Notes: a model not told the origin generated them from the sequence alone. A stretch of 64,000 nucleotides of DNA from an uncultured delta proteobacterium (GCA_963842085.1 CAWJET010000002.1:96001-160000); one strand, 5' to 3'. Positions 1 through 64,000 are shown, numbered from the stretch's first letter. Numbers and translations: made by a program.

Positions 1-170
1 AATCCCAGTTCTTCGGCGTACAGGTTCTCATCGATGTAGTAGTTATAGTCTTCGGCCGCCCGCTCGCGATCGAAGTAGCTATTCGAGACCGCGAAATGTC
101 CGCCGTTGCGCAGTATCACTTCCTCGGGAATCCAGCGCACGGGACGTTCGGTGAAATATCCAACTTTCAT
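1..170 (-). CDS. LLM-class flavin-dependent oxidoreductase (N-terminus; runs off window)
   Basis: Manual translation from ATG at 170: MKVGYFTERPVRWIPEEVILRNGGHFAVSNSYFDRERAAEDYNYYIDENLYAEELG, typical luciferase-like monooxygenase start; RBS-like GGAG upstream. Confidence 0.75.
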   Translation of the reverse strand, partial: MKVGYFTERPVRWIPEEVILRNGGHFAVSNSYFDRERAAEDYNYYIDENLYAEELG

Positions 171-181
171 GATGACTCCTA

Positions 182-266
182 TCCCCTCTCCCGGTAAGGG
201 AGAGGATGAAGGTGAGGGTCCTTATGCAGCGCGCTCCTTTGCGCGCGATTCGAGATTCTGGTTCTG
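182..266 (+). repeat. REP-like repeat family A (CCCTCTCCC-N-GGGAGAGG hairpin + GGTGAGGGTCC + GCGCGC arm)
   Basis: Near-identical copies at 8529-8615(-), 8730-8808(+), 9216-9397(-), 19227-19335(-), 53442-53525(-). Confidence 0.85.
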
Positions 267-301
267 CCTGAATCTGTCCCGCCGAGGTTGTTGCAAAGCT
301 C

Positions 302-1087
302 TCATCCGTTCAGGAAGCGACTGACTACTCGCACGAACTCGGTCGAGTTTTCAATTTCGGGCCGATGGCCGGCGTTTTCGATCGTCGCGACGTGCGCTCC
401 CGCTATCGCCCGCTGGTACGCGTCGATGCATCCGCGAGGCACGACGCGGTCGCGCGTTCCCCACACCAGCAAAGTGGGCGTTGTGGTCCCGCGCAACAGG
501 TACGGCAGCGCCGGATTGTGCATGTAAGGCTCCCATCCGATTCGCGCCGTCTCCGCGCGCGCGTCCTCGAACGCTTCGAATTGCTCGGGCGTCATCTCGC
601 CGCCGTACAATTTCAGAAACTCGGGCGTGCCTGCCGGATCGGATACCGTCGCCCGCAAATGCGTGCGCATGGTGATCGGAAAGATATCCATGATCTCGCC
701 CTCGGCCGGCTTAATCCCCATGGGCGCGACCAGGATCATCTTCGAAAAAATTCGTGGATCAGCCGCAACCATCTCAGCCGCAATAAACCCGCCCGCCGAA
801 TACCCGATGACATCGACCGGATCGAGCTTCAACTCCCTCACCACCTGCGAATAGAAGCCTGCCAGGTCGCGGTAAGTGCGCACCCATTCAAGCCGCGGCG
901 TCTTGCCGAAACCCGGTTGCAACGGGATGAGCAGCGTGCGCTCGTGCGCGAGCGTCTCGTTCCACGTCATCCAGCCGGGATACCCAAGCTCGTCGTGAAA
1001 AATCAGGAGCGGCTTGCCCGTCCCCGCCTTGAGCATAACCAACGTCTCGCCCGCAACGTTCAATGTCTCTTCCGACGCCTTAATCAC
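302..1087 (-). CDS. alpha/beta fold hydrolase
   Basis: GYSAGG nucleophile elbow, C-terminal GHRPEIE, 261 aa. Confidence 0.9.
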   Translation of the reverse strand: MIKASEETLNVAGETLVMLKAGTGKPLLIFHDELGYPGWMTWNETLAHERTLLIPLQPGFGKTPRLEWVRTYRDLAGFYSQVVRELKLDPVDVIGYSAGGFIAAEMVAADPRIFSKMILVAPMGIKPAEGEIMDIFPITMRTHLRATVSDPAGTPEFLKLYGGEMTPEQFEAFEDARAETARIGWEPYMHNPALPYLLRGTTTPTLLVWGTRDRVVPRGCIDAYQRAIAGAHVATIENAGHRPEIENSTEFVRVVSRFLNG

Positions 1088-1180
1088 ATCATCTCTCCTG
1101 GCAACTCACCCCGCTAAGAATGGTTCTGCTAAACGGAGATCGCGCTCAACTCTTTGCCTCCAGTTCCCCTTCCCGTTTCC

Positions 1181-1260
1181 GTCATCCTGACGACCCGAGC
1201 AACGCGAGGGGAGGAAGGATCTCGGACAGCTTCGCGCCACGCGAAGCCGGTTCCGGTCTC
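1181..1260 (+). repeat. REP-like repeat family C (GTCATCCTGAC...GAAGGATCTCGGACAGCTTCG...CGAAGCCGG)
   Basis: Copies at 20324-20405(-) and 53549-53628(+); followed here by a partial family A arm (1262-1296). Confidence 0.8.
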
Positions 1261-1376
1261 TTAATCGCGCGCCCCGCGCGCGATTCAAGATTCTGTCTCC
1301 GCCCCTGAACCCCCGCGGAGGTTATGCAACGGCCCCACTCGAATTGGATACCGCAGTGCGTATCACCTGTACAAAC

Positions 1377-2954
1377 CTACCAGCTATCGATGTAGCGATG
1401 TTTCTTGTCGGTGCGCGGCTCCGGCGGCGCGCTCGCCTTCAATCCCGCCGCGATCCATCTTCGCGAATCGGCAGGATCGATCACGTCGTCGACTCCGAAA
1501 TGCGACGCGTTGTTAATCGCTTTCCCGCGCTGATACATCGTCGCGACCATCTCGTCGAAACGCTTCCTGCGCGCCGCGGAATCGCTGATCGCTGCGAGTT
1601 CGTTGCGGTAGCCCAGCTTCACCGCGCCCTCGAGTCCCATCGGCCCGAACTCGCCCGTCGGCCACGCCACCGTGAATAGCGGCGCGTCGTAACTCCCGCC
1701 GGCCATCGCGATCCCGCCGAGTCCGTACGCCTTGCGCAGCACGATCGTAAAAAACGGGACGCTCGCATTCGCCGCCGCCAGAAACATCCGCGACGAGTGC
1801 CGCACCAGCGCTGTCTTCTCGACTTCCGGGCCGACCATGATTCCGGGAGTGTCGCACAAAAACAAGATCGGAATGTCGAACGCATCGCACAACTGGACGA
1901 AGCGCGCGCCCTTGTCGGCCCCGTCGCTGTCGATCGCTCCCGCCAGATGCCTGGGATTGTTAGCCACCACGCCGAACGGATGCCCCTCGATCCTGATAAA
2001 CGCCGCGATCATCGTCGGGCCGAAGTCGCGCCGAATCTCGAGCACCGACCCCGTATCCGCCATCGTCTCGATAATCGTCCGCACGTCGTAAACGCGCAGC
2101 CGGTTCTCGGGGATGATGCTGCGCAGCAAACGCTGGTCCGCGCACGTCCACTCGCTCACCGCGCCCTGGAAGTACGAGAGATATTTACGCGCCACCTGCA
2201 CCGCTTCCGACTCGTCGGCGACCGCAATATCGACGACGCCGTTGGGCACCTGCACCTCCATCGGCCCGATCTCGTCGGGACGGAAAATGCCCAGGCCGCC
2301 GCCCTCGATCATCGCGGGACCGCCCATCCCGATGTTCGAGCGCGCCGTCGCGATTACCACGTCGCAGCATCCCAGCAACGACGCGTTGCCCGCGAAGCAC
2401 CGGCCCGACGTGATGCCGACCAGCGGCACCAGCCCGCTCAACTTCGGAAAATCGTGGAACGATCGCGAATTGTGAAAGCCGCCGTCAGTGTCGCCCGGCC
2501 GCCCGCCGCCGCCTTCGGCGAACAGCACCAGCGGCAATCGCAGCTCCCGCGCGATCTGGAACATCCGATCTTTTTTGCGATGGTTCTGATGCCCCTGCGT
2601 GCCGGCCAGCACCGTGTAGTCATACGACATCACGACGCAGCGCGCCTTCTCGGCGCCGAACAAATTTCCATTGACCGTCGCGAGCCCCGTGACCAGCCCG
2701 TCGGCGGGCGTATTCCGGATCAGGTCGTCCATTTCGCGCCGCCGGCGCTGCGCGGCCACGACGATCGGCCCGTACTCGACGAACGTGCCCGGATCGCACA
2801 ACTCGTCGATATTCTCGCGCGCCGTGCGCTGCCCCGTCTTGCGCCGCCGCGCCACTGCGTCGGGACGCGCCGCGTCGAGCCCGACCTCGTGCCGCTCGAG
2901 GACCTCCGCCAGATCGGCCCGCACAGTCTCACGGTCCTTGGTTCGCAACCTCAT
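1377..2954 (-). CDS. acyl-CoA carboxylase, carboxyltransferase subunit
   Basis: YDYTVLAGTQG, GGGGRPGD, CDTPGIMVGP, LRKAYG motifs of the carboxyl_trans family. Confidence 0.92.
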   Translation of the reverse strand: MRLRTKDRETVRADLAEVLERHEVGLDAARPDAVARRRKTGQRTARENIDELCDPGTFVEYGPIVVAAQRRRREMDDLIRNTPADGLVTGLATVNGNLFGAEKARCVVMSYDYTVLAGTQGHQNHRKKDRMFQIARELRLPLVLFAEGGGGRPGDTDGGFHNSRSFHDFPKLSGLVPLVGITSGRCFAGNASLLGCCDVVIATARSNIGMGGPAMIEGGGLGIFRPDEIGPMEVQVPNGVVDIAVADESEAVQVARKYLSYFQGAVSEWTCADQRLLRSIIPENRLRVYDVRTIIETMADTGSVLEIRRDFGPTMIAAFIRIEGHPFGVVANNPRHLAGAIDSDGADKGARFVQLCDAFDIPILFLCDTPGIMVGPEVEKTALVRHSSRMFLAAANASVPFFTIVLRKAYGLGGIAMAGGSYDAPLFTVAWPTGEFGPMGLEGAVKLGYRNELAAISDSAARRKRFDEMVATMYQRGKAINNASHFGVDDVIDPADSRRWIAAGLKASAPPEPRTDKKHRYIDSW

Positions 2955-3019
2955 GCTCGCAGCATAGTCCGGAACCGCGAAAAGAGAAAAACTCCGCCGC
3001 CGATACTAATTGCCGCGAT

Positions 3020-3685
3020 TCACACGCGCCCGCCAATCCAGATCACTCGCCCGATGATTTTCACGTTGGATACCACCATCGCCTCGTATTTCGGATTGTC
3101 GCTGCGCACCAGCACCTTCCCGTCTGGACGCCGCTGGACTCGCTTCACCGTAAGCCCGCCGTCATGCCGCAACAGGTAAATCCCGTCCTGCCGAAAGCGC
3201 GGCTCCGCCAGATTGGCCAGGATCAAGTCCGAATCCTTCACCGTCGGTGCCATCGAATCGCCCGCCGCCTCGATCAGGATCAGGTCGCGCGGCTCCGCAT
3301 TGAGCGTCTGCTTGACCCACGCCGCACGAAACGCGATCGAATCGACCACCTGCTCGCTGCTCAGTGTCCCGTCGCGCCCGCCCGAGAATCGGATCCGGTT
3401 GCGCGGCATGAAGATGAAGTCGCCATGCTCCCGCGCGCGCGCGCCCGCCCGCGAACTCGGCGACGCCTCGGCCCCCGTCGCCAGCCACTCCACCGTCACC
3501 CGCCCCGCTCGCGCCAGCGCCACCAGGTTCGCCACGCTCGGTTGCCCCCGCCCCGACAGCCATTTGTAGATCGCGTTGTCCGACACTCCCACCGCCGCCG
3601 CCAGCGCGGCCACCGCGCCGTACGCGTGGATCACCTGGGTCAGGCGGGAGCGGAAAGCTGCTTCGTCAACTACTGTAGTTGACAT
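3020..3685 (-). CDS. phage-type repressor, HTH + peptidase S24 (cI/LexA-like)
   Basis: N-terminal HTH (VGVSDNAIYKWLSG), GDSMAP catalytic Ser motif, TVKR Lys motif, SDNPKY; RBS GGAGG. Confidence 0.92.
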   Translation of the reverse strand: MSTTVVDEAAFRSRLTQVIHAYGAVAALAAAVGVSDNAIYKWLSGRGQPSVANLVALARAGRVTVEWLATGAEASPSSRAGARAREHGDFIFMPRNRIRFSGGRDGTLSSEQVVDSIAFRAAWVKQTLNAEPRDLILIEAAGDSMAPTVKDSDLILANLAEPRFRQDGIYLLRHDGGLTVKRVQRRPDGKVLVRSDNPKYEAMVVSNVKIIGRVIWIGGRV

Positions 3686-3709
3686 AAACCTCCTAGTGTG
3701 TAATAAAAT
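3665..3709 (+). promoter_or_regulatory. candidate operator palindrome overlapping a rightward -35 box
   Basis: GTCAACTAC-T-GTAGTTGAC (3665-3683) overlaps TTGACA (3679-3684); TAATAA/TAAAAT at 3701-3709. Confidence 0.5.
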
Positions 3710-4006
3710 TCATAAAGCGCATGATCCTGCCACCAGCAAATCACGCCCAACTCAAACCAAAGCCCCCGCCACCCCCGCGAGCGCTCTCGCGCTCCTGCCG
3801 TCTCCGCGCCATCCCTCTCTCCGCCCATCCCCCAACGCTCGCCGACGATCGATCTTACCGCCTATACATTTTTAAACTAGTTCGCGCCCTCGCGCCCGTG
3901 GTGCCGATGACGCTTCCTTTCGCTTTGACTGTCCCTTCCGCTCAAGGCCCGCTCGTTCCCTTCATTTCAAATTGTCCGATGCCGGATCAACTCGCGTGGA
4001 GGATTT

Positions 4007-4228
4007 ATGGAACCCGCGAACTCTCTGGTTCGTCCCACCGTCTTTAGTCGCGCCGCCGACTGTATGTGGTGTCATGAAACCACTACCCACGCCGACGTAA
4101 CCCGCCACCACGGCCTGTGCCGCAACTGCGTCCACGACAATGTCGAAATCAGTTGGCGCCTGGTTTACGACCGCGATCGCAACATCGGCTCGATTCCTTC
4201 CAATCTTCGGCTTGCGTACGGCTTATGA
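4007..4228 (+). CDS. small CxxC...CxxC zinc-binding protein
   Basis: GGAGG RBS; CMWC and CRNC pairs; ATGA overlap with the next gene. Confidence 0.6.
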   Translation: MEPANSLVRPTVFSRAADCMWCHETTTHADVTRHHGLCRNCVHDNVEISWRLVYDRDRNIGSIPSNLRLAYGL

Positions 4229-4722
4229 ACGCCGCCTTCAGCCGGATGCCCGCGCTCGACCGCGCTCCGTCGCCGCGCTTCAGTCCGTTCGCGCCCGTCG
4301 CGCGCGCCACGCTTTACGATCAGATCGGCCATTCGATCGGTGACGACGCCGCCGACAAGCTAATCGCGGATTTCGGCGGTCGCCGCCTGTATATCCCGAT
4401 GGCGCCCGCGCCCGGCGATTCGATCGCGCGCTCGATTGGACTGGCGGCGGCGCGGGCGATGGCGCGCGCGTTCGGTGGCGATCGCATCCTGGTTCCGATC
4501 ACCAGCAAATTTAACCGCCGGCGCGTGCGAATCGTCGCGATGCGCGCCGACCACGTCAGCGTCTCGCGCATCGCGCACGAACTCCGCTGCACCGAGCGCT
4601 ACGTGTACAAGGTGCTTGCGCTGAACCGCGCGCCCGATCCGCCCGCCGCCAACCCCGTTGCGCCAACGTCCGCGCCGCTCGCCGAGCGATTGAAACGTGG
4701 ACGGATCAATCAGCGCTCCTGA
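4225..4722 (+). CDS. Mor/C-family transcriptional activator (Mu-like late activator)
   Basis: ADFGGRRLYIP and AFGGDRILVP motifs, C-terminal HTH (SVSRIAHELRCTERYVYKVL); start taken at ATG 4225. Confidence 0.8.
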   Translation: MNAAFSRMPALDRAPSPRFSPFAPVARATLYDQIGHSIGDDAADKLIADFGGRRLYIPMAPAPGDSIARSIGLAAARAMARAFGGDRILVPITSKFNRRRVRIVAMRADHVSVSRIAHELRCTERYVYKVLALNRAPDPPAANPVAPTSAPLAERLKRGRINQRS

Positions 4723-5227
4723 CGCCTACACCCCCGAATTCCTGACCGCGGTCCAGCGCGTGCTCGCCAACGAGGGCGGCTATTCGTCGAATCCGGCCGA
4801 CCCCGGCGGCGCCACCAAGTTCGGAATTTCGGCGCGCGCGCATCCCGGACTCGACATCGCGACGCTCACGCGCGAGGCGGCGGTGGAAATCTACTGGCGC
4901 GAATGGTGGCTGCGCTTCGGCTTTGCGCAATTGCCGGCCGCGACCGCCGCCAAGACCTTCGATCTCGCCGTCAACATCGGCGCCGTCCATGCGATCCAAT
5001 GTCTTCAACGCGCGCTGCGCGCGTGCGGCGTGCCGGTCGCGGAAGACGGCGTGCTCGGCCCGGCCACCGCGCTCGCAGCCGGGCGCGCCGACTCCGCCGC
5101 GCTGACCGCTGCGCTGCGCTCCGAGGCCGCCGGCTATTACCGCGTGACCGCCGCGCTCGCCCGCGGCCAACGCAGGGACGACGACCGCGAATTTCTCAAG
5201 GGATGGCTGAACCGCGCGTACGCGTGA
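4697..5227 (+). CDS. glycoside hydrolase family 108 endolysin with PG-binding domain
   Basis: EGGYSSNPADPGGATKFGI, DGVLGPAT, FLKGWLNR. Confidence 0.92.
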   Translation: MDGSISAPDAYTPEFLTAVQRVLANEGGYSSNPADPGGATKFGISARAHPGLDIATLTREAAVEIYWREWWLRFGFAQLPAATAAKTFDLAVNIGAVHAIQCLQRALRACGVPVAEDGVLGPATALAAGRADSAALTAALRSEAAGYYRVTAALARGQRRDDDREFLKGWLNRAYA

Positions 5228-5280
5228 CCGAGCTTTTGGTTTTTCACGCCCGCGCCAGAGGCCGTGCAGGAAATGAAAAA

Positions 5281-5538
5281 GTGAAAAAGGCATTTCACAA
5301 ATCCAAGGCGTTTTACGGCTGCGTCAGCACGCTCGTTCTGATCGCCGGCGACATCGCGGCCAACGGCGCGACGCTCGGCAACATGACCGCGCTGCTGACT
5401 GCCGGACTTGCGCTGTACGGCCGGATCGTCGCGACCGCGCCGCTCGGCGTGAGCGACCAATCCGAGGCCGACGTCGAGGATGCAAAAGCAGATGTTCGAA
5501 GAAGCAAGATTTCTGTCGACGCGGACCATGGCAATTAG
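5281..5538 (+). CDS. putative holin
   Basis: GTG start; KAFHKSKAFYG followed by two hydrophobic segments ending LALYGRIVA and a charged tail; directly after the endolysin. Confidence 0.6.
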   Translation: MKKAFHKSKAFYGCVSTLVLIAGDIAANGATLGNMTALLTAGLALYGRIVATAPLGVSDQSEADVEDAKADVRRSKISVDADHGN

Positions 5539-5929
5539 CCGCTTTACTGCGGTGCAGGGCTTGGCCCTGCCGCGGAAGGGCGAAATCCGCGCAGGGTTTC
5601 GCGCATTTGGCTTTGTGCTTCTGTCCGCTTGCCTGTTTGCGGCGTGCGCGCCGACGTACGCGCCGCATATCGACGCGCCCGCGATGCCTGCATTGGATTC
5701 GGCCCAGCGCGCGACCCGATGCGCCGGCGCTGAAAAAATCGCGCCGCTCGATCCGCCCCCGCAGTTGCCGGACGCGGAGCAAGCGCCGTGTCCGCGCGGC
5801 TCGGGGCTGGCGGCGTGCTTCACGGCGGACCAGGACGCCGTCCGCCAGCAGCGTTTCAAAATTCTTCACGACGATCGCGACTATTGCCGCGACGCGTATA
5901 ACCGGGCGGTGAACCGTGTCTTTCAGTAA
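5528..5929 (+). CDS. Pro/Cys-rich lipoprotein, possibly spanin-like
   Basis: Lipobox LFAAC, Pro-rich middle, position in the lysis cassette; start uncertain. Confidence 0.55.
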   Translation: MAISRFTAVQGLALPRKGEIRAGFRAFGFVLLSACLFAACAPTYAPHIDAPAMPALDSAQRATRCAGAEKIAPLDPPPQLPDAEQAPCPRGSGLAACFTADQDAVRQQRFKILHDDRDYCRDAYNRAVNRVFQ

Positions 5930-6254
5930 AGGGTTTCACGCATCGTTGTTGCTGCTTGCGCTGGCGGCGCTGACGGCCTCGGCGGGATGCGCGCAGGTGC
6001 ACGAGAAGATGTTTACGCTCGACTGCGCGGCCGGCCGCGCGCCGCTGCCGGGCGAGCTGGCGCCGGGCACTGCGATGGCGCTTGACGTTTCGACCAGTCC
6101 GATCCCGCTGCTCTTTCCGCCCCATCGCGCGATCGCGCGATGCGACAACGCGGGCGTGGTGGCGATGAATATCGAGGAGCCGGTGGACACCGGGCTGAAC
6201 CAGCTATCGACGCCGCTCAGCACCGCTGCCAGCCATGTGACGTACGCGCCGTGA
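5916..6254 (+). CDS. lipoprotein of unknown function
   Basis: Signal peptide with SAGC lipobox; overlaps previous gene. Confidence 0.6.
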   Translation: MSFSKGFHASLLLLALAALTASAGCAQVHEKMFTLDCAAGRAPLPGELAPGTAMALDVSTSPIPLLFPPHRAIARCDNAGVVAMNIEEPVDTGLNQLSTPLSTAASHVTYAP

Positions 6255-6312
6255 TGAAAACAAGTTACGCGGCAATTTCGCCGCCTCAAAAAAGAGAGAG
6301 GAGATACTCGCT

Positions 6313-6816
6313 ATGAGTTCGAAGCCTGGAAAATTGGCTCGCCTGTTTTCCCTGATGCTTTGCGCGCTCGCGTCCGTGTTAGCTGGATGCGGCGCGCCGC
6401 TGCAGGCGCAGCAAGGTGGCGGCTTGAAGGAGCCGACCATCCAGAGCCAGCTCGGCCATAACAATATCGTGCCGTCGGCTCCCGCGCTTACCCTGCAAAC
6501 GACCAATTTCTGCAACGCGCAAGCGCAAGTGGACTACGGCTACGCGGTATTGTTCTGCGAGAACAAGCTGGCTTCGCTGCCGGTCTCCTTCACCACCACC
6601 TACGGAGCGCAGGTGAACGCCGACTGGTGCTACACGAACCAGTACACCAACGCCAGCGGCCAGCTCTCCGTGCCCAAGGACGCTGCCGGCAATCCTATAA
6701 TTCCGACCCTGGGCAATTGTCCTTCCGGCACCGCACCCGCACCGGTGACCGCGCCGTCGGGAGCATCGGCAACCAAAACTTCCGCGCTCGCGCGCAACCT
6801 CGGCGCGCGCGCTTAA
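6313..6816 (+). CDS. lipoprotein of unknown function
   Basis: GAGGAG RBS; LAGC lipobox; four further Cys in the mature part. Confidence 0.7.
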   Translation: MSSKPGKLARLFSLMLCALASVLAGCGAPLQAQQGGGLKEPTIQSQLGHNNIVPSAPALTLQTTNFCNAQAQVDYGYAVLFCENKLASLPVSFTTTYGAQVNADWCYTNQYTNASGQLSVPKDAAGNPIIPTLGNCPSGTAPAPVTAPSGASATKTSALARNLGARA

Positions 6817-6827
6817 TCCTGAAAAAA

Positions 6828-7265
6828 ATGGGCAGCACTGCAGCATTGGCTATCGTCTCAAAGCTCGCGCCGCTCATCATCGACGCGATGGCGCCGGAGG
6901 TTCAGAGCCTTCTCAAGTCGCTGCCGGGCGGACTGCTCAAGCTCGCGCCGCCGCCGCTGGACGTCGAAGTCGCAGTCGCCGCCAATATCGCCAAAGCGAT
7001 GCCGGCGGTCACCGCCGCGACGCTCGCCACGCTCAGGAACAAGATCGGCGCCGCGGTTGCGATCTATGCGACGGAGCATCCGGGCGACAACCTGGAGTCG
7101 CAAGCCTGCTGGGTTGACATCGCGGCCGCGGCCAGCGCCGGAATTGCGGCCGAAGGACTCGAGCCGGCGCAAATCCCCAGCAGCACTTACTGGCAGATGA
7201 TTCTTTCCGGCCTCGAGCTGTACCGCGCCGGCCTCGGCGCCCGCGCGCTGACGGTGGCCGCGTGA
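6828..7265 (+). CDS. hypothetical protein in phage late operon
   Basis: ATG 6828 in ORF 6627..7265; co-oriented and tightly packed. Confidence 0.6.
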   Translation: MGSTAALAIVSKLAPLIIDAMAPEVQSLLKSLPGGLLKLAPPPLDVEVAVAANIAKAMPAVTAATLATLRNKIGAAVAIYATEHPGDNLESQACWVDIAAAASAGIAAEGLEPAQIPSSTYWQMILSGLELYRAGLGARALTVAA

Positions 7266-7279
7266 AAGGGGCGGCCTGA

Positions 7280-7582
7280 GTGGGATTGGGCGACGCCGCG
7301 GGATGGGCCGCCGCACTGATCGCGTTGGTCGCGGTCAACGCCAGCACCATTCAATGGCTGCTGAAGCGGCGCGACGAACAGCATCAGCGCGACTCCGGCC
7401 GGACCGACAATCTGGAAGACGAGTTTACCGATATGCGCGTGAATCTGCCGCTGGAGTACGTGCGGCGCGAGGACTGGATCAGGTTCAGCGGGACGCTCGA
7501 CGCCAAGCTGGACGCGATGCGCGAAGAAATGCGCGAAGAAATCGCAGAGGTAAAGGAAAGGCTCTATGCCGGACGGAATTGA
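7280..7582 (+). CDS. Mu gp25-like membrane-anchored coiled-coil protein
   Basis: N-terminal TM and LPLEYVRREDWIR motif; position before gp26/gp27-like genes. Confidence 0.65.
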   Translation: MGLGDAAGWAAALIALVAVNASTIQWLLKRRDEQHQRDSGRTDNLEDEFTDMRVNLPLEYVRREDWIRFSGTLDAKLDAMREEMREEIAEVKERLYAGRN

Positions 7583-7880
7583 TCTCGAACAGAAGAATCG
7601 CGAGGAAGCGCGCTGGCGGATGCTGCGGGTGGTCGATGCGGGACGGCCGATAGCGGTCTCCGAGCAGATAATCTGGCGCGTGCTCGCCGATATCAAGCTT
7701 GCGCTGTCGCTCAACGCCGTGCGTCGCGAACTCGTTTACCTGCGCGACCTGGGCTTGCTCGAACTCGAATGCGAGGACACGGAAACCTGGTTCGCGAAAC
7801 TCACGGCCAACGGCGTCGACGTGGTCGAGTACAACTTTCCGTCACCCGCCGGAGTCGCGCGCCCGCGCAAGTACTGGTGA
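7566..7880 (+). CDS. Mu gp26-like winged-helix protein
   Basis: RWRMLRVVDAGRP...RRELVYL...LTANGVDVV...GVARP pattern. Confidence 0.75.
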   Translation: MPDGIDLEQKNREEARWRMLRVVDAGRPIAVSEQIIWRVLADIKLALSLNAVRRELVYLRDLGLLELECEDTETWFAKLTANGVDVVEYNFPSPAGVARPRKYW

Positions 7881-7888
7881 GCGGCGGG

Positions 7889-8503
7889 ATGAAGGGAGAA
7901 AAGGGCGCGAAGAAAAGCGACCCCGGCGGCAAACCGAAACGAGTGCCGTATCGGCCGGTGCCGGCCAGGACCTGGAAGATCAAGCGGATGCCCAGGGATT
8001 TGAAGGAGCAGCTCGATAAGCTGCTCAGCGAAAGCAAGATGCATACCTCGCGGCAACTGAGTAAATGGCTGGGCGACAATGGCTTCGAGATCTCTCACCG
8101 CTGCATCGACGAATACCGGCACAACTTCGAGCGCCGCCTCGACGCGGTCCGGATGGCCACCGAGCGGGCGCGAATCGTCTGCGAGCAATTCAAAGATGAT
8201 GACACGCAAATGCAGAGCGCGCTGATGAGGCTGGTGCAAACCCGCCTGTTCGAAGTTTTGGTCGTCGCTAACGAAAAAGAAACTAACCGCAGGAAACGGA
8301 CCAGCCCGGTCGCCGCCGTGAATATCGCAGCGCTCGCGCGCACCGTGTCGGGCCTGGTGAAGGCGGAATCCGACCATCAGAAGTGGGCCGAGCGCATGCG
8401 CGCGGGAGTGGCGGCGGTGGGGAAGAAGATCGAGGAGGCACGGGCGAAGGGGCTGAGCAAGGACGCGGCGGATCAGATCAAGGCAGTGCTGCTGGAGATT
8501 TAG
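7889..8503 (+). CDS. Mu gp27-like (DUF3486) terminase small subunit
   Basis: KIKRMP...LSKWLGDNGFEISHRCIDEY, C-terminal GLSKDAADQIKAVLLEI; start at ATG 7889. Confidence 0.8.
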   Translation: MKGEKGAKKSDPGGKPKRVPYRPVPARTWKIKRMPRDLKEQLDKLLSESKMHTSRQLSKWLGDNGFEISHRCIDEYRHNFERRLDAVRMATERARIVCEQFKDDDTQMQSALMRLVQTRLFEVLVVANEKETNRRKRTSPVAAVNIAALARTVSGLVKAESDHQKWAERMRAGVAAVGKKIEEARAKGLSKDAADQIKAVLLEI

Positions 8504-8528
8504 CGGAGTGAGTTGTTTTCAGAAGGAA

Positions 8529-8808
8529 AGAATCCTGAATCGCGCGCTGAAAAAAGCGCGCTGGAAGCGGACCCTCACCTTCATCCTCTCCCTTGCAGGG
8601 AGAGGAGACAGAAGGACAGCCAGAAAACTTCGTCGATATCGGCGAGCGCCTGGTTGTTTGCAGTTGATTGTTCTGTATCTGTTTCCTCTCCGTTTAGAGA
8701 GAGCTTTGCCCAACCTGGCGCGCAGTTCTTCCCCTCTCCCTGCAAGGGAGAGGATGAAGGTGAGGGTCCTTATACAGCGCGCATTTTTCGCGCGCGAGTC
8801 ACGATTCC
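8529..8808. repeat. inverted pair of family A repeats (REPIN-like)
   Basis: 8529-8615 and 8730-8808 are reverse-complement copies around a ~115-bp spacer. Confidence 0.85.
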
Positions 8809-8816
8809 TTCCTTCT

Positions 8817-9173
8817 TTAATCTGCCTTCGAACCGCTGAGAAACCGGGCAATTGCGGCCAGAACTTCCTCAACATTCTCGAGCACTTGGTTGTTCCAGAA
8901 TCGAAGGACCCGGTAGCCCCGCGAACTCAGAAACAAGGTCCGGCTTTCGTCTTCCTGCGATCGCTCTGCATGTTGCGCGCCGTCGAGTTCGATGATGAGC
9001 CGCCGTTCAATCGAACAGAAGTCAGCGAAGTACGGCCCAATCGGGAACTGACGGCGAAACTTGGCGTCGCGCATCTGGCGGTCTCGCAGATGATGCCAGA
9101 GTATCCGTTCCGCGTCAGTTTGTTCGCGACGCAGCCGCCGCGCATTCTGCTGGGGCGATACGATCAAGGTCAT
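8817..9173 (-). CDS. DUF559 (Vsr-like) endonuclease
   Basis: ARRLRREQTDAERILW, KFRRQFPIGPYFADF, IELDGAQH, GYRVLRFWNNQV. Confidence 0.92.
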   Translation of the reverse strand: MTLIVSPQQNARRLRREQTDAERILWHHLRDRQMRDAKFRRQFPIGPYFADFCSIERRLIIELDGAQHAERSQEDESRTLFLSSRGYRVLRFWNNQVLENVEEVLAAIARFLSGSKAD

Positions 9174-9215
9174 CGTGAAAAATTGTTGCAATTTTGAAAC
9201 GAAAAACAAGATACG

Positions 9216-9397
9216 CAGAGAACAGAATCCTGAATCGCGCGCTAAAAAAAGCGCGCTGGACAATCCCCCTCACCCGCGTCTTCGGCGCGGCCTCTCCCGC
9301 AACCAAGCGGGCGAGGCAGGTATTCAGTGGCGGGGAACGCGACGCCCTAACTCGACCCTCACCTGTCTCCTCTCCCTTACAGGGAGAGGAGACAGAC
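9216..9397 (-). repeat. family A repeat cluster upstream of DUF559
   Basis: CAGAATCCTGAATCGCGCGC arm plus two CCTCTCCC...GGG(A/C)GAGG hairpins. Confidence 0.8.
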
Positions 9398-9413
9398 TAG
9401 TGGCTATTAGCTA

Positions 9414-10937
9414 ATGAATGAACCACTCTCAATACTACTTCCATATCAACGCCGATGGCTCGCCGACCAATCGCAAGTCAAGGTCAGCGAGAAGTCGCGC
9501 CGAATCGGGATTACCTGGACCGAAGCCGCCGACCGCGCGCTTGCGGCTGCCACCGGCGGACGCGCTGGCATAGACGGCTGGTATATCGGCTACAACAAGG
9601 ACATGGCGCTCGAGTTCGTCGAGGCGGCGGCGCGATGGGCGCGGCGCTTCAACCGTGCAGCGGAGGCGGTCGAAGAGATCGTGCTCGCGGACGAGCGCGC
9701 CGATATCCTGGCGTACCGGATCCGCTTCGCCTCGGGGCATAAGATCGTGGCGCTGTCGTCGCGGCCGTCGAATCTGCGCGGCAAGGACGGCTGCGCGGTG
9801 ATCGACGAGGCCGCGTTCCACGAGGACCTGCCGGGGCTGCTGAAAGCAGCGCTCGCGTTCACCATGTGGGGCGGCCTGGTGCGGATAATCAGTACTCACA
9901 ACGGCGCGCAAAATGCCTTCAATGAACTAGTCAGTGAGATTCGCGCGGGTAGAAGGCCATACTCACTCCATCGTACTACTTTCGACGACGCGTTAGCCGA
10001 CGGGCTATACAAAAAGATCTGCGAGCAGGGCGAAACCGAGTGGAGCGAGGAGAAACAGCGCGAGTGGCGCCAGCAGATTATCGACTACTACGGCGACAAC
10101 GTCGGCGAGGAGCTGTTCTGCATCCCGCGCGCGGCGTCGGGGGCGTACCTTAGCTCGGTGCTGATCGAGGCGCGGATGAAGGCCGGGATCCCGATCCTGC
10201 GCTGGGAGATGCCGGCGGAATTTTCGGGGCGTCCGGAAGCGCAGCGTTATTCGGAAACCGAGGCGTGGTGCGAGGATAACATTGGTCCCGCATTAGCCGC
10301 GCTCGAGCCGACGCTGGCAAGTTTCTTCGGCGAGGATTTCGGGCGCTCGGGAGACCTGACGGTCATCTGGCCCTTGCAAATCGCGCCCAACCTGACGCGG
10401 CGGACGCCGTTCGTGGTCGAGCTGCGCAATATCCCGTTTCGAAACCAGGAGCAGGTGCTGTTTTATATTGTCGACCGGCTGCCGCGCTTCACTACCGGCG
10501 CGATGGACGCGCGCGGCAACGGACAATACCTGGCGGAGACGGCGGCGCAGCGCTACGGCGCGCGAATCGTGCAAGTGATGCTGTCGGAGTCGTGGTACCG
10601 CGAAAATATGCCGCGCTACAAGGCGGCGTTCGAGGACGGCACGCTCGAAATTCCGAAAGACGCCGACGTGCTCGCGGACCATCGCGCGATCGTGCTCGAG
10701 CAGGGCGTGGCGAAGGTGTCGGAGCGGCGGGCGGGGAGCGACGGCAAGGGACGGCATGGCGACTCGGCGATGGCGGCGGCGCTGGCGTTCTTCGCGTCGC
10801 GCGCGGACGCCGGGAAGATCGCGTACATCCCGGCGCGCACGTCGTGGATGAGCGGAGGGCTCGAGGGGCGTGGGAATCCGTTCGGGGCGCCGCCGATGGA
10901 GGAGGATTCATTGGGGGGACGAATGCGTGGATTTTAG
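9414..10937 (+). CDS. Mu gp28-like terminase large subunit
   Basis: LLPYQRRW, EKSRRIGITW, DEAAFH, ISTHNG, GEDFGRSGDL, RHGDSAMA. Confidence 0.95.
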   Translation: MNEPLSILLPYQRRWLADQSQVKVSEKSRRIGITWTEAADRALAAATGGRAGIDGWYIGYNKDMALEFVEAAARWARRFNRAAEAVEEIVLADERADILAYRIRFASGHKIVALSSRPSNLRGKDGCAVIDEAAFHEDLPGLLKAALAFTMWGGLVRIISTHNGAQNAFNELVSEIRAGRRPYSLHRTTFDDALADGLYKKICEQGETEWSEEKQREWRQQIIDYYGDNVGEELFCIPRAASGAYLSSVLIEARMKAGIPILRWEMPAEFSGRPEAQRYSETEAWCEDNIGPALAALEPTLASFFGEDFGRSGDLTVIWPLQIAPNLTRRTPFVVELRNIPFRNQEQVLFYIVDRLPRFTTGAMDARGNGQYLAETAAQRYGARIVQVMLSESWYRENMPRYKAAFEDGTLEIPKDADVLADHRAIVLEQGVAKVSERRAGSDGKGRHGDSAMAAALAFFASRADAGKIAYIPARTSWMSGGLEGRGNPFGAPPMEEDSLGGRMRGF

Positions 10938-10950
10938 GAACGTAATCTTA

Positions 10951-11005
10951 TGTGAAACCCGCGGTGGGTTTCACGCTTCCTTCGGCAGGGGTGACCCCTG
11001 CACCC
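10951..11005 (+). repeat. repeat family B (GTGAAACC-N-GGTTTCAC + GCAGGGGTGACCCCTGC double hairpin)
   Basis: Copies at 12591-12644, 14962-15016, 23639-23691, 57834-57902 and partial 20202-20232. Confidence 0.9.
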
Positions 11006-11048
11006 GTCCTTCTCTCTTCCGTGAAATAACGGGCGAGGCAAGAAAAAG

Positions 11049-11198
11049 ATGAATAGCTACTGGAGATGGAAATGCGAGGAGTGCGGGTACGAGTTTATTC
11101 TCGCGCTCGTTCGGCTGCCGCAACCCTGCCATCGATGCGGGAGCGAGTGGTTTTTGAAGATTGGCGAGGCCGCATCGAAGGAACATACAACTGACTAA
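11049..11198 (+). CDS. 49-aa zinc-ribbon protein (below ORF-track cutoff)
   Basis: Manual translation MNSYWRWKCEECGYEFILALVRLPQPCHRCGSEWFLKIGEAASKEHTTD*; CxxC-x14-CxxC. Confidence 0.6.
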   Translation: MNSYWRWKCEECGYEFILALVRLPQPCHRCGSEWFLKIGEAASKEHTTD

Positions 11199-11215
11199 TC
11201 ATCCGGAGAGCAACC

Positions 11216-12589
11216 ATGAAACTTTACGATGCTTACGGTCGCGAAGTAGATACCGGGATGCTGCGGGAAGAGCAGGCGGCGCCGACGATGGCAGGTGTGC
11301 GAAACATATATTCCGTGATGCATCCGTCGATCGGACTGACGCCGGAACGATTGACGGGAATTCTCCAGCAAGCCGAGTTTGGAGATCCGTATCTGTATCT
11401 CGAACTGGCCGAGGAGGTCGAGGAGAAGGATCTACATTACCTGGCCGTGCTGGGGACGCGGAAGAACGCGGTCGCGCAACTGGACCTGGTGGTGCGGGCG
11501 GCGTCGAGCGGGGCTGACGATCAGCGCGCGGCGACGATGGTGCGCGAGATGCTGGTCGAGGGACCGATACAGCTCGACAGCGTGCTGTTCGACGTGCTCG
11601 ACGCGGTGGGCAAGGGATTCTCGGCGACCGAGATAATGTGGGATACGACAGGGCGCGAATGGTTTCCGGCACAGTTGAAATGGCGCGACCCGCGCTGGTT
11701 CGCGTTCGACTGGATCTCGGGCGAGGAGATCCTGGTGCGGACGCTGAAGGGCGAGATAATCCCGGTCGAGAGCGACGCGCAGGTGCGGCAACCGACGCAT
11801 TTCGGCGGCAACGGATTGTACGCGTCGATGAGGCCGGGAATTGGAATACAGCCGATGACGGCGCCGCTGGCGCCGTACAAGTTCATCACTCATTTCGCGA
11901 AGGCGAAAGCCGGCCTGCCGATACGCGGCGGACTGGCGCGCGCGGCCGGGTGGGCCTACCTGTTCAAGAACTACGTACTAAAGGACTGGGTAACGTTCAC
12001 CGAGGTATTCGGGCAGCCGCTGAGAGTCGGCAAATACCATCCGGGGGCGTCGGAACAGGACAAGCAGGAATTACTCACTGCAGTGTCGCGAATAGGCACT
12101 GACGCGGCGGCGATAATGCCGGAGTCGATGGTAATAGAGTTTACCGAGGCGCATCAGAATGGCAGTTCGGAACTATATCAGAGCTTTTGCGAATACCTAG
12201 ATGCGCAGGTGAGTAAGGCAGTGCTCGGGCAGACATTGACTACTGAAATGCCTAAGTCAGGAGGGTCGCGAGCCGCCGCGCAAGTGCATGATGCGGTCCG
12301 CCGCGACATCCTGAGCGCGGATGCGCGGCGATTGGCGGCGACGCTCGCGCGCGATCTGGTACGGCCGATCGTCGAACTGAACATGGGGCCGCAAAAGCGT
12401 TATCCAACGATCGAGCTGGGACTGCCGGATGATAGCGATGTGAAAGTGTTCGCGGAGATCGTCGCGATGCTGGCGGATCGGGGACTGAGAGTCGGGCAGA
12501 AGACGATACTCGACAAGTTGGGAATCGCAGAGGCGGGGAAGGGAGAGGCGGTGCTGGGGGCGATCAAGAGGACGGAGGAACTCAATTAA
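11216..12589 (+). CDS. Mu gp29-like (DUF935) portal protein
   Basis: LELAEEVEEKDLHY, DAVGKGFSATEI, FGQPLRVGKY, VSKAVLGQTLT, AQVHDAVRRDI; GGAG RBS. Confidence 0.95.
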   Translation: MKLYDAYGREVDTGMLREEQAAPTMAGVRNIYSVMHPSIGLTPERLTGILQQAEFGDPYLYLELAEEVEEKDLHYLAVLGTRKNAVAQLDLVVRAASSGADDQRAATMVREMLVEGPIQLDSVLFDVLDAVGKGFSATEIMWDTTGREWFPAQLKWRDPRWFAFDWISGEEILVRTLKGEIIPVESDAQVRQPTHFGGNGLYASMRPGIGIQPMTAPLAPYKFITHFAKAKAGLPIRGGLARAAGWAYLFKNYVLKDWVTFTEVFGQPLRVGKYHPGASEQDKQELLTAVSRIGTDAAAIMPESMVIEFTEAHQNGSSELYQSFCEYLDAQVSKAVLGQTLTTEMPKSGGSRAAAQVHDAVRRDILSADARRLAATLARDLVRPIVELNMGPQKRYPTIELGLPDDSDVKVFAEIVAMLADRGLRVGQKTILDKLGIAEAGKGEAVLGAIKRTEELN

Positions 12590-12590
12590 A

Positions 12591-12644
12591 TGTGAAACCG
12601 TACGCCGGTTTCACGCTTCCGCGGCAGGGGTGACCCCTGCACCC
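12591..12644 (+). repeat. repeat family B copy abutting portal stop
   Basis: TGTGAAACCG...CGGTTTCACGCTTCC...GCAGGGGTGACCCCTGCACCC. Confidence 0.9.
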
Positions 12645-12746
12645 AGTATTGAGAAGGATGCGGGGCTTCGCCCCTGTAAGAAGTGGGTTGGGGGATGTTT
12701 CCCGCGGCTGGCGTCATTTGTCGCCAGCCGCTGACGTGTTGGGGAT

Positions 12747-13565
12747 TCAACGTTTTGTGCGGAGGCGGTCCTTGATTTGTTTAACGGCGGCGCGGCGGGC
12801 GCGGCGGCGGTGTTTCATCTCGAGGAAGATGTCGTCGTAGATTAGTTTGCGGATGGCGAAGCCGGAGTTGGGGAATTTGATGGCGGCGTCGCCGGGACGT
12901 CGGCGATAGCGGAAGACCTGGACGCCGTTCCACCAGGTGGGCGAGTGATTGCGCGGCGTGCGCAAATCCAAAACAAGTTCGAAACCAGGCAGGGCGCGCG
13001 CGACGAGGTTATTGGCGGAGCGGGCGGCGCGCTTGTTGGTGTCGTCGATGATGACTACTGCGTCGTCGGCGAGGTGCGGGATGGCGAGGGCGACGCCGTC
13101 GTACTGATCGCGAAAGGAGTGGCCGCCGTCGTAGAAGTAGGCGCCGACGCGCGCGGGGGTCCACGGCGCGGCGGCGAGGAAGGTGCGGAAGTCCATGTCG
13201 AGGAAGGTGACCTGGGCGGGCGCGGTGTGCGCGTCGAGCGTGCGGCGAAGCGCGTCGGCGGCGCCGTCGAACTGCGAGAAATTGTCGCATGCGAAGATGC
13301 GCGCGTGCGGGTTGGAGGCGGCGGCGCCGACCAGGCTGGCACCTTTGTAGCATCCCACCTCGACGTAAACTTCGCTTTCGTTGTCGAGCGAGGCGACAGC
13401 GCAATTGAGCAGGCGGAGCTTGTTCTCGGTGGCCATCCCGGGAATTTCGACGAGGATGCGCGAGAGCGAGCGATCGGCGGGGTGAGTCGAGCGGGCGAGG
13501 CGGCGCGGGTCGGCAAACTCGGGCCACTGCGCGCGGCATCGCTCGAGGAAAGCGTCAAAGTGCAT
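12747..13565 (-). CDS. class I SAM-dependent methyltransferase (Methyltransf_24-like)
   Basis: YVEVGCYKGAS, YFYDGGH, VIIDD, WWNG motifs. Confidence 0.85.
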   Translation of the reverse strand: MHFDAFLERCRAQWPEFADPRRLARSTHPADRSLSRILVEIPGMATENKLRLLNCAVASLDNESEVYVEVGCYKGASLVGAAASNPHARIFACDNFSQFDGAADALRRTLDAHTAPAQVTFLDMDFRTFLAAAPWTPARVGAYFYDGGHSFRDQYDGVALAIPHLADDAVVIIDDTNKRAARSANNLVARALPGFELVLDLRTPRNHSPTWWNGVQVFRYRRRPGDAAIKFPNSGFAIRKLIYDDIFLEMKHRRRARRAAVKQIKDRLRTKR

Positions 13566-13613
13566 TTTTTTAGAAAGGTGTGTCGATCAATGCGACGAGC
13601 AGCGCGGTGAGCG

Positions 13614-14096
13614 TCACCAGTACATCGCAGGGCCCATCGGACCGACGAGGCCCATGCCGTATGGATTGAACATCTCCGCCTGCATGTCCATCTCTTCCAT
13701 CTGCTGGGCTTCGAGGTTCTGCCGGGAGATCTCGCCTTCCTTTGCCTGGAACTGCTCGTTGAGTTTCAACTTCTCATACTTCTGATAATCCTGCTCGCTG
13801 CCGATGTACATACATTTACAGTAATCCGGATCGGCCATGTAGTAGTGCAGGTTGCCGGTCTTGCCGACATAGTAACTCACCTGGAGCGGAGCCAGCGACT
13901 GCAGTTGCTGTTGACGCTGGGGAGTGTCGGCGGGGAGCATCCGGAAGCCGGCCGCGGAGAGCATCGGCTCGAGCTGCTCGGCCTGCTGCTCGGGAGTCGG
14001 CGGTTGGGGCTGGAGCGAACCGCATCCGAAGAGTGCGGACGAGAACGCGGCAATCAGGCAGGCGAGGGCGATTGAAGTGGAGGGGTGTTGCGGCAT
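13614..14096 (-). CDS. lipoprotein
   Basis: LFGC lipobox; LSAAGF and ADPDYCKCMYIG motifs; AAGGA RBS. Confidence 0.75.
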   Translation of the reverse strand: MPQHPSTSIALACLIAAFSSALFGCGSLQPQPPTPEQQAEQLEPMLSAAGFRMLPADTPQRQQQLQSLAPLQVSYYVGKTGNLHYYMADPDYCKCMYIGSEQDYQKYEKLKLNEQFQAKEGEISRQNLEAQQMEEMDMQAEMFNPYGMGLVGPMGPAMYW

Positions 14097-14116
14097 TAGT
14101 TCCTTTGGTCGATGCG

Positions 14117-14150
14117 GAGAAAAGAGGGGCGGCCGCTGCGGGCCGCCCCT
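14117..14150 (-). terminator. rho-independent terminator
   Basis: AGGGGCGGCC/GGCCGCCCCT stem followed by CTTTTCT on the minus strand, just after CDS 14159. Confidence 0.6.
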
Positions 14151-14158
14151 GGAGCCAA

Positions 14159-14821
14159 TCAGGGGACCGAGTTGGCGGTGTTTCCGTTGGCGTCGAACAA
14201 CGTCAGCGCGCCGGCGCCGTCCGCATTCAGCGTGAGCGAGGCGCGCGTCTTGCCGTCGGCGCCAAGCAATGCGAGGCCGGGCAATCCGTCGGGCGTCACG
14301 TCGAGACCGACGCGCGCGCGATGCGGGTCGGCAAGGCGCAGCGTGGGAGAGCCGTTGGAAGCCACGATGATCGAGGCGCGCGGATTGCCTTCCCGGTCCA
14401 TCAGGCCGAGGCCGGACTGGCCGTCGGGCGCGACGCCGAGCGTGGCTTGCGGCTTGGCGTCGGCGTCGAAGAGCACGACGCGGGCGACGCCGCCGGTGAG
14501 TCCGACTTCGGCGCGCGGCTTGCCGTCATCGCCATAGATGCCGAGAGCAGGGGCGCCACGGGAGGCGACGCCAAGACCGGCGCGCAAGGTGCCGCTGCCA
14601 TCGAAGATGGCGATTTGCGCGACGTTTTTGCGGGTGACGCTGAACTCGCCGCGGGTCTTGCCGTGGGCATCCACCAGCATGAACTTCTGCGCGGTGACGA
14701 GCCTGGGAGCGGAGGCGGCGTCGACGGTGCGGGCGGCAAAGATATGGCCGGATACGGCGCCTCCGACGAGCGCGGCGGCGAGAGTTAGGGTGACAAACCC
14801 GATTCGCTCTTTGACTGTCAT
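14159..14821 (-). CDS. secreted protein with ~22-aa tandem repeats
   Basis: Start MTVKERIGF (GGAG RBS), N-terminal hydrophobic segment; repeats like LxLFDxxGKxRAxLGVxxDG. Confidence 0.75.
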   Translation of the reverse strand: MTVKERIGFVTLTLAAALVGGAVSGHIFAARTVDAASAPRLVTAQKFMLVDAHGKTRGEFSVTRKNVAQIAIFDGSGTLRAGLGVASRGAPALGIYGDDGKPRAEVGLTGGVARVVLFDADAKPQATLGVAPDGQSGLGLMDREGNPRASIIVASNGSPTLRLADPHRARVGLDVTPDGLPGLALLGADGKTRASLTLNADGAGALTLFDANGNTANSVP

Positions 14822-14961
14822 GATCGCGGTCTCCTTTCCGGTACCGATGGTTAGGCGATTTTCGGGGTGAAGATTAGCAGGCTTGGTGGGGAGGTTACAA
14901 AACGTGCGGGTCGGGGGCGAGGGCGGTGGAGAGTGGCAGAGGAAAGGGGAAATCAATTGAA

Positions 14962-15016
14962 TGTGAAACCCGCAGTGGGTTTCACGCTTCCTTCGGCAGG
15001 GGTGACCCCTGCACCC
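14962..15016 (+). repeat. repeat family B copy
   Basis: Near-identical to 10951-11005. Confidence 0.9.
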
Positions 15017-15021
15017 AATTA

Positions 15022-15255
15022 CTAAAGACAGGATGTGACTTCGCCCTGGCCACGGTGGGCAATCGCCCGACGGTCTTCCGTCGTGGAGGCCGGTCTGAAG
15101 AGAGCGATCCACGATAGCGCATAGAAGAGCGCGACCAATATCAATATCGATTTCATTCCGGTCCACATCGAAATCGATTCGAGCATCCCGCCCAAGAGCG
15201 CGCCCAGGAGATTCGAACCGAGTGCGTCGCTGCTAAATTCGATTTGGAGAAATTC
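15022..15255 (-). pseudogene. C-terminal remnant of a spermidine-synthase-like membrane protein
   Basis: ALGSNLLGALLGGMLESISMWTGMKSILILVALFYALSW resembles the terminal TM hairpin of that family; no N-terminus present. Confidence 0.5.
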
Positions 15256-15292
15256 CGAAGGGCGATCAAGCCACTTACGCGACGAAGAAGCG

Positions 15293-15631
15293 CTAAGCAG
15301 TTTTACGCGCAGCCTGTTTACCAAGCTTCTTTTTGATTTCACGCGACCGCGACGAAATAATATCGCGAACCAACGCCGAGTCAAAAGGATCGATCCCTTC
15401 AATCTTCACTTTGGCCAGTAGTCCATCCTCACCATACAGTTTGGCGAGCATACCGAAGGATTCGTCAAAAAATGATACGGAGGTAATCTGCATCCCCGTA
15501 AAATCTACGATAACTGGAAGCGAGTCATGAGCGATCGCTTCCTCAATCAAGATTCGCATCTTCTGGCCATGTTCTCGCGAAACCACGTCATCGCCCAATT
15601 GTGTTTTAACTTCAATACGTTTCATTGCCAT
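15293..15631 (-). CDS. STAS-like (DUF4325) protein
   Basis: VVSREHG, VIVDFTGMQITSVSFFDESFG. Confidence 0.85.
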   Translation of the reverse strand: MAMKRIEVKTQLGDDVVSREHGQKMRILIEEAIAHDSLPVIVDFTGMQITSVSFFDESFGMLAKLYGEDGLLAKVKIEGIDPFDSALVRDIISSRSREIKKKLGKQAARKTA

Positions 15632-16520
15632 TGTCCTCATCCCCCAGAACATACAATCCTCTCTGGGTAGGAACGAGCGAAAGAAAAACTGCTGTACCGG
15701 GAAATATTCCATCGATCTTGTCTGTCTTCGGTCGGCGGTCTGGTCGAAAACGAACTCTACCCTTACCTGATATTATAGTCATTGTACCGCCGTTGACACG
15801 GACGAAGCGACGAATAACGTCCAAACCCCGACCACGATTGGTGGCGACCGCAGAAACCCCCGGCTCTGTCGCTAATTCGATGAGGTGCGGATCGCTTCTC
15901 ATGCGACGATACCTTTCCACGCCACGCAAACTCGTCGGTATTCCCTTCCCTAAATCGAGCAGACAGAGCGTTATTCGATTTCGATATTTGTGGCCAGAGA
16001 CCCAGGCCCCCGTCCCCGAGCCAGAATGTTCGGCGAAATTTTGCACCAATTCAAGAAGCGACATTCGCATCGAAGGCTTTAGACCCGGAGCAAACGGCTG
16101 CAACGATTCGAGGAAATTTAAGAGACCGTCTATGAACAGCGGTTCGAGTTCCTGTATGTGAACCAAATCAACGCGATTTCGGTCCGGTTGTCTGGGCCTG
16201 AACTGATCTCCCAAGCCGATAGATTCGTAGAAGCCAGCATTCTGCAAATATGCATGTACATTCGCCCTGGTTGGTGGGCGAACCAAAATCTTTGTGATGG
16301 CCTCCTGACCGCTGCATCGATCCAAACAAGCCGCAAGATACGTCAAGCCGAAGGAATCCAAAAACTCCACCGAGGACAAATCAACCAAAAGTTCCCGTGG
16401 CATTTCTGGCGCAAGCAGCGGCAACGTCTGGCGCAGAAGCGGGTTTGCCCAACCAATGGTGGAAAGTCTGTAGAACGGGAACCGAGGCGGTCCCATTAAT
16501 ATTTCCGTGCCAAGTCCCAT
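15612..16520 (-). CDS. STAS + HATPase (anti-sigma/kinase-like) ATP-binding protein
   Basis: VDLSSVEFLDSFG STAS motif; ELVQNFAEHS, DLGKGI, GRGL, GTAV GHKL boxes. Confidence 0.85.
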   Translation of the reverse strand: MGLGTEILMGPPRFPFYRLSTIGWANPLLRQTLPLLAPEMPRELLVDLSSVEFLDSFGLTYLAACLDRCSGQEAITKILVRPPTRANVHAYLQNAGFYESIGLGDQFRPRQPDRNRVDLVHIQELEPLFIDGLLNFLESLQPFAPGLKPSMRMSLLELVQNFAEHSGSGTGAWVSGHKYRNRITLCLLDLGKGIPTSLRGVERYRRMRSDPHLIELATEPGVSAVATNRGRGLDVIRRFVRVNGGTMTIISGKGRVRFRPDRRPKTDKIDGIFPGTAVFLSLVPTQRGLYVLGDEDNGNETY

Positions 16521-16562
16521 GCGAGAGGGACATTAAACACTGGAACGCGCACCGATGCCAAG

Positions 16563-17459
16563 TCACTGCGCCAACGGTAATGTCACGTTGCCGTAATCGG
16601 TTCGCAGTTGGTTAAAATGCGGACCGCCCGCGATCACGTCGCGCACCATCGTCGAAATCACATCGATTCCCTTGTTGAACACGTCTAGCGCGTCATCCTC
16701 TTCCAGCTTGACGATTTCAGGATGCGACAGCGGGTTCCGATAGATTTCGCAGAGCGCCGCGAGCGTCGGCGCAATCAGTGGAAGTTTACCTACCGGAGTG
16801 TGGGCGCTTTTCAGTTTGGGCAACAGTTCATTCAGCTTGAATGCGATCTCGCCCAAAGCAAGATACCGTCGTTTGTTGTCAGATCGCGTACCAGCCGCTG
16901 GATTCCCTGTCACCAACTCAAAATATCTACGTGATGTATCTTCGACGGCTCGCATAGTGTGGAACCCACTCGAAGTAAAGTGATCGAACGCGAGCGCCGC
17001 GCTTGCATCTTGAAGATTGCTGACAGTGAAATCTGAAAGATATGGGAACACGCGAGCGGGTATAAGTTTGTTGATGGCGTTAATCAGTGTCGATGGCGAA
17101 TACCCATGCTTTTCTTCGAGAATGAAGACGTGCGCTTTCCCCAGTTCCTGCGCTAGTAGAGTCTGAAATCGATTGGTCCAGTGGACGATTGCCATGCGAA
17201 CAGCAATGGTCGTCACAGTATTCGGGTTTTCCCGGTAGCCATTTCTGATCACTTCCAACACATTGATCAGAGCAGTGGCACCTTCAACAGAATCAGGAAG
17301 ATTACGGATATTTTGCTCCGCATCCCTGAAATTCGTGAGCAACTGAATCGCTTTACTGATGTTCGGATCATAGATAGAGAACAGATAGCCGTCGGCCATC
17401 GCGAAGAGACTTGCGATCGATCCCAAGTTGTAAAGAAAGTACCCGTTTACTGGTTGCAT
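16563..17459 (-). CDS. hypothetical protein with HEPN-like motif
   Basis: Lower GC; GFHTMRAVE and RNPLSH (Rx4H). Confidence 0.65.
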   Translation of the reverse strand: MQPVNGYFLYNLGSIASLFAMADGYLFSIYDPNISKAIQLLTNFRDAEQNIRNLPDSVEGATALINVLEVIRNGYRENPNTVTTIAVRMAIVHWTNRFQTLLAQELGKAHVFILEEKHGYSPSTLINAINKLIPARVFPYLSDFTVSNLQDASAALAFDHFTSSGFHTMRAVEDTSRRYFELVTGNPAAGTRSDNKRRYLALGEIAFKLNELLPKLKSAHTPVGKLPLIAPTLAALCEIYRNPLSHPEIVKLEEDDALDVFNKGIDVISTMVRDVIAGGPHFNQLRTDYGNVTLPLAQ

Positions 17460-17635
17460 GGATTCCCCTTTGCGTCGCTCGCCAAACAGCCAAGGGGAGC
17501 ATAGTAGATCGCTCGCGTTCGTCGGAACTTGAATTTTGTAGTCGTACTGTTCCCCGTCAGCACAAGTTGGACAATTCGAGGCGATTGAGGAAGAGAGGGT
17601 TTTTGGCTCATCTTTAACCGCGGAAGGAGCGGTAG

Positions 17636-18010
17636 ATGAGATCGAAAATCGATGCGCAGTCGGATGGGGCGGAAAAGGCGGTACGCGACATAAGGCGGGC
17701 GACCCGCCGGCACTTCTCGGCTGAGGACAAGGTCCGGATCGTGATCGCCGGCCTGCGCGGCGAGGATAGCGTGGCCGAGTTGTGCCGCAAGGAAGGGATC
17801 AACCAGAACCTCTACTATCGCTGGTCCAAGGACTTCCTGGAGGCGGGCAAGAGGCGGCTGGCCGGCGATACCGCGCGTGAAGCGACCAGCGATGAAGTCA
17901 AGGAGCTGCGGGCGGAGAGCCATCAGCTCAAGGAACTGCTGGCCGAACTGATGATGGAGAACCGCCTGCTCAAAAAAAGCGTGCTGGCGGATGGGGAGTC
18001 CGATATATGA
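17636..18010 (+). CDS. IS transposase OrfA
   Basis: HTH (SVAELCRKEGINQNLYYRW); A7G slippery site at 17972-17979. Confidence 0.9.
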   Translation: MRSKIDAQSDGAEKAVRDIRRATRRHFSAEDKVRIVIAGLRGEDSVAELCRKEGINQNLYYRWSKDFLEAGKRRLAGDTAREATSDEVKELRAESHQLKELLAELMMENRLLKKSVLADGESDI

Positions 18011-19020
18011 GGTACGCGGCCGCCGAGAAGCTGGAGATCATCCGGCTGGTCGAGCAGTCGTCGCTGCCGGTGCGGCGCACCCTGGAGCAGATCGGCATCC
18101 CACGGTCCACCTTCTATTGCTGGTACGATCGCTATCGAACTCGCGATGATGAAGGGCTGGAGGATCGCACGCCGGCGCCGCGGCGGGTGTGGAACAAGCT
18201 CCCAGCTGCAGTTACTCAGGCCGTGCTCGAGCTTGCGCTCAAAGAACCGCAGCTATCGCCGCGGGAGTTGGCGGTCTCGTTCGTCGACCAGCAGCAGTAC
18301 TTCGTCTCGGAAGCCTCAGTTTATCGGCTGCTGAAGGCGCACGACCTGATCACCAGCCCGGCCTTCATCTTGATGAAGGCAGCCGACAGCTTCGCCCATC
18401 CAACCACCGCACCCAATCAACTCTGGCAGACCGACTTTACCTACCTGCGGGTGATCGGCTGGGGCTGGTTCTATCTGTCGACTGTCCTTGATGACTTCTC
18501 GCGCTATATCCTGGCCTGGAAGCTGTGTACCACCATGACTGCCACCGATGTCTCCGACACCCTCGCGATGGCGCTGCGCAACTCCGGGTTGGAGCGCGTC
18601 CGCGTCCGGCACCGGCCGCGCCTGCTGAGCGACAACGGACCGTCGTACGTGTCGGCCCAGCTTGGCTCCTGGCTCGCGGAGCATGGCATGATGCATACCC
18701 GCGGCAAGCCCTATCACCCGATGACCCAGGGTAAGATCGAACGTTACCATCGTTCGATGAAGAACCAGATCCTGCTCGAGAACTACTACCTGCCCGGTCA
18801 GCTCGAAGCGCGCCTGGCCGAGTTCGTCGACTACTACAACTCGCGCCGCTACCACGAAAGTCTCAACAACCTGACCCCGGCCGACGTCTACTTCGGCCGA
18901 GGTCCCGCGATTCTGTCACGGAGGAAAAATGCCAAACTGAAAACCATCGAAGCCAGACGCCGGCTGCATCATTCGTTCGCAGCCAAAGGTTCAACTCAGA
19001 TGGACCAGATCCTCTCTTAA
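18007..19020 (+). CDS. IS transposase OrfB (DDE/rve)
   Basis: WQTDFTY, LDDFSRY, SDNGPSY, GKIERYH. Confidence 0.95.
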   Translation: MRYAAAEKLEIIRLVEQSSLPVRRTLEQIGIPRSTFYCWYDRYRTRDDEGLEDRTPAPRRVWNKLPAAVTQAVLELALKEPQLSPRELAVSFVDQQQYFVSEASVYRLLKAHDLITSPAFILMKAADSFAHPTTAPNQLWQTDFTYLRVIGWGWFYLSTVLDDFSRYILAWKLCTTMTATDVSDTLAMALRNSGLERVRVRHRPRLLSDNGPSYVSAQLGSWLAEHGMMHTRGKPYHPMTQGKIERYHRSMKNQILLENYYLPGQLEARLAEFVDYYNSRRYHESLNNLTPADVYFGRGPAILSRRKNAKLKTIEARRRLHHSFAAKGSTQMDQILS

Positions 19021-19226
19021 TTCCTGTGCCAACTTGTCCAATAGGTTCTGACGACGTACAGTCGTACCCCCCGCCTGTTGGTCAGGCGGGAAGGTGATCT
19101 ATGCTGGTGCTGCCCCCTATTTGGAGTCAACAGAAACACAATCACCACAACGAGGGGGGCGAGAGTTGGATCTCCTATCAGGAGAGTTCGGACAATCTCC
19201 GATTCCGTTTAGGGCAGAGGCGGAAA

Positions 19227-19335
19227 CTTGAGTCGCACGCGAAAAGAGTCGCGCGCTGTGTAAGGACCTGCACCCTTCGGCAAACTCAGGGCAGGCTCTT
19301 CATCCTCTCCCTTGCAGGGCGAGGAGACAGAAGGT
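19227..19335 (-). repeat. family A repeat with internal insertion
   Basis: Family A arms interrupted by GCACCCTTCGGCAAACTCAGGGCAGGCT. Confidence 0.7.
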
Positions 19336-19582
19336 TGCATCCGGACAGTTCGTTAAGGTTCTGCAGTGCCTCGACATCTTGAACGTACGTTAACCTGCGC
19401 TCTCCCTGCCACATTTGGGTATTTCTTTGTCCGGATTGGTTCATTGCAAAATTTGCCGATTCCGTTGTTGCCGGTGGTTTGGTTCTTTTCGATCGTGAGG
19501 GCCGAAGGCTTTTGCAGGGCTTTTCGAGGTCGAGAGGATTGGCATCTTTGATGCTCTACCTGTTGGGTAGAGGTGACTGACA

Positions 19583-20122
19583 ATGAAACTCAGAACGAAT
19601 CTAATGACGGGGTTGATTGGGCTTGCGATGCTTGCGGCGCCGATCACAGCCGCTGCCAAAGATAATGATAGCGGCAATATCAGCTCGCATCAGGCGCAGG
19701 TGGAATCGGCTGCAAAGGAATCGCGCTCCAATGTTTCGGTGCGCAATGCCGCGCCGGCGACTCGTAAAGAGTCCCGCGATCAGCGCGATGCCCGGAGCTT
19801 TAATACGGGGCCGGTAGTTACGGAGCATCGTGACGTGCGGACCGATCGCGACCACGACGGCGATCGATGGAAGCATGACGGATCGCGCGACTACCGGAAC
19901 TATGGCGATCGTGACTACAACGGTCCTTACGCCGTTGAGGCTCCTTACTATGTGATGCCGCGCGGGTATGTTGGCGGCGCGTGCGGCTGGGCACGGCATC
20001 TGCGTACCGTTTACGAGCAAGACCGCAACACCGGGCATCCGGCGGCCGCGGCCGACCTGCTGCCGCAACTGCGTAAGGCGGAGCGAGACTGCGGTGGAGT
20101 CCCTTACAGCTACTTTCGCTAG
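19583..20122 (+). CDS. secreted hypothetical protein
   Basis: GAGGT RBS; signal peptide MKLRTNLMTGLIGLAMLAAPITAAA; Arg/Asp-rich. Confidence 0.75.
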   Translation: MKLRTNLMTGLIGLAMLAAPITAAAKDNDSGNISSHQAQVESAAKESRSNVSVRNAAPATRKESRDQRDARSFNTGPVVTEHRDVRTDRDHDGDRWKHDGSRDYRNYGDRDYNGPYAVEAPYYVMPRGYVGGACGWARHLRTVYEQDRNTGHPAAAADLLPQLRKAERDCGGVPYSYFR

Positions 20123-20323
20123 AGCTCGCGATTCCTGTTGGTCCTGACGACCGAGCGCGCGCCCCGTCTCCTCCCGGCGGGGCGCGCGCACCTCGATCGT
20201 AGTCAAACTGCGGTGGGTTTCACGCTGCACCCGATGGTAGTAGGAGGATGCGGGACTTCACTGGGAGTTTGTGAGCGAATTGAACAATGGCAGAAGCGGA
20301 GCGCGCGCAGCTGCGCGAACCAG

Positions 20324-20405
20324 GAGACCGGAACCGGCTTCGCGTGGCGCGAAGCTGTCCGAGGTCCCTCCTCCCGTCGCTAAGGCTCCCGTTGTCGGGA
20401 TGACA
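20324..20405 (-). repeat. repeat family C copy
   Basis: Reverse complement of 1181-1260 core. Confidence 0.8.
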
Positions 20406-20651
20406 AGCCGTGGCGCGTCGGTCGCTTGGTAAGAGCGATGACTTGGAGCCGGCGCTCCGATAACGAACCAATTTCCTCACAAACTCTGGGGCACGGGATC
20501 GGACGAAAGTGTGCTTTGCGGAACTTCGGTGGCGTTCAAGGCGACGCCACTTGGAGCTATGCTCGGCTTGACAAGTAGTTAACACGCAACCTGACTACGC
20601 CTTCCGTGTAGGCTCCACACAGTCGCACACATTCGGAAGTCGCACCTCCAG

Positions 20652-23609
20652 GTGGGCGAAGGAGGGCGCGTGCGCCCGGGTCCCAGGACTGGCTGGATCG
20701 TATTGCTGGCGCTGATGGCGGCCGCGCTGGCGCAGACGGCGGTGCGTGGGATTTTGCGCGCGGGAGTCGGCGCGCTCAGCGCCGACCGCGTGCTCGGGCG
20801 GGCCGACTTTATCAAGAACGCGGTGAACTATGTTGACCCGATCGGAATGAATGTGCCGGCCGGCGTCGCGATCGACCGGACTGCCGGCCACGTGCTGGTC
20901 GCGGACTCGCAGAACAATCGGGTGCTGGGCTGGAAGAGCGAGTCGGCGTTTGCATCGGGCGGCGCGGCGGACCTGGTGATCGGGCAGCCGGATTTCAATT
21001 CATCGGGATGCAATCAGAATGCGGCGGCGCCGGACGCGACGCGGCTGTGCCAGCCGATCGGAGTGGCGGTTGACGGGGCGCATCGCGTGTACGTCGGCGA
21101 TGCGCAAAACAACCGGGTGCTGGTGTTTGAAGATCCGTTCGCGGCGCTTGTCGCCAACGATCAGACCAGCGACTTCGCGGCCGACGTGGTATTCGGGCAG
21201 GCTGGGAGCTTCGTCACGAACACGGCCAATGAGAGCGGGCTGAGCGCCGACAGTCTGAACAGTCCGCAGGGGGTGGCGGTCGATGCGAACGGCAACCTGT
21301 TCGTGGCCGACGTGAATAACAATCGCGCGCTGGTCTTTTTCTCCCCGATTCTGATGACGATGATTAAGGGGCCGCCCGGGAATTTCGGCGACGCGACGGC
21401 GGACGTGGCGGTTGGACAGCCGGACCTGGTCAGCGGAGCCTGCAACCAGGGGGGAAGCGCGACGCTCGCGAGCTTGTGCATGGCGCCGTTTTACGGGGTC
21501 GGGATAGCGGTCGATGGCGGCGACAATCTTTATGTCGCCGATACGAAGAACAATCGGGCGCTCGAGTACAACGGTCCGTTCGGCTACGGGCAGACCAACA
21601 ATGTCACGGCCGACCTGGTATTCGAGGGCAACAACCTGGCGCTGCCGTCGGGGGTCGCGGCCGACTCGAACGAGAACTTTTACGTTTCATCGGAGCAGCA
21701 CAACCAGGTGTACGAGTACACGCAGCCGGTTCCGCTGATGAGGTCGGACCTGCTCAACCTGATGATCGGGCCCGGGGCGCAGAATCCGAACGCCGCGTCG
21801 CTGCAATTCCCGATGGGCCTCGCGATCGACGCGGTCAACAATCTCTACGTTGCCGACCAGGCGAACAATCGCGTGCTCGAGTTCAACGAGGGCAGCTCGC
21901 CGAGCAACAAGGTGGCTAACGGCGCGGGCGGACAAATCGATCGGGCGCACAACGGGCCAAACCTGGTCGACGCGATCGGCGAGCGCACGGCGGGCGGAAT
22001 CGCGGTGGACGCGACGTCGCAGCCGCCGCATCGCCATCTGTATGTGGCCGACACCATCAACAATCGCGTGCTCGGATGGAATGACGTGTCGTCGTCGGTG
22101 GCGGCGCAGCCGGCGAATATCGTCTTTGGACAGCCCGACCTCTTTTCGTACAAGTGCAACAACGGCGTCGCGGGCGGCGACGTCGGCGGGCTCGGGGCGG
22201 ACAGCCTGTGCGGTCCGGCGCGGATGGCGGTCGATCAGAACGGAAATCTGTATGTGGCGGACGCGGGCAACAATCGCGTGCTGGTGTACAACACGCCGTT
22301 CAACGCGGGCAGCGGCGAGCCGGGCGCGGGCGACACGTCGGCGGATTTCGTTTACGGACAGGGGGGAGCGTTCACGACGCGGAGCTGCAATCCGGGCGGC
22401 GCGAGTGCGACGAGCTTGTGCAATCCGGCGGCGGTGGCGTTCGACAGCGCGGGCAACATCTATATAGCCGACGCGGGGAACAACCGCGTGCTCGAGTTCG
22501 CCAAGGCGGGCAATCCGCCGGTGGCGTCGGATGCGATCGCCAGTCGAGCATACGGGCAGGGGGCGGTCGCGGATTTCTCGGACACGCTATGCGCCGACGG
22601 CGTTGGCGGGGATCCGGCGCCGAGCGAGCACGGGATGTGCAATCCGGGCGGGGTCGCGCTTGACGGGTCGGGGAACCTGCTGGTGGCGGACTCGGGCAAC
22701 GACCGGGTGCTCGAAATCGACGCGCCGCTTTCGGGCACGCAGGATGCGACGCGGGTCTTCGGCCAGGGCGGCGACTTCGCGGCGTCGGGATGCAATCGGG
22801 GCGCGACGGCGCCGGGCGCGTCAACCTTATGCGCACCGGCGGGCCTGATGCTCGACGTGCTCGGCAACCTGTGGGTGGCCGACGCGAACAACGATCGCGT
22901 GCTCGAGTACCAAGCGCCGTTCGATTCGGACACTGCCGCGGCGAAGGCGATAGGCCAGGGCGACGGGGACAGTTTCACGACCTCGGGATGCAATCGGGGA
23001 ATCGCACCGGGCGACTTGTACGGACTTGGCGCGGACAGCTTGTGCGCGCCGTCGGCGGTCGCGGTCGATTCGAATATCGACCTGTACGTGGCGGACACGG
23101 GCAACAACCGCTCGATGGTCTACGACGGAATAGTCGCGACGCCCACGCCCACGGCGACGCCGACCGCGTCGGCTACCGGTACGCCTTCGCCGACCGCAAC
23201 TGCGACAACGACCGCGACCGCATCGGCGACGGCGACTGCGTCGGCGACCGCAACCGCGACGACGACTGCGACGCCGTCCCCCACGCCGACGCCGGCGCCG
23301 GGCGGCAAACTGAAGCTGAGTCCGAAGTCGATCAAGTTCGGCAAGGTCGCGGTCGGAAGCCATTCAACCTCACGCGCGATCCAGATCAGTAACGCCGGGA
23401 CGGCGACGCTGGTGGCCGCGGTACCGACGCAGGGCGCGCCGTTCGTGGTGAACGGAGGAGAATTCACGGTCAGTCCACATGGCTCGACGGCGGTGACGAT
23501 TGAGTTTTCGCCGACCGCGAAGGGGAAGGCGCACGAGGTGCTCGAAATAACCAGCAGCGACCCGAAGCATCGAACGGTGACGGTGAAGGTCAGCGGCACG
23601 GGCATGTGA
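20652..23609 (+). CDS. NHL-repeat surface protein with Thr/Ala/Pro linker and C-terminal Ig-like domain
   Basis: Repeated GVAVD..GNLYVAD..NNRVL and GQPD..CN..SLC.P units; TPTATAT linker; LSPKSIKFG...ISNAG...FSPT domain. Confidence 0.9.
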   Translation: MGEGGRVRPGPRTGWIVLLALMAAALAQTAVRGILRAGVGALSADRVLGRADFIKNAVNYVDPIGMNVPAGVAIDRTAGHVLVADSQNNRVLGWKSESAFASGGAADLVIGQPDFNSSGCNQNAAAPDATRLCQPIGVAVDGAHRVYVGDAQNNRVLVFEDPFAALVANDQTSDFAADVVFGQAGSFVTNTANESGLSADSLNSPQGVAVDANGNLFVADVNNNRALVFFSPILMTMIKGPPGNFGDATADVAVGQPDLVSGACNQGGSATLASLCMAPFYGVGIAVDGGDNLYVADTKNNRALEYNGPFGYGQTNNVTADLVFEGNNLALPSGVAADSNENFYVSSEQHNQVYEYTQPVPLMRSDLLNLMIGPGAQNPNAASLQFPMGLAIDAVNNLYVADQANNRVLEFNEGSSPSNKVANGAGGQIDRAHNGPNLVDAIGERTAGGIAVDATSQPPHRHLYVADTINNRVLGWNDVSSSVAAQPANIVFGQPDLFSYKCNNGVAGGDVGGLGADSLCGPARMAVDQNGNLYVADAGNNRVLVYNTPFNAGSGEPGAGDTSADFVYGQGGAFTTRSCNPGGASATSLCNPAAVAFDSAGNIYIADAGNNRVLEFAKAGNPPVASDAIASRAYGQGAVADFSDTLCADGVGGDPAPSEHGMCNPGGVALDGSGNLLVADSGNDRVLEIDAPLSGTQDATRVFGQGGDFAASGCNRGATAPGASTLCAPAGLMLDVLGNLWVADANNDRVLEYQAPFDSDTAAAKAIGQGDGDSFTTSGCNRGIAPGDLYGLGADSLCAPSAVAVDSNIDLYVADTGNNRSMVYDGIVATPTPTATPTASATGTPSPTATATTTATASATATASATATATTTATPSPTPTPAPGGKLKLSPKSIKFGKVAVGSHSTSRAIQISNAGTATLVAAVPTQGAPFVVNGGEFTVSPHGSTAVTIEFSPTAKGKAHEVLEITSSDPKHRTVTVKVSGTGM

Positions 23610-23638
23610 GTGAGGAGGGAAGGGAAACTTAATCTAAG

Positions 23639-23691
23639 GTGAAACCTGCCCGGGTTTCACGCTTCCTAGGGCAGGAGTGACCCCTGCACCC
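23639..23691 (+). repeat. repeat family B copy
   Basis: GTGAAACCTGCCCGGGTTTCACGCTTCC...GCAGGAGTGACCCCTGCACCC. Confidence 0.85.
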
Positions 23692-23821
23692 GATACTATG
23701 GCGGCTTCGCCCTGTTAGAAGCCTTCATGAGGAAGGTGTTTGCTATCCGGAGAATCCCTTCCACGATGGCACGCCAGATGCTCCCCCTTCGCCTTGTGAA
23801 GGTAAGACAACGCGCGCGATC

Positions 23822-23856
23822 AAGCGGCGGGTCGTCGGACTCGCCGCTTTCATTTT
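23822..23856 (+). terminator. rho-independent terminator between convergent genes
   Basis: AAGCGGCGGGTC-GTCG-GACTCGCCGCTT followed by TCATTTT. Confidence 0.65.
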
Positions 23857-23885
23857 GGCGATTAGCTAGTCGGGATTGACTATCT

Positions 23886-24692
23886 TCAGATTACTATTCC
23901 GCGATGGGGCCGCACCGAGAGTGAGTATCTGCCGCGCGCGCGCGTGAGCCGCACCGGCGCCGCGAACGCGCTCGACAGCGTCGCGGAAGTGAGCACGCGC
24001 GCGCGCGGTCCGGCGGCGAGCACGCGGCCCGCCTTGAGCACCAGCACGTGCGAGAAGATCGCGACGATCTCTTCGACGTGATGGGTGACCAGCACCATCG
24101 TCGGCGCGCCACGGGCGCGCGCGAGGCGGCCGAGGAACTGCAGAAAATGCTCGCGGGCGACGGGGTCGAGACCGGCGCACGGCTCGTCGAGGATCATGAG
24201 CCGCGGCGAGGCCATCAGCGCCCGCCCGATGAGCACGCGCTGGCGCTCGCCCTGGGACAGAAATCGCCACGGACGATCGCGCAGCGCGCGGGCCTCGATC
24301 CGGCGCAGGATTGCGCCGGCGGCGCGCAGTTCGTCGGGGCGCATCGCGCCCCAGTAGCCGATCCGTGCGGAGCGTCCGCTGATGATGGCTTTGAGAGCCG
24401 TCTCGCTGTCTTCCATCATCTGGTGCACGCTCGAGCTGACCAGCCCGATCCGCGTCCTCAGATCGCGCCAGTCAAAGCGTCCGTAGGTCTCGCCGAGCAC
24501 CCGAATTTCGCCGGCGGTGGGCGGCAGGTAGCCGGTCAGCGCGCGTAGCAGCGAGGTCTTGCCCGAGCCGTTGGCGCCGAGAATCGCCCAATGCTCGCCG
24601 CGTTCGACGCGCCAATCGATCGATTCGAGGATGACGGCCTCGCGCTCGACCCGCAGCGCGCTCACCTCGATCACAGGTGAAACGGATTTCAT
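23886..24692 (-). CDS. ABC transporter ATP-binding protein (ModF-like)
   Basis: GANGSGKT Walker A, LSQGERQR, ILDEP, VTHH; real start MKSVSP at 24692. Confidence 0.9.
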   Translation of the reverse strand: MKSVSPVIEVSALRVEREAVILESIDWRVERGEHWAILGANGSGKTSLLRALTGYLPPTAGEIRVLGETYGRFDWRDLRTRIGLVSSSVHQMMEDSETALKAIISGRSARIGYWGAMRPDELRAAGAILRRIEARALRDRPWRFLSQGERQRVLIGRALMASPRLMILDEPCAGLDPVAREHFLQFLGRLARARGAPTMVLVTHHVEEIVAIFSHVLVLKAGRVLAAGPRARVLTSATLSSAFAAPVRLTRARGRYSLSVRPHRGIVI

Positions 24693-24751
24693 GGTGCGGC
24701 AATTTCTAACAGGCCGGCGCGGGTGAATGCGAGGCGGGTGATTGGCAGGAA

Positions 24752-24806
24752 AGTTCAGGGCTGAACTGTTCAGCCTTATGCAAATTCGAAACGCGATGCA
24801 CAATGC
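24752..24806 (+). promoter_or_regulatory. candidate activator-dependent late promoter
   Basis: GGCTGAAC-T-GTTCAGCC palindrome (24759-24775), overlapping AGTTCAG-GG-CTGAACT, and a -10-like CACAAT near 24800 before the protease gene. Confidence 0.5.
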
Positions 24807-24812
24807 GCCTCG

Positions 24813-25943
24813 ATGGACAACCTCACTACACGCACCGGCGGTGAAAACGAAATGGGGGCGGGCAAACTGATTCCTTCGTTCGTGATCGATACCGCCGGTG
24901 CGCCCGCCTCTGCGCCAGCAGCGGGAGATGGAGCGGCGGCGGCGCCGGAATGGATCGAGCTGCTGCCGGCGGGGGTGTTCTACGGCCGCGACGGGCGCGG
25001 GCCGTTTCGGCTCGACGATCCGGCGGCGGTGATCGAGTCGACGATCGCGATGCAGATGAACGCGGGCATCCCGATCGACTACGACCATGCCACCGATTTC
25101 GGCGCGCCCGAAGGACGGCCCGCTCCGGCGGCGGGATGGATCCGCGAACTCGAAGTGCGCGGCGGCGCGGTGTGGGGGCGGGTGGAATGGACGGCGCGCG
25201 CGGCCGATTCGATTGTGGCGCGCGAGTACCGCTACGTCTCGCCCGTGTTCCAGTTCGATCCGAAGGACGGCAGTGTGACCCGGCTGTTGCGCGCCGGCCT
25301 CACCAACAATCCAAACCTTCACCTGACCGCGATTGCGGCGTCGCGTACGGCGGCCGCCGAAACGAGGGACGAACGCATGGAATTCCCAACTCAAGAGTTG
25401 CGCGAACTGCTGAATCTTGACGCCGACGCGACGGCGGCGGAGGTGGTCGCAAGAGTGCGCGAACTGCGGGCGGCAAAAGACGCGACCGGCGCGCATGCGC
25501 ACGACCCGGCACGTTACGTGGCGATCGGCGAGTTCGAGCGGGCGCTCACCGAGCTCAATGCGCTCAAGGCCGAGCGCGCACGCGAGCGCGCGGCGCATAC
25601 GGTGGAAGAGGCGATTCGCGCGGGCAAAATCGTGCCGGCGCAGCGCGAGTGGGCGATCGCGTACTGCGTAGCGGACGCGCGCGGCTTCCAGGCGTTCGCG
25701 GCCAAGCAGCCGTCGATCGTCGGCGGGGACCTGGGGCTGGCGGGAGAGCCGCCGGCGGACAGGCGAGCGGGCGGCGGGCTTAACGCGGCGGAGCTCGCGA
25801 TCTGCGCGCAGCTCGGCCTCAAGCATTCGGAGTTCATCCGGCGCAAGCGCGGACGCGCGGACTTCCTGAGTCTCGAACGCGCCGACGCCGAGCTCAGAAA
25901 CGCGGAAATCCGCAACGCTGATTTTCGAAACAACCAGGACTAA
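24813..25943 (+). CDS. Mu gp32-like protease/scaffold (I/Z)
   Basis: EWIELLPAG, GRDGRGP, IDYDH, APAAGWI, VEWT, EYRYVSPVF, GLTNNPNL, GKIVPAQREWA. Confidence 0.95.
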   Translation: MDNLTTRTGGENEMGAGKLIPSFVIDTAGAPASAPAAGDGAAAAPEWIELLPAGVFYGRDGRGPFRLDDPAAVIESTIAMQMNAGIPIDYDHATDFGAPEGRPAPAAGWIRELEVRGGAVWGRVEWTARAADSIVAREYRYVSPVFQFDPKDGSVTRLLRAGLTNNPNLHLTAIAASRTAAAETRDERMEFPTQELRELLNLDADATAAEVVARVRELRAAKDATGAHAHDPARYVAIGEFERALTELNALKAERARERAAHTVEEAIRAGKIVPAQREWAIAYCVADARGFQAFAAKQPSIVGGDLGLAGEPPADRRAGGGLNAAELAICAQLGLKHSEFIRRKRGRADFLSLERADAELRNAEIRNADFRNNQD

Positions 25944-25982
25944 CTCGCGCCTCACGCGGCGCGCATCAACAAGGGTGAAAAG

Positions 25983-26465
25983 ATGGCGGCTCTAACCAAT
26001 GCGCGAAACACGCCCGAGATGGCCGATGGCGGCAGGATGCGGGTCTACCCGGTCGAAGCGAACACCAACGTTTACCTGGGCGGGATGGTCGCGCTGAACG
26101 CGGCGGGCAACGCGGTGCCGGCGTCGGCGACGACGACGGTCGCGAATGCACTCAAGGTCGTGGGGCGCGCCGAATACGTGAGCAACGGAATCCCGGGGCA
26201 GAACGCGATCAACAACCCCGGCGCCGCGGGCGCGATTTCGATCACGGCGCGCAAGGGAGTCTTCCTCTATGCGACGGACGGATCGGTTGGTGCGGCGCAG
26301 GTCGGACTCGTGTGCTTTGCGCTCGACGACAACAACGTCACGGCAGCCGACCGTGCAAGCGGGGCGGGGGTGCAGCAATACGCGGCGGCCGGGACGGTGG
26401 TGGCGATCGATCCGAGCGGGCAGGTGTGGGTGGATTTCTGGCATCAGTCGGCGGCCGCAGCGTGA
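25983..26465 (+). CDS. capsid-associated (decoration/cement-like) protein
   Basis: MAALTNARNTP...YPVEAN..YLGGMV...GVF...DDNNV...VWVD; between protease and capsid. Confidence 0.7.
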   Translation: MAALTNARNTPEMADGGRMRVYPVEANTNVYLGGMVALNAAGNAVPASATTTVANALKVVGRAEYVSNGIPGQNAINNPGAAGAISITARKGVFLYATDGSVGAAQVGLVCFALDDNNVTAADRASGAGVQQYAAAGTVVAIDPSGQVWVDFWHQSAAAA

Positions 26466-26505
26466 CGATGACGCTCAGCAAAAAATGAAGACGAGGAAGA
26501 ATTAG

Positions 26506-27450
26506 ATGGAAATCAGCGCAGCGAATCTGACCGCATTGTTCACCGGCTTCGACGTCGTCTTCCAGCGCGGGTTCGAGAAGCCGCCGTCATATTACGAGCA
26601 GATCACCAGCGTGGTGCGTTCGGCGTCGCGCCAGACCACCTATCCGTGGCTTGGACGCACTACCAAGTTTCGCGAGTGGCTGGGCGACAGAGTAATCCAG
26701 GCGCTCGAGACGCATGAATACACAATAGTCAATCGGAACTTCGAGGATACGGTCGCGATCGATCGCAACGATATCGAGGACGACACCTATGGCGCTTACG
26801 AGCCGATCATCGAGCAGCTCGGGTGGGACACGAAGGTGCATCCGGACATGCTGTTGTTCGCGATGATCAAGGACGCGGTGGCGAATCCGAGCGACGTCGT
26901 CGGCTTCGACGGGGTGCCATTTTTTTCGGCGAGTCATCCGGTCGGTCCGACGGGCCAGGCCGGGACCACGGCGGCGAACATCAACTCGAGCGGATCGGGT
27001 GCGTACTGGTACCTGATCGATGCGTCGCGGGTGATTCGTCCGTTCATCTTTCAGCTCCGGCGCGAATACGCGGTGACGCGAATGACTAATGTCGCGGACG
27101 AGGCGGTGTTCAACCGGCGCGAGTTTCGCTACGGGGTGGACGGGCGGGCGAACACCGGGGTCGGGCTGTGGCAGTTGGCCTATGCCAGCAACACAGACCT
27201 GAGCAATCCGACCAACTACGGAGCGGCGCGCGCAGCGATGCGAGCGTTCAAAACCGATGCGGGACAGCCGTTTGGCGCGTTGTCGAGCCGCAGCGGCGTG
27301 TACCTGCTGGTGCCGCCGACGCTCGAAGAGGTTGCGCGTCAACTGCTGAACTCCGAGTTCATGGCCGGCGCCGGGGCGAGTGCGAATGTGGCGACTTCGA
27401 ACATCTGGCGCAACAGCGCCGACCTCATCGTCAGTGAGTTCCTGGCGTAA
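26506..27450 (+). CDS. Mu gpT-like major capsid protein
   Basis: YPWLG..FREWLGDR, RNDIEDD, FDGVPFFSASHPV, RPFIFQ, YGVDGR..G.GLWQLAY, LLVPPTLE. Confidence 0.95.
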   Translation: MEISAANLTALFTGFDVVFQRGFEKPPSYYEQITSVVRSASRQTTYPWLGRTTKFREWLGDRVIQALETHEYTIVNRNFEDTVAIDRNDIEDDTYGAYEPIIEQLGWDTKVHPDMLLFAMIKDAVANPSDVVGFDGVPFFSASHPVGPTGQAGTTAANINSSGSGAYWYLIDASRVIRPFIFQLRREYAVTRMTNVADEAVFNRREFRYGVDGRANTGVGLWQLAYASNTDLSNPTNYGAARAAMRAFKTDAGQPFGALSSRSGVYLLVPPTLEEVARQLLNSEFMAGAGASANVATSNIWRNSADLIVSEFLA

Positions 27451-27618
27451 GGACGGGGCGATGAAACCAGTTTTCCTGGGCCGGCGTATCGCGGGTTCCC
27501 CTCCTGCCCGCGGCGCTGGAATGCGCGGCCACTCTCCGCGGGCGCAGGCCAGTTGCCTGACGCCCGCGAAGAGACCTATCGGGGGAATAGTTACTTCGGA
27601 TGCAATGAGGTTACGACA

Positions 27619-28056
27619 GTGAGTTACGCGACCGCGCAAGACGTGATCAATCGATATCCCAATCGAGACCTGGTCCAACTGACTAATGAAGATCCGACGG
27701 CGACCACGGTAAATGACGCGCCGATCACGCAGGCCCTGGCCGACGCTTCCGCGGAAATCGATGGCTATATCGAAGGACGCTTCGCGCTGCCGCTGACTGA
27801 TCCGCCGGCAATTCTAAACCGTCTCACGACAGATATCGCGATGTACCGGCTGCAATCGCTGCGGCCGCTGCACGACCTCGCGGACGCGCGCAAACGTTAT
27901 GAAGACGCGGTCGCGATGCTGACGAAGGTCGCGGCGGGCGAGCTGACGCTCGGACTGTCGGCAGACGGACAGGAACCGCCGGTGGCAGCAGCGGCGGTGG
28001 AAACAGTGCCGGGGTCGGAGCGTGTTTTCAACCGCGGGAATTTGAAGGGCTACTGA
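27619..28056 (+). CDS. Mu gp36-like (DUF1320) head-tail adaptor
   Basis: SYAT..D...LVQLT...ADASAEIDGY...LPL...DIAMYRL...RYEDA; GTG start with GAGG RBS. Confidence 0.9.
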   Translation: MSYATAQDVINRYPNRDLVQLTNEDPTATTVNDAPITQALADASAEIDGYIEGRFALPLTDPPAILNRLTTDIAMYRLQSLRPLHDLADARKRYEDAVAMLTKVAAGELTLGLSADGQEPPVAAAAVETVPGSERVFNRGNLKGY

Positions 28057-28057
28057 G

Positions 28058-28879
28058 ATGGGTGCCATGCTCGACGCGCCATGGAACGGCGCGGTGTTCA
28101 CGCCCCCAACGGCGATCGATATCGCGACGATCGAAGACGCAATCGTCAGCCAGCTACAATCGCAAATCAACTCGATCGAAATCGCGCACTATCCGGATCG
28201 GCCCGAGAGCTGGCGCCTGACGCATCGCGTAGGCGCGGCGCTGGTAATGTACAAGGGCGCGCAATACGGCGAGCTGCTCGACACCGCGGCGATAATCCAG
28301 GAACGCAAACTCGAGTTCGAGATAGCGATAATTATGCGCGACCTGGGGTGGGCGGTCGGCGGCGACCCGTCGGGGCCGAGTCCCGGGGCGTACGCAATCA
28401 TTGAAGGCGTTCGCGCAGCGCTGACCGGGTATCTGATTCCGGGTTGCCGCAAGATGTACCCGGTGCGCGAGAAGTTCGTAAAGCGCGACAAGCAGGGGGG
28501 CGTGTGGACCTACGCGTCGACGTTTGCGCTGAGCACGATGGCAGTCGAAGCCTCGCAGCCGAACGACTACCCGCTCTTCATCAAGGGCGTGGCGCTGGAA
28601 GAAGGCGCACAGACTTCAATCACGGTCGGCGCGGCGGCGTACACATTCGGCTCCAACCTGCAGGTCCAGCTTCCGCAGGGCAACGTGTTTGCGGTGAGCG
28701 TGACGGGTCCCGGTGGAGCAGCGCTGATCGAGGGCACGGACTTTTCGGTCGATCGCGCGAACGGAATCATCGCGGCAATACAAGGCGGTGCAATAACCGC
28801 CGGCGAAACCGTGCAGATTGCATACGCATACGCCGAAGAGGCTATTGCGACAGCGGGCCAGAGCGAGCCGACTAACTAA
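28058..28879 (+). CDS. Mu gp37-like tail terminator with C-terminal extra domain
   Basis: YPDRPESWRLTHRVGAALVMYKG, GAYAIIEGVRAALTGY; ~90-aa extension. Confidence 0.8.
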   Translation: MGAMLDAPWNGAVFTPPTAIDIATIEDAIVSQLQSQINSIEIAHYPDRPESWRLTHRVGAALVMYKGAQYGELLDTAAIIQERKLEFEIAIIMRDLGWAVGGDPSGPSPGAYAIIEGVRAALTGYLIPGCRKMYPVREKFVKRDKQGGVWTYASTFALSTMAVEASQPNDYPLFIKGVALEEGAQTSITVGAAAYTFGSNLQVQLPQGNVFAVSVTGPGGAALIEGTDFSVDRANGIIAAIQGGAITAGETVQIAYAYAEEAIATAGQSEPTN

Positions 28880-28923
28880 TGCGGTTGAATAGTAATTCGA
28901 ATCAACTGAGTAACAGGTGATAC

Positions 28924-30465
28924 ATGCCAGCCAGTTTTCTGCACGGAGTTGAGGTAATCGAAGTGCCTAACGGGCCGGTTCCGGTCACTGTCGTCAAGTC
29001 GGCAGTGATTGGACTGGTGGGAACGGCGCCGACGTGGGCGGTGGCGTCGCCGACGGTCGCAGCAGCGCTCAACACGCCGACGCTGGTTTCGTCGGCGCTC
29101 GATGCGGCGCAGCTCGGACCCCTGGTTCGCGGATACACCGTTCCGTACGCATTAGCGGCGATCCAGGCGCAGGGAGCAGGACAGGCGATCGTGGTCAACG
29201 TGTTCGATCCCAGCAGACATTTCACCGCGATAGCGGCGACCGCATTCACCTTCAATACGCAAGGAGCCATTAACCTCGGACACATGGGCGTGTCGAACGT
29301 GGTAGTCACTAGTAATCCGGCGGGTACTACCTATGTTGCGGGCACTGACTATACGATCGACGCGGTGAACGGCGCGATTGTGGTAGTGCCAGCAGGATCG
29401 GGAGGACATATCAGCGCCGGCGCCAGCGTATTGATCGCATTTGACTATGCGGATCCGTCGAAGGTGGCGGACGCAGACGTGATCGGAGCAATCACGGGCG
29501 GCGTTTACACGGGGATGCAGGCATTCCAGACGACCTACGGGACGATGGGATTCTTCCCCAAGATACTAATTGCTCCCGGCTACTCACAGGACGCGAGCGT
29601 CGGGACTGCGCTCGACGCGATGGCGAGGAAGATTCGCGCGATAGCGCTGGTAGATTCGCCGCCGGGGACCTCGGCGACGACCGCGATAACGAATCGGGGA
29701 GTCGTGGGCAACGGCTTCGCAACGTCGAGCAGCCGGACAGTTCTCTGCTATCCGCAGGAGACGTTTTTCGACACGGGAGTGGTGCCGACGGGAGTAACGC
29801 TCAACGCGTCGGGAACGCCGATACCGTCGCAATTCAACGCAAATGCGGTGGCGCCATATTCGCACTGGGTGGCAGGAGCGATAGCGGCGAAAGACCTGGC
29901 GCAAGGGTACTGGTGGTCGCCGTCCAACACGCAGGTCGATGGAATGCTCGGGCCGGACGTTCAGCTGTACGCGTCCATTCTGGACGCGTCGTCCGACGTG
30001 AACAACCTGAATGGGGCGGGAATCGTGACAGTGTTCAATGCATTCGGCACCGGCCTGCGGGTGTGGGGGAACAGGAGCGCGGCGTACCCGACGTCTACCG
30101 CGCCGGACAACTTTATCTCGGTGCGGCGCACGATGGACGCAATCGAGGAATCGGTGGAACTCGCGATGCTGCAGTTTATCGATCAACCGATCTCGAACGC
30201 GCTGATCGACGCGATCCTGGCCAGCGCGAACGCGTTCATCAGGTCGCTCATTCAGCGCGGCGCACTGGTAGCCGGCGCAGCAAGCTTCGACCCGGCGGAG
30301 AATCCAGCCGCGCAGATCGCGGCCGGGCAGCTGGTGTTCGACATCGACGTGATGCCTCCGCCGCCCGCGGAACGAATCACCTTTGAAGCATTCATAGATG
30401 CTGCGTTGCTGCAGCAACTCGGACAGACGAGTCCGATAACCGTAGCGGCCGGAGCGACGGCGTAA
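28924..30465 (+). CDS. contractile tail sheath (P2 FI-like)
   Basis: FLHGVEVIEV, SAVIGLVGTAP, PKILIAPG, GYWWSPSN, GLRVWGNRS, PPPAERITF. Confidence 0.95.
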   Translation: MPASFLHGVEVIEVPNGPVPVTVVKSAVIGLVGTAPTWAVASPTVAAALNTPTLVSSALDAAQLGPLVRGYTVPYALAAIQAQGAGQAIVVNVFDPSRHFTAIAATAFTFNTQGAINLGHMGVSNVVVTSNPAGTTYVAGTDYTIDAVNGAIVVVPAGSGGHISAGASVLIAFDYADPSKVADADVIGAITGGVYTGMQAFQTTYGTMGFFPKILIAPGYSQDASVGTALDAMARKIRAIALVDSPPGTSATTAITNRGVVGNGFATSSSRTVLCYPQETFFDTGVVPTGVTLNASGTPIPSQFNANAVAPYSHWVAGAIAAKDLAQGYWWSPSNTQVDGMLGPDVQLYASILDASSDVNNLNGAGIVTVFNAFGTGLRVWGNRSAAYPTSTAPDNFISVRRTMDAIEESVELAMLQFIDQPISNALIDAILASANAFIRSLIQRGALVAGAASFDPAENPAAQIAAGQLVFDIDVMPPPPAERITFEAFIDAALLQQLGQTSPITVAAGATA

Positions 30466-30489
30466 TTCGGCCTACTCTAGGGGAACAGG

Positions 30490-31009
30490 ATGAATATCCA
30501 GATCAACTCACTGACTAATGCAAATATATACATCGACGGCATCGGACTGCTCGGGCGGGCCGAAGAGATAGAGATCGCCAACCCCAAGCACAAGATGATC
30601 GACTACAAGGACCTGGGGATGGCGGGAACGGCCGAGTTGTGGGCGGGAGTGGAGAAGCTCGAGTCGAAGATCAAGTGGGCGTCGTTCGACGCGGATACGC
30701 TTACGCTGTCGACCAGTCCTTTCCAGACGCATTCCTTCCAGGCGCGAGGCAAACCTGGAGCAGTACACCAGCCAGGGCCGAACTGCACAGCTGCCGGTGG
30801 TGTACCTGATGACGGGAATCTTCAAGGATGCCGGCAGTCCGACTTTCCGCCAGCATCAGATGGTCGAAACCACGTCGGTAGTAAGTATCTATCACTGCGA
30901 GCTATTCGTGGCCGGAGTTCAAATATACTTGTACGACGTATTCGCCAATATCTACGTGGTCGGCGGCGTCGATCAACTGAGTACTTTCCGATCGAACCTT
31001 GGCGGCTGA
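30490..31009 (+). pseudogene. tail tube (P2 FII-like), +1 frameshift at ~30751-30753
   Basis: Removing one A from GGCAAACCTG joins MNIQINSLTNANIYIDG... to ...NLEQYTSQG...DQLSTFRSNLGG*, giving 172 aa; may be a sequencing error. Confidence 0.85.
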
Positions 31010-31043
31010 CGGAGCACAGCAGTGAAGCCGAAAGACGGGAGCG

Positions 31044-31820
31044 ATGACTAATGAAGAGCGACGAGATTACGGTGCCGGCGCAACGACCGCGAGTGTCGCA
31101 GCCGCGGCCACGGCCCCAGGAGCGAGCGCGAATGGCTACCTGGCGGGGCAGGTCAGCGTCCAGCTAAATCCGAATGCCTTGATCGCGAGCGTGACCAACA
31201 CGAGCACGACCACCGGCGGATCCGCGCCGGAAACGGACGACCATCTGCGCACGCGCATCCAGGCCGCGCCCAATCAGTTCAGCGTCGCCGGGCCGACGGG
31301 AGCGTACCGGTTCTATGCGATCGGCGCCGATCCATCGATTGTCGATGCGCAAATCGTCAGTCCCGCGCCCGGAGCGGTGAACGCGTACGTGCTGACCGGG
31401 CCGGTGACCGTGCAGCCGGCGGCGGCGCCAAACAGTGCGGGAGTCGCCAACTCGGCGCTGCTGGGGAAAGTCGCCGCGGTGCTGAATGCCGACACCGTGC
31501 GTCCGCTCACCGACACCGTAAATGTGCTCGCGGTGACCGAGGTGGATTACCAGATCACCGCGACCGTGACGCTTTACTCGGACGCGGATCCGACCGCGAC
31601 GATCACTGCGGCGACCGCCGCCGCGCAGGAGCTCGCGCTGGAGCTCGCGGCCAAGATTCAGCGCGACATCGTGCCGAGCCAGATAATAGCTGCGCTATCG
31701 GTCGCCGGCGTTTATGGCGTGACGCTCACGTCGCCGGTGCTGACCCCGCTTACGGCAGGGCAGTGGGCGAACTGCACGATGATCTCGCTGACGACGGCGT
31801 TCAGCACGGAGCACAGCTGA
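31044..31820 (+). pseudogene. baseplate J-like protein, N-terminally truncated
   Basis: GGSAPETDDHLRTRI, FSVAGPTGAYRF, VRPLTDTV motifs; N-terminal J region absent. Confidence 0.8.
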
Positions 31821-32683
31821 TGCCCGAGCTTTCGGCCGCGCCGTCGATCAACGATACCCGCACGCAAGCCTTGCTGGTGCTGATCGCGCGGCTCGCGGCG
31901 CTCGACCTCTCGACGCTGCTCGTTTACCGGATCGACTCGGTGGTGGAAGAGGCGTTGCCGTTCCTGGCGTGGCAATTCGACATCCTGTCTCCCCTGTGGC
32001 AATTGGTCGCGCCGGTGTCGCTCGGAGTTGACGCGCTTACCAACATCGATTTGCTGATCGACGTCGACAACCTGATCGAGTCCGGCGGCTTGGTCTCGGC
32101 GCAGGCTCTGACGGAAGCGGGCGAGCGCGAGCTGCTCAAGAGTGCGGTCGCGCTGCATCGCTTTCGCGGCACGCCGTGGGCGGTGAAGCAGGCGCTCGCG
32201 TCTTTGGGATGGACGCAGGTCACCCTGCTCGAAGGACAATTGAGCTGGGGTGGCGACGCGTATCCGCCGAACCAGGGATGGGCGGCGTTCCGCGTGATGA
32301 TCGATCTGGCGGCCGGACAGGGCGTATCGATTGGCGCGGCCTCGACGGCCTCGGCAGCGGTAAATTTCTTCAAACCGGCACGCGCGTGGCTGGACTCGTT
32401 ATGGTTTGCGGTGCCGGCGATTTCCGACGTGGGGCCCGCGCCATCAGACCGGTTGACGCTCGGCGGAATTGCCGAGTACCAGCTCGACGCGGCGCCCGCG
32501 CCGAGCGACAACGCGCTGGCGCTTGCAGTGGCGACGGCGTCGCTGACCGATGCGTACGGTCCGATTGTACCCGCTTACGACGGTCACTATCTGCACAGCG
32601 GGATTACTTACGGCGTCAACGAACCCGCGGTTGCAGACTCGGCGCTGATCGTCAGCGGCGCAGCCGTATTGCACGGAGGTTAA
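31820..32683 (+). CDS. P2 gpI-like baseplate/tail protein
   Basis: ALPFLAWQF, RELLKSAVALHRFRGTPWAVK, FFKPAR; TGATG coupling to J. Confidence 0.88.
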   Translation: MPELSAAPSINDTRTQALLVLIARLAALDLSTLLVYRIDSVVEEALPFLAWQFDILSPLWQLVAPVSLGVDALTNIDLLIDVDNLIESGGLVSAQALTEAGERELLKSAVALHRFRGTPWAVKQALASLGWTQVTLLEGQLSWGGDAYPPNQGWAAFRVMIDLAAGQGVSIGAASTASAAVNFFKPARAWLDSLWFAVPAISDVGPAPSDRLTLGGIAEYQLDAAPAPSDNALALAVATASLTDAYGPIVPAYDGHYLHSGITYGVNEPAVADSALIVSGAAVLHGG

Positions 32684-32684
32684 A

Positions 32685-33149
32685 ATGAGCAGGCCGATTG
32701 GAATCGTGCGAGTCCGCCTGGTCGAGCGCGGCCGTATCGTATGGGCATACGAGGGCCGCAATCTTTTCGTGAACGCCGGGCTGCCGGCGCTCGCAGCGCT
32801 GCTCGGCGGCGATACCACCGGCGAATTCGCAGCTGCGGTCGGATTCGGCTCGGGAACGAACGTGCCGACGGTGGCCGACACGGCGCTGACCGCGCCCGCA
32901 TATTACAAGGCGCTCGACGGCCACAGCGAAGACGGCAACGGCAGCGTGACCTTCAACTGGTCGCTGACGACGGGCGATACGGGCGCGCAGGGGATCACCA
33001 TTCAGGAGCTGGCGATCTTCGCCAATCATGCCAGCGCGGCACTGCCCGGAACGACCGCGCCGACCCCGATGCTCGCGCGCAAGACGATCGCGCCAATAGT
33101 ATTTGGCGCAGGAATGAGTATTAGCGGCACGTGGACGCTTACTTTCTGA
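32685..33149 (+). CDS. phage tail-associated protein
   Basis: NLFVNAG...GFGSGT..PT.ADTAL...G.TIQEL..F...LARKT pattern; GGAGG RBS. Confidence 0.75.
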   Translation: MSRPIGIVRVRLVERGRIVWAYEGRNLFVNAGLPALAALLGGDTTGEFAAAVGFGSGTNVPTVADTALTAPAYYKALDGHSEDGNGSVTFNWSLTTGDTGAQGITIQELAIFANHASAALPGTTAPTPMLARKTIAPIVFGAGMSISGTWTLTF

Positions 33150-33157
33150 GGTAGTCA

Positions 33158-33730
33158 ATGGCTACACTAATCGACGCAGCCGAGTACACCTCGAATGAGG
33201 TGTATCAGATTCAAGCAACCGATCCGGTCGAAGGCGCTGCCAGCGGCGCGAGTTTCAGCGGCACCGGCATCTCGAATCAACCGCATCAGCAACTGGCTAA
33301 TCGCACCGCATTTCTGAAACAGCGGCAGGACGTAAATATCTCGAATATCGGAGTATTGCAGGCGTTCCAGGCATTGTTTACCGGCCTGATGGCGCAAAAT
33401 GGCTACTTGAAGATTCCCGTCGCGGACATAAATCGCGGGCTCGTCCAGTATATTATCCAGTGGGGTCTTGGGAACTGGGGCAGCAAGCAGAGCGAGGGAC
33501 TCTATGGGCCTTATTCCTTCCCGATTGCCTTCCCCAACGCGTGCGAAGTGTTCATGCCGGTGACATTGACGCCGGAGTCGCCCGGCCATGCAGGCGCCGG
33601 CGATAACGTCCTGATGATCAGCGCCAGCTACCTCCCGACCACCTCACAGTTCTGGGTCTGGAACAACAGTCCTGGTCCCGACTCGACTGATGCTTCGCAA
33701 GGCTTTTACTGGTTCGCGATCGGATTCTGA
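33158..33730 (+). CDS. short tail fibre-like protein (gp53-like C-terminus)
   Basis: VYQIQATDPVEG, NQPHQQLANRTAFLK, NGYLKIP..IIQWG, FPIAFPNAC, YWFAIGF. Confidence 0.85.
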   Translation: MATLIDAAEYTSNEVYQIQATDPVEGAASGASFSGTGISNQPHQQLANRTAFLKQRQDVNISNIGVLQAFQALFTGLMAQNGYLKIPVADINRGLVQYIIQWGLGNWGSKQSEGLYGPYSFPIAFPNACEVFMPVTLTPESPGHAGAGDNVLMISASYLPTTSQFWVWNNSPGPDSTDASQGFYWFAIGF

Positions 33731-33764
33731 GGCTATCAAGAAAGCTTGCGATGGGTGGATGGAG

Positions 33765-36293
33765 ATGAATTTGAGACGGACGATTTCGCCAGCGGTCGCA
33801 GCCGTGATGTTCGCCGCGACGATCCTGCTGTCTATGAGTTCCGGGGCGCTGGCGCAGAATCTGCCGCCGCCCGGAGCTTATCAGCCGATACCGAACTTCA
33901 CGGGTGTGGGCGCGGGGTTGCAGTTCCGCGAAGCGATCAACCAGCGATTTTCCGGCAGCCAGCCGATCTCACCCGCGATAGTCACGCCGACCTTTGCCAA
34001 TCTGCCAGCTGAGCAGGATGGGATGTTGCTCTTCTGCAAGGACTGCAGGAGTGCGACGCCGTGCGTGAGCGGCGGAGCCGGTGCGTGGGCCCTGGGTACT
34101 CGAGGACAATGGGCATGCGCAGGCGCCGCGCTGGAAGCGAGCCTCAACGCGAATGGCAACAAGGTATCGAACCTCGCCAGCGCGACCGTCAATGGCGACG
34201 CGCTCGCGTTCGGACAGACGGGCGCGCAGCTCAACACGCTGTCGGGCTCGAAGCTCGACGGCAGCGACGCAATCGCCAATGTCAGCGTAAATGGCGCGCG
34301 CAACGCGGCGGATTATGGCGTCGTTTCCGGCTCGCAGAACACGGGCAGCGTCACAATCTCAGCCGGCTCGACGTCCGCGACGCTCGCGGCGGCTGGCGAC
34401 TGGGAAAACGGCGAGCGTATCGCGGTTCCGGGCGCTGGCCCAACGCCGTCGATTGCGACGCCCACGGCGCCGACCGTCGCCGCGACGTGCTCAGGTACGT
34501 GTGCAACGGGCTATACCTACAAAGTTGCCGCGCTCGACGGAAAGTGCGGTGAGACCGCGGCTAGTGTTGCGAGCACAAGCGTAAATAATGCGGTCACTCT
34601 GACCGAAGCAAAGTTCAACATGCTCACGATACCGACAGCGGCAGGTTACACTGCATTCGTCGTTTATCGCGGTACGTCGCCAATCGCGATCATTCCTGCG
34701 TCGGAAGAGAACGCCAGCAACGTCAGCCCGGCGACCTACTATCGCGACATCGGTGGAAGTGCCATCACGATTGTCAGCCCGTGCCTTTCGGCGACGCCGC
34801 CAAGCAGCGCCGGTGCGGATGCGCTCTACACGACGATCTCAAGCGGCGGCGGCACGACGATTCTGACCTTGGCGAACGCGGCGACCACCAGCGTTACGTC
34901 CGCGACCAGCTATCATGACGACTCTGTGGCTATTGCGACCGCCGCGACGCCCACGAGCTACGCGACGGGTGTGCGCGTTGCGCTGCCGCCCAATGTGAGG
35001 TTTGCGGTGAGTCAGCCGATTGTGGTCGGCGGCGTGCCCGGTGCTTCCAGCAATACATGGGCTGGCATTCAGCTAACCGGCGGTTCGTACACGTCGATTG
35101 CGACTACGCCGATGATGCAGGGGATGAGCGTCATCAAGGGCGTCAATACTTTTCAGATGGCGACGGATGACATCGACATTGACGAGAGCAACGGATCGGC
35201 GCTCTGCGCGGTCGAGCATAATGTAAACAACCCTGTAGGCGGAATCGGTGGCGCATACGTCGGCGAGAGTCAGGACACCAACCTGAATTTCTCGACCGGC
35301 CAGCCATACTATGGGATCTGCTACACGGCCGCGGCGGGCTACGACCAGAACAATTCAGAGAACTTCATTCGTGCACTGCAAGGCTCGGCCGTTAACGCAG
35401 CAGTCTTAATTGGACACTCGCAGTCGCTTCAAAACACTATCTACGGCGGCAACTTTGCGGGCGTTGGCGAGGGCGCGATAGAGTTGCATGGCGGCTCGTT
35501 TCACATGCTTGGCGGTATCTCTAGCTCGAATGTGTGGATGTTCGACTTCGAGGCTGGTGGCTACGACCATCAGAGTAGTGCGACCGGAGTTACTGTCGAG
35601 ATCGGGCCTGCGACTCTCTATGCTGCTGCGGCTGCGACTTTTTACGGTAGTAACAACGGTATGTCTATTACGAACTCCGATCTAGGTATGCAGTCCACCA
35701 GCACGGGCGGGCTAGCGGTTGACGTCGAGAACACGGGTTTTGTGCTGCACGTCAGCAATTCTCGCTGGCAAGATGGGGGTGCTGCCGAAAACATCACCTT
35801 CAAGGGCTCCTTGGCAACTATTACTGATAGCTGGTCAGGCGCGGGCGCAATTATCAACGGTAGCGGTATAATGAACATTTGGCGCACAGAGTTCGCCAGT
35901 GGCGCTCCCACCATTACCAACGGCGGCACCTTTTGCGGGCAGCAGAATATCCCCATAGGTGTTCTTCCAGGTTCTCCGCTCAATGCACGCCCTCAAAGCG
36001 CTCCGTGGGATTCCGCGGTCGTTCAAACAGTAATTACCGGCGTGACGGCGGGCACAGCGGTTTGCTCTCAGCCATTCGCAGGCCCCAGCTATGTTAAAGC
36101 GATTTGTTACTTGAACGGCTACGAGAACACGACCGGCACGGCGCAGACCTATACGTATCCACATTCCTTTATTCAGAATCCCTATCTCGCGCACGACGAT
36201 TCAGGCGGCTCAACCGCCAATACTACGACGCTGACCTTTCCAGCGACCATGAGCAGCACCAAGACTGGCTGGGTGGTGGTCGAGGGCTATTAA
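33765..36293 (+). CDS. tailspike/adhesin-like protein with Sec signal peptide
   Basis: MNLRRTISPAVAAVMFAATILLSMSSGALA|Q; NAADYG and DDSVAI beta-helix-cap-like motifs; last gene of the tail operon. Confidence 0.7.
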   Translation: MNLRRTISPAVAAVMFAATILLSMSSGALAQNLPPPGAYQPIPNFTGVGAGLQFREAINQRFSGSQPISPAIVTPTFANLPAEQDGMLLFCKDCRSATPCVSGGAGAWALGTRGQWACAGAALEASLNANGNKVSNLASATVNGDALAFGQTGAQLNTLSGSKLDGSDAIANVSVNGARNAADYGVVSGSQNTGSVTISAGSTSATLAAAGDWENGERIAVPGAGPTPSIATPTAPTVAATCSGTCATGYTYKVAALDGKCGETAASVASTSVNNAVTLTEAKFNMLTIPTAAGYTAFVVYRGTSPIAIIPASEENASNVSPATYYRDIGGSAITIVSPCLSATPPSSAGADALYTTISSGGGTTILTLANAATTSVTSATSYHDDSVAIATAATPTSYATGVRVALPPNVRFAVSQPIVVGGVPGASSNTWAGIQLTGGSYTSIATTPMMQGMSVIKGVNTFQMATDDIDIDESNGSALCAVEHNVNNPVGGIGGAYVGESQDTNLNFSTGQPYYGICYTAAAGYDQNNSENFIRALQGSAVNAAVLIGHSQSLQNTIYGGNFAGVGEGAIELHGGSFHMLGGISSSNVWMFDFEAGGYDHQSSATGVTVEIGPATLYAAAAATFYGSNNGMSITNSDLGMQSTSTGGLAVDVENTGFVLHVSNSRWQDGGAAENITFKGSLATITDSWSGAGAIINGSGIMNIWRTEFASGAPTITNGGTFCGQQNIPIGVLPGSPLNARPQSAPWDSAVVQTVITGVTAGTAVCSQPFAGPSYVKAICYLNGYENTTGTAQTYTYPHSFIQNPYLAHDDSGGSTANTTTLTFPATMSSTKTGWVVVEGY

Positions 36294-36310
36294 CGACACG
36301 TAGCTAAGCG

Positions 36311-37759
36311 TCAACCGAGCCTCTCGATGACGCGTTCCATCGCGATTCCGCGCGAACCCTTGACCAGCAACACGTCGCCGGGCCGGAGCAGACCGGCAAC
36401 TATGCGTGCTGCGGCGACACTGTCCGGCGCGGCGAGCACTTCGATCGTACTCGAGTCGCGAGACACGACTTCGCGCGCCGAGTTCATCTCGGGGCCGACG
36501 GCGACGAAGGCGGCGGGATGCGAGCGCATCACATCGCGAATCGCTTCCTGATGCGCGGCCGCCGACTGCTCGCCCAGTTCGAGCATATCGCCCATCGCGA
36601 TCACGAGGCGGGCGCCGAGACCGTCGGCAACCTCGCGCGCGGCCGCCAGCGCGGCCCGAATCGAGCGAGGATTCGAGTTGTAAGTATCGTCGATCACGAA
36701 GATGCCGTTGATCGACGCGTTGGCGAGCCGGCCGGCTACCGGCAGGACGCCGGCAAGCGCGCCGGCGATAGCAGCGAGCTCGCGCGATTCGAGCGGCGCC
36801 GCACGCATCGCGGCCACGCCGGCGATCGCGGCGGCGCAGTTGAGAGCCGCGGCCTCGCCCAGCAGCGCGATTTCAGTTTCGATGAAAGGCCCGGCTCCGG
36901 CGGCGAGAAGGTCGCGGGCGATTTCGATTCTGATGCGCGAGCGGGCGCCGGCGCTGCGGCTGACGAGCCGGAGATGAGCGCCGGGCGATTTACCAAATGT
37001 GATTCGCCGCAGACGTTTCGGAATCCGCGCCAGCACCATCGGTTCGTCGGCCGACGCGACCGCATACTGCGTGGCAGTCGAAAACAGCGCAGCTTCCTCG
37101 TCGGCGATATCGTCCAGGGTGCCGAGACCTTCGCTGTGTTCGAGGTCGACGTTCAGGACCATCGCGACTTGAGGCTCAACGATTTGCGCCAGTTTCGGAA
37201 TTTCGCCGCGCGTGTTGGTACCGCACTCGAGGACGGCCGCTCGATGTTCGCCGGTGAGCGTGAAAATCGTCATTGGCACGCCGATCAGATTGTTCAGATT
37301 GCCGGGCGTGGAAAGCGTGGATCCGAACATCGCAGCGGCGACGGCGGCGGTGAGTTCCTTGGTGGTGGTCTTGCCGACGGCGCCGCCGATTGCGATGAGC
37401 GGAAGCGCGCGGGCCGCGCGGGTGCGCGTGAGATGATGGTGCGCGAGCCTGCCGAGAGCGGCGAGGGTGTCCTCGACCTCGATGCAATCGAGAGCAGGGT
37501 GACGCCGGCCATTCGCGACGATTGCGGCAGCGGCGCCGCGCACGGCGGCTTGCGCGAGATAATCATGACCGTCGGACGCCGCGCCGCGCAACGCGACGAA
37601 CATGGCGCGGAGCTCGATCGAGCGGGTATCGATGCTGACGCCGCGGATGCCATCGCCGGCAGCAACCGTCGAAGTGGCGCGGACCAGCGTACCTGCCGTA
37701 GCCTCGACAACTTCGGCGGGTGTGAACTGGCACTGATTGCCGGGAATCGGCGTCGCCAT
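36311..37759 (-). CDS. murF: UDP-N-acetylmuramoyl-tripeptide--D-Ala-D-Ala ligase
   Basis: SIDTR, GAVGKTTTKE, NLNNLIGVP, DDTYNSNP, GDMLELG, VLLVKGSRG. Confidence 0.95.
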   Translation of the reverse strand: MATPIPGNQCQFTPAEVVEATAGTLVRATSTVAAGDGIRGVSIDTRSIELRAMFVALRGAASDGHDYLAQAAVRGAAAAIVANGRRHPALDCIEVEDTLAALGRLAHHHLTRTRAARALPLIAIGGAVGKTTTKELTAAVAAAMFGSTLSTPGNLNNLIGVPMTIFTLTGEHRAAVLECGTNTRGEIPKLAQIVEPQVAMVLNVDLEHSEGLGTLDDIADEEAALFSTATQYAVASADEPMVLARIPKRLRRITFGKSPGAHLRLVSRSAGARSRIRIEIARDLLAAGAGPFIETEIALLGEAAALNCAAAIAGVAAMRAAPLESRELAAIAGALAGVLPVAGRLANASINGIFVIDDTYNSNPRSIRAALAAAREVADGLGARLVIAMGDMLELGEQSAAAHQEAIRDVMRSHPAAFVAVGPEMNSAREVVSRDSSTIEVLAAPDSVAAARIVAGLLRPGDVLLVKGSRGIAMERVIERLG

Positions 37760-37856
37760 CGCGAATACATTGTGCCGAAATATCCGCGGCGCTCATACCG
37801 CTGCCGCTTGACATGGGAGCAGGCGCGAATCAGCCTGCTGCGTACGAGGGACCACG

Positions 37857-38351
37857 ATGGCGGACAGCAAGGCGCCGATTGTCGGCGTGATTATGGGCAG
37901 CAAGAGCGACTGGGAGTACATGTCGGCGGCGGCCGAGGTCATGGAAGAACTTCAAGTGTCGCATGAAGTTCGGGTCATGTCGGCGCATAGAACGCCCGAC
38001 CTCACTTCGGAATATGCGGCGAAGGCGGCGGGCCGCGGAATCCGCGCGATCATCGCCGGCGCCGGCGGCGCGGCGCATCTTGCGGGCGTGGTCGCGTCGA
38101 AAACGATGCTCCCGGTGATTGGCGTGCCGATGCCGACGACGCCGCTCAATGGAATCGATTCGCTGCTGTCGATCGTGCAGATGCCCAAGGGGGTGCCGGT
38201 CGCGACGATGGCGATTGGCAAAGCCGGCGCGGCGAATGCGGGGTTGCTGGCGGCGCAAATAATCGCGCTCGGCGACGCGAAGCTCGGCGAGCGGTTGGTA
38301 AAATGGCGCGCCGCGCGGGCGCAGGAACTGTTGCAGCAGAAGATTCCCTAG
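37857..38351 (+). CDS. purE: N5-CAIR mutase
   Basis: IMGSKSD, SAHRTP, GAGGAAHLAG, IVQMPKGVPVAT. Confidence 0.97.
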   Translation: MADSKAPIVGVIMGSKSDWEYMSAAAEVMEELQVSHEVRVMSAHRTPDLTSEYAAKAAGRGIRAIIAGAGGAAHLAGVVASKTMLPVIGVPMPTTPLNGIDSLLSIVQMPKGVPVATMAIGKAGAANAGLLAAQIIALGDAKLGERLVKWRAARAQELLQQKIP

Positions 38352-38420
38352 CATTCGGTGCGGCTCCGATTCAGCTCGCGCGCAGGCACTCGGACTGCGT
38401 GTCGTGCTAGAATTTGTGCG

Positions 38421-39482
38421 ATGACGAAACGGGACATCGACACGCCCGCATTGATTCTCGACCTCGACGCGGTCGAGGAAAATATCCGAACGATGGGGGA
38501 ATACTTTGCCGCACGGCCGCAAAAACTCCGGCCGCATTTCAAGACGCCGAAGACGCCGGAAGTCGCGCGGCGGCAGCTCGCGGCCGGCGCGATCGGAATA
38601 ACGGCGTCGAAGCTCGGCGAGGTCGAGGTGTTGGCGCGCGCCGGGCTCGGTCCGGTTCTGCTCGCGAATCAGATCGCGGGACCGGCCAAGATCGATCGGT
38701 TTTTCAAAGCCGCGGCGCAGATCGGTTTGATCGGAACAATCGAGAGCGAGTTCAACGTGCGCGAGCTCGAGGCGGGTGCGGCGCGGGCCGGCCGCGCGGC
38801 CGACGTGATAATCGAAGTCGATACGGGGATGCATCGATGCGGCACCGAGACGCCCGAAGAGACGGTCGAGCTTGCGCGGCGCGCGAAGCGGGCAGGGCTC
38901 AAGTACCGCGGAGTGATGGGCTATGAAGGCCACGCCGTGCTCGTACCGGATCGGGAGAAGCGAATCGCAACGGCGCGTGAGGCGTTGACCACGCTCAGCC
39001 GCCACGTCGAGGCGCTGCGGGCGGCGGGGCTCGCGCCCGAGATAGTGAGCGCGGGCGGGACCGGCACCTACGACATCGCGGGCAACTGGCCCGACGTAAC
39101 CGAAGTGCAGGCCGGTTCGTACGTTTTCATGGACGGCGCCTATCGGACAGTGCGGCCGGATCTGGGGCGTCCGGCGCTGACGCTGCTTGCGACGGTAATT
39201 TCGCGGCGCGGCAATCGTGCGATAATCGACGCGGGGATGAAATCGCTGACCAACGAATTCGGTCCGCCGACGGTCAAGGATACCGCGCTCAAAGTAGTGC
39301 ACCTGTCCGAGGAACACGGCGGTGTTGCGGCTGGGGAAAGCAGCCTCGAGCCGGGATCGAAAATCGAGATAATACCGAGCCATAATGACACGACGATCAA
39401 TCTGCATAGTGAGTATTACGTGGTGAGGGGCGACGAGGTAATCGCAACCTGGCCGATAGAGGCAGCGCGCGCGTACCGGTGA
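38421..39482 (+). CDS. DSD1-family PLP-dependent enzyme (D-threonine aldolase/D-serine dehydratase-like)
   Basis: IDTPAL, LRPHFKT, MGYEGH, GGTGTY, EVQAGSYVFMD, LSEEHG. Confidence 0.9.
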   Translation: MTKRDIDTPALILDLDAVEENIRTMGEYFAARPQKLRPHFKTPKTPEVARRQLAAGAIGITASKLGEVEVLARAGLGPVLLANQIAGPAKIDRFFKAAAQIGLIGTIESEFNVRELEAGAARAGRAADVIIEVDTGMHRCGTETPEETVELARRAKRAGLKYRGVMGYEGHAVLVPDREKRIATAREALTTLSRHVEALRAAGLAPEIVSAGGTGTYDIAGNWPDVTEVQAGSYVFMDGAYRTVRPDLGRPALTLLATVISRRGNRAIIDAGMKSLTNEFGPPTVKDTALKVVHLSEEHGGVAAGESSLEPGSKIEIIPSHNDTTINLHSEYYVVRGDEVIATWPIEAARAYR

Positions 39483-39489
39483 GTAGTCA

Positions 39490-40152
39490 GTGCGTCGAAT
39501 TGGATATCACGCGATCGCCGCAGTAGCTGTCTCAGTAGCTATTGCCGTGGCTATTGGCGGATACGCACAAGCAGCCGATATCAGGACGGCCGGCAAGCTG
39601 ACTCCGCCTGCAAACGCCAGCGTGGTTGCGATTTGCACCGATCCAGTAGTGCAGAATGTGCTGAACGAAGATCTGCGGGCGGCGCGGCATGGTCAGCCGT
39701 CCAATCCGGACAGTTCGGTGACGCTGACCGTGACGGTGAGTCAGCAAATGCTGGCGCCGGGAGTGTCGTTGAATCAGATGTTCCCGGGCGATCCATCGAT
39801 GGTTGAATTGCTGAAAGAGGCCGGCGCTGAGTCGCCGCCACTGGGCGACAGCGGTAATCAGCCGATCGATCCGTTCGCGCAGCAGGCCCGCCGTCAGGCA
39901 CTGTCCCCGGACGATCCGATGACGGAGCAGTTCAAAGCCTACGAGGCGAGCCGACAGGCCCTGGGCAATGCGCCGACGCCCTATGACAGTATCCCGAAGA
40001 ACCAGATTTACGACACGGTGATCGTCGCGCGCGCGTCGTTGGAAGGCGCGCCCGATGAGCTAAAGGTGGTCGCGGTCGTGCACTCGGGCGACGACGCGCG
40101 GCGGGCCAAGGAGCTAGTCGCCGAAGAGATCGCCAACGCGGTGCTGCACTAG
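39490..40152 (+). CDS. secreted hypothetical protein
   Basis: Signal peptide ending AQA; operonic position. Confidence 0.7.
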   Translation: MRRIGYHAIAAVAVSVAIAVAIGGYAQAADIRTAGKLTPPANASVVAICTDPVVQNVLNEDLRAARHGQPSNPDSSVTLTVTVSQQMLAPGVSLNQMFPGDPSMVELLKEAGAESPPLGDSGNQPIDPFAQQARRQALSPDDPMTEQFKAYEASRQALGNAPTPYDSIPKNQIYDTVIVARASLEGAPDELKVVAVVHSGDDARRAKELVAEEIANAVLH

Positions 40153-40155
40153 TAA

Positions 40156-40884
40156 TCAGTCGTCTGTAGCCGCCCGCGGAAGCGGCCGTGGCGGGGCAGA
40201 ACGATTAGCCGGGGACGGGACGCTCGCAGCGGGCGGAGCGCCCGCAGCGCCGGTCGAGACGCCGTTGCGAAGCGGTGGCGCGGCGGGTGCGGGCGCCTCG
40301 GGATTCGTCACGATCGTCGCCGGCGGCAGTGTTTCGTTTGGCGTCTCGGCCTTGGGCGCCGTCTCTGCCTGCGCTGGCGCCATCGCAGCCGTCGCCACCG
40401 GGGCGGGCGAGGAGGCAGGAGCCGGCCTGGCTGCCTCGTGTTCCACAAACCGGCGCCATGCGAAGTCTGCCATCAAGACCAGCACAGCGGCGACCAATAC
40501 CGCGAACGCGATTCGGGTTGCGGCGCCGGACTTCTTCGTGACCACCGTGATCTCTTGCGAGATGCGCACGACGTTGGCCTCGGCGTGTTGGACGTCGGTG
40601 ACGAAGCGGGAGGCAATTTCCTCGGCGTCGAGACCCAGGAATACTGCGTAGCGGCGGAGGAACGGGACCAGGTAGAGCCGATCCGAAATCATGTCGTAGC
40701 TGTCGGTCTCGATCATCTTGACGTAATGCGGGGGCAGATGAGCCTCGTTGGCGACTTGCTCGCAGGTCATGCCCTTGCGTTCGCGGGTTTCCGTGATCAA
40801 GTGACCGAGCGAAGGTTGCGACCCAGCGCCCTCGGCGCCGGGATCGGCAGCTTGCAGTTTGCGTTTGGATGTCTTGTCAGCCAC
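40156..40884 (-). CDS. RodZ-like HTH membrane protein
   Basis: HTH_25-like N-terminus (LRRYAVFLGLD), one TM, Pro/Ala-rich tail. Confidence 0.75.
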   Translation of the reverse strand: MADKTSKRKLQAADPGAEGAGSQPSLGHLITETRERKGMTCEQVANEAHLPPHYVKMIETDSYDMISDRLYLVPFLRRYAVFLGLDAEEIASRFVTDVQHAEANVVRISQEITVVTKKSGAATRIAFAVLVAAVLVLMADFAWRRFVEHEAARPAPASSPAPVATAAMAPAQAETAPKAETPNETLPPATIVTNPEAPAPAAPPLRNGVSTGAAGAPPAASVPSPANRSAPPRPLPRAATDD

Positions 40885-40956
40885 CTGCGATCAATCGCTC
40901 CCGCAAGAAAGCTACAGTCGAACGCGTCTGAATCCAAGTCCTCGGGACGAGGACGG

Positions 40957-42690
40957 CTACTTTCCCGCTTCCGATTTGAGACAATCGGCCGCGGCCGGCG
41001 GCGGCGCGAGGGCGCCATTGTAGAGAGCGAACTTTTTTCCCTCGCATCCGACGATCACGGGCGCCGGCTTCAGCGAATCCCGGAGCGCATCCAGGTCGCG
41101 ACGGTTCGCGATCAGAACCATGCACGAGCCCGACGACCAGACTTGGCCCAGGCGTGCATCGGAGCCGATGAGGAACGGCGACTTGACAGAAGCCGGCGGC
41201 GAGACTTCGGAAAGCTCGCCCCAGTACTCGACCCGGGTCTCGCGCCTGCGAGTGTAGAACGGGAGCGACTGGACGTAGTGGCGATACGAGGCGAGCGTGC
41301 AGTCGCCGGCAAGATAGGGCCGAACCGCATTCGCGAGGCCGCGATAAGTGGAAATCGAAGACGCGTCTTGGCGAACGCGCGCGGCAAGCGGCACCGTCGC
41401 GACCATCGCCAGCGCGAGCGCGCCGATCGCGTACGGAGCGCGCGACGCTATGCGCCCGAAGGAGTACGTCGCAATCGCGCCGGCCGCCAGGACAGCGCCG
41501 AGCAGCAACCCGTCGAAGCCCAACGCGGGATTTATTGCGGCGAGCGCGAGTTCGAAAAATACGGCCAGAGCTGCCGCGAGTACCAGGTTCGCTGCCGCGA
41601 CTGCCGCGAGGATACGGCGCCGATATGTGGCGTCGAGGGCGGATAATCGCGCGAGCCCGTAGCCCGCGACGATCGCCAATGGAGGAAGCGCGGGCAGGAT
41701 ATAACTGCCGAGCTTGGAGCGCGGAATCGAGAAAAACACGAAGATGAACGCGAACCAGATGGCGAGAAAGCTCGCGGCGGAGCGGCGGCCGGAGGTGTCC
41801 GCTACGCCGGCGGACGAGGCGTCGACGGCGCGCATCGCGGACCATCCGCGCGGGACGAAAAAAATCCAGGGCCACGCTCCTCCAATCACGATCGAGATGA
41901 AGAACCAGGGGCCCCATCCGTGTTCGTTCGACGCGACGTAGCGTTCGAGATGTTCGTGGATGAAGAAGAAACGCAGAAACCCGGGATTTCGCATCTCCAC
42001 GAGGATGAACCACGGCGCGACGATCGCCGCGTAGATGACGCCGCACCAGACCAGCGGCATTCGGCGGATCTCGGCGAGTCGTCTCCCGGATGCGAGCCAT
42101 ATGAAAGCGATCGCGCCGCCAAGAAGCAGCGCGACCGGCCCCTTGGCGAGAGTGCCAAGGGCAAGCATCGCGGCGGAAATCAACATCCATCGGCGAGACG
42201 ACGGGCGTGAGAGCGAATCGTCACGCGCGGCGACGTAAAGGGCGCCGAGCGCCGCGGTAAGAAAGAACGCCAGCGCGGGATCGAGCGTCGCGAATCGCGC
42301 GAAGCCGAAGAACAACGGGCTCAGCGCGAGCGCGAGCGCGGCGAAGAATCCTGCCGATACGCCGAGCATCACCTCGGCCAACGCGGCGGTGACGACGACC
42401 TGTCCGATGCTGAAAAGCGCGGCGGGCAATCGCACCGCGAATTCATTGACGCCAAAAGCGTGGATAGACGCCGCCTCGGCCCAATAGACCAGCGGCGGTT
42501 TCTCGAAATACAGTTCGAAGTCGTCGCGCGGCGTGACGTAGTCGCCCGAGACAACCATCTCGCGCGCAATTTCGGCGTAGCGGCCCTCGTCGGGCTCCCA
42601 AAGCGCGGGCCTGCCGAGACCCGGAAGGTAGAGAATCGCCGCGAACAGTGCGTAGAGGGTTAGTCGAACGGGTCGGTTGGCGGCGAGCAT
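40957..42690 (-). CDS. arnT: ArnT-like GT-C (family 39/83) glycosyltransferase
   Basis: DEGRYAEIAREM, YFEKPPL, LAKGPV, SKLGSYILP. Confidence 0.85.
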   Translation of the reverse strand: MLAANRPVRLTLYALFAAILYLPGLGRPALWEPDEGRYAEIAREMVVSGDYVTPRDDFELYFEKPPLVYWAEAASIHAFGVNEFAVRLPAALFSIGQVVVTAALAEVMLGVSAGFFAALALALSPLFFGFARFATLDPALAFFLTAALGALYVAARDDSLSRPSSRRWMLISAAMLALGTLAKGPVALLLGGAIAFIWLASGRRLAEIRRMPLVWCGVIYAAIVAPWFILVEMRNPGFLRFFFIHEHLERYVASNEHGWGPWFFISIVIGGAWPWIFFVPRGWSAMRAVDASSAGVADTSGRRSAASFLAIWFAFIFVFFSIPRSKLGSYILPALPPLAIVAGYGLARLSALDATYRRRILAAVAAANLVLAAALAVFFELALAAINPALGFDGLLLGAVLAAGAIATYSFGRIASRAPYAIGALALAMVATVPLAARVRQDASSISTYRGLANAVRPYLAGDCTLASYRHYVQSLPFYTRRRETRVEYWGELSEVSPPASVKSPFLIGSDARLGQVWSSGSCMVLIANRRDLDALRDSLKPAPVIVGCEGKKFALYNGALAPPPAAADCLKSEAGK

Positions 42691-42869
42691 GGTCGATGCA
42701 GTCTCGCGAGGCGATCACGCGCGGTCAACCGGGAGGTGGCGCCGCTGTCTTTAATTCCCCGGGGCTGTCTGCAAGAATCACCTCACGCGACGGCGCCTTC
42801 CGGCGTGCAGGTCGCGCACGTGGCTTGAGCTTCCCGGGCAAAATATCACCGATTCGAGGCACTTCGGCC

Positions 42870-43844
42870 GTGTCGCGCGCGGCGGGCGGACTGGTGTCGA
42901 TCGTGGTGCCGGTGTTCAACGAATCGGCGAACCTGGCGTCGCTCTGGTCGCGCCTCAAGCCGGTGCTCGGCGGCCTGGGCCGTCCATGGGAGACGGTCTT
43001 CATAGACGACGGCTCGCGGGACGACTCGCTCGCTATTCTTCGCGAAATTGCCGCAGGCGAAGAAGGTCGCGTGCGGGTCGTGGAGCTGGCGCGCAACTTC
43101 GGACAGCATTCGGCGATTCTCGCGGGCTTCAAGCAATCGCGCGGAGAGATAGTCGTCACGCTCGACGCAGACCTTCAAAATCCACCCGAGGAAATTCCGC
43201 GGCTGATCGCGGCGATCGACGAAGGCAACGACGTCGTGGGCGGATGGCGCGAGGAGCGTCACGACCAGGCGTATCGGCGTTACGCGTCGCGGCTGCACAA
43301 CCGGCTGACGTCGTTGATCGTCGGCGTGCCGATGCACGACTACGGATGCATGCTGCGGGCGTACCGGCGGCACATCGTCGACACGGTGGTCGATTGCGAC
43401 GAGAAGGCGGCGTTCGTGCCGGCGCTGGCCAACTCGTTCGCCAAGCGTGTCGCGGAAATCCCGGTCGGCCACGACGATCGCGCCAGCGGCAAGTCAAAGT
43501 ACAACCTGTTCGGACTTGCAAAGCTCAGTCTTAATCTGATTACCGGATTCTCGCTGGCTCCGATCCAGCTGCTGAGCATGACCGGGATCGGAATTTCAGT
43601 GCTGGCCGTGATGATGGCGTTTGTGCTCCTCGCGCATCGCGTGATCTACGGACCGCAGGAAGAAGGCGCGCTGTGGACGCTGTTTGCGGTCCTGTTCTTT
43701 TTCATCGGGATGATCTTTCTGGCGCTCGGCCTGATCGGCGAATACGCGGGGCGCATCTATATAGAAGTGCGCCGGCGTCCGACTTACATCGTGCGCGCGG
43801 TGCATGGAGTGGAAGGCAAGCCGGGCGATTCGCAAGCCGACTGA
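42870..43844 (+). CDS. arnC: undecaprenyl-phosphate glycosyltransferase (ArnC-like GT2)
   Basis: VPVFNE, DDGSRD, RNFGQHSA, DADLQNPPEEIP, DYGCMLRAYRR. Confidence 0.85.
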   Translation: MSRAAGGLVSIVVPVFNESANLASLWSRLKPVLGGLGRPWETVFIDDGSRDDSLAILREIAAGEEGRVRVVELARNFGQHSAILAGFKQSRGEIVVTLDADLQNPPEEIPRLIAAIDEGNDVVGGWREERHDQAYRRYASRLHNRLTSLIVGVPMHDYGCMLRAYRRHIVDTVVDCDEKAAFVPALANSFAKRVAEIPVGHDDRASGKSKYNLFGLAKLSLNLITGFSLAPIQLLSMTGIGISVLAVMMAFVLLAHRVIYGPQEEGALWTLFAVLFFFIGMIFLALGLIGEYAGRIYIEVRRRPTYIVRAVHGVEGKPGDSQAD

Positions 43845-43853
43845 ATATCGACC

Positions 43854-44828
43854 GTGGAGTCCAACGTCTCGAGCGCCGTATCCGGCGCGACCGTGAAATC
43901 GGCCCGATGCGTGCTGTTCGCGTACCATGAGATGGGTTACGCGTGCATGGAGGCGTTGCTGAAAATGGGCGCGCCAATCGCAGCACTGTTCACGCATCGC
44001 GACGATCCGCACGAAGAGATTTGGTGGCGATCGTGTGCCGAACTGTCCGCACGCCACGGTATCCCGGTGCACTTTGACGAAACCCTCGAGGCCGTCGGCG
44101 CGAAGATCGGTACATTGAAGCCGGCAGTGATCTATTCTTTCTCCTACCGGCATCTGATTCCCGAGAGCGTGCTTGGACTGGCTCCGCTGGGTGCCTTCAA
44201 TCTGCACCCGTCGTTGCTGCCGGCGTATCGGGGTCGTGCGCCGGTGAACTGGATGCTCGTGAATGGCGAGCGTGCGGCGGGCGTCACGTTGCATCATATG
44301 GTTGCGCGCGCGGACGCGGGAGATATCGTCGGGCAGCGGGCGGTTGCGATCGAGGACAGCGACAACGCGCTGACGCTATACCGCAAGCTGGTGCCGCTGG
44401 GCGTCGAGCTTATAGACGAGATGCATCCGAAGATCGTCGCGGGCACAGCGCCGCGGCAAAAAATGGATATCGCGAAGGGAAGTTACTTCGGGCGCAGAAA
44501 ACCGGAGGACGGGCGGATAGACTGGCGATGGCCGGCGCGAAGAATCTTCAACCTCGTGCGGGCGGTGACGCATCCATATCCCGGCGCGTTCTGTTTCGTC
44601 GGCGGACGAAGGCTGCTGGTATGGGAAGCGAAGATTGGCGCCGAAGACGGGACGCGCGGTGAGCCGGGACGGCTGGTGCGCGAAACGGCCGACGGCGCTG
44701 TTGAAGTTGCAGCCGGCGAAGGCAGCGTGATCGTGAAGACCGCGCAATTCGAGGGTGAGGTCGAAGGCATTGCGCGCGAGGCTCTTTCGCAAGCTGGGCC
44801 AGTCAAAGATACTATTCAATTCGACTAG
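43854..44828 (+). CDS. formyltransferase (ArnA N-terminal-domain-like)
   Basis: FAYHEMG, FNLHPSLLPAYRGRAPVNW, ADAGDI, VRAVTHPYPGAF. Confidence 0.9.
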   Translation: MESNVSSAVSGATVKSARCVLFAYHEMGYACMEALLKMGAPIAALFTHRDDPHEEIWWRSCAELSARHGIPVHFDETLEAVGAKIGTLKPAVIYSFSYRHLIPESVLGLAPLGAFNLHPSLLPAYRGRAPVNWMLVNGERAAGVTLHHMVARADAGDIVGQRAVAIEDSDNALTLYRKLVPLGVELIDEMHPKIVAGTAPRQKMDIAKGSYFGRRKPEDGRIDWRWPARRIFNLVRAVTHPYPGAFCFVGGRRLLVWEAKIGAEDGTRGEPGRLVRETADGAVEVAAGEGSVIVKTAQFEGEVEGIAREALSQAGPVKDTIQFD

Positions 44829-44843
44829 TTTCGTGGAGGTCAC

Positions 44844-45809
44844 ATGCGGGTTCTGATCACCGGCGGCGCCGGATTTCTCGGATCACATCTTTCGGATGCG
44901 TTCATCGCACGCGGCGACGAGGTCTTTGTGCTCGACACCGGCTCCATCGCCAAGGTGCGTCACCTGCTCAACAATCCGCGCTTTCACTACGTGCACGATT
45001 CGGTCTTCAACCTCGAGTTGATCGACAGCCTGGTCTCGAAGGTCGATCTCATCTACCATCTCGCGGCCGTGGTCGGCGTCGAGCACTACGTCGCCGATCC
45101 CTACGAGACGCTGAACGTAAACGTGAACGGCACGCAGAACGTGCTGAAGGCCGCCTACAAGCACAACAAGCGGGTCGTGTTCAGCTCGACCTCCGAGGTG
45201 TACGGGCGCAATCCCAAGGTGCCGTGGCGCGAGGACGACGATCGCGTGCTCGGCGCGACCAGCATCGATCGCTGGTGCTACTCGACGTCGAAAGCCGTCG
45301 GCGAGCATTTCTGTTTTGCGTATCACAAGCTCGGCCTGCCGGTGACGATCGTGCGCTATTTCAACGCGTACGGTCCGCGGCTGGACAAGGTCGACGTGGG
45401 CCGCCTGTTTACGATCTTCATGGGACAGCTGCTGCGCGGCGCCGACTTGACGGTGGTCGGCGACGGCTTGCAGACGCGATGCTTCACCTACGTGACCGAC
45501 GCGATCGAGGCGACCGTGCAGGCCGGAGTGAATCCTGCAGCGGACGGGCAGGCAATTAACATCGGCGTCGATGTCGAGACGACCGTGCTCGAGTTCGCCC
45601 AGCTGATGCTCGAGTTGTTTGGGCCAACGAAATCGAAGATCAAGTTCGTGACGCAGGAGGAAGTGTACGGCAACAGCTACGAGGACATCCCGCGCCGGGT
45701 TCCGGACAACACGAAGATGCGCACGTTGCTGCGGGTCACGCCGAAAGTGAACCTGCGTGACGGCGTGAAAATCTCGATGGACTGGTTCCGGCAAGAGATG
45801 GCTTCTTAA
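44844..45809 (+). CDS. NAD-dependent epimerase/decarboxylase (ArnA C-terminal/UXS-like)
   Basis: TGGAGFLGSH, STSEVYG, RWCYSTSK, RYFNAYGPR. Confidence 0.9.
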   Translation: MRVLITGGAGFLGSHLSDAFIARGDEVFVLDTGSIAKVRHLLNNPRFHYVHDSVFNLELIDSLVSKVDLIYHLAAVVGVEHYVADPYETLNVNVNGTQNVLKAAYKHNKRVVFSSTSEVYGRNPKVPWREDDDRVLGATSIDRWCYSTSKAVGEHFCFAYHKLGLPVTIVRYFNAYGPRLDKVDVGRLFTIFMGQLLRGADLTVVGDGLQTRCFTYVTDAIEATVQAGVNPAADGQAINIGVDVETTVLEFAQLMLELFGPTKSKIKFVTQEEVYGNSYEDIPRRVPDNTKMRTLLRVTPKVNLRDGVKISMDWFRQEMAS

Positions 45810-45828
45810 GCGCGCATTCATTCCTGGC

Positions 45829-46743
45829 GTGGAAGTCGCACTAAAGATCGACGTCGATACCCATCAGGGGCTCGAACTGGGGGTGCCGCGACTGGCCTCG
45901 ATGCTCGAGCGCGAGGGCGTCGCCGCGAGCTTCTATATCGCGATGGGCCCCGACAATTCCGGGCGCGCAATCCTGCGCGTGTTTCGAAACCGCGGGTTCC
46001 TGTCGAAGATGTTCCGCACCAAAGCCGTCTCGATGTACGGCACGCGCACGATTCTCTCAGGCACGCTGCTGCCGTCGCGGCCGATTGCATTGTCGTTTCC
46101 CGGAATCATTCGCGACCTGAAGGCGCGCGGCTTCGAGGTTGGCGTGCATGGCTATGATCACGTGCGCTGGCAGGATCATCTCGATGACATCGGCGAGGCC
46201 GGTGTGCGCAACGAACTCGGCGACGCGTTCGAGGCATACCGCGCGATCCTTGGCGAAGCGCCACGCAGCTTCGCAGCGCCGGGATGGCGCACTAACAATG
46301 CGGCCCTGGTCGCACTCGACGCGATGGGTCTCGACTATCGCAGCGACACGCGGGGCATCGCGCCCTACCGCTGCGTCGTCGATGGCCGGGTCCTCGCGAC
46401 GCCGGAGATTCCGACGACGTTGCCGACGCTCGACGAGGTGATGGGACGGCGAGACCTGCCCGACGACAGCGCGGTGCGCGATTTCTATCTCGGCTTGTGC
46501 AAGCTTGACGCGCTCAACGTGCACACGATTCATGCCGAGACCGAAGGGATGGGACAGCTCCTGAGCTTCACCGCGCTGGTCCGCGCGCTCAAGGAGCGGG
46601 GCGCAAAGTTCGTGCAACTGCGCGAGGCCGCGTCGCGGCTGAATCGCACGGAATTGCCGGTATGCGAGGTTGTTCGCACTACGCTGCCGGGCAGGGCAGG
46701 CTGGGTTTCGGCGCAAGGCCCGGCGCAGATCGCTGCCGAATGA
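45829..46743 (+). CDS. arnD: ArnD-like deformylase/polysaccharide deacetylase
   Basis: LKIDVDT, GPDNSGRA, HGYDHVRWQD, AAPGW, PTTLPTLDE, HAETEG. Confidence 0.85.
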   Translation: MEVALKIDVDTHQGLELGVPRLASMLEREGVAASFYIAMGPDNSGRAILRVFRNRGFLSKMFRTKAVSMYGTRTILSGTLLPSRPIALSFPGIIRDLKARGFEVGVHGYDHVRWQDHLDDIGEAGVRNELGDAFEAYRAILGEAPRSFAAPGWRTNNAALVALDAMGLDYRSDTRGIAPYRCVVDGRVLATPEIPTTLPTLDEVMGRRDLPDDSAVRDFYLGLCKLDALNVHTIHAETEGMGQLLSFTALVRALKERGAKFVQLREAASRLNRTELPVCEVVRTTLPGRAGWVSAQGPAQIAAE

Positions 46744-46805
46744 CGAATCGGCGGTGGTGTGTTATATCCCGAAAGCTACAATTCTACTCGCAGGGGGTTC
46801 CCGCA

Positions 46806-47996
46806 ATGCCCACGCAAGGTCATTTTGCTGATAGTCCACGCGAAGTAGGTCTCGATCCCGCGAAAGTCGAGGCACTTTTCAATCGCGCCGAACGCGAAAT
46901 CAAAGACGGGCTGCTGCCATCGAGCCAAATCGCGATTGCCCGCAATGGGAAGATCGGCGCGATGCGCACAGTTGGACGCGCAGTCCAGGGTGGAAGTGAA
47001 AGGCCCGCGACCAACGACACGCTCTACGTGATCTTCTCGTGCACCAAGGCGATCATGTCGGCGGCGTCGTGGATTCTGATCGGCGAGGGCAAGCTGAGTC
47101 CGAACGAGCGCGTCGCGGAGATCATTCCCGAGTTCGGCACCAACGGTAAGGATAAGATTACTGTCGAGCAGATCCTGCTGCACGTTGGAGGATTCCCGAA
47201 CGCGCCATATGCGCAGGACGATTGGCTGGACAAGCGCAAGCGGCTCGAGCGATTCGCGAAGTGGCGGTTGGAATGGCCGGTAGGCAGCAAGTACGAATAC
47301 CATCCAACCTCGGGCTTCTGGGTAATCGCGGAGATAATCGAGCGCCGCACTGGCAAGGACTTCCGTCAGTTCGTGCACGAACGGATTTCGACGCCGCTCG
47401 GACTGCCGGAACTGCGGGTCGGGTTGCCGCGCGAACATCAACAACGCGTCGCGCAGCTTTGCTATGTCGGGGAGCCGCTGTCGGACGAAGAGCGAAAGAA
47501 ACTCGGCCTGCCGGCGATGCCTGAAACCGAAGTTACCGAAGAAGCGATCCTCGGCTTCAACCGGCCCAACGTGTTGGAAGCTGGCGTTCCGGGCGGCGGC
47601 GGCGTGATGACGGCGGGCGACCTGGCGCTGTTCTACCAGGGCTTGCTGCACAATCGCGGCATCAACGGCGCGCCGATCATCCAGCCCGAGGCGCTCAAGG
47701 ATGCGCTGCGGGTGCGCTCGGGCGACTACAAGGATCCGATTTTCGGCATCAAGGTGAATCGCGCGCTGGGCGTCGTCGTGGCTGGAGGCGACGGGCTCGC
47801 GAACTATCGCGGCTTCGGCAAAACGAACTCGGCGCTGGCATTCGGTCACGGCGGCGCTGGCGGACAGATCGGATGGGCCGATCCGGCGACGGGAATTTCG
47901 CTCGGCTACACAACCAACGGCTTCGATCGCAACGACGTGCGCTTGGGCCGTCGCGGCGTCGGGATCTCAAGCCTCGCAGCAGTCTGCGCAGGGTAG
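46806..47996 (+). CDS. serine hydrolase, beta-lactamase family
   Basis: SCTK motif, YEYH, FGHGGAGG, WADP. Confidence 0.9.
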   Translation: MPTQGHFADSPREVGLDPAKVEALFNRAEREIKDGLLPSSQIAIARNGKIGAMRTVGRAVQGGSERPATNDTLYVIFSCTKAIMSAASWILIGEGKLSPNERVAEIIPEFGTNGKDKITVEQILLHVGGFPNAPYAQDDWLDKRKRLERFAKWRLEWPVGSKYEYHPTSGFWVIAEIIERRTGKDFRQFVHERISTPLGLPELRVGLPREHQQRVAQLCYVGEPLSDEERKKLGLPAMPETEVTEEAILGFNRPNVLEAGVPGGGGVMTAGDLALFYQGLLHNRGINGAPIIQPEALKDALRVRSGDYKDPIFGIKVNRALGVVVAGGDGLANYRGFGKTNSALAFGHGGAGGQIGWADPATGISLGYTTNGFDRNDVRLGRRGVGISSLAAVCAG

Positions 47997-48011
47997 GACG
48001 CACGCATCGAG

Positions 48012-49307
48012 CTAGTCGGCGAACGGGTTGCGCACCACGATGGTTGCTTCGCGCTCCTTGCCGACGCCGACCATCGCAATTGGCACTCCCGCCAGCTCGC
48101 TGATTCTTTCGATGTAGCGGCGCACGCTCGAAGGCAATTCGGCGAGGGTGCGCGCGCCGGCCGGACTCTCGCTCCATCCCGGCATCTCTTCGAAGATCGG
48201 CTTGGCGTTGATCAGCATCCGATGCGACGGCGGCATGTCGTCGTAGCGCTTCCCCTTTACAACGTAGCCGACGCAAATCTTCACAGGGTCGATTCCGGTC
48301 AGAACGTCGAGTTTGGTTAGCGCGAGCGCCCACATCCCGTTGACGCGAGCGGTGTAGCGGGCGAGCACCGCGTCGAACCATCCGATCCGCCGCGGACGTC
48401 CCGTGGCGCTGCCGAACTCGTCGCCCTCTTCGCGCAGTGAATCTGCCAGATAGCCGGTGAACTCGCTCGGGAGGGGGCCGGCGCCGACTCGCGTCGTGTA
48501 GCCCTTGCTGATGCCGAGCACCGCGTCGAGGTTGCCCGGCCCGATGCCGGTGCCGCTGAAGACTGCGCTCGCGACGCAACTCGAGGAGGTCACATAGGGG
48601 TAGGTGCCGTGGTCGATGTCGAGCATGGTGCCGTGCGCGCCTTCGAACAGGACGCGTTTGCCGGAATCGATCGCGTCGCTAACGAACGCGCCCGTGTCGC
48701 ACAGATATGGGAGCAGCCGGCGCCGCGCTTTTTTCATCGCCTCGATCGTTTCGTCGGCCTTGATCGGCTTGGTCTTTAGCAATGCTTTCAAATAGGCGTT
48801 CTTCTCGACAATGTTGCGGCGGAGCTTCTCGGTGAAGAATTTGAAGTCGAGCAAATCTTCGAAGCGCAATCCCACCCGCGCCATCTTGTCTTCGTAGGCC
48901 GGCCCGATGCCGAATCCGGTCGTGCCGATTGCGCGCTTGCCCAGGCGTGCCTCGCGAGCGCGATCGATCGCGAGATGATAGGGCATCACCAGGTGCGCTT
49001 CGTAGCTGATCTTGAACAGACTATCGTCGGCCAGATGGCCGCTGCGCTTGAGATCCGCGATCTCGGCCAGCAGCGCGATTGGATTGACGACCAGGCCGTT
49101 ACCGATTACGCAGGCCTTGCCGGGATGGAGCGCACCGGCCGGCACCAGCCGCAGCACGAACTTCTTGCCGCCGACCACCAGCGTGTGAGCCGCGTTATTT
49201 CCGCCCTGGAAGCGGACGACCGCGTCGGCGTCGGCCGCGAGCATATCGACGATTTTGCCTTTGCCCTCATCGCCCCACTGCGTGCCGACCACGGCAACTG
49301 TCTTCAT
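48012..49307 (-). CDS. purA: adenylosuccinate synthetase
   Basis: GTQWGDEGKGK, FQGGNNAAHT, HGTYPYVTSS, TGRPRRIGWFD, TKLDVL. Confidence 0.97.
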   Translation of the reverse strand: MKTVAVVGTQWGDEGKGKIVDMLAADADAVVRFQGGNNAAHTLVVGGKKFVLRLVPAGALHPGKACVIGNGLVVNPIALLAEIADLKRSGHLADDSLFKISYEAHLVMPYHLAIDRAREARLGKRAIGTTGFGIGPAYEDKMARVGLRFEDLLDFKFFTEKLRRNIVEKNAYLKALLKTKPIKADETIEAMKKARRRLLPYLCDTGAFVSDAIDSGKRVLFEGAHGTMLDIDHGTYPYVTSSSCVASAVFSGTGIGPGNLDAVLGISKGYTTRVGAGPLPSEFTGYLADSLREEGDEFGSATGRPRRIGWFDAVLARYTARVNGMWALALTKLDVLTGIDPVKICVGYVVKGKRYDDMPPSHRMLINAKPIFEEMPGWSESPAGARTLAELPSSVRRYIERISELAGVPIAMVGVGKEREATIVVRNPFAD

Positions 49308-49387
49308 GTCTTTTCCCCGGCTGGCGTCAATTTCGCCGGCCTCCGCGCGCACCTGTCGGGCTCAAATTTTCTAGGCGCAAATTAAGT

Positions 49388-50983
49388 TCAGAGCTTGAGC
49401 AGCGACGCCGCCGTAATTGCGGGAATCGTCTTGAGCTTATCCAGGACGGCGCCCGGAACGGGCTCATCCACTTCGAAGATGCTGAGCGCGGTTCCGCCCA
49501 CGCGATCGCGGCCGAGTTCCAGCCCACCGATATTTATTCCAGCCTGCCCGAGCATCGTGCCCACCGCGCCGACCACCCCGGGAACGTCGCGATTATGCAG
49601 CATGAGGAAGAAGCCCTCGGGCACCGCCTCGACGCGGTAGCCGTCGATGCGGGTGAGGCGCAGCGCGCGATTTCCCAGCACGGCGCCAGAGACTTCATGC
49701 TCACCGGCGCCGGTACGAACCCTGAGCGTCAAGGTGTTGACGTAGTCGGTGACTTCGCGGGAGCGCGTTTCGACAATGCTGATCCCGCGTTCGCGCGCGA
49801 TGAACGGCGCGTTGACGTAGTTCAAATCCTCGTCGAGGAAGCCGCTCATCAATCCCTTCAGAACCGCGGCGGTAATGGCGTCGGGCTTGAGATTCGCGGC
49901 TTCGCCGCCGAACGCGAGCGTCAGCTGGGTGGGCGCGTCGGTGATCAGTTGCGCGGCGAGTCTGCCCAGCTTTTCGCCGAGCGTCAAATGAGGTCCGAGT
50001 ATTTCGAGCTCCTTGGTGGACAGCGCCGGGATGTTGACCGCCTGCCTAATCGTGCCGTCGATCAAAAACTCGGCGACCTGATGCGCGATATCGACTGAGA
50101 CCTGGACTTGCGCCTCGTCGGTGGCGGCGCCGAGGTGCGGAGTGACGATCACGTTGTCGAACTGGAGCAGCGGATGGTTGGCGGGCGGCGGCTCCTCGAC
50201 GAACACGTCGAGCGCGGCGCCGGCGACCTTGCCGGATTTCAGCGCCTCGACCAGCGCGGCTTCATCGACTATTCCGCCGCGCGCGCAGTTGATGATTCGC
50301 ACGCCCTTCTTCATTTTCGCGAACGCCGCGGCGCCAACCAGTCCCTTCGTGTCGTCGGTCAGCGGGGTATGGACGGTGATGAAATCGGCGCGTGAAAAGA
50401 GTTCGTCGAGGCTGACCAGCTGAACGCCGATCCGCCCGGCAGCCTCCGCCGTCAGGATCGGATCGTAGCCGATCACTTTCATCTTGAGCCCAAGAGCGCG
50501 GTCGGCGACGATCCGGCCGATATTGCCGAGGCCGACCACGCCAAGTGTTTTGTTGCATATCTCGGCGCCGGTGAATTTGCCGCGCTCCCATTTGCCGGCC
50601 CGGATCGAGGCGTTGGCGGCCGGAATGTGCCGCGCCAGCGCCATCATCATGGTGACTGCGTGCTCGGCGGTCGTGACGCTGTTGCCGGTCGGACTGTTCA
50701 TCACGACGATTCCGCGGCGTGTAGCCGCTTCGATGTCGACGTTGTCCACCCCGACGCCGGCGCGCCCGATCACTTTGAGCGACGTGGCCGCGTCGATCAC
50801 TTCGCGGGTGACCTTGGTGCCGCTGCGGATCAGCAGCGCGTCGTAGGGCGCGATTATTTTCGCCAGCTCGTCGGGCTTGAGTCCGGTTTTGACGTCGAAC
50901 TGGATCTGCGGGAAGCGCTTGAGGACTTCGATCCCCTGCGCCGCCAGCGAGTCGCTTAGAAGGACGCGGAAAGTTTCCGCCAT
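49388..50983 (-). CDS. serA: D-3-phosphoglycerate dehydrogenase
   Basis: GRAGVGVDN, GLGNIG, NCARGG, TPHLGA, C-terminal ACT domain. Confidence 0.96.
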   Translation of the reverse strand: MAETFRVLLSDSLAAQGIEVLKRFPQIQFDVKTGLKPDELAKIIAPYDALLIRSGTKVTREVIDAATSLKVIGRAGVGVDNVDIEAATRRGIVVMNSPTGNSVTTAEHAVTMMMALARHIPAANASIRAGKWERGKFTGAEICNKTLGVVGLGNIGRIVADRALGLKMKVIGYDPILTAEAAGRIGVQLVSLDELFSRADFITVHTPLTDDTKGLVGAAAFAKMKKGVRIINCARGGIVDEAALVEALKSGKVAGAALDVFVEEPPPANHPLLQFDNVIVTPHLGAATDEAQVQVSVDIAHQVAEFLIDGTIRQAVNIPALSTKELEILGPHLTLGEKLGRLAAQLITDAPTQLTLAFGGEAANLKPDAITAAVLKGLMSGFLDEDLNYVNAPFIARERGISIVETRSREVTDYVNTLTLRVRTGAGEHEVSGAVLGNRALRLTRIDGYRVEAVPEGFFLMLHNRDVPGVVGAVGTMLGQAGINIGGLELGRDRVGGTALSIFEVDEPVPGAVLDKLKTIPAITAASLLKL

Positions 50984-50990
50984 GTTGCTT

Positions 50991-52133
50991 TCAGATGCTC
51001 CGTGCCAGGCGTGCCTGAACCGCGGCCACGCCGGCGCCAAGTTGAATGTTTGCGCCGATCTGCTTGAGTCCCATCTCGAGCGCGCCGACCGCGATCAGCG
51101 TGTCGAACGGGCTCAGATGACCCATGTGTCCGATGCGCACGAGCTTGCCCTTCATCTGATCCTGGCCGCCCTGCACCGACACGCCCAGGCTGTCGCGCAG
51201 GAACTTGACCAGTTTGCCGCCGTCGAGACCTTCGGGCATCAGGATTCCGGTGACGCCGGGAGCGGGGTTGTCCGGCGACAGCAGCTTCAGCCCAAGCGCA
51301 GCGGCAGCGTCGCGAGTCGCCTCTGCCATCAGCGCGTGACGCGCGTAAACCTGCGGCAGGCCTTCAGCGTGAATCAGTTCGAGCGATTTGTTGAGGCCGA
51401 AGATCAGCGAAACGGCCGCGGTCCATGCGGTGGTATGCTCGTCGCGCTGCGCCTTCAATTCTTTGAGCAAATCAAAATAGAAGCGTGGCGTCTTGTTCTT
51501 CTGCGCGACCTCGATCGCGCGCGCCGACAGCGCGACCATTCCGAGTCCCGGCGGCAGCATGAGCGCCTTCTGGCTGCCCGTGACGAACGCGTCAACGCCC
51601 CATTCGTCCATCTTCTGTTCGAACACGCCGACCGACGTGATTCCATCCACGATCAGCATCGCGCCGCGCTTGCGACTGACCTCGCCGATCGCGGCCACCG
51701 GATGCACCGCGCAGGTGGACGTTTCGCTGGCCTGCACCAGCACGGCGCGCGACTCGGGATACGCCTTGAACGCATCCTCGATTTGCCCCGGCCGCGCGGC
51801 GCGGCCCCATTCGACGCGCACCTCGTGCCCAATCATGCCGAAGGCCGCGAGCAACTTGCCCCAGCGCTCGCCGAACTTGCCGCCGTTGACGTAAATCGCA
51901 TGCTCGCCCGGCTGCAGCAGGTTGATCACCGCCGCTTCCATCGCCCCGGTGCCGGTTGAGGCGAGCAGGATTACCTCGCTCGAGGTGCCATAGAGCGGCT
52001 TCATCCGATCGCGCGCTTGATCGAGAGCGGCGCTGAACTCGGGCGTGCGATGGTGAATGATCGGACGCGCCATCTCGAGCAAGACCTCGGGCGGCACCGG
52101 CGCCGGCCCGGGCGTGAACAGGTATTTCTTCAT
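50991..52133 (-). CDS. class V aminotransferase (serine-pyruvate/phosphoserine-type)
   Basis: LFTPGP, HHRT, TGTGAME, ETST, GSQKALMLPPGL, RIGHMG; upstream of serA. Confidence 0.92.
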   Translation of the reverse strand: MKKYLFTPGPAPVPPEVLLEMARPIIHHRTPEFSAALDQARDRMKPLYGTSSEVILLASTGTGAMEAAVINLLQPGEHAIYVNGGKFGERWGKLLAAFGMIGHEVRVEWGRAARPGQIEDAFKAYPESRAVLVQASETSTCAVHPVAAIGEVSRKRGAMLIVDGITSVGVFEQKMDEWGVDAFVTGSQKALMLPPGLGMVALSARAIEVAQKNKTPRFYFDLLKELKAQRDEHTTAWTAAVSLIFGLNKSLELIHAEGLPQVYARHALMAEATRDAAAALGLKLLSPDNPAPGVTGILMPEGLDGGKLVKFLRDSLGVSVQGGQDQMKGKLVRIGHMGHLSPFDTLIAVGALEMGLKQIGANIQLGAGVAAVQARLARSI

Positions 52134-52382
52134 TTGCGGCATTTTTGACTATTCAATTTTTCACTGGGACACGGGCGATTTGCGCTGACAGCCAAAAAAA
52201 AGGCTGGTACCCGCGGATGCGGATTGCCAGGCCCCGATGTGTCCCGGCGTTGCCGGGCCCCCGTCCTCACCACTTGGGATAACGGAGCCGATAGGCAGAG
52301 TCAAGTTGACCCGCGGCGCGCGACAATTTTCAGCCGACGTTGTAATGGCGCTGTGGCAATTGTTAAAGGTGATCACGTTCCG

Positions 52383-53420
52383 ATGCCGATAGAATGCGAA
52401 ATCCGCGACGGTTCCCTGGTCTGGATCAAAAATCCGATCACCGGGGTGATTTCATACGTTGTCGATGTTCGCGGCAAGAGCTTCGCGTTCACGCTCGGCG
52501 GCCGCGAAAGCGGCGATCCCGAGGCTCGGCACCTGAGCGCCGAGGCGATTCATCAGGCGACCGAGTTGTGTCCCTTCTGTCCGGGCAACGAGAATCTTAC
52601 GACGCGCGAGGTCTTTCGGCTTACACGCGCCGAAATGCCCGAATGGACCGGCGCGAGGACGGCCGATGGCGCGGATTGGGTCGTGCGCGTCATCAACAAC
52701 CTTTTCCCGCGAATTCCCGGTGAGCTTACTGGAAATCGCAACGAGTCGTACATCGTGGTCGAGGATCCGCGTCATTTTATCGATGCGCCCCGATCGCAGG
52801 CCGATTTGATGTTTACCGGCGCGCTGGGCGGCGCTCATTTCCTGCACTTGATCCAGGCCGATGCGCGCGTGATGCGGCTGGCGTTGCAGAATCCGGACGT
52901 GTGCTCGGTCGTGATCCGCAAGAACCAGGGGCGTGAGTCGGGCGCCTCGCAGCCGCATTTGCATCAGCAGATCATCGCGGCGCCGGAGCCGTTTCCGGTG
53001 GTACTCGCAGAGGCGCGCGCCGAGCGCGAGAATCCTCACCTGTGGCACGAGCTGGTCGCGCTGATGGAGCGGCTCAAGCTGGTGATCGATCGCGGTGACT
53101 CGGTGGTCAGCTATGCGAGCCCGATCGGCTTGTTCCCGCGCAGCTACGACGTCGTGATGCCAAACCATCGGGGACTGCTATCGGAGCTGGCGCCTGAGCA
53201 GATGCGGCATTTCGCAAATGCGATCTATCGCATCCTGATGATCCTCGGGCCATTGCCGCTCGACTATGAAATTCACCAGGGCGAGGGGCTGCCGCTGCAC
53301 GCGCATCTCAACGCGCGGCTGTACCCATATTCAAATGTCGCGGGAACGTTGAACTTGCCGAGCACGTTGCTGCAGAGCGCCGCCGCGATCCGCAACGCAC
53401 TGGGCCGGCATTCGGAGTGA
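52383..53420 (+). CDS. GalT/HIT-like nucleotidyltransferase
   Basis: CPFCPGNE, RVINNLFP, GASQPHLHQQ. Confidence 0.75.
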   Translation: MPIECEIRDGSLVWIKNPITGVISYVVDVRGKSFAFTLGGRESGDPEARHLSAEAIHQATELCPFCPGNENLTTREVFRLTRAEMPEWTGARTADGADWVVRVINNLFPRIPGELTGNRNESYIVVEDPRHFIDAPRSQADLMFTGALGGAHFLHLIQADARVMRLALQNPDVCSVVIRKNQGRESGASQPHLHQQIIAAPEPFPVVLAEARAERENPHLWHELVALMERLKLVIDRGDSVVSYASPIGLFPRSYDVVMPNHRGLLSELAPEQMRHFANAIYRILMILGPLPLDYEIHQGEGLPLHAHLNARLYPYSNVAGTLNLPSTLLQSAAAIRNALGRHSE

Positions 53421-53441
53421 TCGCGCGGCGTTGGACCGGAG

Positions 53442-53628
53442 CAGAATCCTGAGTCGCGCGCGAAAGAATCGCGCGCTGAATAAGGACCCTCACCTTGATC
53501 CTCTCCCTGACAGGGAGAGGGGAAGAAAGCAGCGGCGCTCTTTAGTTTGTCATCCTGACGGAGCGAGCGACGCGAGCGGAAGGAAGGATCTCGGACAGCT
53601 TCGGGCCAGCGAAGCCGGTACCGGTTCC
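53442..53628. repeat. mosaic of family A (53442-53525) and family C (53549-53628) repeats
   Basis: Between convergent genes; matches 182-266 and 1181-1260. Confidence 0.85.
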
Positions 53629-53637
53629 CAATCGGCG

Positions 53638-54408
53638 CTACTGCGCCTTCCACACCGGCTTGCGCTTTTCCAGGAACGCGCGCACGCCTTCCTTGGCGTC
53701 GCTGCTCTCGCGCACGGAGCGCGCCATCTGCAGCATGTCGTCGTGCCACGCGTCGAACGTCTCGCTCATGCATCGGCGCACCGTCGCCTTCATCGCGCGC
53801 AGAGAGAGCGGGGCGTTGGCGGCGATCTTCTCGGCCAGCGCGGTCGTCGCCTCGCCGAGCTTCGCGTCGGCGACGACGTCATGAACGATATTCATGTGGC
53901 GGCTGCGCTCGGCGTCGAGCAGGTCCGCGGTGTAGAGAATCCAGGCGGTGTTGGCGGAGCCGCAAACCTCGATCAGCTTGCGCGTGAAATCGTACGGCAC
54001 CATCAAGCCGACGCGTCCGAGCGTCATCCCAAGTTTCGCATTGTCCGAGGCGATTCGAAGGTCGCAATGGAGCGCCAGTTCGAGTCCGCCGGCGAGCGCG
54101 GCGCCCTGGATAGCCGCGATGGTCGGCACGGGAAAGCGCTCCAATCGCCCGAAGACAGACTCGAGCGAAGTCGGGTTGTGACCGCCGGCCGCCTCGTCCA
54201 CTTCTTTCAGATCGATCCCCGCGCAAAAGCTCCCGCCTTCGCCGCGGATGAGCAGCGCGCGGATCTCGCGGTCACTCTCGAACTTGCGGAGTGCCTGGTC
54301 GAGCGCCTCGATCAACGGCTGATTGAGGGCGTTGCGCTTCTCGGGACGATTGAGCGTCAGCACCGCGTAGTTCGGCTGGCGTGTGACTTTGAGAACTTCC
54401 TCGGCCAT
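53638..54408 (-). CDS. enoyl-CoA hydratase/isomerase
   Basis: LNRPEKRNAL, FCAGIDL, AGGLELALHCD, EGVRAFLEKR. Confidence 0.93.
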   Translation of the reverse strand: MAEEVLKVTRQPNYAVLTLNRPEKRNALNQPLIEALDQALRKFESDREIRALLIRGEGGSFCAGIDLKEVDEAAGGHNPTSLESVFGRLERFPVPTIAAIQGAALAGGLELALHCDLRIASDNAKLGMTLGRVGLMVPYDFTRKLIEVCGSANTAWILYTADLLDAERSRHMNIVHDVVADAKLGEATTALAEKIAANAPLSLRAMKATVRRCMSETFDAWHDDMLQMARSVRESSDAKEGVRAFLEKRKPVWKAQ

Positions 54409-54576
54409 GTCGTTCGCTCCTCGTTTGTCAGAATGCGTGTATCCGGGACGGAGCATCGCACGGGCCGCGCTCGTCCATCAAGGTTCCGCGCGCTCAGGGT
54501 CTCGGTACAATCCTGTTTATGCCCGTTCGGTGTTGATGTAGGCTGAGTCCATTGAGCACACGGAAGGGAGTTCTTC

Positions 54577-54825
54577 ATGCAGAATCGCTTCAACGTTCAA
54601 GTGACTTGGGATTCAGATGCTGAGATGTGGGTGGCAGACAGCGACGATATTCCTGGTTTAGCCGCGGAAGCTCCCGATGACAAGGCGCTTTGGAGGAAAC
54701 TCGAAACCCTGATTCCCGAGCTGCTTATTCTCAATCGCGTTCGCCTGAAGCCCAAGAAGGATATTGAGATCGTGCTCAGGTTCCATCCTCGGAAGGCGCG
54801 AATTCAGTCACCGAAAGCTGCGTAA
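54577..54825 (+). CDS. DUF1902/HicB-like antitoxin
   Basis: WDSDAEMWVADSDDIPGLAAEA...LIPELLILN; upstream of hicA. Confidence 0.85.
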   Translation: MQNRFNVQVTWDSDAEMWVADSDDIPGLAAEAPDDKALWRKLETLIPELLILNRVRLKPKKDIEIVLRFHPRKARIQSPKAA

Positions 54826-55023
54826 ATGTCCAGCTACACGCCGCGCCTTAAGAAAATTCTTAAGCGTCACGGTTGTAGATACGATAGGCCGGGGAAAGGT
54901 GACCATGAAATCTGGTACAGCCCTATCAATGGTCACAAGTTTCCCGTCGATTCCAAAATCCGCTCGCGCGATATGGCAAATGTCGTCCTCAAGCAGGCTG
55001 GCATAAAAGAGCGGCTCGATTGA
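54826..55023 (+). CDS. hicA: HicA-family toxin
   Basis: GKGDHEIWYSP...ANVVLKQAGI. Confidence 0.88.
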   Translation: MSSYTPRLKKILKRHGCRYDRPGKGDHEIWYSPINGHKFPVDSKIRSRDMANVVLKQAGIKERLD

Positions 55024-55136
55024 ATTTTGGTTTCCTGAGCCACTGCAACACGTCCGTCGCGCGTCCTTCAAGTGGCGCAGCGAATTCGCGTTTAATCGCG
55101 AATAACCACTGTGGTTGCTGGGGTTTTAGACGCGAA

Positions 55137-55152
55137 TGTTTCACGTGAAACG
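55137..55152. promoter_or_regulatory. parS site
   Basis: TGTTTCACGTGAAACG, 15/16 match to consensus TGTTTCACGTGAAACA. Confidence 0.85.
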
Positions 55153-55202
55153 TTCGCCTTTTACAGGAAAGCGCCCCCAATTGCTGGCGTTTAAAGCGAA
55201 AA

Positions 55203-55218
55203 TGTTTCACGTGAAACG
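55203..55218. promoter_or_regulatory. parS site
   Basis: Second TGTTTCACGTGAAACG, 66 bp downstream. Confidence 0.85.
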
Positions 55219-55328
55219 TTTTGTTGGGGCAATAGAGTTCAGGAGAAAGGAACGCGAAACAATTTGTTAACAAGGAGGTCCGGTCACTCTCGCGCTTTCG
55301 TCCTTCACGGTTCGTGGCGAGCGACACG

Positions 55329-57764
55329 CTACGCGACGATGCTGAGCATTTTGTCTTTGATGAAGATGAACTTCTTGGGAGCGTTGCCGGCCAGGTGACG
55401 TTTGACTGCGTCGCTCTTTAGAGCGAGAGCGCGCACTTCGGATTCTGAGGTGCCGGCGGGGACCTCGAAGCGGTCGCGGACTTTGCCGTTTACCTGGATC
55501 ACTACTGTCACCATTTCGTCGAGCACTAGTTTCGGATCGAACTTGGGCCACGTGTCTAAGTGAATCGAAGAGGAGTGGCCGAGGGCGCGCCAGATTTCTT
55601 CGGTGACGTGCGGGGCCATTGGGGCTAGCAGAAGGATAAAAGATTCCGCGGGGAAACGGCCCAGCTCTTCGGGCTTTAGTTTTGCGAGGTGGTTCAGGTG
55701 ATCCATCATCGCGGCTAGCGCGGTGTTGAAGCGTAGGCGCTCGATATGATCGGTAACCAACTGGATTGTTTTGTGCGTGCGCTTGAGTGTTTCTTCGGTG
55801 GGGTTGCCGATGGGGGAACCGGCCTCGACGTAGCGGCGCATCATCGTCCATACGCGCTGGATGAATCTCAGCGTGCCGGCGACGCCGCTTTCGTTCCAGT
55901 TGGTCGATTCGTCGAAGGGGCTCATGAACAGCTCCCAGAGCCGAAGCGCGTCCGCGCCGTACTTTTCGATCATCGCGTCGGGCGTGACGACGTTGCCCTT
56001 GCTTTTCGACATCCGCTGGCCGTCACTCGCCCACACGACGCCCTGGTTGCGCAAGGCGGGGAACGGTTCGGCGAAACTGATCAGCTCGGAATCGAACATG
56101 ACCTTGGTCCACATCCGCGCGTATAGCAGATGCATCACGGCGTGCTCGGCGCCGCCGACGTAGAGATCGACCGGCAGCCAGTAATCGACGGCGCGGCGAT
56201 CGAACGGGCGCGTGTCTTCATGCGGCGACGCGAAGCGCAGGAAGTACCATGACGAGCAGGCGAAGCCGTCGAGCGTGTCGGTCTCGCGCTCGGCCGGGCC
56301 GCCGCATTTGGGGCAGGTCGTGTTGACGAACGACGGCACGTTGGCGAGCGGAGAGCGGCCAGTGCCCGACGGCAGGTAGTCTTTCATGGGAGGAAGCAGC
56401 ACGGGCAGTTGGTCTTCAGGCACCGGGACGATGCCGTCGGTCTTGCAGTAGACGATCGGAATCGGGCATCCCCAGTAGCGCTGACGCGAGATTAGCCAGT
56501 CGCGCATCCGGTAGTTGATAGTCGCGCGTCCGATTTTGTTCTGCTCAGCGTACTTTGCGACGGCCGCGATCGCTTCCGCCGTGGTCTTGCCGTTGATGAA
56601 GCCGGAGTTGATCGCGATGCCGGGCTCGCTGAATGCGCGATCAGGCGGTGGAGTGCTGCCGTCGGCGGGTGCGGTAACGCGCGGAATTTCGAGGCCATAT
56701 TTCGTAGCGAATTCGAAATCGCGCTGATCCTCGCCGGGCGCGGCCATGATTGCGCCGGTGCCGTAGCCCATCAGGACGTAGTCGGCGATCCAGATTGGAA
56801 TGTCCTTGTCGGTGAAGACGTTGTGTGCGTAGGCGCCGGTGAAGACGCCGGATTTCTCCTTCACCGTGGACATGCGCTCGATTTCGGTCTGGCGGCGCGC
56901 CTCGGCGACGTAGGCGTCGATCTTCGTGCGCTGAGCCGCGCTGGTTATTTCGGCGACGAGCGGATGCTCGGGCGCGAGCACCATGAACGATACGCCGAAG
57001 ACGGTGTCGGGCCGCGTCGTGAAGAAGCGGACTTCCTTATCGGCGTGACCTGTGACCGGGAAGGCGAGTTCCGCGCCTTCGCTGCGGCCGATCCAGTTGC
57101 GTTGCATCAGCTTGATCGGTTCGGGCCAGTCGATGCCGTCGAGGTCGGCGAGCAGTCGATCGGCGTAGTCGGTGATCTTGATGTACCACTGCTCGAGATC
57201 TTTCTTGCCGACCGGATTGTCGGTATGCCGCCAACAGCATCCGTTGACGACCTGTTCGTTGGCGAGCACGGTGCCGCACTTGTCGCACCACCATTGCGAG
57301 CCGGTCGCGCGGTAGGCGAGGCCGCGCTTGAGGAGCATCAGGAAGAACCACTGCGTCCACTTGTAGTACTCGGGCGAGGACGAATTGATCTCGCGCGACC
57401 AGTCGTAGGCGCATCCGGAGATCGTCAGTTGGCGTTTGAAGTTGGCGGCGTAGCGCGGGACGGTTTCGGTGGGATGCGAGCCTTTGAGGACCGCCTCGTT
57501 TTCCGCGGGCAGTCCGAACGCGTCCCATCCCATCGGGTGCAGAACGTTGAAGCCCGCCATCCGCTTGTAGCGGCCGACGACGTCGCACGGAACGTAGTTG
57601 TGCAGATGGCCGACGCTGAGGCCGGCGCCGGACGGGTAGGGGAACATCTCGAGGATGTAGAATTTGGGGCGGCCGGGGTCCTCGCGAGTAAGGTAGAGAC
57701 TGGTGCGTTGCCAATCGGCCTGCCAGAAGGGTTCGATTTTTTTCGGATCGTAGCGTTCGTCCAT
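55329..57764 (-). CDS. leuS: leucine--tRNA ligase
   Basis: MFPYPSG..LSVGH, GWDAFGLPAEN, RDWLISRQRYWG, RMSKS, QVNGKVR. Confidence 0.97.
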   Translation of the reverse strand: MDERYDPKKIEPFWQADWQRTSLYLTREDPGRPKFYILEMFPYPSGAGLSVGHLHNYVPCDVVGRYKRMAGFNVLHPMGWDAFGLPAENEAVLKGSHPTETVPRYAANFKRQLTISGCAYDWSREINSSSPEYYKWTQWFFLMLLKRGLAYRATGSQWWCDKCGTVLANEQVVNGCCWRHTDNPVGKKDLEQWYIKITDYADRLLADLDGIDWPEPIKLMQRNWIGRSEGAELAFPVTGHADKEVRFFTTRPDTVFGVSFMVLAPEHPLVAEITSAAQRTKIDAYVAEARRQTEIERMSTVKEKSGVFTGAYAHNVFTDKDIPIWIADYVLMGYGTGAIMAAPGEDQRDFEFATKYGLEIPRVTAPADGSTPPPDRAFSEPGIAINSGFINGKTTAEAIAAVAKYAEQNKIGRATINYRMRDWLISRQRYWGCPIPIVYCKTDGIVPVPEDQLPVLLPPMKDYLPSGTGRSPLANVPSFVNTTCPKCGGPAERETDTLDGFACSSWYFLRFASPHEDTRPFDRRAVDYWLPVDLYVGGAEHAVMHLLYARMWTKVMFDSELISFAEPFPALRNQGVVWASDGQRMSKSKGNVVTPDAMIEKYGADALRLWELFMSPFDESTNWNESGVAGTLRFIQRVWTMMRRYVEAGSPIGNPTEETLKRTHKTIQLVTDHIERLRFNTALAAMMDHLNHLAKLKPEELGRFPAESFILLLAPMAPHVTEEIWRALGHSSSIHLDTWPKFDPKLVLDEMVTVVIQVNGKVRDRFEVPAGTSESEVRALALKSDAVKRHLAGNAPKKFIFIKDKMLSIVA

Positions 57765-57833
57765 GCGGATGATCTCAGTCAGGCAAGTCTAGCGTGATGG
57801 TGGGAGGACAGGAAGGAAATCACTTAATCTAAC

Positions 57834-57902
57834 GTGAAACCCACCGTGGGTTTCACGCTTCCTTGGGCAGGGGTGATCGCCCCCGGCGCATCCCCTGCAC
57901 CC
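57834..57902 (+). repeat. repeat family B copy (extended second hairpin)
   Basis: GTGAAACCCACCGTGGGTTTCACGCTTCC...GCAGGGGTG...CCCCTGCACCC. Confidence 0.85.
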
Positions 57903-57937
57903 AGTACCAGGAAAAAAGATGCGGGACTTCGTCTCTG

Positions 57938-58471
57938 TTAGGAGGGTTTTTGGCTGAAGGCGCCGGCGTCGAGGGTGTAGAGGACGTGGGGGAGGTTGGC
58001 GTGCACGATGTCGCGATCGTAGGTGAACCCGCAACGCTCCATCACGGCGCGCGACGCCTTGTTGTGCGGCAGGGTGAAGGCGACGATTCGGTCGAGGTGC
58101 ATCTCGTCGAAGCCGAGCTTCAACGCGGCGATTGAGATTTCGGTGGCGAAGCCTTTGCCCCAATAGCCGGACCTGATCGCGTACGCGAGCTCGATCACGT
58201 CGCGGCCCTCGACCTCGGCGTGCTTGATTCCGCCGTAGCCGGCGAAGTCGCCGCCGGCTTGCTCGCGGAAGACCCAGAGGCCGAAGCCGTGCGATTTCCA
58301 GTGCTCGCCGGCGCTTTCCAGAAACGCGCGGCTCTGCTCTTCGCTGAAAGTCTGTCCATCGGCGGACAACGTGGCCATCACGCGCGGGTCGGCATGCAGA
58401 CGGCGAATATCGGCGAAATCGCCTGGACCGGCGGGCGTACCGATCAAGCGAGGAGTGCGGAGTTCGTTCAC
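57938..58471 (-). CDS. GNAT (RimJ/RimL-type) acetyltransferase
   Basis: RTPRL, YWGKGFATE, NKASRAVMERCGF. Confidence 0.9.
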   Translation of the reverse strand: MNELRTPRLIGTPAGPGDFADIRRLHADPRVMATLSADGQTFSEEQSRAFLESAGEHWKSHGFGLWVFREQAGGDFAGYGGIKHAEVEGRDVIELAYAIRSGYWGKGFATEISIAALKLGFDEMHLDRIVAFTLPHNKASRAVMERCGFTYDRDIVHANLPHVLYTLDAGAFSQKPS

Positions 58472-58484
58472 GCGGACCGCGCGG

Positions 58485-59147
58485 CTACTTCTTGCGCACG
58501 ATGGTGAGGCCGTCGGCGATGCCGAGCATCACGGCCTCGACGCGCGTGTCGCTGGCGATGAAATCATTGAGCTTGCGAAGCGCCAGCGTGTCCGCTTCCT
58601 GCTTCGTTTCGTCGATGATCGCGCCGTTCCACAGCACGTTGTCGATGAGGATGAGTCCGCTCGGGCGCAGCCGCTTCAGAATTTCCTCGTAGTAGATCGC
58701 GTAGCTGGTCTTGTCGGCGTCGATAAAGGCGAAGTCAAAGGTATGCGAAGCGGGTAGCGCCTTCAGCGTGTCGGCGGCCGGCCCCAACTTGAGCGTGATC
58801 TTGTTCGCGACGCCCGCCCGCTCCCAGTAGCGGTGCCCGACGCTGGTCCATTGTTCGTTCACGTCGCAGCACAGCAGCCGGCCGTCGGCGGGCAACGCGC
58901 GCGCCACGCAGAGGGCGCTGTAGCCGGTAAATGTGCCGACCTCGACCGCGGAGCGCGCACCGATCGCGCCGGCGAGGATCGCCATGAGGGTGCCCTGCTC
59001 GGCGGCAATCTGCATTGCGCTGATCCATCCCAATTTTGCGGTTTCAGCGGCCAATTCGGCGCGGAGCGGATCGCCGTTGTGCCCGTGCGCAACCAGATAA
59101 TCGTAGAGTTTGGGAGTGAGGGTGATGAATTTAGGATGTTCTGCCAT
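58485..59147 (-). CDS. O-methyltransferase (CCoAOMT-like)
   Basis: EVGTFTGYS, FDFAFIDADK, DNVLWNG. Confidence 0.93.
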   Translation of the reverse strand: MAEHPKFITLTPKLYDYLVAHGHNGDPLRAELAAETAKLGWISAMQIAAEQGTLMAILAGAIGARSAVEVGTFTGYSALCVARALPADGRLLCCDVNEQWTSVGHRYWERAGVANKITLKLGPAADTLKALPASHTFDFAFIDADKTSYAIYYEEILKRLRPSGLILIDNVLWNGAIIDETKQEADTLALRKLNDFIASDTRVEAVMLGIADGLTIVRKK

Positions 59148-59242
59148 GCCCCTAAAATGGCAGGAAGCGAGCGGGCAGAAAAGCGTGGTTCGACTCCCGG
59201 GAAGCGCGGGACGCCGAGACGCCCTATCGATGGAAGATCTTC

Positions 59243-60517
59243 TTAGCGGCCGCCGAGATACGCGAAGTCGCCGTGTTGATTTACCGTCAGGGTGCCGGTG
59301 AAGATCGATGGATGCTTCTGCGCGCGCGTCGCGATTCGGTAAATGAATTCCGAGTCGCCGACCTCGAAGAACGCATCGTCAGGCGATAGTACGTAAAGCT
59401 TTTCGTGATCGTCGGAATCGGTGGCGCCAACGAACATAGCGCCGGAAGCCGTCAGCACCGGGTCGCCCAGCGACTCCAGTTCGGTGCCGAAGGGAGTCAG
59501 CTGTCCGCGCTCGATCCGCAGATCGAGGCGCTGCCGGCTAAGGCGAAAGATGGCGGGTATGCGCGCGCATCCGGCGAGCACCGCGGTCGTCCCGTCAGCC
59601 ATCAAACCCGGCCGCCCGGCCGACAGATACGTCACCGGGCCGATGGAAGTTAAAGTGCCGGTTGGCAGTATCCGGGCCGTCGAACCGCCGCTGTACAGGA
59701 ACAGCGCCGCACCGCTGGGTGTCTTGGCCGTGAACGCGACCATTATCCCAAGCGGAGTTGGCAGCGCGGCCGGCAGTCCGAACGGGCGCTGATAGAGCGT
59801 GTGATTAGGTCCGTAGTCGCCTTCGACCGCAAGCTCGGTAACGCCGCGGGCAGGGGAAGCAAGCAGGAGCGCCTGACGATGTCCAGCAGGTTTCGCGCTG
59901 TCGCCGAGAAACCCGGTGAAGGCGACCTGACCGTCGTCGCCCATTTGCTCGCTGCCGAAGCTAAGCACTGCGATCTCGTGCCCTTCGTTGGTTTTGTCAC
60001 CGGCCTTCACCATGCAAGTGAGCTTGCCGCCAGAATAAAAGAACAGCGCATCGCGGCCGTGCGGCACCGCTGAAATGAAGGCAATATCTTCCTCCATATC
60101 CGCGACGGGATAGGGATCACCCTTGAAGGACGGCGTGCAATCGCCGGTCAGGGCCTTGGGGTTGAGGGCGGCGATAATGCGATGGCTCGGTACGGCGTCG
60201 GCGTTGCCGATGAAAATATTCCAGCGGGGTTTGATATTGGCGTCTTTGGGTTGCGTCTCGGCGCCAAAGATCACGCGTCCATCCGGCATCATCGACGGCA
60301 CGCCGACTTCGGTTACTACGCCGCCGCCGGGGGCCGGCATTCCAATTCCAGTGATCAGCATGGGTACGCCGTTGCTGTCGCTGGCATAGACTGCCTGCGT
60401 ATTGTCCATCTGCAAATCTGCACTGCTTCCGTTGAGCGTCAGCGAAACCGCGTGCGCGCTTAACGGGGTCAGGAGCAGAAGCGCGAACGCAGATGGCAAC
60501 AGCCTGAAATTAAACAT
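59243..60517 (-). CDS. secreted repeat (beta-propeller-like) protein
   Basis: Signal peptide ending SAHA; repeated G.VAF...ALF units. Confidence 0.65.
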   Translation of the reverse strand: MFNFRLLPSAFALLLLTPLSAHAVSLTLNGSSADLQMDNTQAVYASDSNGVPMLITGIGMPAPGGGVVTEVGVPSMMPDGRVIFGAETQPKDANIKPRWNIFIGNADAVPSHRIIAALNPKALTGDCTPSFKGDPYPVADMEEDIAFISAVPHGRDALFFYSGGKLTCMVKAGDKTNEGHEIAVLSFGSEQMGDDGQVAFTGFLGDSAKPAGHRQALLLASPARGVTELAVEGDYGPNHTLYQRPFGLPAALPTPLGIMVAFTAKTPSGAALFLYSGGSTARILPTGTLTSIGPVTYLSAGRPGLMADGTTAVLAGCARIPAIFRLSRQRLDLRIERGQLTPFGTELESLGDPVLTASGAMFVGATDSDDHEKLYVLSPDDAFFEVGDSEFIYRIATRAQKHPSIFTGTLTVNQHGDFAYLGGR

Positions 60518-60634
60518 TTTTCCTAAAGCCACAAATGAGCAACTCGAATTTGAGATCCCCCAAAAACTTATAGTCGCCTGAGCTCACCTGATGCAATGCA
60601 AAGAAAGAGCCATCTCCCGACGGTGTGGTCAGCG

Positions 60635-61090
60635 TCAGAACGCGATTGAATCCAACATCGCATGCATTCGCGCCGGGTGCGTCTCGGGCCAGTAAATCCG
60701 GCCGCATCCTCCGCACTCGGCAAATCGATCATGGCTGGCAAAGACGTAAGGCGGCACGCGGCGCGAGACCAGTTCACGCGCAACCGGCGTCAGCACGACG
60801 TTGCATCGCGAGCATCGCGTGAGCGCGATCGCTCGCGGGTCGAGACCGAAGCGTCCGACAACCTCGCGCAACTGGCTTCTGATAGCGTTGCCCTCGACGA
60901 AAAAGACATCGGGCGCGGTTCGCAGGCGTTTGTCGCGCGTAACCAGGACCCTGTTGTCCGCACGAGCAATCTTCAGAAGGTCGGCGCCGGTAAGCGAGGC
61001 GTCCGCAATGACGTCCGCACCGAGCAATCGCAGCCATCGCGCCAATCGCAGCAGCATCCGGTCAACGGCGAGTCGGGGAGTTTTATCCAT
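60635..61090 (-). CDS. Mut7-C RNase domain protein
   Basis: DRMLLRLARWLRLLG, LVTRD, RCSRCN...CGGCGRIYW. Confidence 0.9.
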   Translation of the reverse strand: MDKTPRLAVDRMLLRLARWLRLLGADVIADASLTGADLLKIARADNRVLVTRDKRLRTAPDVFFVEGNAIRSQLREVVGRFGLDPRAIALTRCSRCNVVLTPVARELVSRRVPPYVFASHDRFAECGGCGRIYWPETHPARMHAMLDSIAF

Positions 61091-61176
61091 CGCGATGGAT
61101 TGTAGTATACCACCGTTCGACGAAACCGCAGTTGGCAAAAATATAAAGCGACGGTTTAAGTTTCGAGGAACGTGCG

Positions 61177-61799
61177 ATGGAGGAAACTCAGGTCTCGTTT
61201 CGATCCGGCGACTTGACCCTGGAAGGTCTGCTTGCCAATCCCGGCGGCAACGCGCCCGCGGCCGTGGTCTGTCATCCGCATCCGCTCTATGGCGGCTCGA
61301 TGTCCAACAACGTGGTCGATGCGATCCTCGCGGCGATGTGGCAAGCCGGATATGCGACCTTGCGCTTCAACTTTCGCGGCGTCGGCGCCAGCGAGGGTGA
61401 GCATGACGGCGGTCCCGGCGAAGTCGATGATGCGGTCGCGGCGATGGCGTTTATCCTCGCGCAGCCCGGCGTGCGCAAAGAGGGTGCCGTGATGGCGGGA
61501 TATTCGTTCGGCGCGATGGTCGCGGTGAGCGCGGGGTACGAACGCGCGGAGATCGCGCGAATCGTGCCGTCGCGCTGCCGCTTGCGATGGCTGACGCGCG
61601 CATTCCTGATGGCGCATCGAAGCCCGTACTGCTGGTTTCGGGCGATCACGATTCGTACTCGCCCGCGGCGGGGCTGCAAGCGCTCAAGTCGAAGATCGGT
61701 GACTCGGCGCGACTCGAGTTCGTCGCCGGCGCGGATCATTTCTTTGGCGGCCGCGAAGCGGAGCTGTCGCGCGCGGTCGCCGCCACACTGGCAGCCTAG
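61177..61799 (+). pseudogene. alpha/beta hydrolase, frameshifted near 61566
   Basis: HPHPLYGGSMSNNVV and GYSFGA in one frame; GDHD and GADHFF in another; one base missing at ATCGTGCCGTC; may be a sequencing error. Confidence 0.8.
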
Positions 61800-62896
61800 C
61801 GGCTGGCGGAAATCGCGGGAGCCCCGCGGGTCGCTTGCCAGATGGCGTAGAAAGGATCGTCGCGATGCGCCTTGGCGAGCGAAATGATCTGCGCGATGGT
61901 CGCGCGCAAGTCGCCGTGATTGATCCGATCGAGCGCGGCGAAGTTGTCGAGCTCGTGAAAGTAGATCAGGTAATTCACCATCACGGCGTTGTTCAGCGGC
62001 TGCTTGTCGAGGTCGAAGCGCTCGAGTCCCGATAGCGACGGCGCCAGCGCGGCGTAGTCGGCTTTGATCGCAACGAAGGCGGCCCCGCGCCGCTGGTCGA
62101 GCTCCTCTTTCGGCAGATTCGCCGTATAAATCCGGAGCAGTCGCGCCTGCTCCTGGAGCAGAAAGCGCGCAAATTTCATGTCGCTCTCCAGGATGCCGCG
62201 CGCCGCAATCGTCGTGGGCGCGGACTCGCCGTCGGTCGCCGCAAAAAAAGCGACCGCGCCCGCACTGCCGACGTAGTTGGCGGCCGATTCGTCGAACATC
62301 GCGTCGCCGGCCAGGTAGTATGTGCGATGGAATAGTTCGTGAATCAGCACGCCGGCCAGTTCGACGCGGTCCAGCTTGAGCAGATTCGTCAGCAGCGGGT
62401 CGGCGAAAAATCCGAGACTCGAAAACGCGACCGACGGCCGCACCATCGTGTCGAGTCCTTGCGCCCCGAGCGCTGCCGCCTCGGCCATCGCATCGCTCTG
62501 GTCGAAATAGCCGCGATAGGGAACGCTGCCGACAATTGGGAACCACCAGGTGTACGGCTTAAGCGAGTCGCGCGGCGCCGCCATCACGACATACACGACC
62601 GCGTTCTGATCCACGGGGGCAATGCTTTCATACGCACCACCGACATTCTCGCCGAGTTTTTCGTCGGCGAACTTGCGCACCGCGAGCACGGTCTCGAGCT
62701 TCGCGCGAACGTCGGCCGGAAGATCGGCACGCGCCAGCTCGTCGTCGATCGGCTTGCGGTTCCACAGGATGCGGCCTTCCTCGTACGCGGCACGCGCGAT
62801 GTAACATCCGCCCAGGAGAATCGGTGCGAAGATTATCGCCGTAAGGCGCAGCAGGTATCTCGCGCGAAGTTGTGTCCGCACCGGCCGCCGCGTCAT
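61796..62896 (-). CDS. putative zinc aminopeptidase lipoprotein
   Basis: LGGC lipobox, WWFPIVGSVPYRGYF, SSLGFFADP, IHELFH. Confidence 0.85.
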   Translation of the reverse strand: MTRRPVRTQLRARYLLRLTAIIFAPILLGGCYIARAAYEEGRILWNRKPIDDELARADLPADVRAKLETVLAVRKFADEKLGENVGGAYESIAPVDQNAVVYVVMAAPRDSLKPYTWWFPIVGSVPYRGYFDQSDAMAEAAALGAQGLDTMVRPSVAFSSLGFFADPLLTNLLKLDRVELAGVLIHELFHRTYYLAGDAMFDESAANYVGSAGAVAFFAATDGESAPTTIAARGILESDMKFARFLLQEQARLLRIYTANLPKEELDQRRGAAFVAIKADYAALAPSLSGLERFDLDKQPLNNAVMVNYLIYFHELDNFAALDRINHGDLRATIAQIISLAKAHRDDPFYAIWQATRGAPAISASR

Positions 62897-62921
62897 GACA
62901 GACACTTCTGCACGGGCGGCG

Positions 62922-64000
62922 TCAGCCGGCGACAAGGCGGTCGCTGTTTGCCATCGCGGCGTACTGCAGTTCGAAGAGCCGGTAGTAAAGTCCGCGCTGG
63001 GCGAGCAGTTCGTCATGCGTGCCGCTTTCGCGCAGCACGCCTCCGCCCAGCACCATGATCCGATCGGCGCGCTCGATGGTGGACAGCCGATGCGCGATCA
63101 CGACGGCCGTGCGCTCCGCCAGCAACTCGTTCAGCGCCAGTTGGATCAGGCGCTCGGTCTCGCTGTCCACGCTCGAAGTCGCTTCATCCATCACCAGGAT
63201 TCGCGGGTTGTACGCGAGCGCGCGCGCGAACGACAGCAGTTGGCGCTGGCCCGCCGAGAGGTTCGCGCCGCGCTCGCGAATCTGCTCGCCCAGCCCGTCG
63301 GGCAGCCGCTCGACGAATCGCAGCGCCTGCGCGCGCCGCAGCGCATCGCGCACTTCGGATTCGCTCAGATCGAGCCCGAGCTGGATATTCTCCATCACGT
63401 CGCCGGCGAACAGGAACACGTCCTGCTGCACCAGCCCGATCGTGCGGCGCAAGGCGCGCAGGTCCCACTCGCGCACGTCGATTCCATCGACCAGGATTCG
63501 TCCGCTCTGTACGTCGTAGAAGCGGTTGAGCAACTTGATGATGGTAGTTTTTCCGGAGCCGGTCGGCCCCACGATCGCAATTTTCTGCCCCGGCTCGACC
63601 GTGAAGCTCAAGTCGTTCAGTACCGGTTCGTGCGGGCGGTATTCGAAGCGGACGTGATCGAACACGATCGCCCCGCGCGAGACCGGCGGCAGCTTCGGCA
63701 TCGCGGGGCTCGACACGATGAGCGGTTCTTCCATCAACTGCTCGATTCGCTCCGCCGCCGCGAGCGCCGATTGCATTGCCGTGTACTTGTTCGAAATTTC
63801 CCGCAGCGGCATGAAGAACATCTGCGCGTACTGCATGAAACCGACGAGCGTGCCGATCGTGATCGCGCGATGGAGCGCTTCGCCGCCGCCGGCCCACAGA
63901 ATCACGCCGATCGTGATCGACGCGACCGTATCGACCGCCGCAAAAAGTCCGGTCTCGTAGATGTTTGCCATCATCTGCGCGTCGCGGCTGCGCATGTTCA
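62922..64000 (-). CDS. ABC exporter, fused permease/ATPase (5' part off window)
   Basis: GPTGSGKT, LSAGQRQ, MDEATSSVD, IAHRLST. Confidence 0.93.
   Translation of the reverse strand, partial: NMRSRDAQMMANIYETGLFAAVDTVASITIGVILWAGGGEALHRAITIGTLVGFMQYAQMFFMPLREISNKYTAMQSALAAAERIEQLMEEPLIVSSPAMPKLPPVSRGAIVFDHVRFEYRPHEPVLNDLSFTVEPGQKIAIVGPTGSGKTTIIKLLNRFYDVQSGRILVDGIDVREWDLRALRRTIGLVQQDVFLFAGDVMENIQLGLDLSESEVRDALRRAQALRFVERLPDGLGEQIRERGANLSAGQRQLLSFARALAYNPRILVMDEATSSVDSETERLIQLALNELLAERTAVVIAHRLSTIERADRIMVLGGGVLRESGTHDELLAQRGLYYRLFELQYAAMANSDRLVAG

Follow-up and report, generated by a model that had tools for sequence, protein, structure and literature searches.

A transposase-less, vertically inherited Mu-like element in Binataceae: a probable domesticated particle-forming system

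What is a set of Mu-like virion genes doing between two host genes of a soil bacterium; is it a prophage in decay, a phage, or something that the lineage keeps? The question is raised by a 64,000-nucleotide stretch of DNA (the window) from a Candidatus Binatus/Binataceae MAG with a genome of 4.93 Mb, Binataceae being an uncultured soil family. Positions 3020-36293 were proposed in an earlier note to encode a system that resembles a gene transfer agent (GTA) and could make particles carrying host DNA. The comparisons described here make it likely that the locus is an old, chromosomally fixed derivative of a Mu-like myovirus that has no transposase, is vertically inherited and under selection, and has been domesticated as a particle-forming element of the GTA or PBSX kind.

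Gene content and absence of a transposase

Mu-like lysis, packaging, head and tail genes were recognised by Pfam and PHROG scans (Table 1), with the virion and regulatory genes of the earlier note all in place. They form two blocks, the first ending at 12589 and the second starting at 24813. By the coordinates, the element begins 65 bp from the carboxyltransferase and stops 17 bp short of murF, as tight a fit as had been claimed, and the interval between repressor and activator, previously put at ~540 bp with one 73-aa ORF, measures ~560 bp and holds that ORF alone.

Table 1. Features of the element and its flanks; dN/dS is given where the gene has its own value.
Feature	Position	Strand	Basis or remark	dN/dS
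Carboxyltransferase, flanking host gene	1377-2954	-	Pfam/PHROG scans	0.09
LexA/CI-type repressor, HTH_3 + Peptidase_S24	3020-3685	-	Pfam; translation	0.19
73-aa Cys4 zinc-ribbon protein	4007-4228	+	Sole gene between repressor and Mor	0.25
Mor/C-family transcription activator	4246-4722 (longer ORF from 4117; start inferred)	+	Pfam Mor 4.2e-10	0.32
Endolysin, GH108 + PG_binding_3	4697-5227	+	Pfam	0.32
Lysis accessory candidate, one-TM protein	5480-5929	+	Hydrophobic segment	
Lysis accessory candidates, two predicted lipoproteins	5916-6254, 6313-6816	+	Lipobox-like sequences	
phrog_436 protein, function unassigned	7566-7880	+	PHROG match	0.10
Mu gp27-like protein	7877-8503 (longer ORF from 7769)	+	Pfam Phage_Mu_Gp27 1.4e-27	0.23
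Large terminase TerL, full length	9414-10937	+	phrog_2	0.11
Mu-type portal	11216-12589	+	Pfam Portal_Mu 2.5e-101	0.11
Three reverse-strand cargo genes	12747-15166	-	Occupy place of F and G in Mu	0.19-0.24
SAM methyltransferase, cargo	12747-13565	-	Pfam Methyltransf_24	
Lipoprotein, cargo	13614-14096	-	Between-block cargo gene	
TM protein, cargo	14159-14821 (core)	-	Between-block cargo gene	
Insert specific to this genome	15200-20200	.	51-56% GC; STAS/HATPase-like gene, unknown genes, multicopy IS	
IS rve transposase	18007-19020		Within the insert	
NHL-repeat/Ig-like protein	20652-23609	+	Pfam; synteny in genus	0.24
ABC-type ATPase	23886 to ~24700	-	Pfam; synteny in genus	
Conserved dyad GTTCAGGGCTGAACTGTTCAGCC	24753-24775	+	~38 nt upstream of gpI	
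Mu gpI protease/scaffold	24813-25943	+	Pfam Mu-like_Pro 9.5e-71	0.16
Virion structural protein	25983-26465	+	phrog_1731	0.07
Mu gpT major capsid protein	26506-27450	+	Pfam Mu-like_gpT 1.6e-93	0.05
Mu gp36, head completion/head-tail joining	27553-28056	+	Pfam Gp36	0.16
Mu gp37, head completion/head-tail joining	28058-28879	+	Pfam Gp37	0.15
Tail sheath, full length	28924-30465	+	Pfam	0.09
Tail tube, broken	30490 to 31009/31047	+	Pfam positions 2-85 of 165 only	
Baseplate_J remnant	31044-31820	+	Pfam positions 57-255 of 255 only	
P2 gpI-like baseplate protein, Tail_P2_I	31763-32683	+	Pfam	
phrog_5417 protein	within 31820-33730	+	PHROG	
gp53-C-like fibre protein	33158-33730	+	Pfam/PHROG	
867-aa variable distal protein	33690-36293	+	No family match	
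murF, flanking host gene	36311-37759	-	TIGR01143 above cut-off	0.19

The repressor is 79-86% identical in six congeners, and its translation contains a GDSM serine motif and a downstream lysine, which we take to be the Ser and Lys motifs of Peptidase_S24. Family searches of the 73-aa ORF, including Pfam and PHROG, gave no match; C19, C22, C38 and C41 are invariant across eight orthologues and the AF2 model has a mean pLDDT of 68. Repressor, 73-aa ORF and Mor are neighbours in all copies examined, and the spacing from the repressor to the 73-aa ORF/Mor is ~260-750 bp in 7/7 copies in which that end was seen. The lysis accessory candidates are conserved in part among congeners, and two of them were called lipoproteins on a lipobox pattern that we assume to be indicative. 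Among the packaging genes, Mu gp27 is presumably the small terminase subunit, TerL aligns over residues 1-507 with congeners at 83-91% identity, the phrog_436 protein is 86-93% identical among them, and the portal has one copy in this genome. The baseplate and fibre genes of 31820-33730 have dN/dS of 0.12-0.25. The 867-aa distal protein, probably a fibre or receptor-binding part, was matched by neither Pfam, PHROG nor further family searches; it is poorly conserved even within the genus, where coverage drops, with partial matches in only two of five congener regions holding block 2 (a count that leaves out the G007 region, which stops short of this gene).

The ~12 kb between the blocks had been described as a non-phage divider. 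The blocks are indeed separated, but part of this DNA is element-associated and only ~15.2-20.2 kb is specific to this genome; the IS transposase there has 100%-identical full-length copies at nine other genome places and a truncated 94% copy. The three cargo genes accompany the element in genera g1 and g24, hence beyond its own genus, and the NHL and ABC ATPase genes are kept between both blocks across the genus. The dyad GTTCAGGGCTGAACTGTTCAGCC is conserved in an alignment of 10 genomes from four genera and occurs once in the window, where none would be expected by chance. It is a candidate activator site for a block-2 promoter, and its conservation across genera ~38 nt upstream of gpI makes a late promoter at the head of block 2 plausible.

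Neither Mu-transpos_C nor HTH_Tnp_Mu_1 was matched in the whole 4.93-Mb genome. The same search found Mu-transpos_C in 28/128 family genomes and was therefore able to detect the domain in this family; wherever places were compared, domain and element were on different contigs or separated by 50 kb or more. Apart from the multicopy IS, Pfam searches of the main window ORFs matched no transposase or integrase, nor any replication family, the 867-aa ORF and the small ORFs of unknown function being left without a family. A set of 80 IMG/VR loci with capsids of this lineage gave no transposase either. A second cluster in one genome (G136:C22), with a capsid ~70% identical, a 756-aa Mu-transpos_C open frame and Mu F, served as positive control. 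MuA-bearing Mu-like prophages in the family are genuine, patchy and distant paralogues, and the consistent absence of MuA and MuB that was anticipated was borne out beside the element in every copy examined.

Vertical inheritance and selection

One intact capsid gene was present in 100/127 family genomes (21/28 genera), hub in 99 and TerL in 97 of the 127. All 38 same-genus genomes carry a single intact capsid gene and 21/24 carry the portal, for which 16 other-family genomes gave one weak match only. Six same-genus regions were compared for synteny. Four of these (G016, G009, G013 and G006) run from the carboxyltransferase through repressor, 73-aa ORF and Mor to the portal, then through the three reverse genes, NHL, ABC and gpI to the fibre (G006 without an ABC match). 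G014 has the same order, its carboxyltransferase being unmatched within the region compared, and G007 has block 1 at the locus and block 2 elsewhere. The carboxyltransferase-murF locus is syntenic in the genus, and the linkage to carboxyltransferase, ABC ATPase and murF, which the earlier note had named as a test, is conserved there. Collation of capsid and murF searches gave a distance of 12-25 kb wherever one contig holds both in g1, and likewise in g42, g23, g20, g22, g28 and g40; in G129 the distance is <5 kb with a partial capsid match. In G007 the two blocks are separated by 1.25 Mb, and in G141 and G121 they lie on different contigs, yet each of these genomes has an intact capsid, hub and TerL gene.

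The element is dispensable, as whole genera are without it: capsid and hub were found in 0/6 and TerL in 1/6 genomes of g30, capsid and hub in 1/6 and TerL in 0/6 of g34, and it is also missing from g18, g25 and g43. In the murF tree, all of them branch from among genera that bear the element. Broken copies occur as well, G083 being without the capsid gene, G004 without TerL or portal, and G003 and G057 having split capsids; some frameshifts in relatives (e.g. G014) may be assembly errors. There is no space for a tape measure between the RRM gene and gpU in G141, so that what selection maintains may not be a functional contractile tail in every lineage.

A tree of six element proteins had 26/39 splits in common with the host tree over 42 shared taxa, the host tree being that of murF alone, a tree with weak deep nodes and of a gene linked with block 2 in some Binataceae. 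Shuffling the labels 1000 times gave a mean of 0.23 shared splits and a maximum of 3, and 17/18 murF splits with support of at least 95 recur in the element tree, which follows the murF tree down to tip pairs. Patristic distances correlated with Pearson r = 0.83 (Spearman only 0.53), and the orders of capsid and murF identity differ slightly within the genus core. For genes with valid estimates, dS was 0.47-0.74 in the element and 0.57/0.69 in the flanking host genes, hence equal, and dN/dS was 0.05-0.16 for structural genes. Congruence with the host and dN/dS well below 1, both put forward earlier, are thus what was observed, and of the outcomes named as contrary, these comparisons showed neither patchy presence at varying loci, nor MuA-bearing orthologues, nor relaxed selection.

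Lesions, proposed working and rival readings

The tail lesions noted earlier are real. The tube gene has a 1-nt insertion near 30750, with the frame lost past residue 87. Soil metagenomes are polymorphic for this insertion, the extra base being missing from an X5 contig and a minor X3 contig, and no contig without it was found among those listed for X2. A clean deletion of ~5.05 kb has its junction near 31074, which is spanned by a contig from an independent run, and ORF 31044-31820 is an in-frame fusion of the first ~10 codons of a tail chaperone-like gene with the last ~250 residues of J. Judged from the relative G009, the genes lost are the tail chaperone, RRM gene, tape-measure candidate, gpU, X, hub, spike, gp25 and the J N-terminus. 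Hub is missing in 1/39 same-genus genomes, namely this one. The idea that F and the tape-measure genes might lie elsewhere fell: Mu F is absent from this genome, and a search of its remainder did not find the deleted tail genes. On its sequence, the window's copy is defective and recently disabled; it is predicted to be unable to make tailed particles, because it has lost ~5 kb of tail genes of which the genome shows no other copy, and could yield tail-less heads at most.

Regulation, packaging of host DNA and a benefit to the host are what we infer for intact relatives. There, an autocleavable LexA/CI-type repressor would keep the divergent early promoter shut, until DNA damage or another signal allowed transcription of the zinc-ribbon protein, Mor, the lysis cassette, gp27/TerL and the portal. 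Mor would then activate the separate promoter at the dyad, driving the head, sheath, tube, baseplate and fibre genes even where block 2 is far away. With no MuA or MuB there would be no replicative transposition, and therefore the terminase could fill heads from the host chromosome only, the particles then being released by the GH108 lysin. A Mu head holds ~39 kb and the G068 copy spans ~34 kb; a head of Mu size might hold a whole contiguous copy, where the head of a classical GTA takes less than its own locus.

Could the locus instead be a cryptic Mu-like prophage remnant in neutral decay, widely present only because deletion is slow? The lesions in this copy would fit, as would the loss of the capsid or terminase block in other species and of the element from whole genera, and the missing MuA, MuB and F. 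However, a dS of ~0.5-0.7 would riddle neutral ORFs with stops, whereas nearly all of ~100 species keep full-length genes for capsid, TerL, portal, sheath and hub, and the five genes with estimates, hub not among them, have dN/dS of 0.05-0.16, as low as the flanking housekeeping genes. Terminal-branch omega of the head genes is not raised in this genome (0.105 vs 0.098-0.118 in four congeners), and so decay is recent even here; the remnant reading is very unlikely. Repeated integration of an autonomous temperate phage at one site, with conservation reflecting phage fitness, is hardly credible. Most relatives do have a full complement of regulatory, lysis, packaging, head and tail genes, 112 contigs with a capsid of this lineage are classed as viral in IMG/VR, and the distal fibre gene is as highly variable as in active phages, but the searches above found no Mu-transpos_C in the genome and no integrase or replication-family match in the main ORFs, the element tree mirrors that of murF with dS equal to the flanking genes, separated blocks stay intact, and conserved host-type genes are embedded between the blocks.

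It is also unlikely that a particle-free function, such as superinfection immunity from the repressor or a benefit of the embedded methyltransferase, lipoprotein, NHL and ABC-type ATPase genes, is what is retained, with the virion genes carried along. This would suit element-less g30, in which only the three cargo genes survive beside murF, the purifying selection on these genes, and the partial matches of the ABC-type ATPase to defence-associated ATPase models. Hitch-hiking, though, does not keep ~25 kb of linked ORFs free of frameshifts through a dS of ~0.6, and the most constrained genes are those for capsid, sheath, terminase and portal rather than the repressor or cargo. Moreover, contiguous copies in g29, g31 and g41 have 4.3-5.3 kb between TerL and capsid, too short for the cargo genes, and G083 and IMG/VR loci L263, L257 and L262 are cargo-free between portal and gpI and keep virion genes. 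A domesticated particle-forming element thus remains the favoured reading, probably kept in most Binataceae species much like a gene transfer agent, with gene transfer as candidate function. Of the system first proposed, domestication stood in all comparative tests; particle production by this copy did not, as far as tailed particles are concerned.

Comparison with known systems

The nearest isolated phages are all Mu or Mu-like (Pseudomonas B3/D3112-type, Ralstonia RS138, Rhodobacter RC1). The element shares with them the Phage_Mu_Gp27, Portal_Mu, Mu-like_Pro, Mu-like_gpT, Gp36 and Gp37 families of its head and packaging module, a Mor/C-family activator, a Mu/P2-type contractile tail and the order lysis, packaging, head, tail. 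Its amino-acid identity to isolated phages does not exceed 43%. Unlike Mu, it is without MuA, MuB, the early region and Mu F, has a LexA/CI-like repressor with an S24 domain, and occupies a fixed, vertically inherited locus with host-type genes between portal and gpI.

Known gene transfer agents include RcGTA of Rhodobacterales, BaGTA and VSH-1. Like these, the element is a cluster of structural genes of phage origin that has no replication or integration functions, conserved family-wide, co-phylogenetic with its host and under purifying selection, with its own lysis genes and, in some species, a multi-locus 'genome'. It differs in its ancestor, a Mu-like myovirus with a contractile tail, in its host phylum, and in keeping a phage-type repressor and Mor circuit. 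Among the 20 papers listed, of 36 on GTAs and Mu-like phages (PMC12724379 among them), no title or abstract names a Mu-type GTA.

By description, the element is also like PBSX of Bacillus, a chromosomally fixed, repressor-controlled, defective myovirus-like element that is kept across related species and has terminase, head, contractile tail and lysis genes. PBSX has killing activity and packages 13 kb of DNA.

Genes and regulation of the locus

The gene list drawn up in the earlier note for 3020-36293, a Mu-like virion gene set divided into two blocks, was confirmed by ORF listing and family scans of the window, and the observation as a whole held. The features are collected in the table below. 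The element is separated from the host genes by just 65 bp and 17 bp, and the GC content of the window (58-68%) is host-like against 61-62% for the genome, with the exception of 51-56% at ~15-20 kb. Mu-type head, packaging and late-activator genes are present, matching the Pfam families Phage_Mu_Gp27, Portal_Mu, Mu-like_Pro, Mu-like_gpT, Phage_Mu_Gp36, Gp37 and Mor. In block 1, small ORFs past the lysin encode one transmembrane (TM) segment or lipobox-like sequences, and a phrog_436 protein and Mu gp27 precede the large terminase gene, TerL (family scans). Block 2 begins after a gap of 12.2 kb and ends distally in a P2 gpI-like protein, fibre proteins and a variable 867-aa ORF. The genome carries one portal gene. 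A search of the window against Rfam returned no known RNA family, and nucleotide conservation along the locus revealed no exceptionally conserved non-coding block.

Features of the locus, with median pairwise dN/dS among same-genus species (Mor, gp27 and P2_I trimmed of false N-terminal extensions)
Feature	Position	Strand	Basis or remark	Median dN/dS
Carboxyltransferase (host)	1377-2954	-	ORF listing and family scans	0.09
HTH_3 + Peptidase_S24 repressor	3020-3685	-	family scan	0.19
73-aa ORF	4007-4228	+	between repressor and Mor	
Mor-family activator	end 4722	+	Pfam Mor	0.32
GH108/PG_binding_3 lysin	4697-5227	+	Pfam	0.32
phrog_436 protein				0.10
gp27				0.23
Large terminase TerL, 507 aa	9414-10937	+	family scan	0.11
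Mu portal	11216-12589	+	Pfam Portal_Mu	0.11
STAS + HATPase-like gene	15612-16520	-	in low-GC insert	
Protein without assigned family, 298 aa	16563-17459	-	in low-GC insert	
IS transposase	18007-19020		9 other full-length 100%-identical copies in genome and one truncated 94% copy	
gpI protease/scaffold	24813-25943	+	Pfam Mu-like_Pro; followed by phrog_1731	0.16
phrog_1731 virion protein				0.07
gpT capsid	26506-27450	+	Pfam Mu-like_gpT; followed by gp36, gp37 and sheath	0.05
gp36				0.16
gp37				0.15
Sheath				0.09
P2_I				0.18
murF (host)	36311-37759	-	above TIGR01143 cut-off	0.19

Several smaller features were also examined. The ORF at 7303-7653 was rejected as a gene, as it is interrupted by stops in 6/6 relatives and its dN/dS makes no sense; a frame that overlaps it, 7280-7582, is more likely to be the real gene. 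The product of this frame is 100 aa long, has a TM segment at its N-terminus and a charged helical tail, and may be part of the lysis or packaging region. Stops in two of six relatives make the first half of ORF 4903-5538 doubtful. The gp27-TerL spacer (0.9 kb) is missing or different in relatives. Translated comparison gave short stretches at 8508-9400 and ~14900-15100 matches of 67-90% identity to many other sites of the genome, which suggests a putative dispersed repeat of ~75-110 bp. A lone fibre-region fragment lies on the other contig, far from the element (G000:C1:2341804-2342186, in the window's own genome), spanning the end of phrog_5417 and part of a gp53-C-like protein with 98% identity over 43 residues.

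The low-GC (51-56%) insert between the blocks (15200-20200) was found in the window's genome alone and gave no PADLOC hit. The 'ABC ATPase' beside gpI (23886-24800, minus strand) has no adjoining permease gene in the window and gave partial matches to defence-associated ATPase models (mad3, 5.7e-25, and AriA) and to many transporter ATPases; the 689-aa ORF at this place is a high-GC extension which overlaps gpI on the opposite strand. Beyond murF, the minus-strand ORF 37830-39407 is probably spurious. It is overlapped by a plus-strand gene (38421-39482) which is 80% identical in genomes of g30, another Binataceae genus, and has a below-cut-off match to a BhcC-like aldolase / alanine-racemase-fold family.

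The only regulators seen at the locus are the phage-type S24 repressor and Mor. In the repressor translation we take a GDSM stretch as the serine motif and a Lys further downstream as the lysine motif, and we infer that the repressor may be coupled to host RecA. Upstream of gpI, in an otherwise divergent spacer, GTTCAGGGCTGAACTGTTCAGCC (24753-24775) is little altered across 10 genomes from four genera; it occurs once in the window, with a chance expectation of 0 matches. This dyad lies just upstream of a possible -10 element and presumably resembles Mor/C-dependent Mu promoters. No second copy was found in the window, half-sites included, so a common late-promoter motif for several operons is not demonstrable. 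The 73-aa protein has four invariant cysteines; it matched nothing in Pfam, PHROGs, PADLOC or NCBIfam, a PDB profile search gave only E >= 0.4, and its AF2 model has a mean pLDDT of 68.

Distribution, layout and descent in Binataceae

The capsid gene was found in 38/38 same-genus genomes and in 100/127 genomes of the family (21/28 genera), nearly always as a single intact copy with 76-99% identity. The tail hub is present in all 38 other same-genus genomes and 99/127 of the family, TerL in 35/38 and 97/127, and the portal in 21/24 same-genus genomes. Family tallies refer to genomes at least 85% complete, and the gene tallies include six unpublished genomes (G018, G023, G094, G140, G145 and G146), on which nothing else here depends. 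Outside the family, one weak portal match (E = 2e-4) was obtained among 16 genomes from ten other families of the class.

Synteny was compared using regions from six same-genus species (G016, G009, G013, G006, G014 and G007). Four of these (G016, G009, G013 and G006) share the order carboxyltransferase, repressor, 73-aa ORF, Mor, lysis genes, phrog_436, gp27, TerL and portal on the left, and three reverse-strand genes, an NHL protein, the ABC ATPase (no match in the fetched region of G006), gpI through tube, ~5 kb of tail genes, J and fibre on the right. The same order is seen in G014, with no carboxyltransferase match in its fetched region, and G007 has block 1 at the conserved place and block 2 elsewhere. 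murF lies inside the fetched region in G009, G014 and G006 and just beyond it in G016 and G013, ~15-17 kb from the capsid; it is 12-25 kb from the capsid in all same-genus genomes with both genes on one contig, and also in the genera g42, g23, g20, g22, g28 and g40. In G129, which has only a partial capsid match, the distance is <5 kb, and the two genes are not linked in g38, g24, g19 and others. The linkage to carboxyltransferase, ABC ATPase and murF proposed as a check in the earlier note is therefore kept in the genus, bar the ATPase of G006 and the carboxyltransferase of G014, which gave no match in the regions fetched.

Copies can be sorted into three classes by the distance from TerL to the capsid: contiguous ones (4.3-5.3 kb) in the genera g29, g31 and g41; those with 11-39 kb in g1 (the genus of the window), g24, g38 and g42; and separated ones, by 1.25 Mb in G007 and on different contigs in G141 and G121. 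A portal gene directly adjoining gpI was mapped in G083 and in the IMG/VR loci L263, L257 and L262. The three classes indicate that the portal-gpI junction, which is the site of F and G in Mu, is a hotspot of insertion and breakage, and that the division into two blocks is secondary. The separated copies (G007, G141 and G121) still have capsid, hub and TerL intact, and blocks which lie 1.25 Mb apart or on different contigs cannot be packaged together.

The MuA DDE transposase and MuB, by which a Mu-like transposable prophage is recognised, were not found. Profile searches of the window's own genome gave no match to Mu-transpos_C or HTH_Tnp_Mu_1, for which the named control genomes were also silent; the Mu-transpos_C search was positive in 28/128 family genomes and is thus able to detect the domain in this family. 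A further transposase profile, PF02914 (DDE_2), was set aside, as it matched nothing in any genome, controls included. Pfam scans of the main ORFs, small ORFs without assigned family aside, gave no integrase or replication-family match, so that in the main ORFs scanned this is, as in a gene transfer agent (GTA), a phage-derived virion set without replication, integration or transposition genes of its own. The interval from the repressor to the 73-aa ORF or Mor is only ~260-750 bp in 7/7 copies with the left end seen, and a MuA-like protein was found in 0/80 IMG/VR loci of the element's capsid lineage (75-98% identity, flanks of up to 10 kb). The consistent absence of MuA anticipated in the earlier note was thus borne out in the left ends, the IMG/VR loci and the own genome.

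Where their places were compared, the patchy Mu-transpos_C matches either share no contig with the element or lie 50 kb or more away from it, and several adjoin a second copy of the tail hub with only 45-50% identity. One second cluster (G136:C22), with a capsid ~70% identical, has a 756-aa open frame with Mu-transpos_C and also Mu F (gp30; PF04233). F was found only there, and is absent from G000 (the window's genome), where the earlier note had suggested looking for it, as well as from G009, G068 and G060. In the element tree the conserved clade excludes the G136:C22 cluster, G126, G060 and G091:C15, all of which have long branches.

Vertical inheritance with the host lineage, as in GTAs, was observed. 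The element tree was built by a quick method from six proteins (gpI, phrog_1731, capsid, gp36, gp37 and sheath; 46 rows, 1791 columns) and compared on 42 shared taxa with a host tree of 45 rows made from murF alone, a single gene whose deep nodes are weak; the divergent copies G126 and G060, two outgroup clusters and G008, which is without an element locus, were dropped. The trees have 26/39 splits in common, against a mean of 0.23 and a maximum of 3 in 1000 label shuffles, which upholds the congruence expected in the earlier note, as measured on this single-gene host tree. Of the murF splits with support of at least 95, 17/18 recur in the element tree (21/27 in the reverse direction), with one well-supported conflict, and patristic distances correlate with a Pearson coefficient of 0.83 and a Spearman coefficient of 0.53. 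By inspection, each sampled genus forms one group in the element tree, and tip pairs agree. When 16 extra murF rows were included, g30, g34+g25, g18 and g43, genera without the element, were placed within groups that have it, indicating several losses. In two g30 genomes (G090:C158 and G086:C11; loci L269-L272) the methyltransferase, lipoprotein and TM protein genes directly adjoin murF with no phage gene nearby, which looks like a deletion scar of the element.

Selection was estimated by pairwise Nei-Gojobori (NG86) comparison among seven same-genus species, with G007 in block 1 only and the gene m14159 trimmed as in the table. Structural genes are under purifying selection, as are those of GTAs, and dN/dS is well below 1, a check proposed in the earlier note, with values of 0.05-0.16 for capsid, phrog_1731, sheath, TerL, portal, gpI, gp36 and gp37. 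The dS of element genes with valid estimates (0.47-0.74) matches that of the flanking carboxyltransferase (0.57) and murF (0.69); together with the low dN/dS, this indicates that within the genus element and flanks are of equal age, and that the element is under housekeeping-like constraint.

Lesions in the window copy and in other species

In relatives, the region from tube to J encodes a 156-aa chaperone-like protein, a 99-aa RRM_1 protein, a 266-aa fast-evolving tape-measure candidate, gpU, X, a gpD-like hub, a V spike and W/gp25. DNA homology of the window extends across the entire tube gene, breaks off ~10 codons into the gene that follows and resumes inside J, so that ~5.05 kb is gone and an in-frame fusion ORF (31044-31820) remains. 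The tube frame is shifted after residue 87 by a 1-nt insertion near 30750; the Pfam tube model is matched over its first half only, and the Baseplate_J fragment matches only model positions 57-255 of 255. The earlier note had suggested looking elsewhere in the genome for tail genes, the tape measure among them; the deleted set was not found in the rest of the genome. The hub is missing in this genome alone among 39 of the genus.

The deletion is real, as its junction is bridged by a contig from an independent soil sequencing run (X5, record 21), which aligns to 30914-32256 without gaps and with a single mismatch. The X5 contig and a minor contig of run X3 do not have the extra base at 30751, and none without it was seen among the X2 contigs listed, indicating that the frameshift is polymorphic. 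Terminal-branch omega is not raised in the window's genome, either for head genes (0.105 vs 0.098-0.118 in four congeners) or for the sheath (0.116 vs 0.078-0.148 in congeners), which indicates that the tail loss is recent. The window copy is therefore recently tail-deleted, and non-functional or head-only.

Lesions also occur in other species: G083 lacks the capsid gene and its gpI is split, G004 is without TerL and portal, the capsids of G003 and G057 are split, and in G141 the interval from the RRM gene to gpU is too short for a tape measure. Together with the tail-less window copy and the whole loss in g30, the capsid-less G083 and terminase-less G004 constitute natural knock-outs.

The tape-measure candidate is only ~34% identical within the genus and is 266 aa in G009, ~360 aa or more in G014 and G006, ~450 in G083 and ~780 in G068, all lengths except that of G009 being estimates from gaps between neighbouring matches. 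The RRM_1 gene (L016:10240-10539 in G009) lies between the chaperone-like gene and the tape-measure candidate and is deleted in the window. It is 84-93% identical within the genus and is also carried by G141, G083, the MuA-bearing cluster of G136:C22 and G091:C15; four paralogues, 42-46% identical, are present on C1 of the window's own genome.

Comparison with known systems

The earlier note had proposed a domesticated, GTA-like particle system, with decay as the alternative. Decay describes the window copy, where the tail genes are deleted. For the lineage as a whole, co-phylogeny, dN/dS and linkage strongly support domestication, and the signature extends across ~100 species of an uncultured soil family: single-copy presence, housekeeping-level dN/dS, loss of transposase and F, and separated blocks that are intact. 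The GTA part of the proposal stands as a candidate function only. It is possible, if on balance doubtful, that Binataceae carry an independently evolved, undescribed GTA derived from a Mu-like myovirus, family-wide and sometimes multi-locus, under an SOS-type repressor and Mor, in which a headful terminase without transposition would package host chromosome for exchange between cells of an uncultured soil phylum. A Mu-size head might be large enough for a contiguous copy of ~34 kb, as in G068. Should the particles transfer host DNA, they would provide a gene-exchange route in an abundant soil lineage, and the system would show a headful-packaging transposable phage turning into a host tool.

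In the library searched, no paper links Binatota with gene transfer agents, one pairs Binatota with prophage, and no Mu-type GTA was named in a title or abstract among the matches listed for GTA and Mu-like. To our knowledge, few independent GTA lineages are known, none of them from a transposable Mu-like phage and none in Binatota.

The nearest isolated phages are Mu-like transposable phages, with no more than 43% identity to the element, which differs from a Mu prophage in being without two of its defining features, MuA/MuB and F. An R-type tailocin is a contractile tail without capsid, portal or terminase; here all three are present and belong to the genes under strongest constraint, and so the element is not a tailocin. 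With GTAs it shares the genomic hallmarks: genes for self-mobility are absent, inheritance is vertical, selection is purifying, and some species have a multi-locus arrangement.
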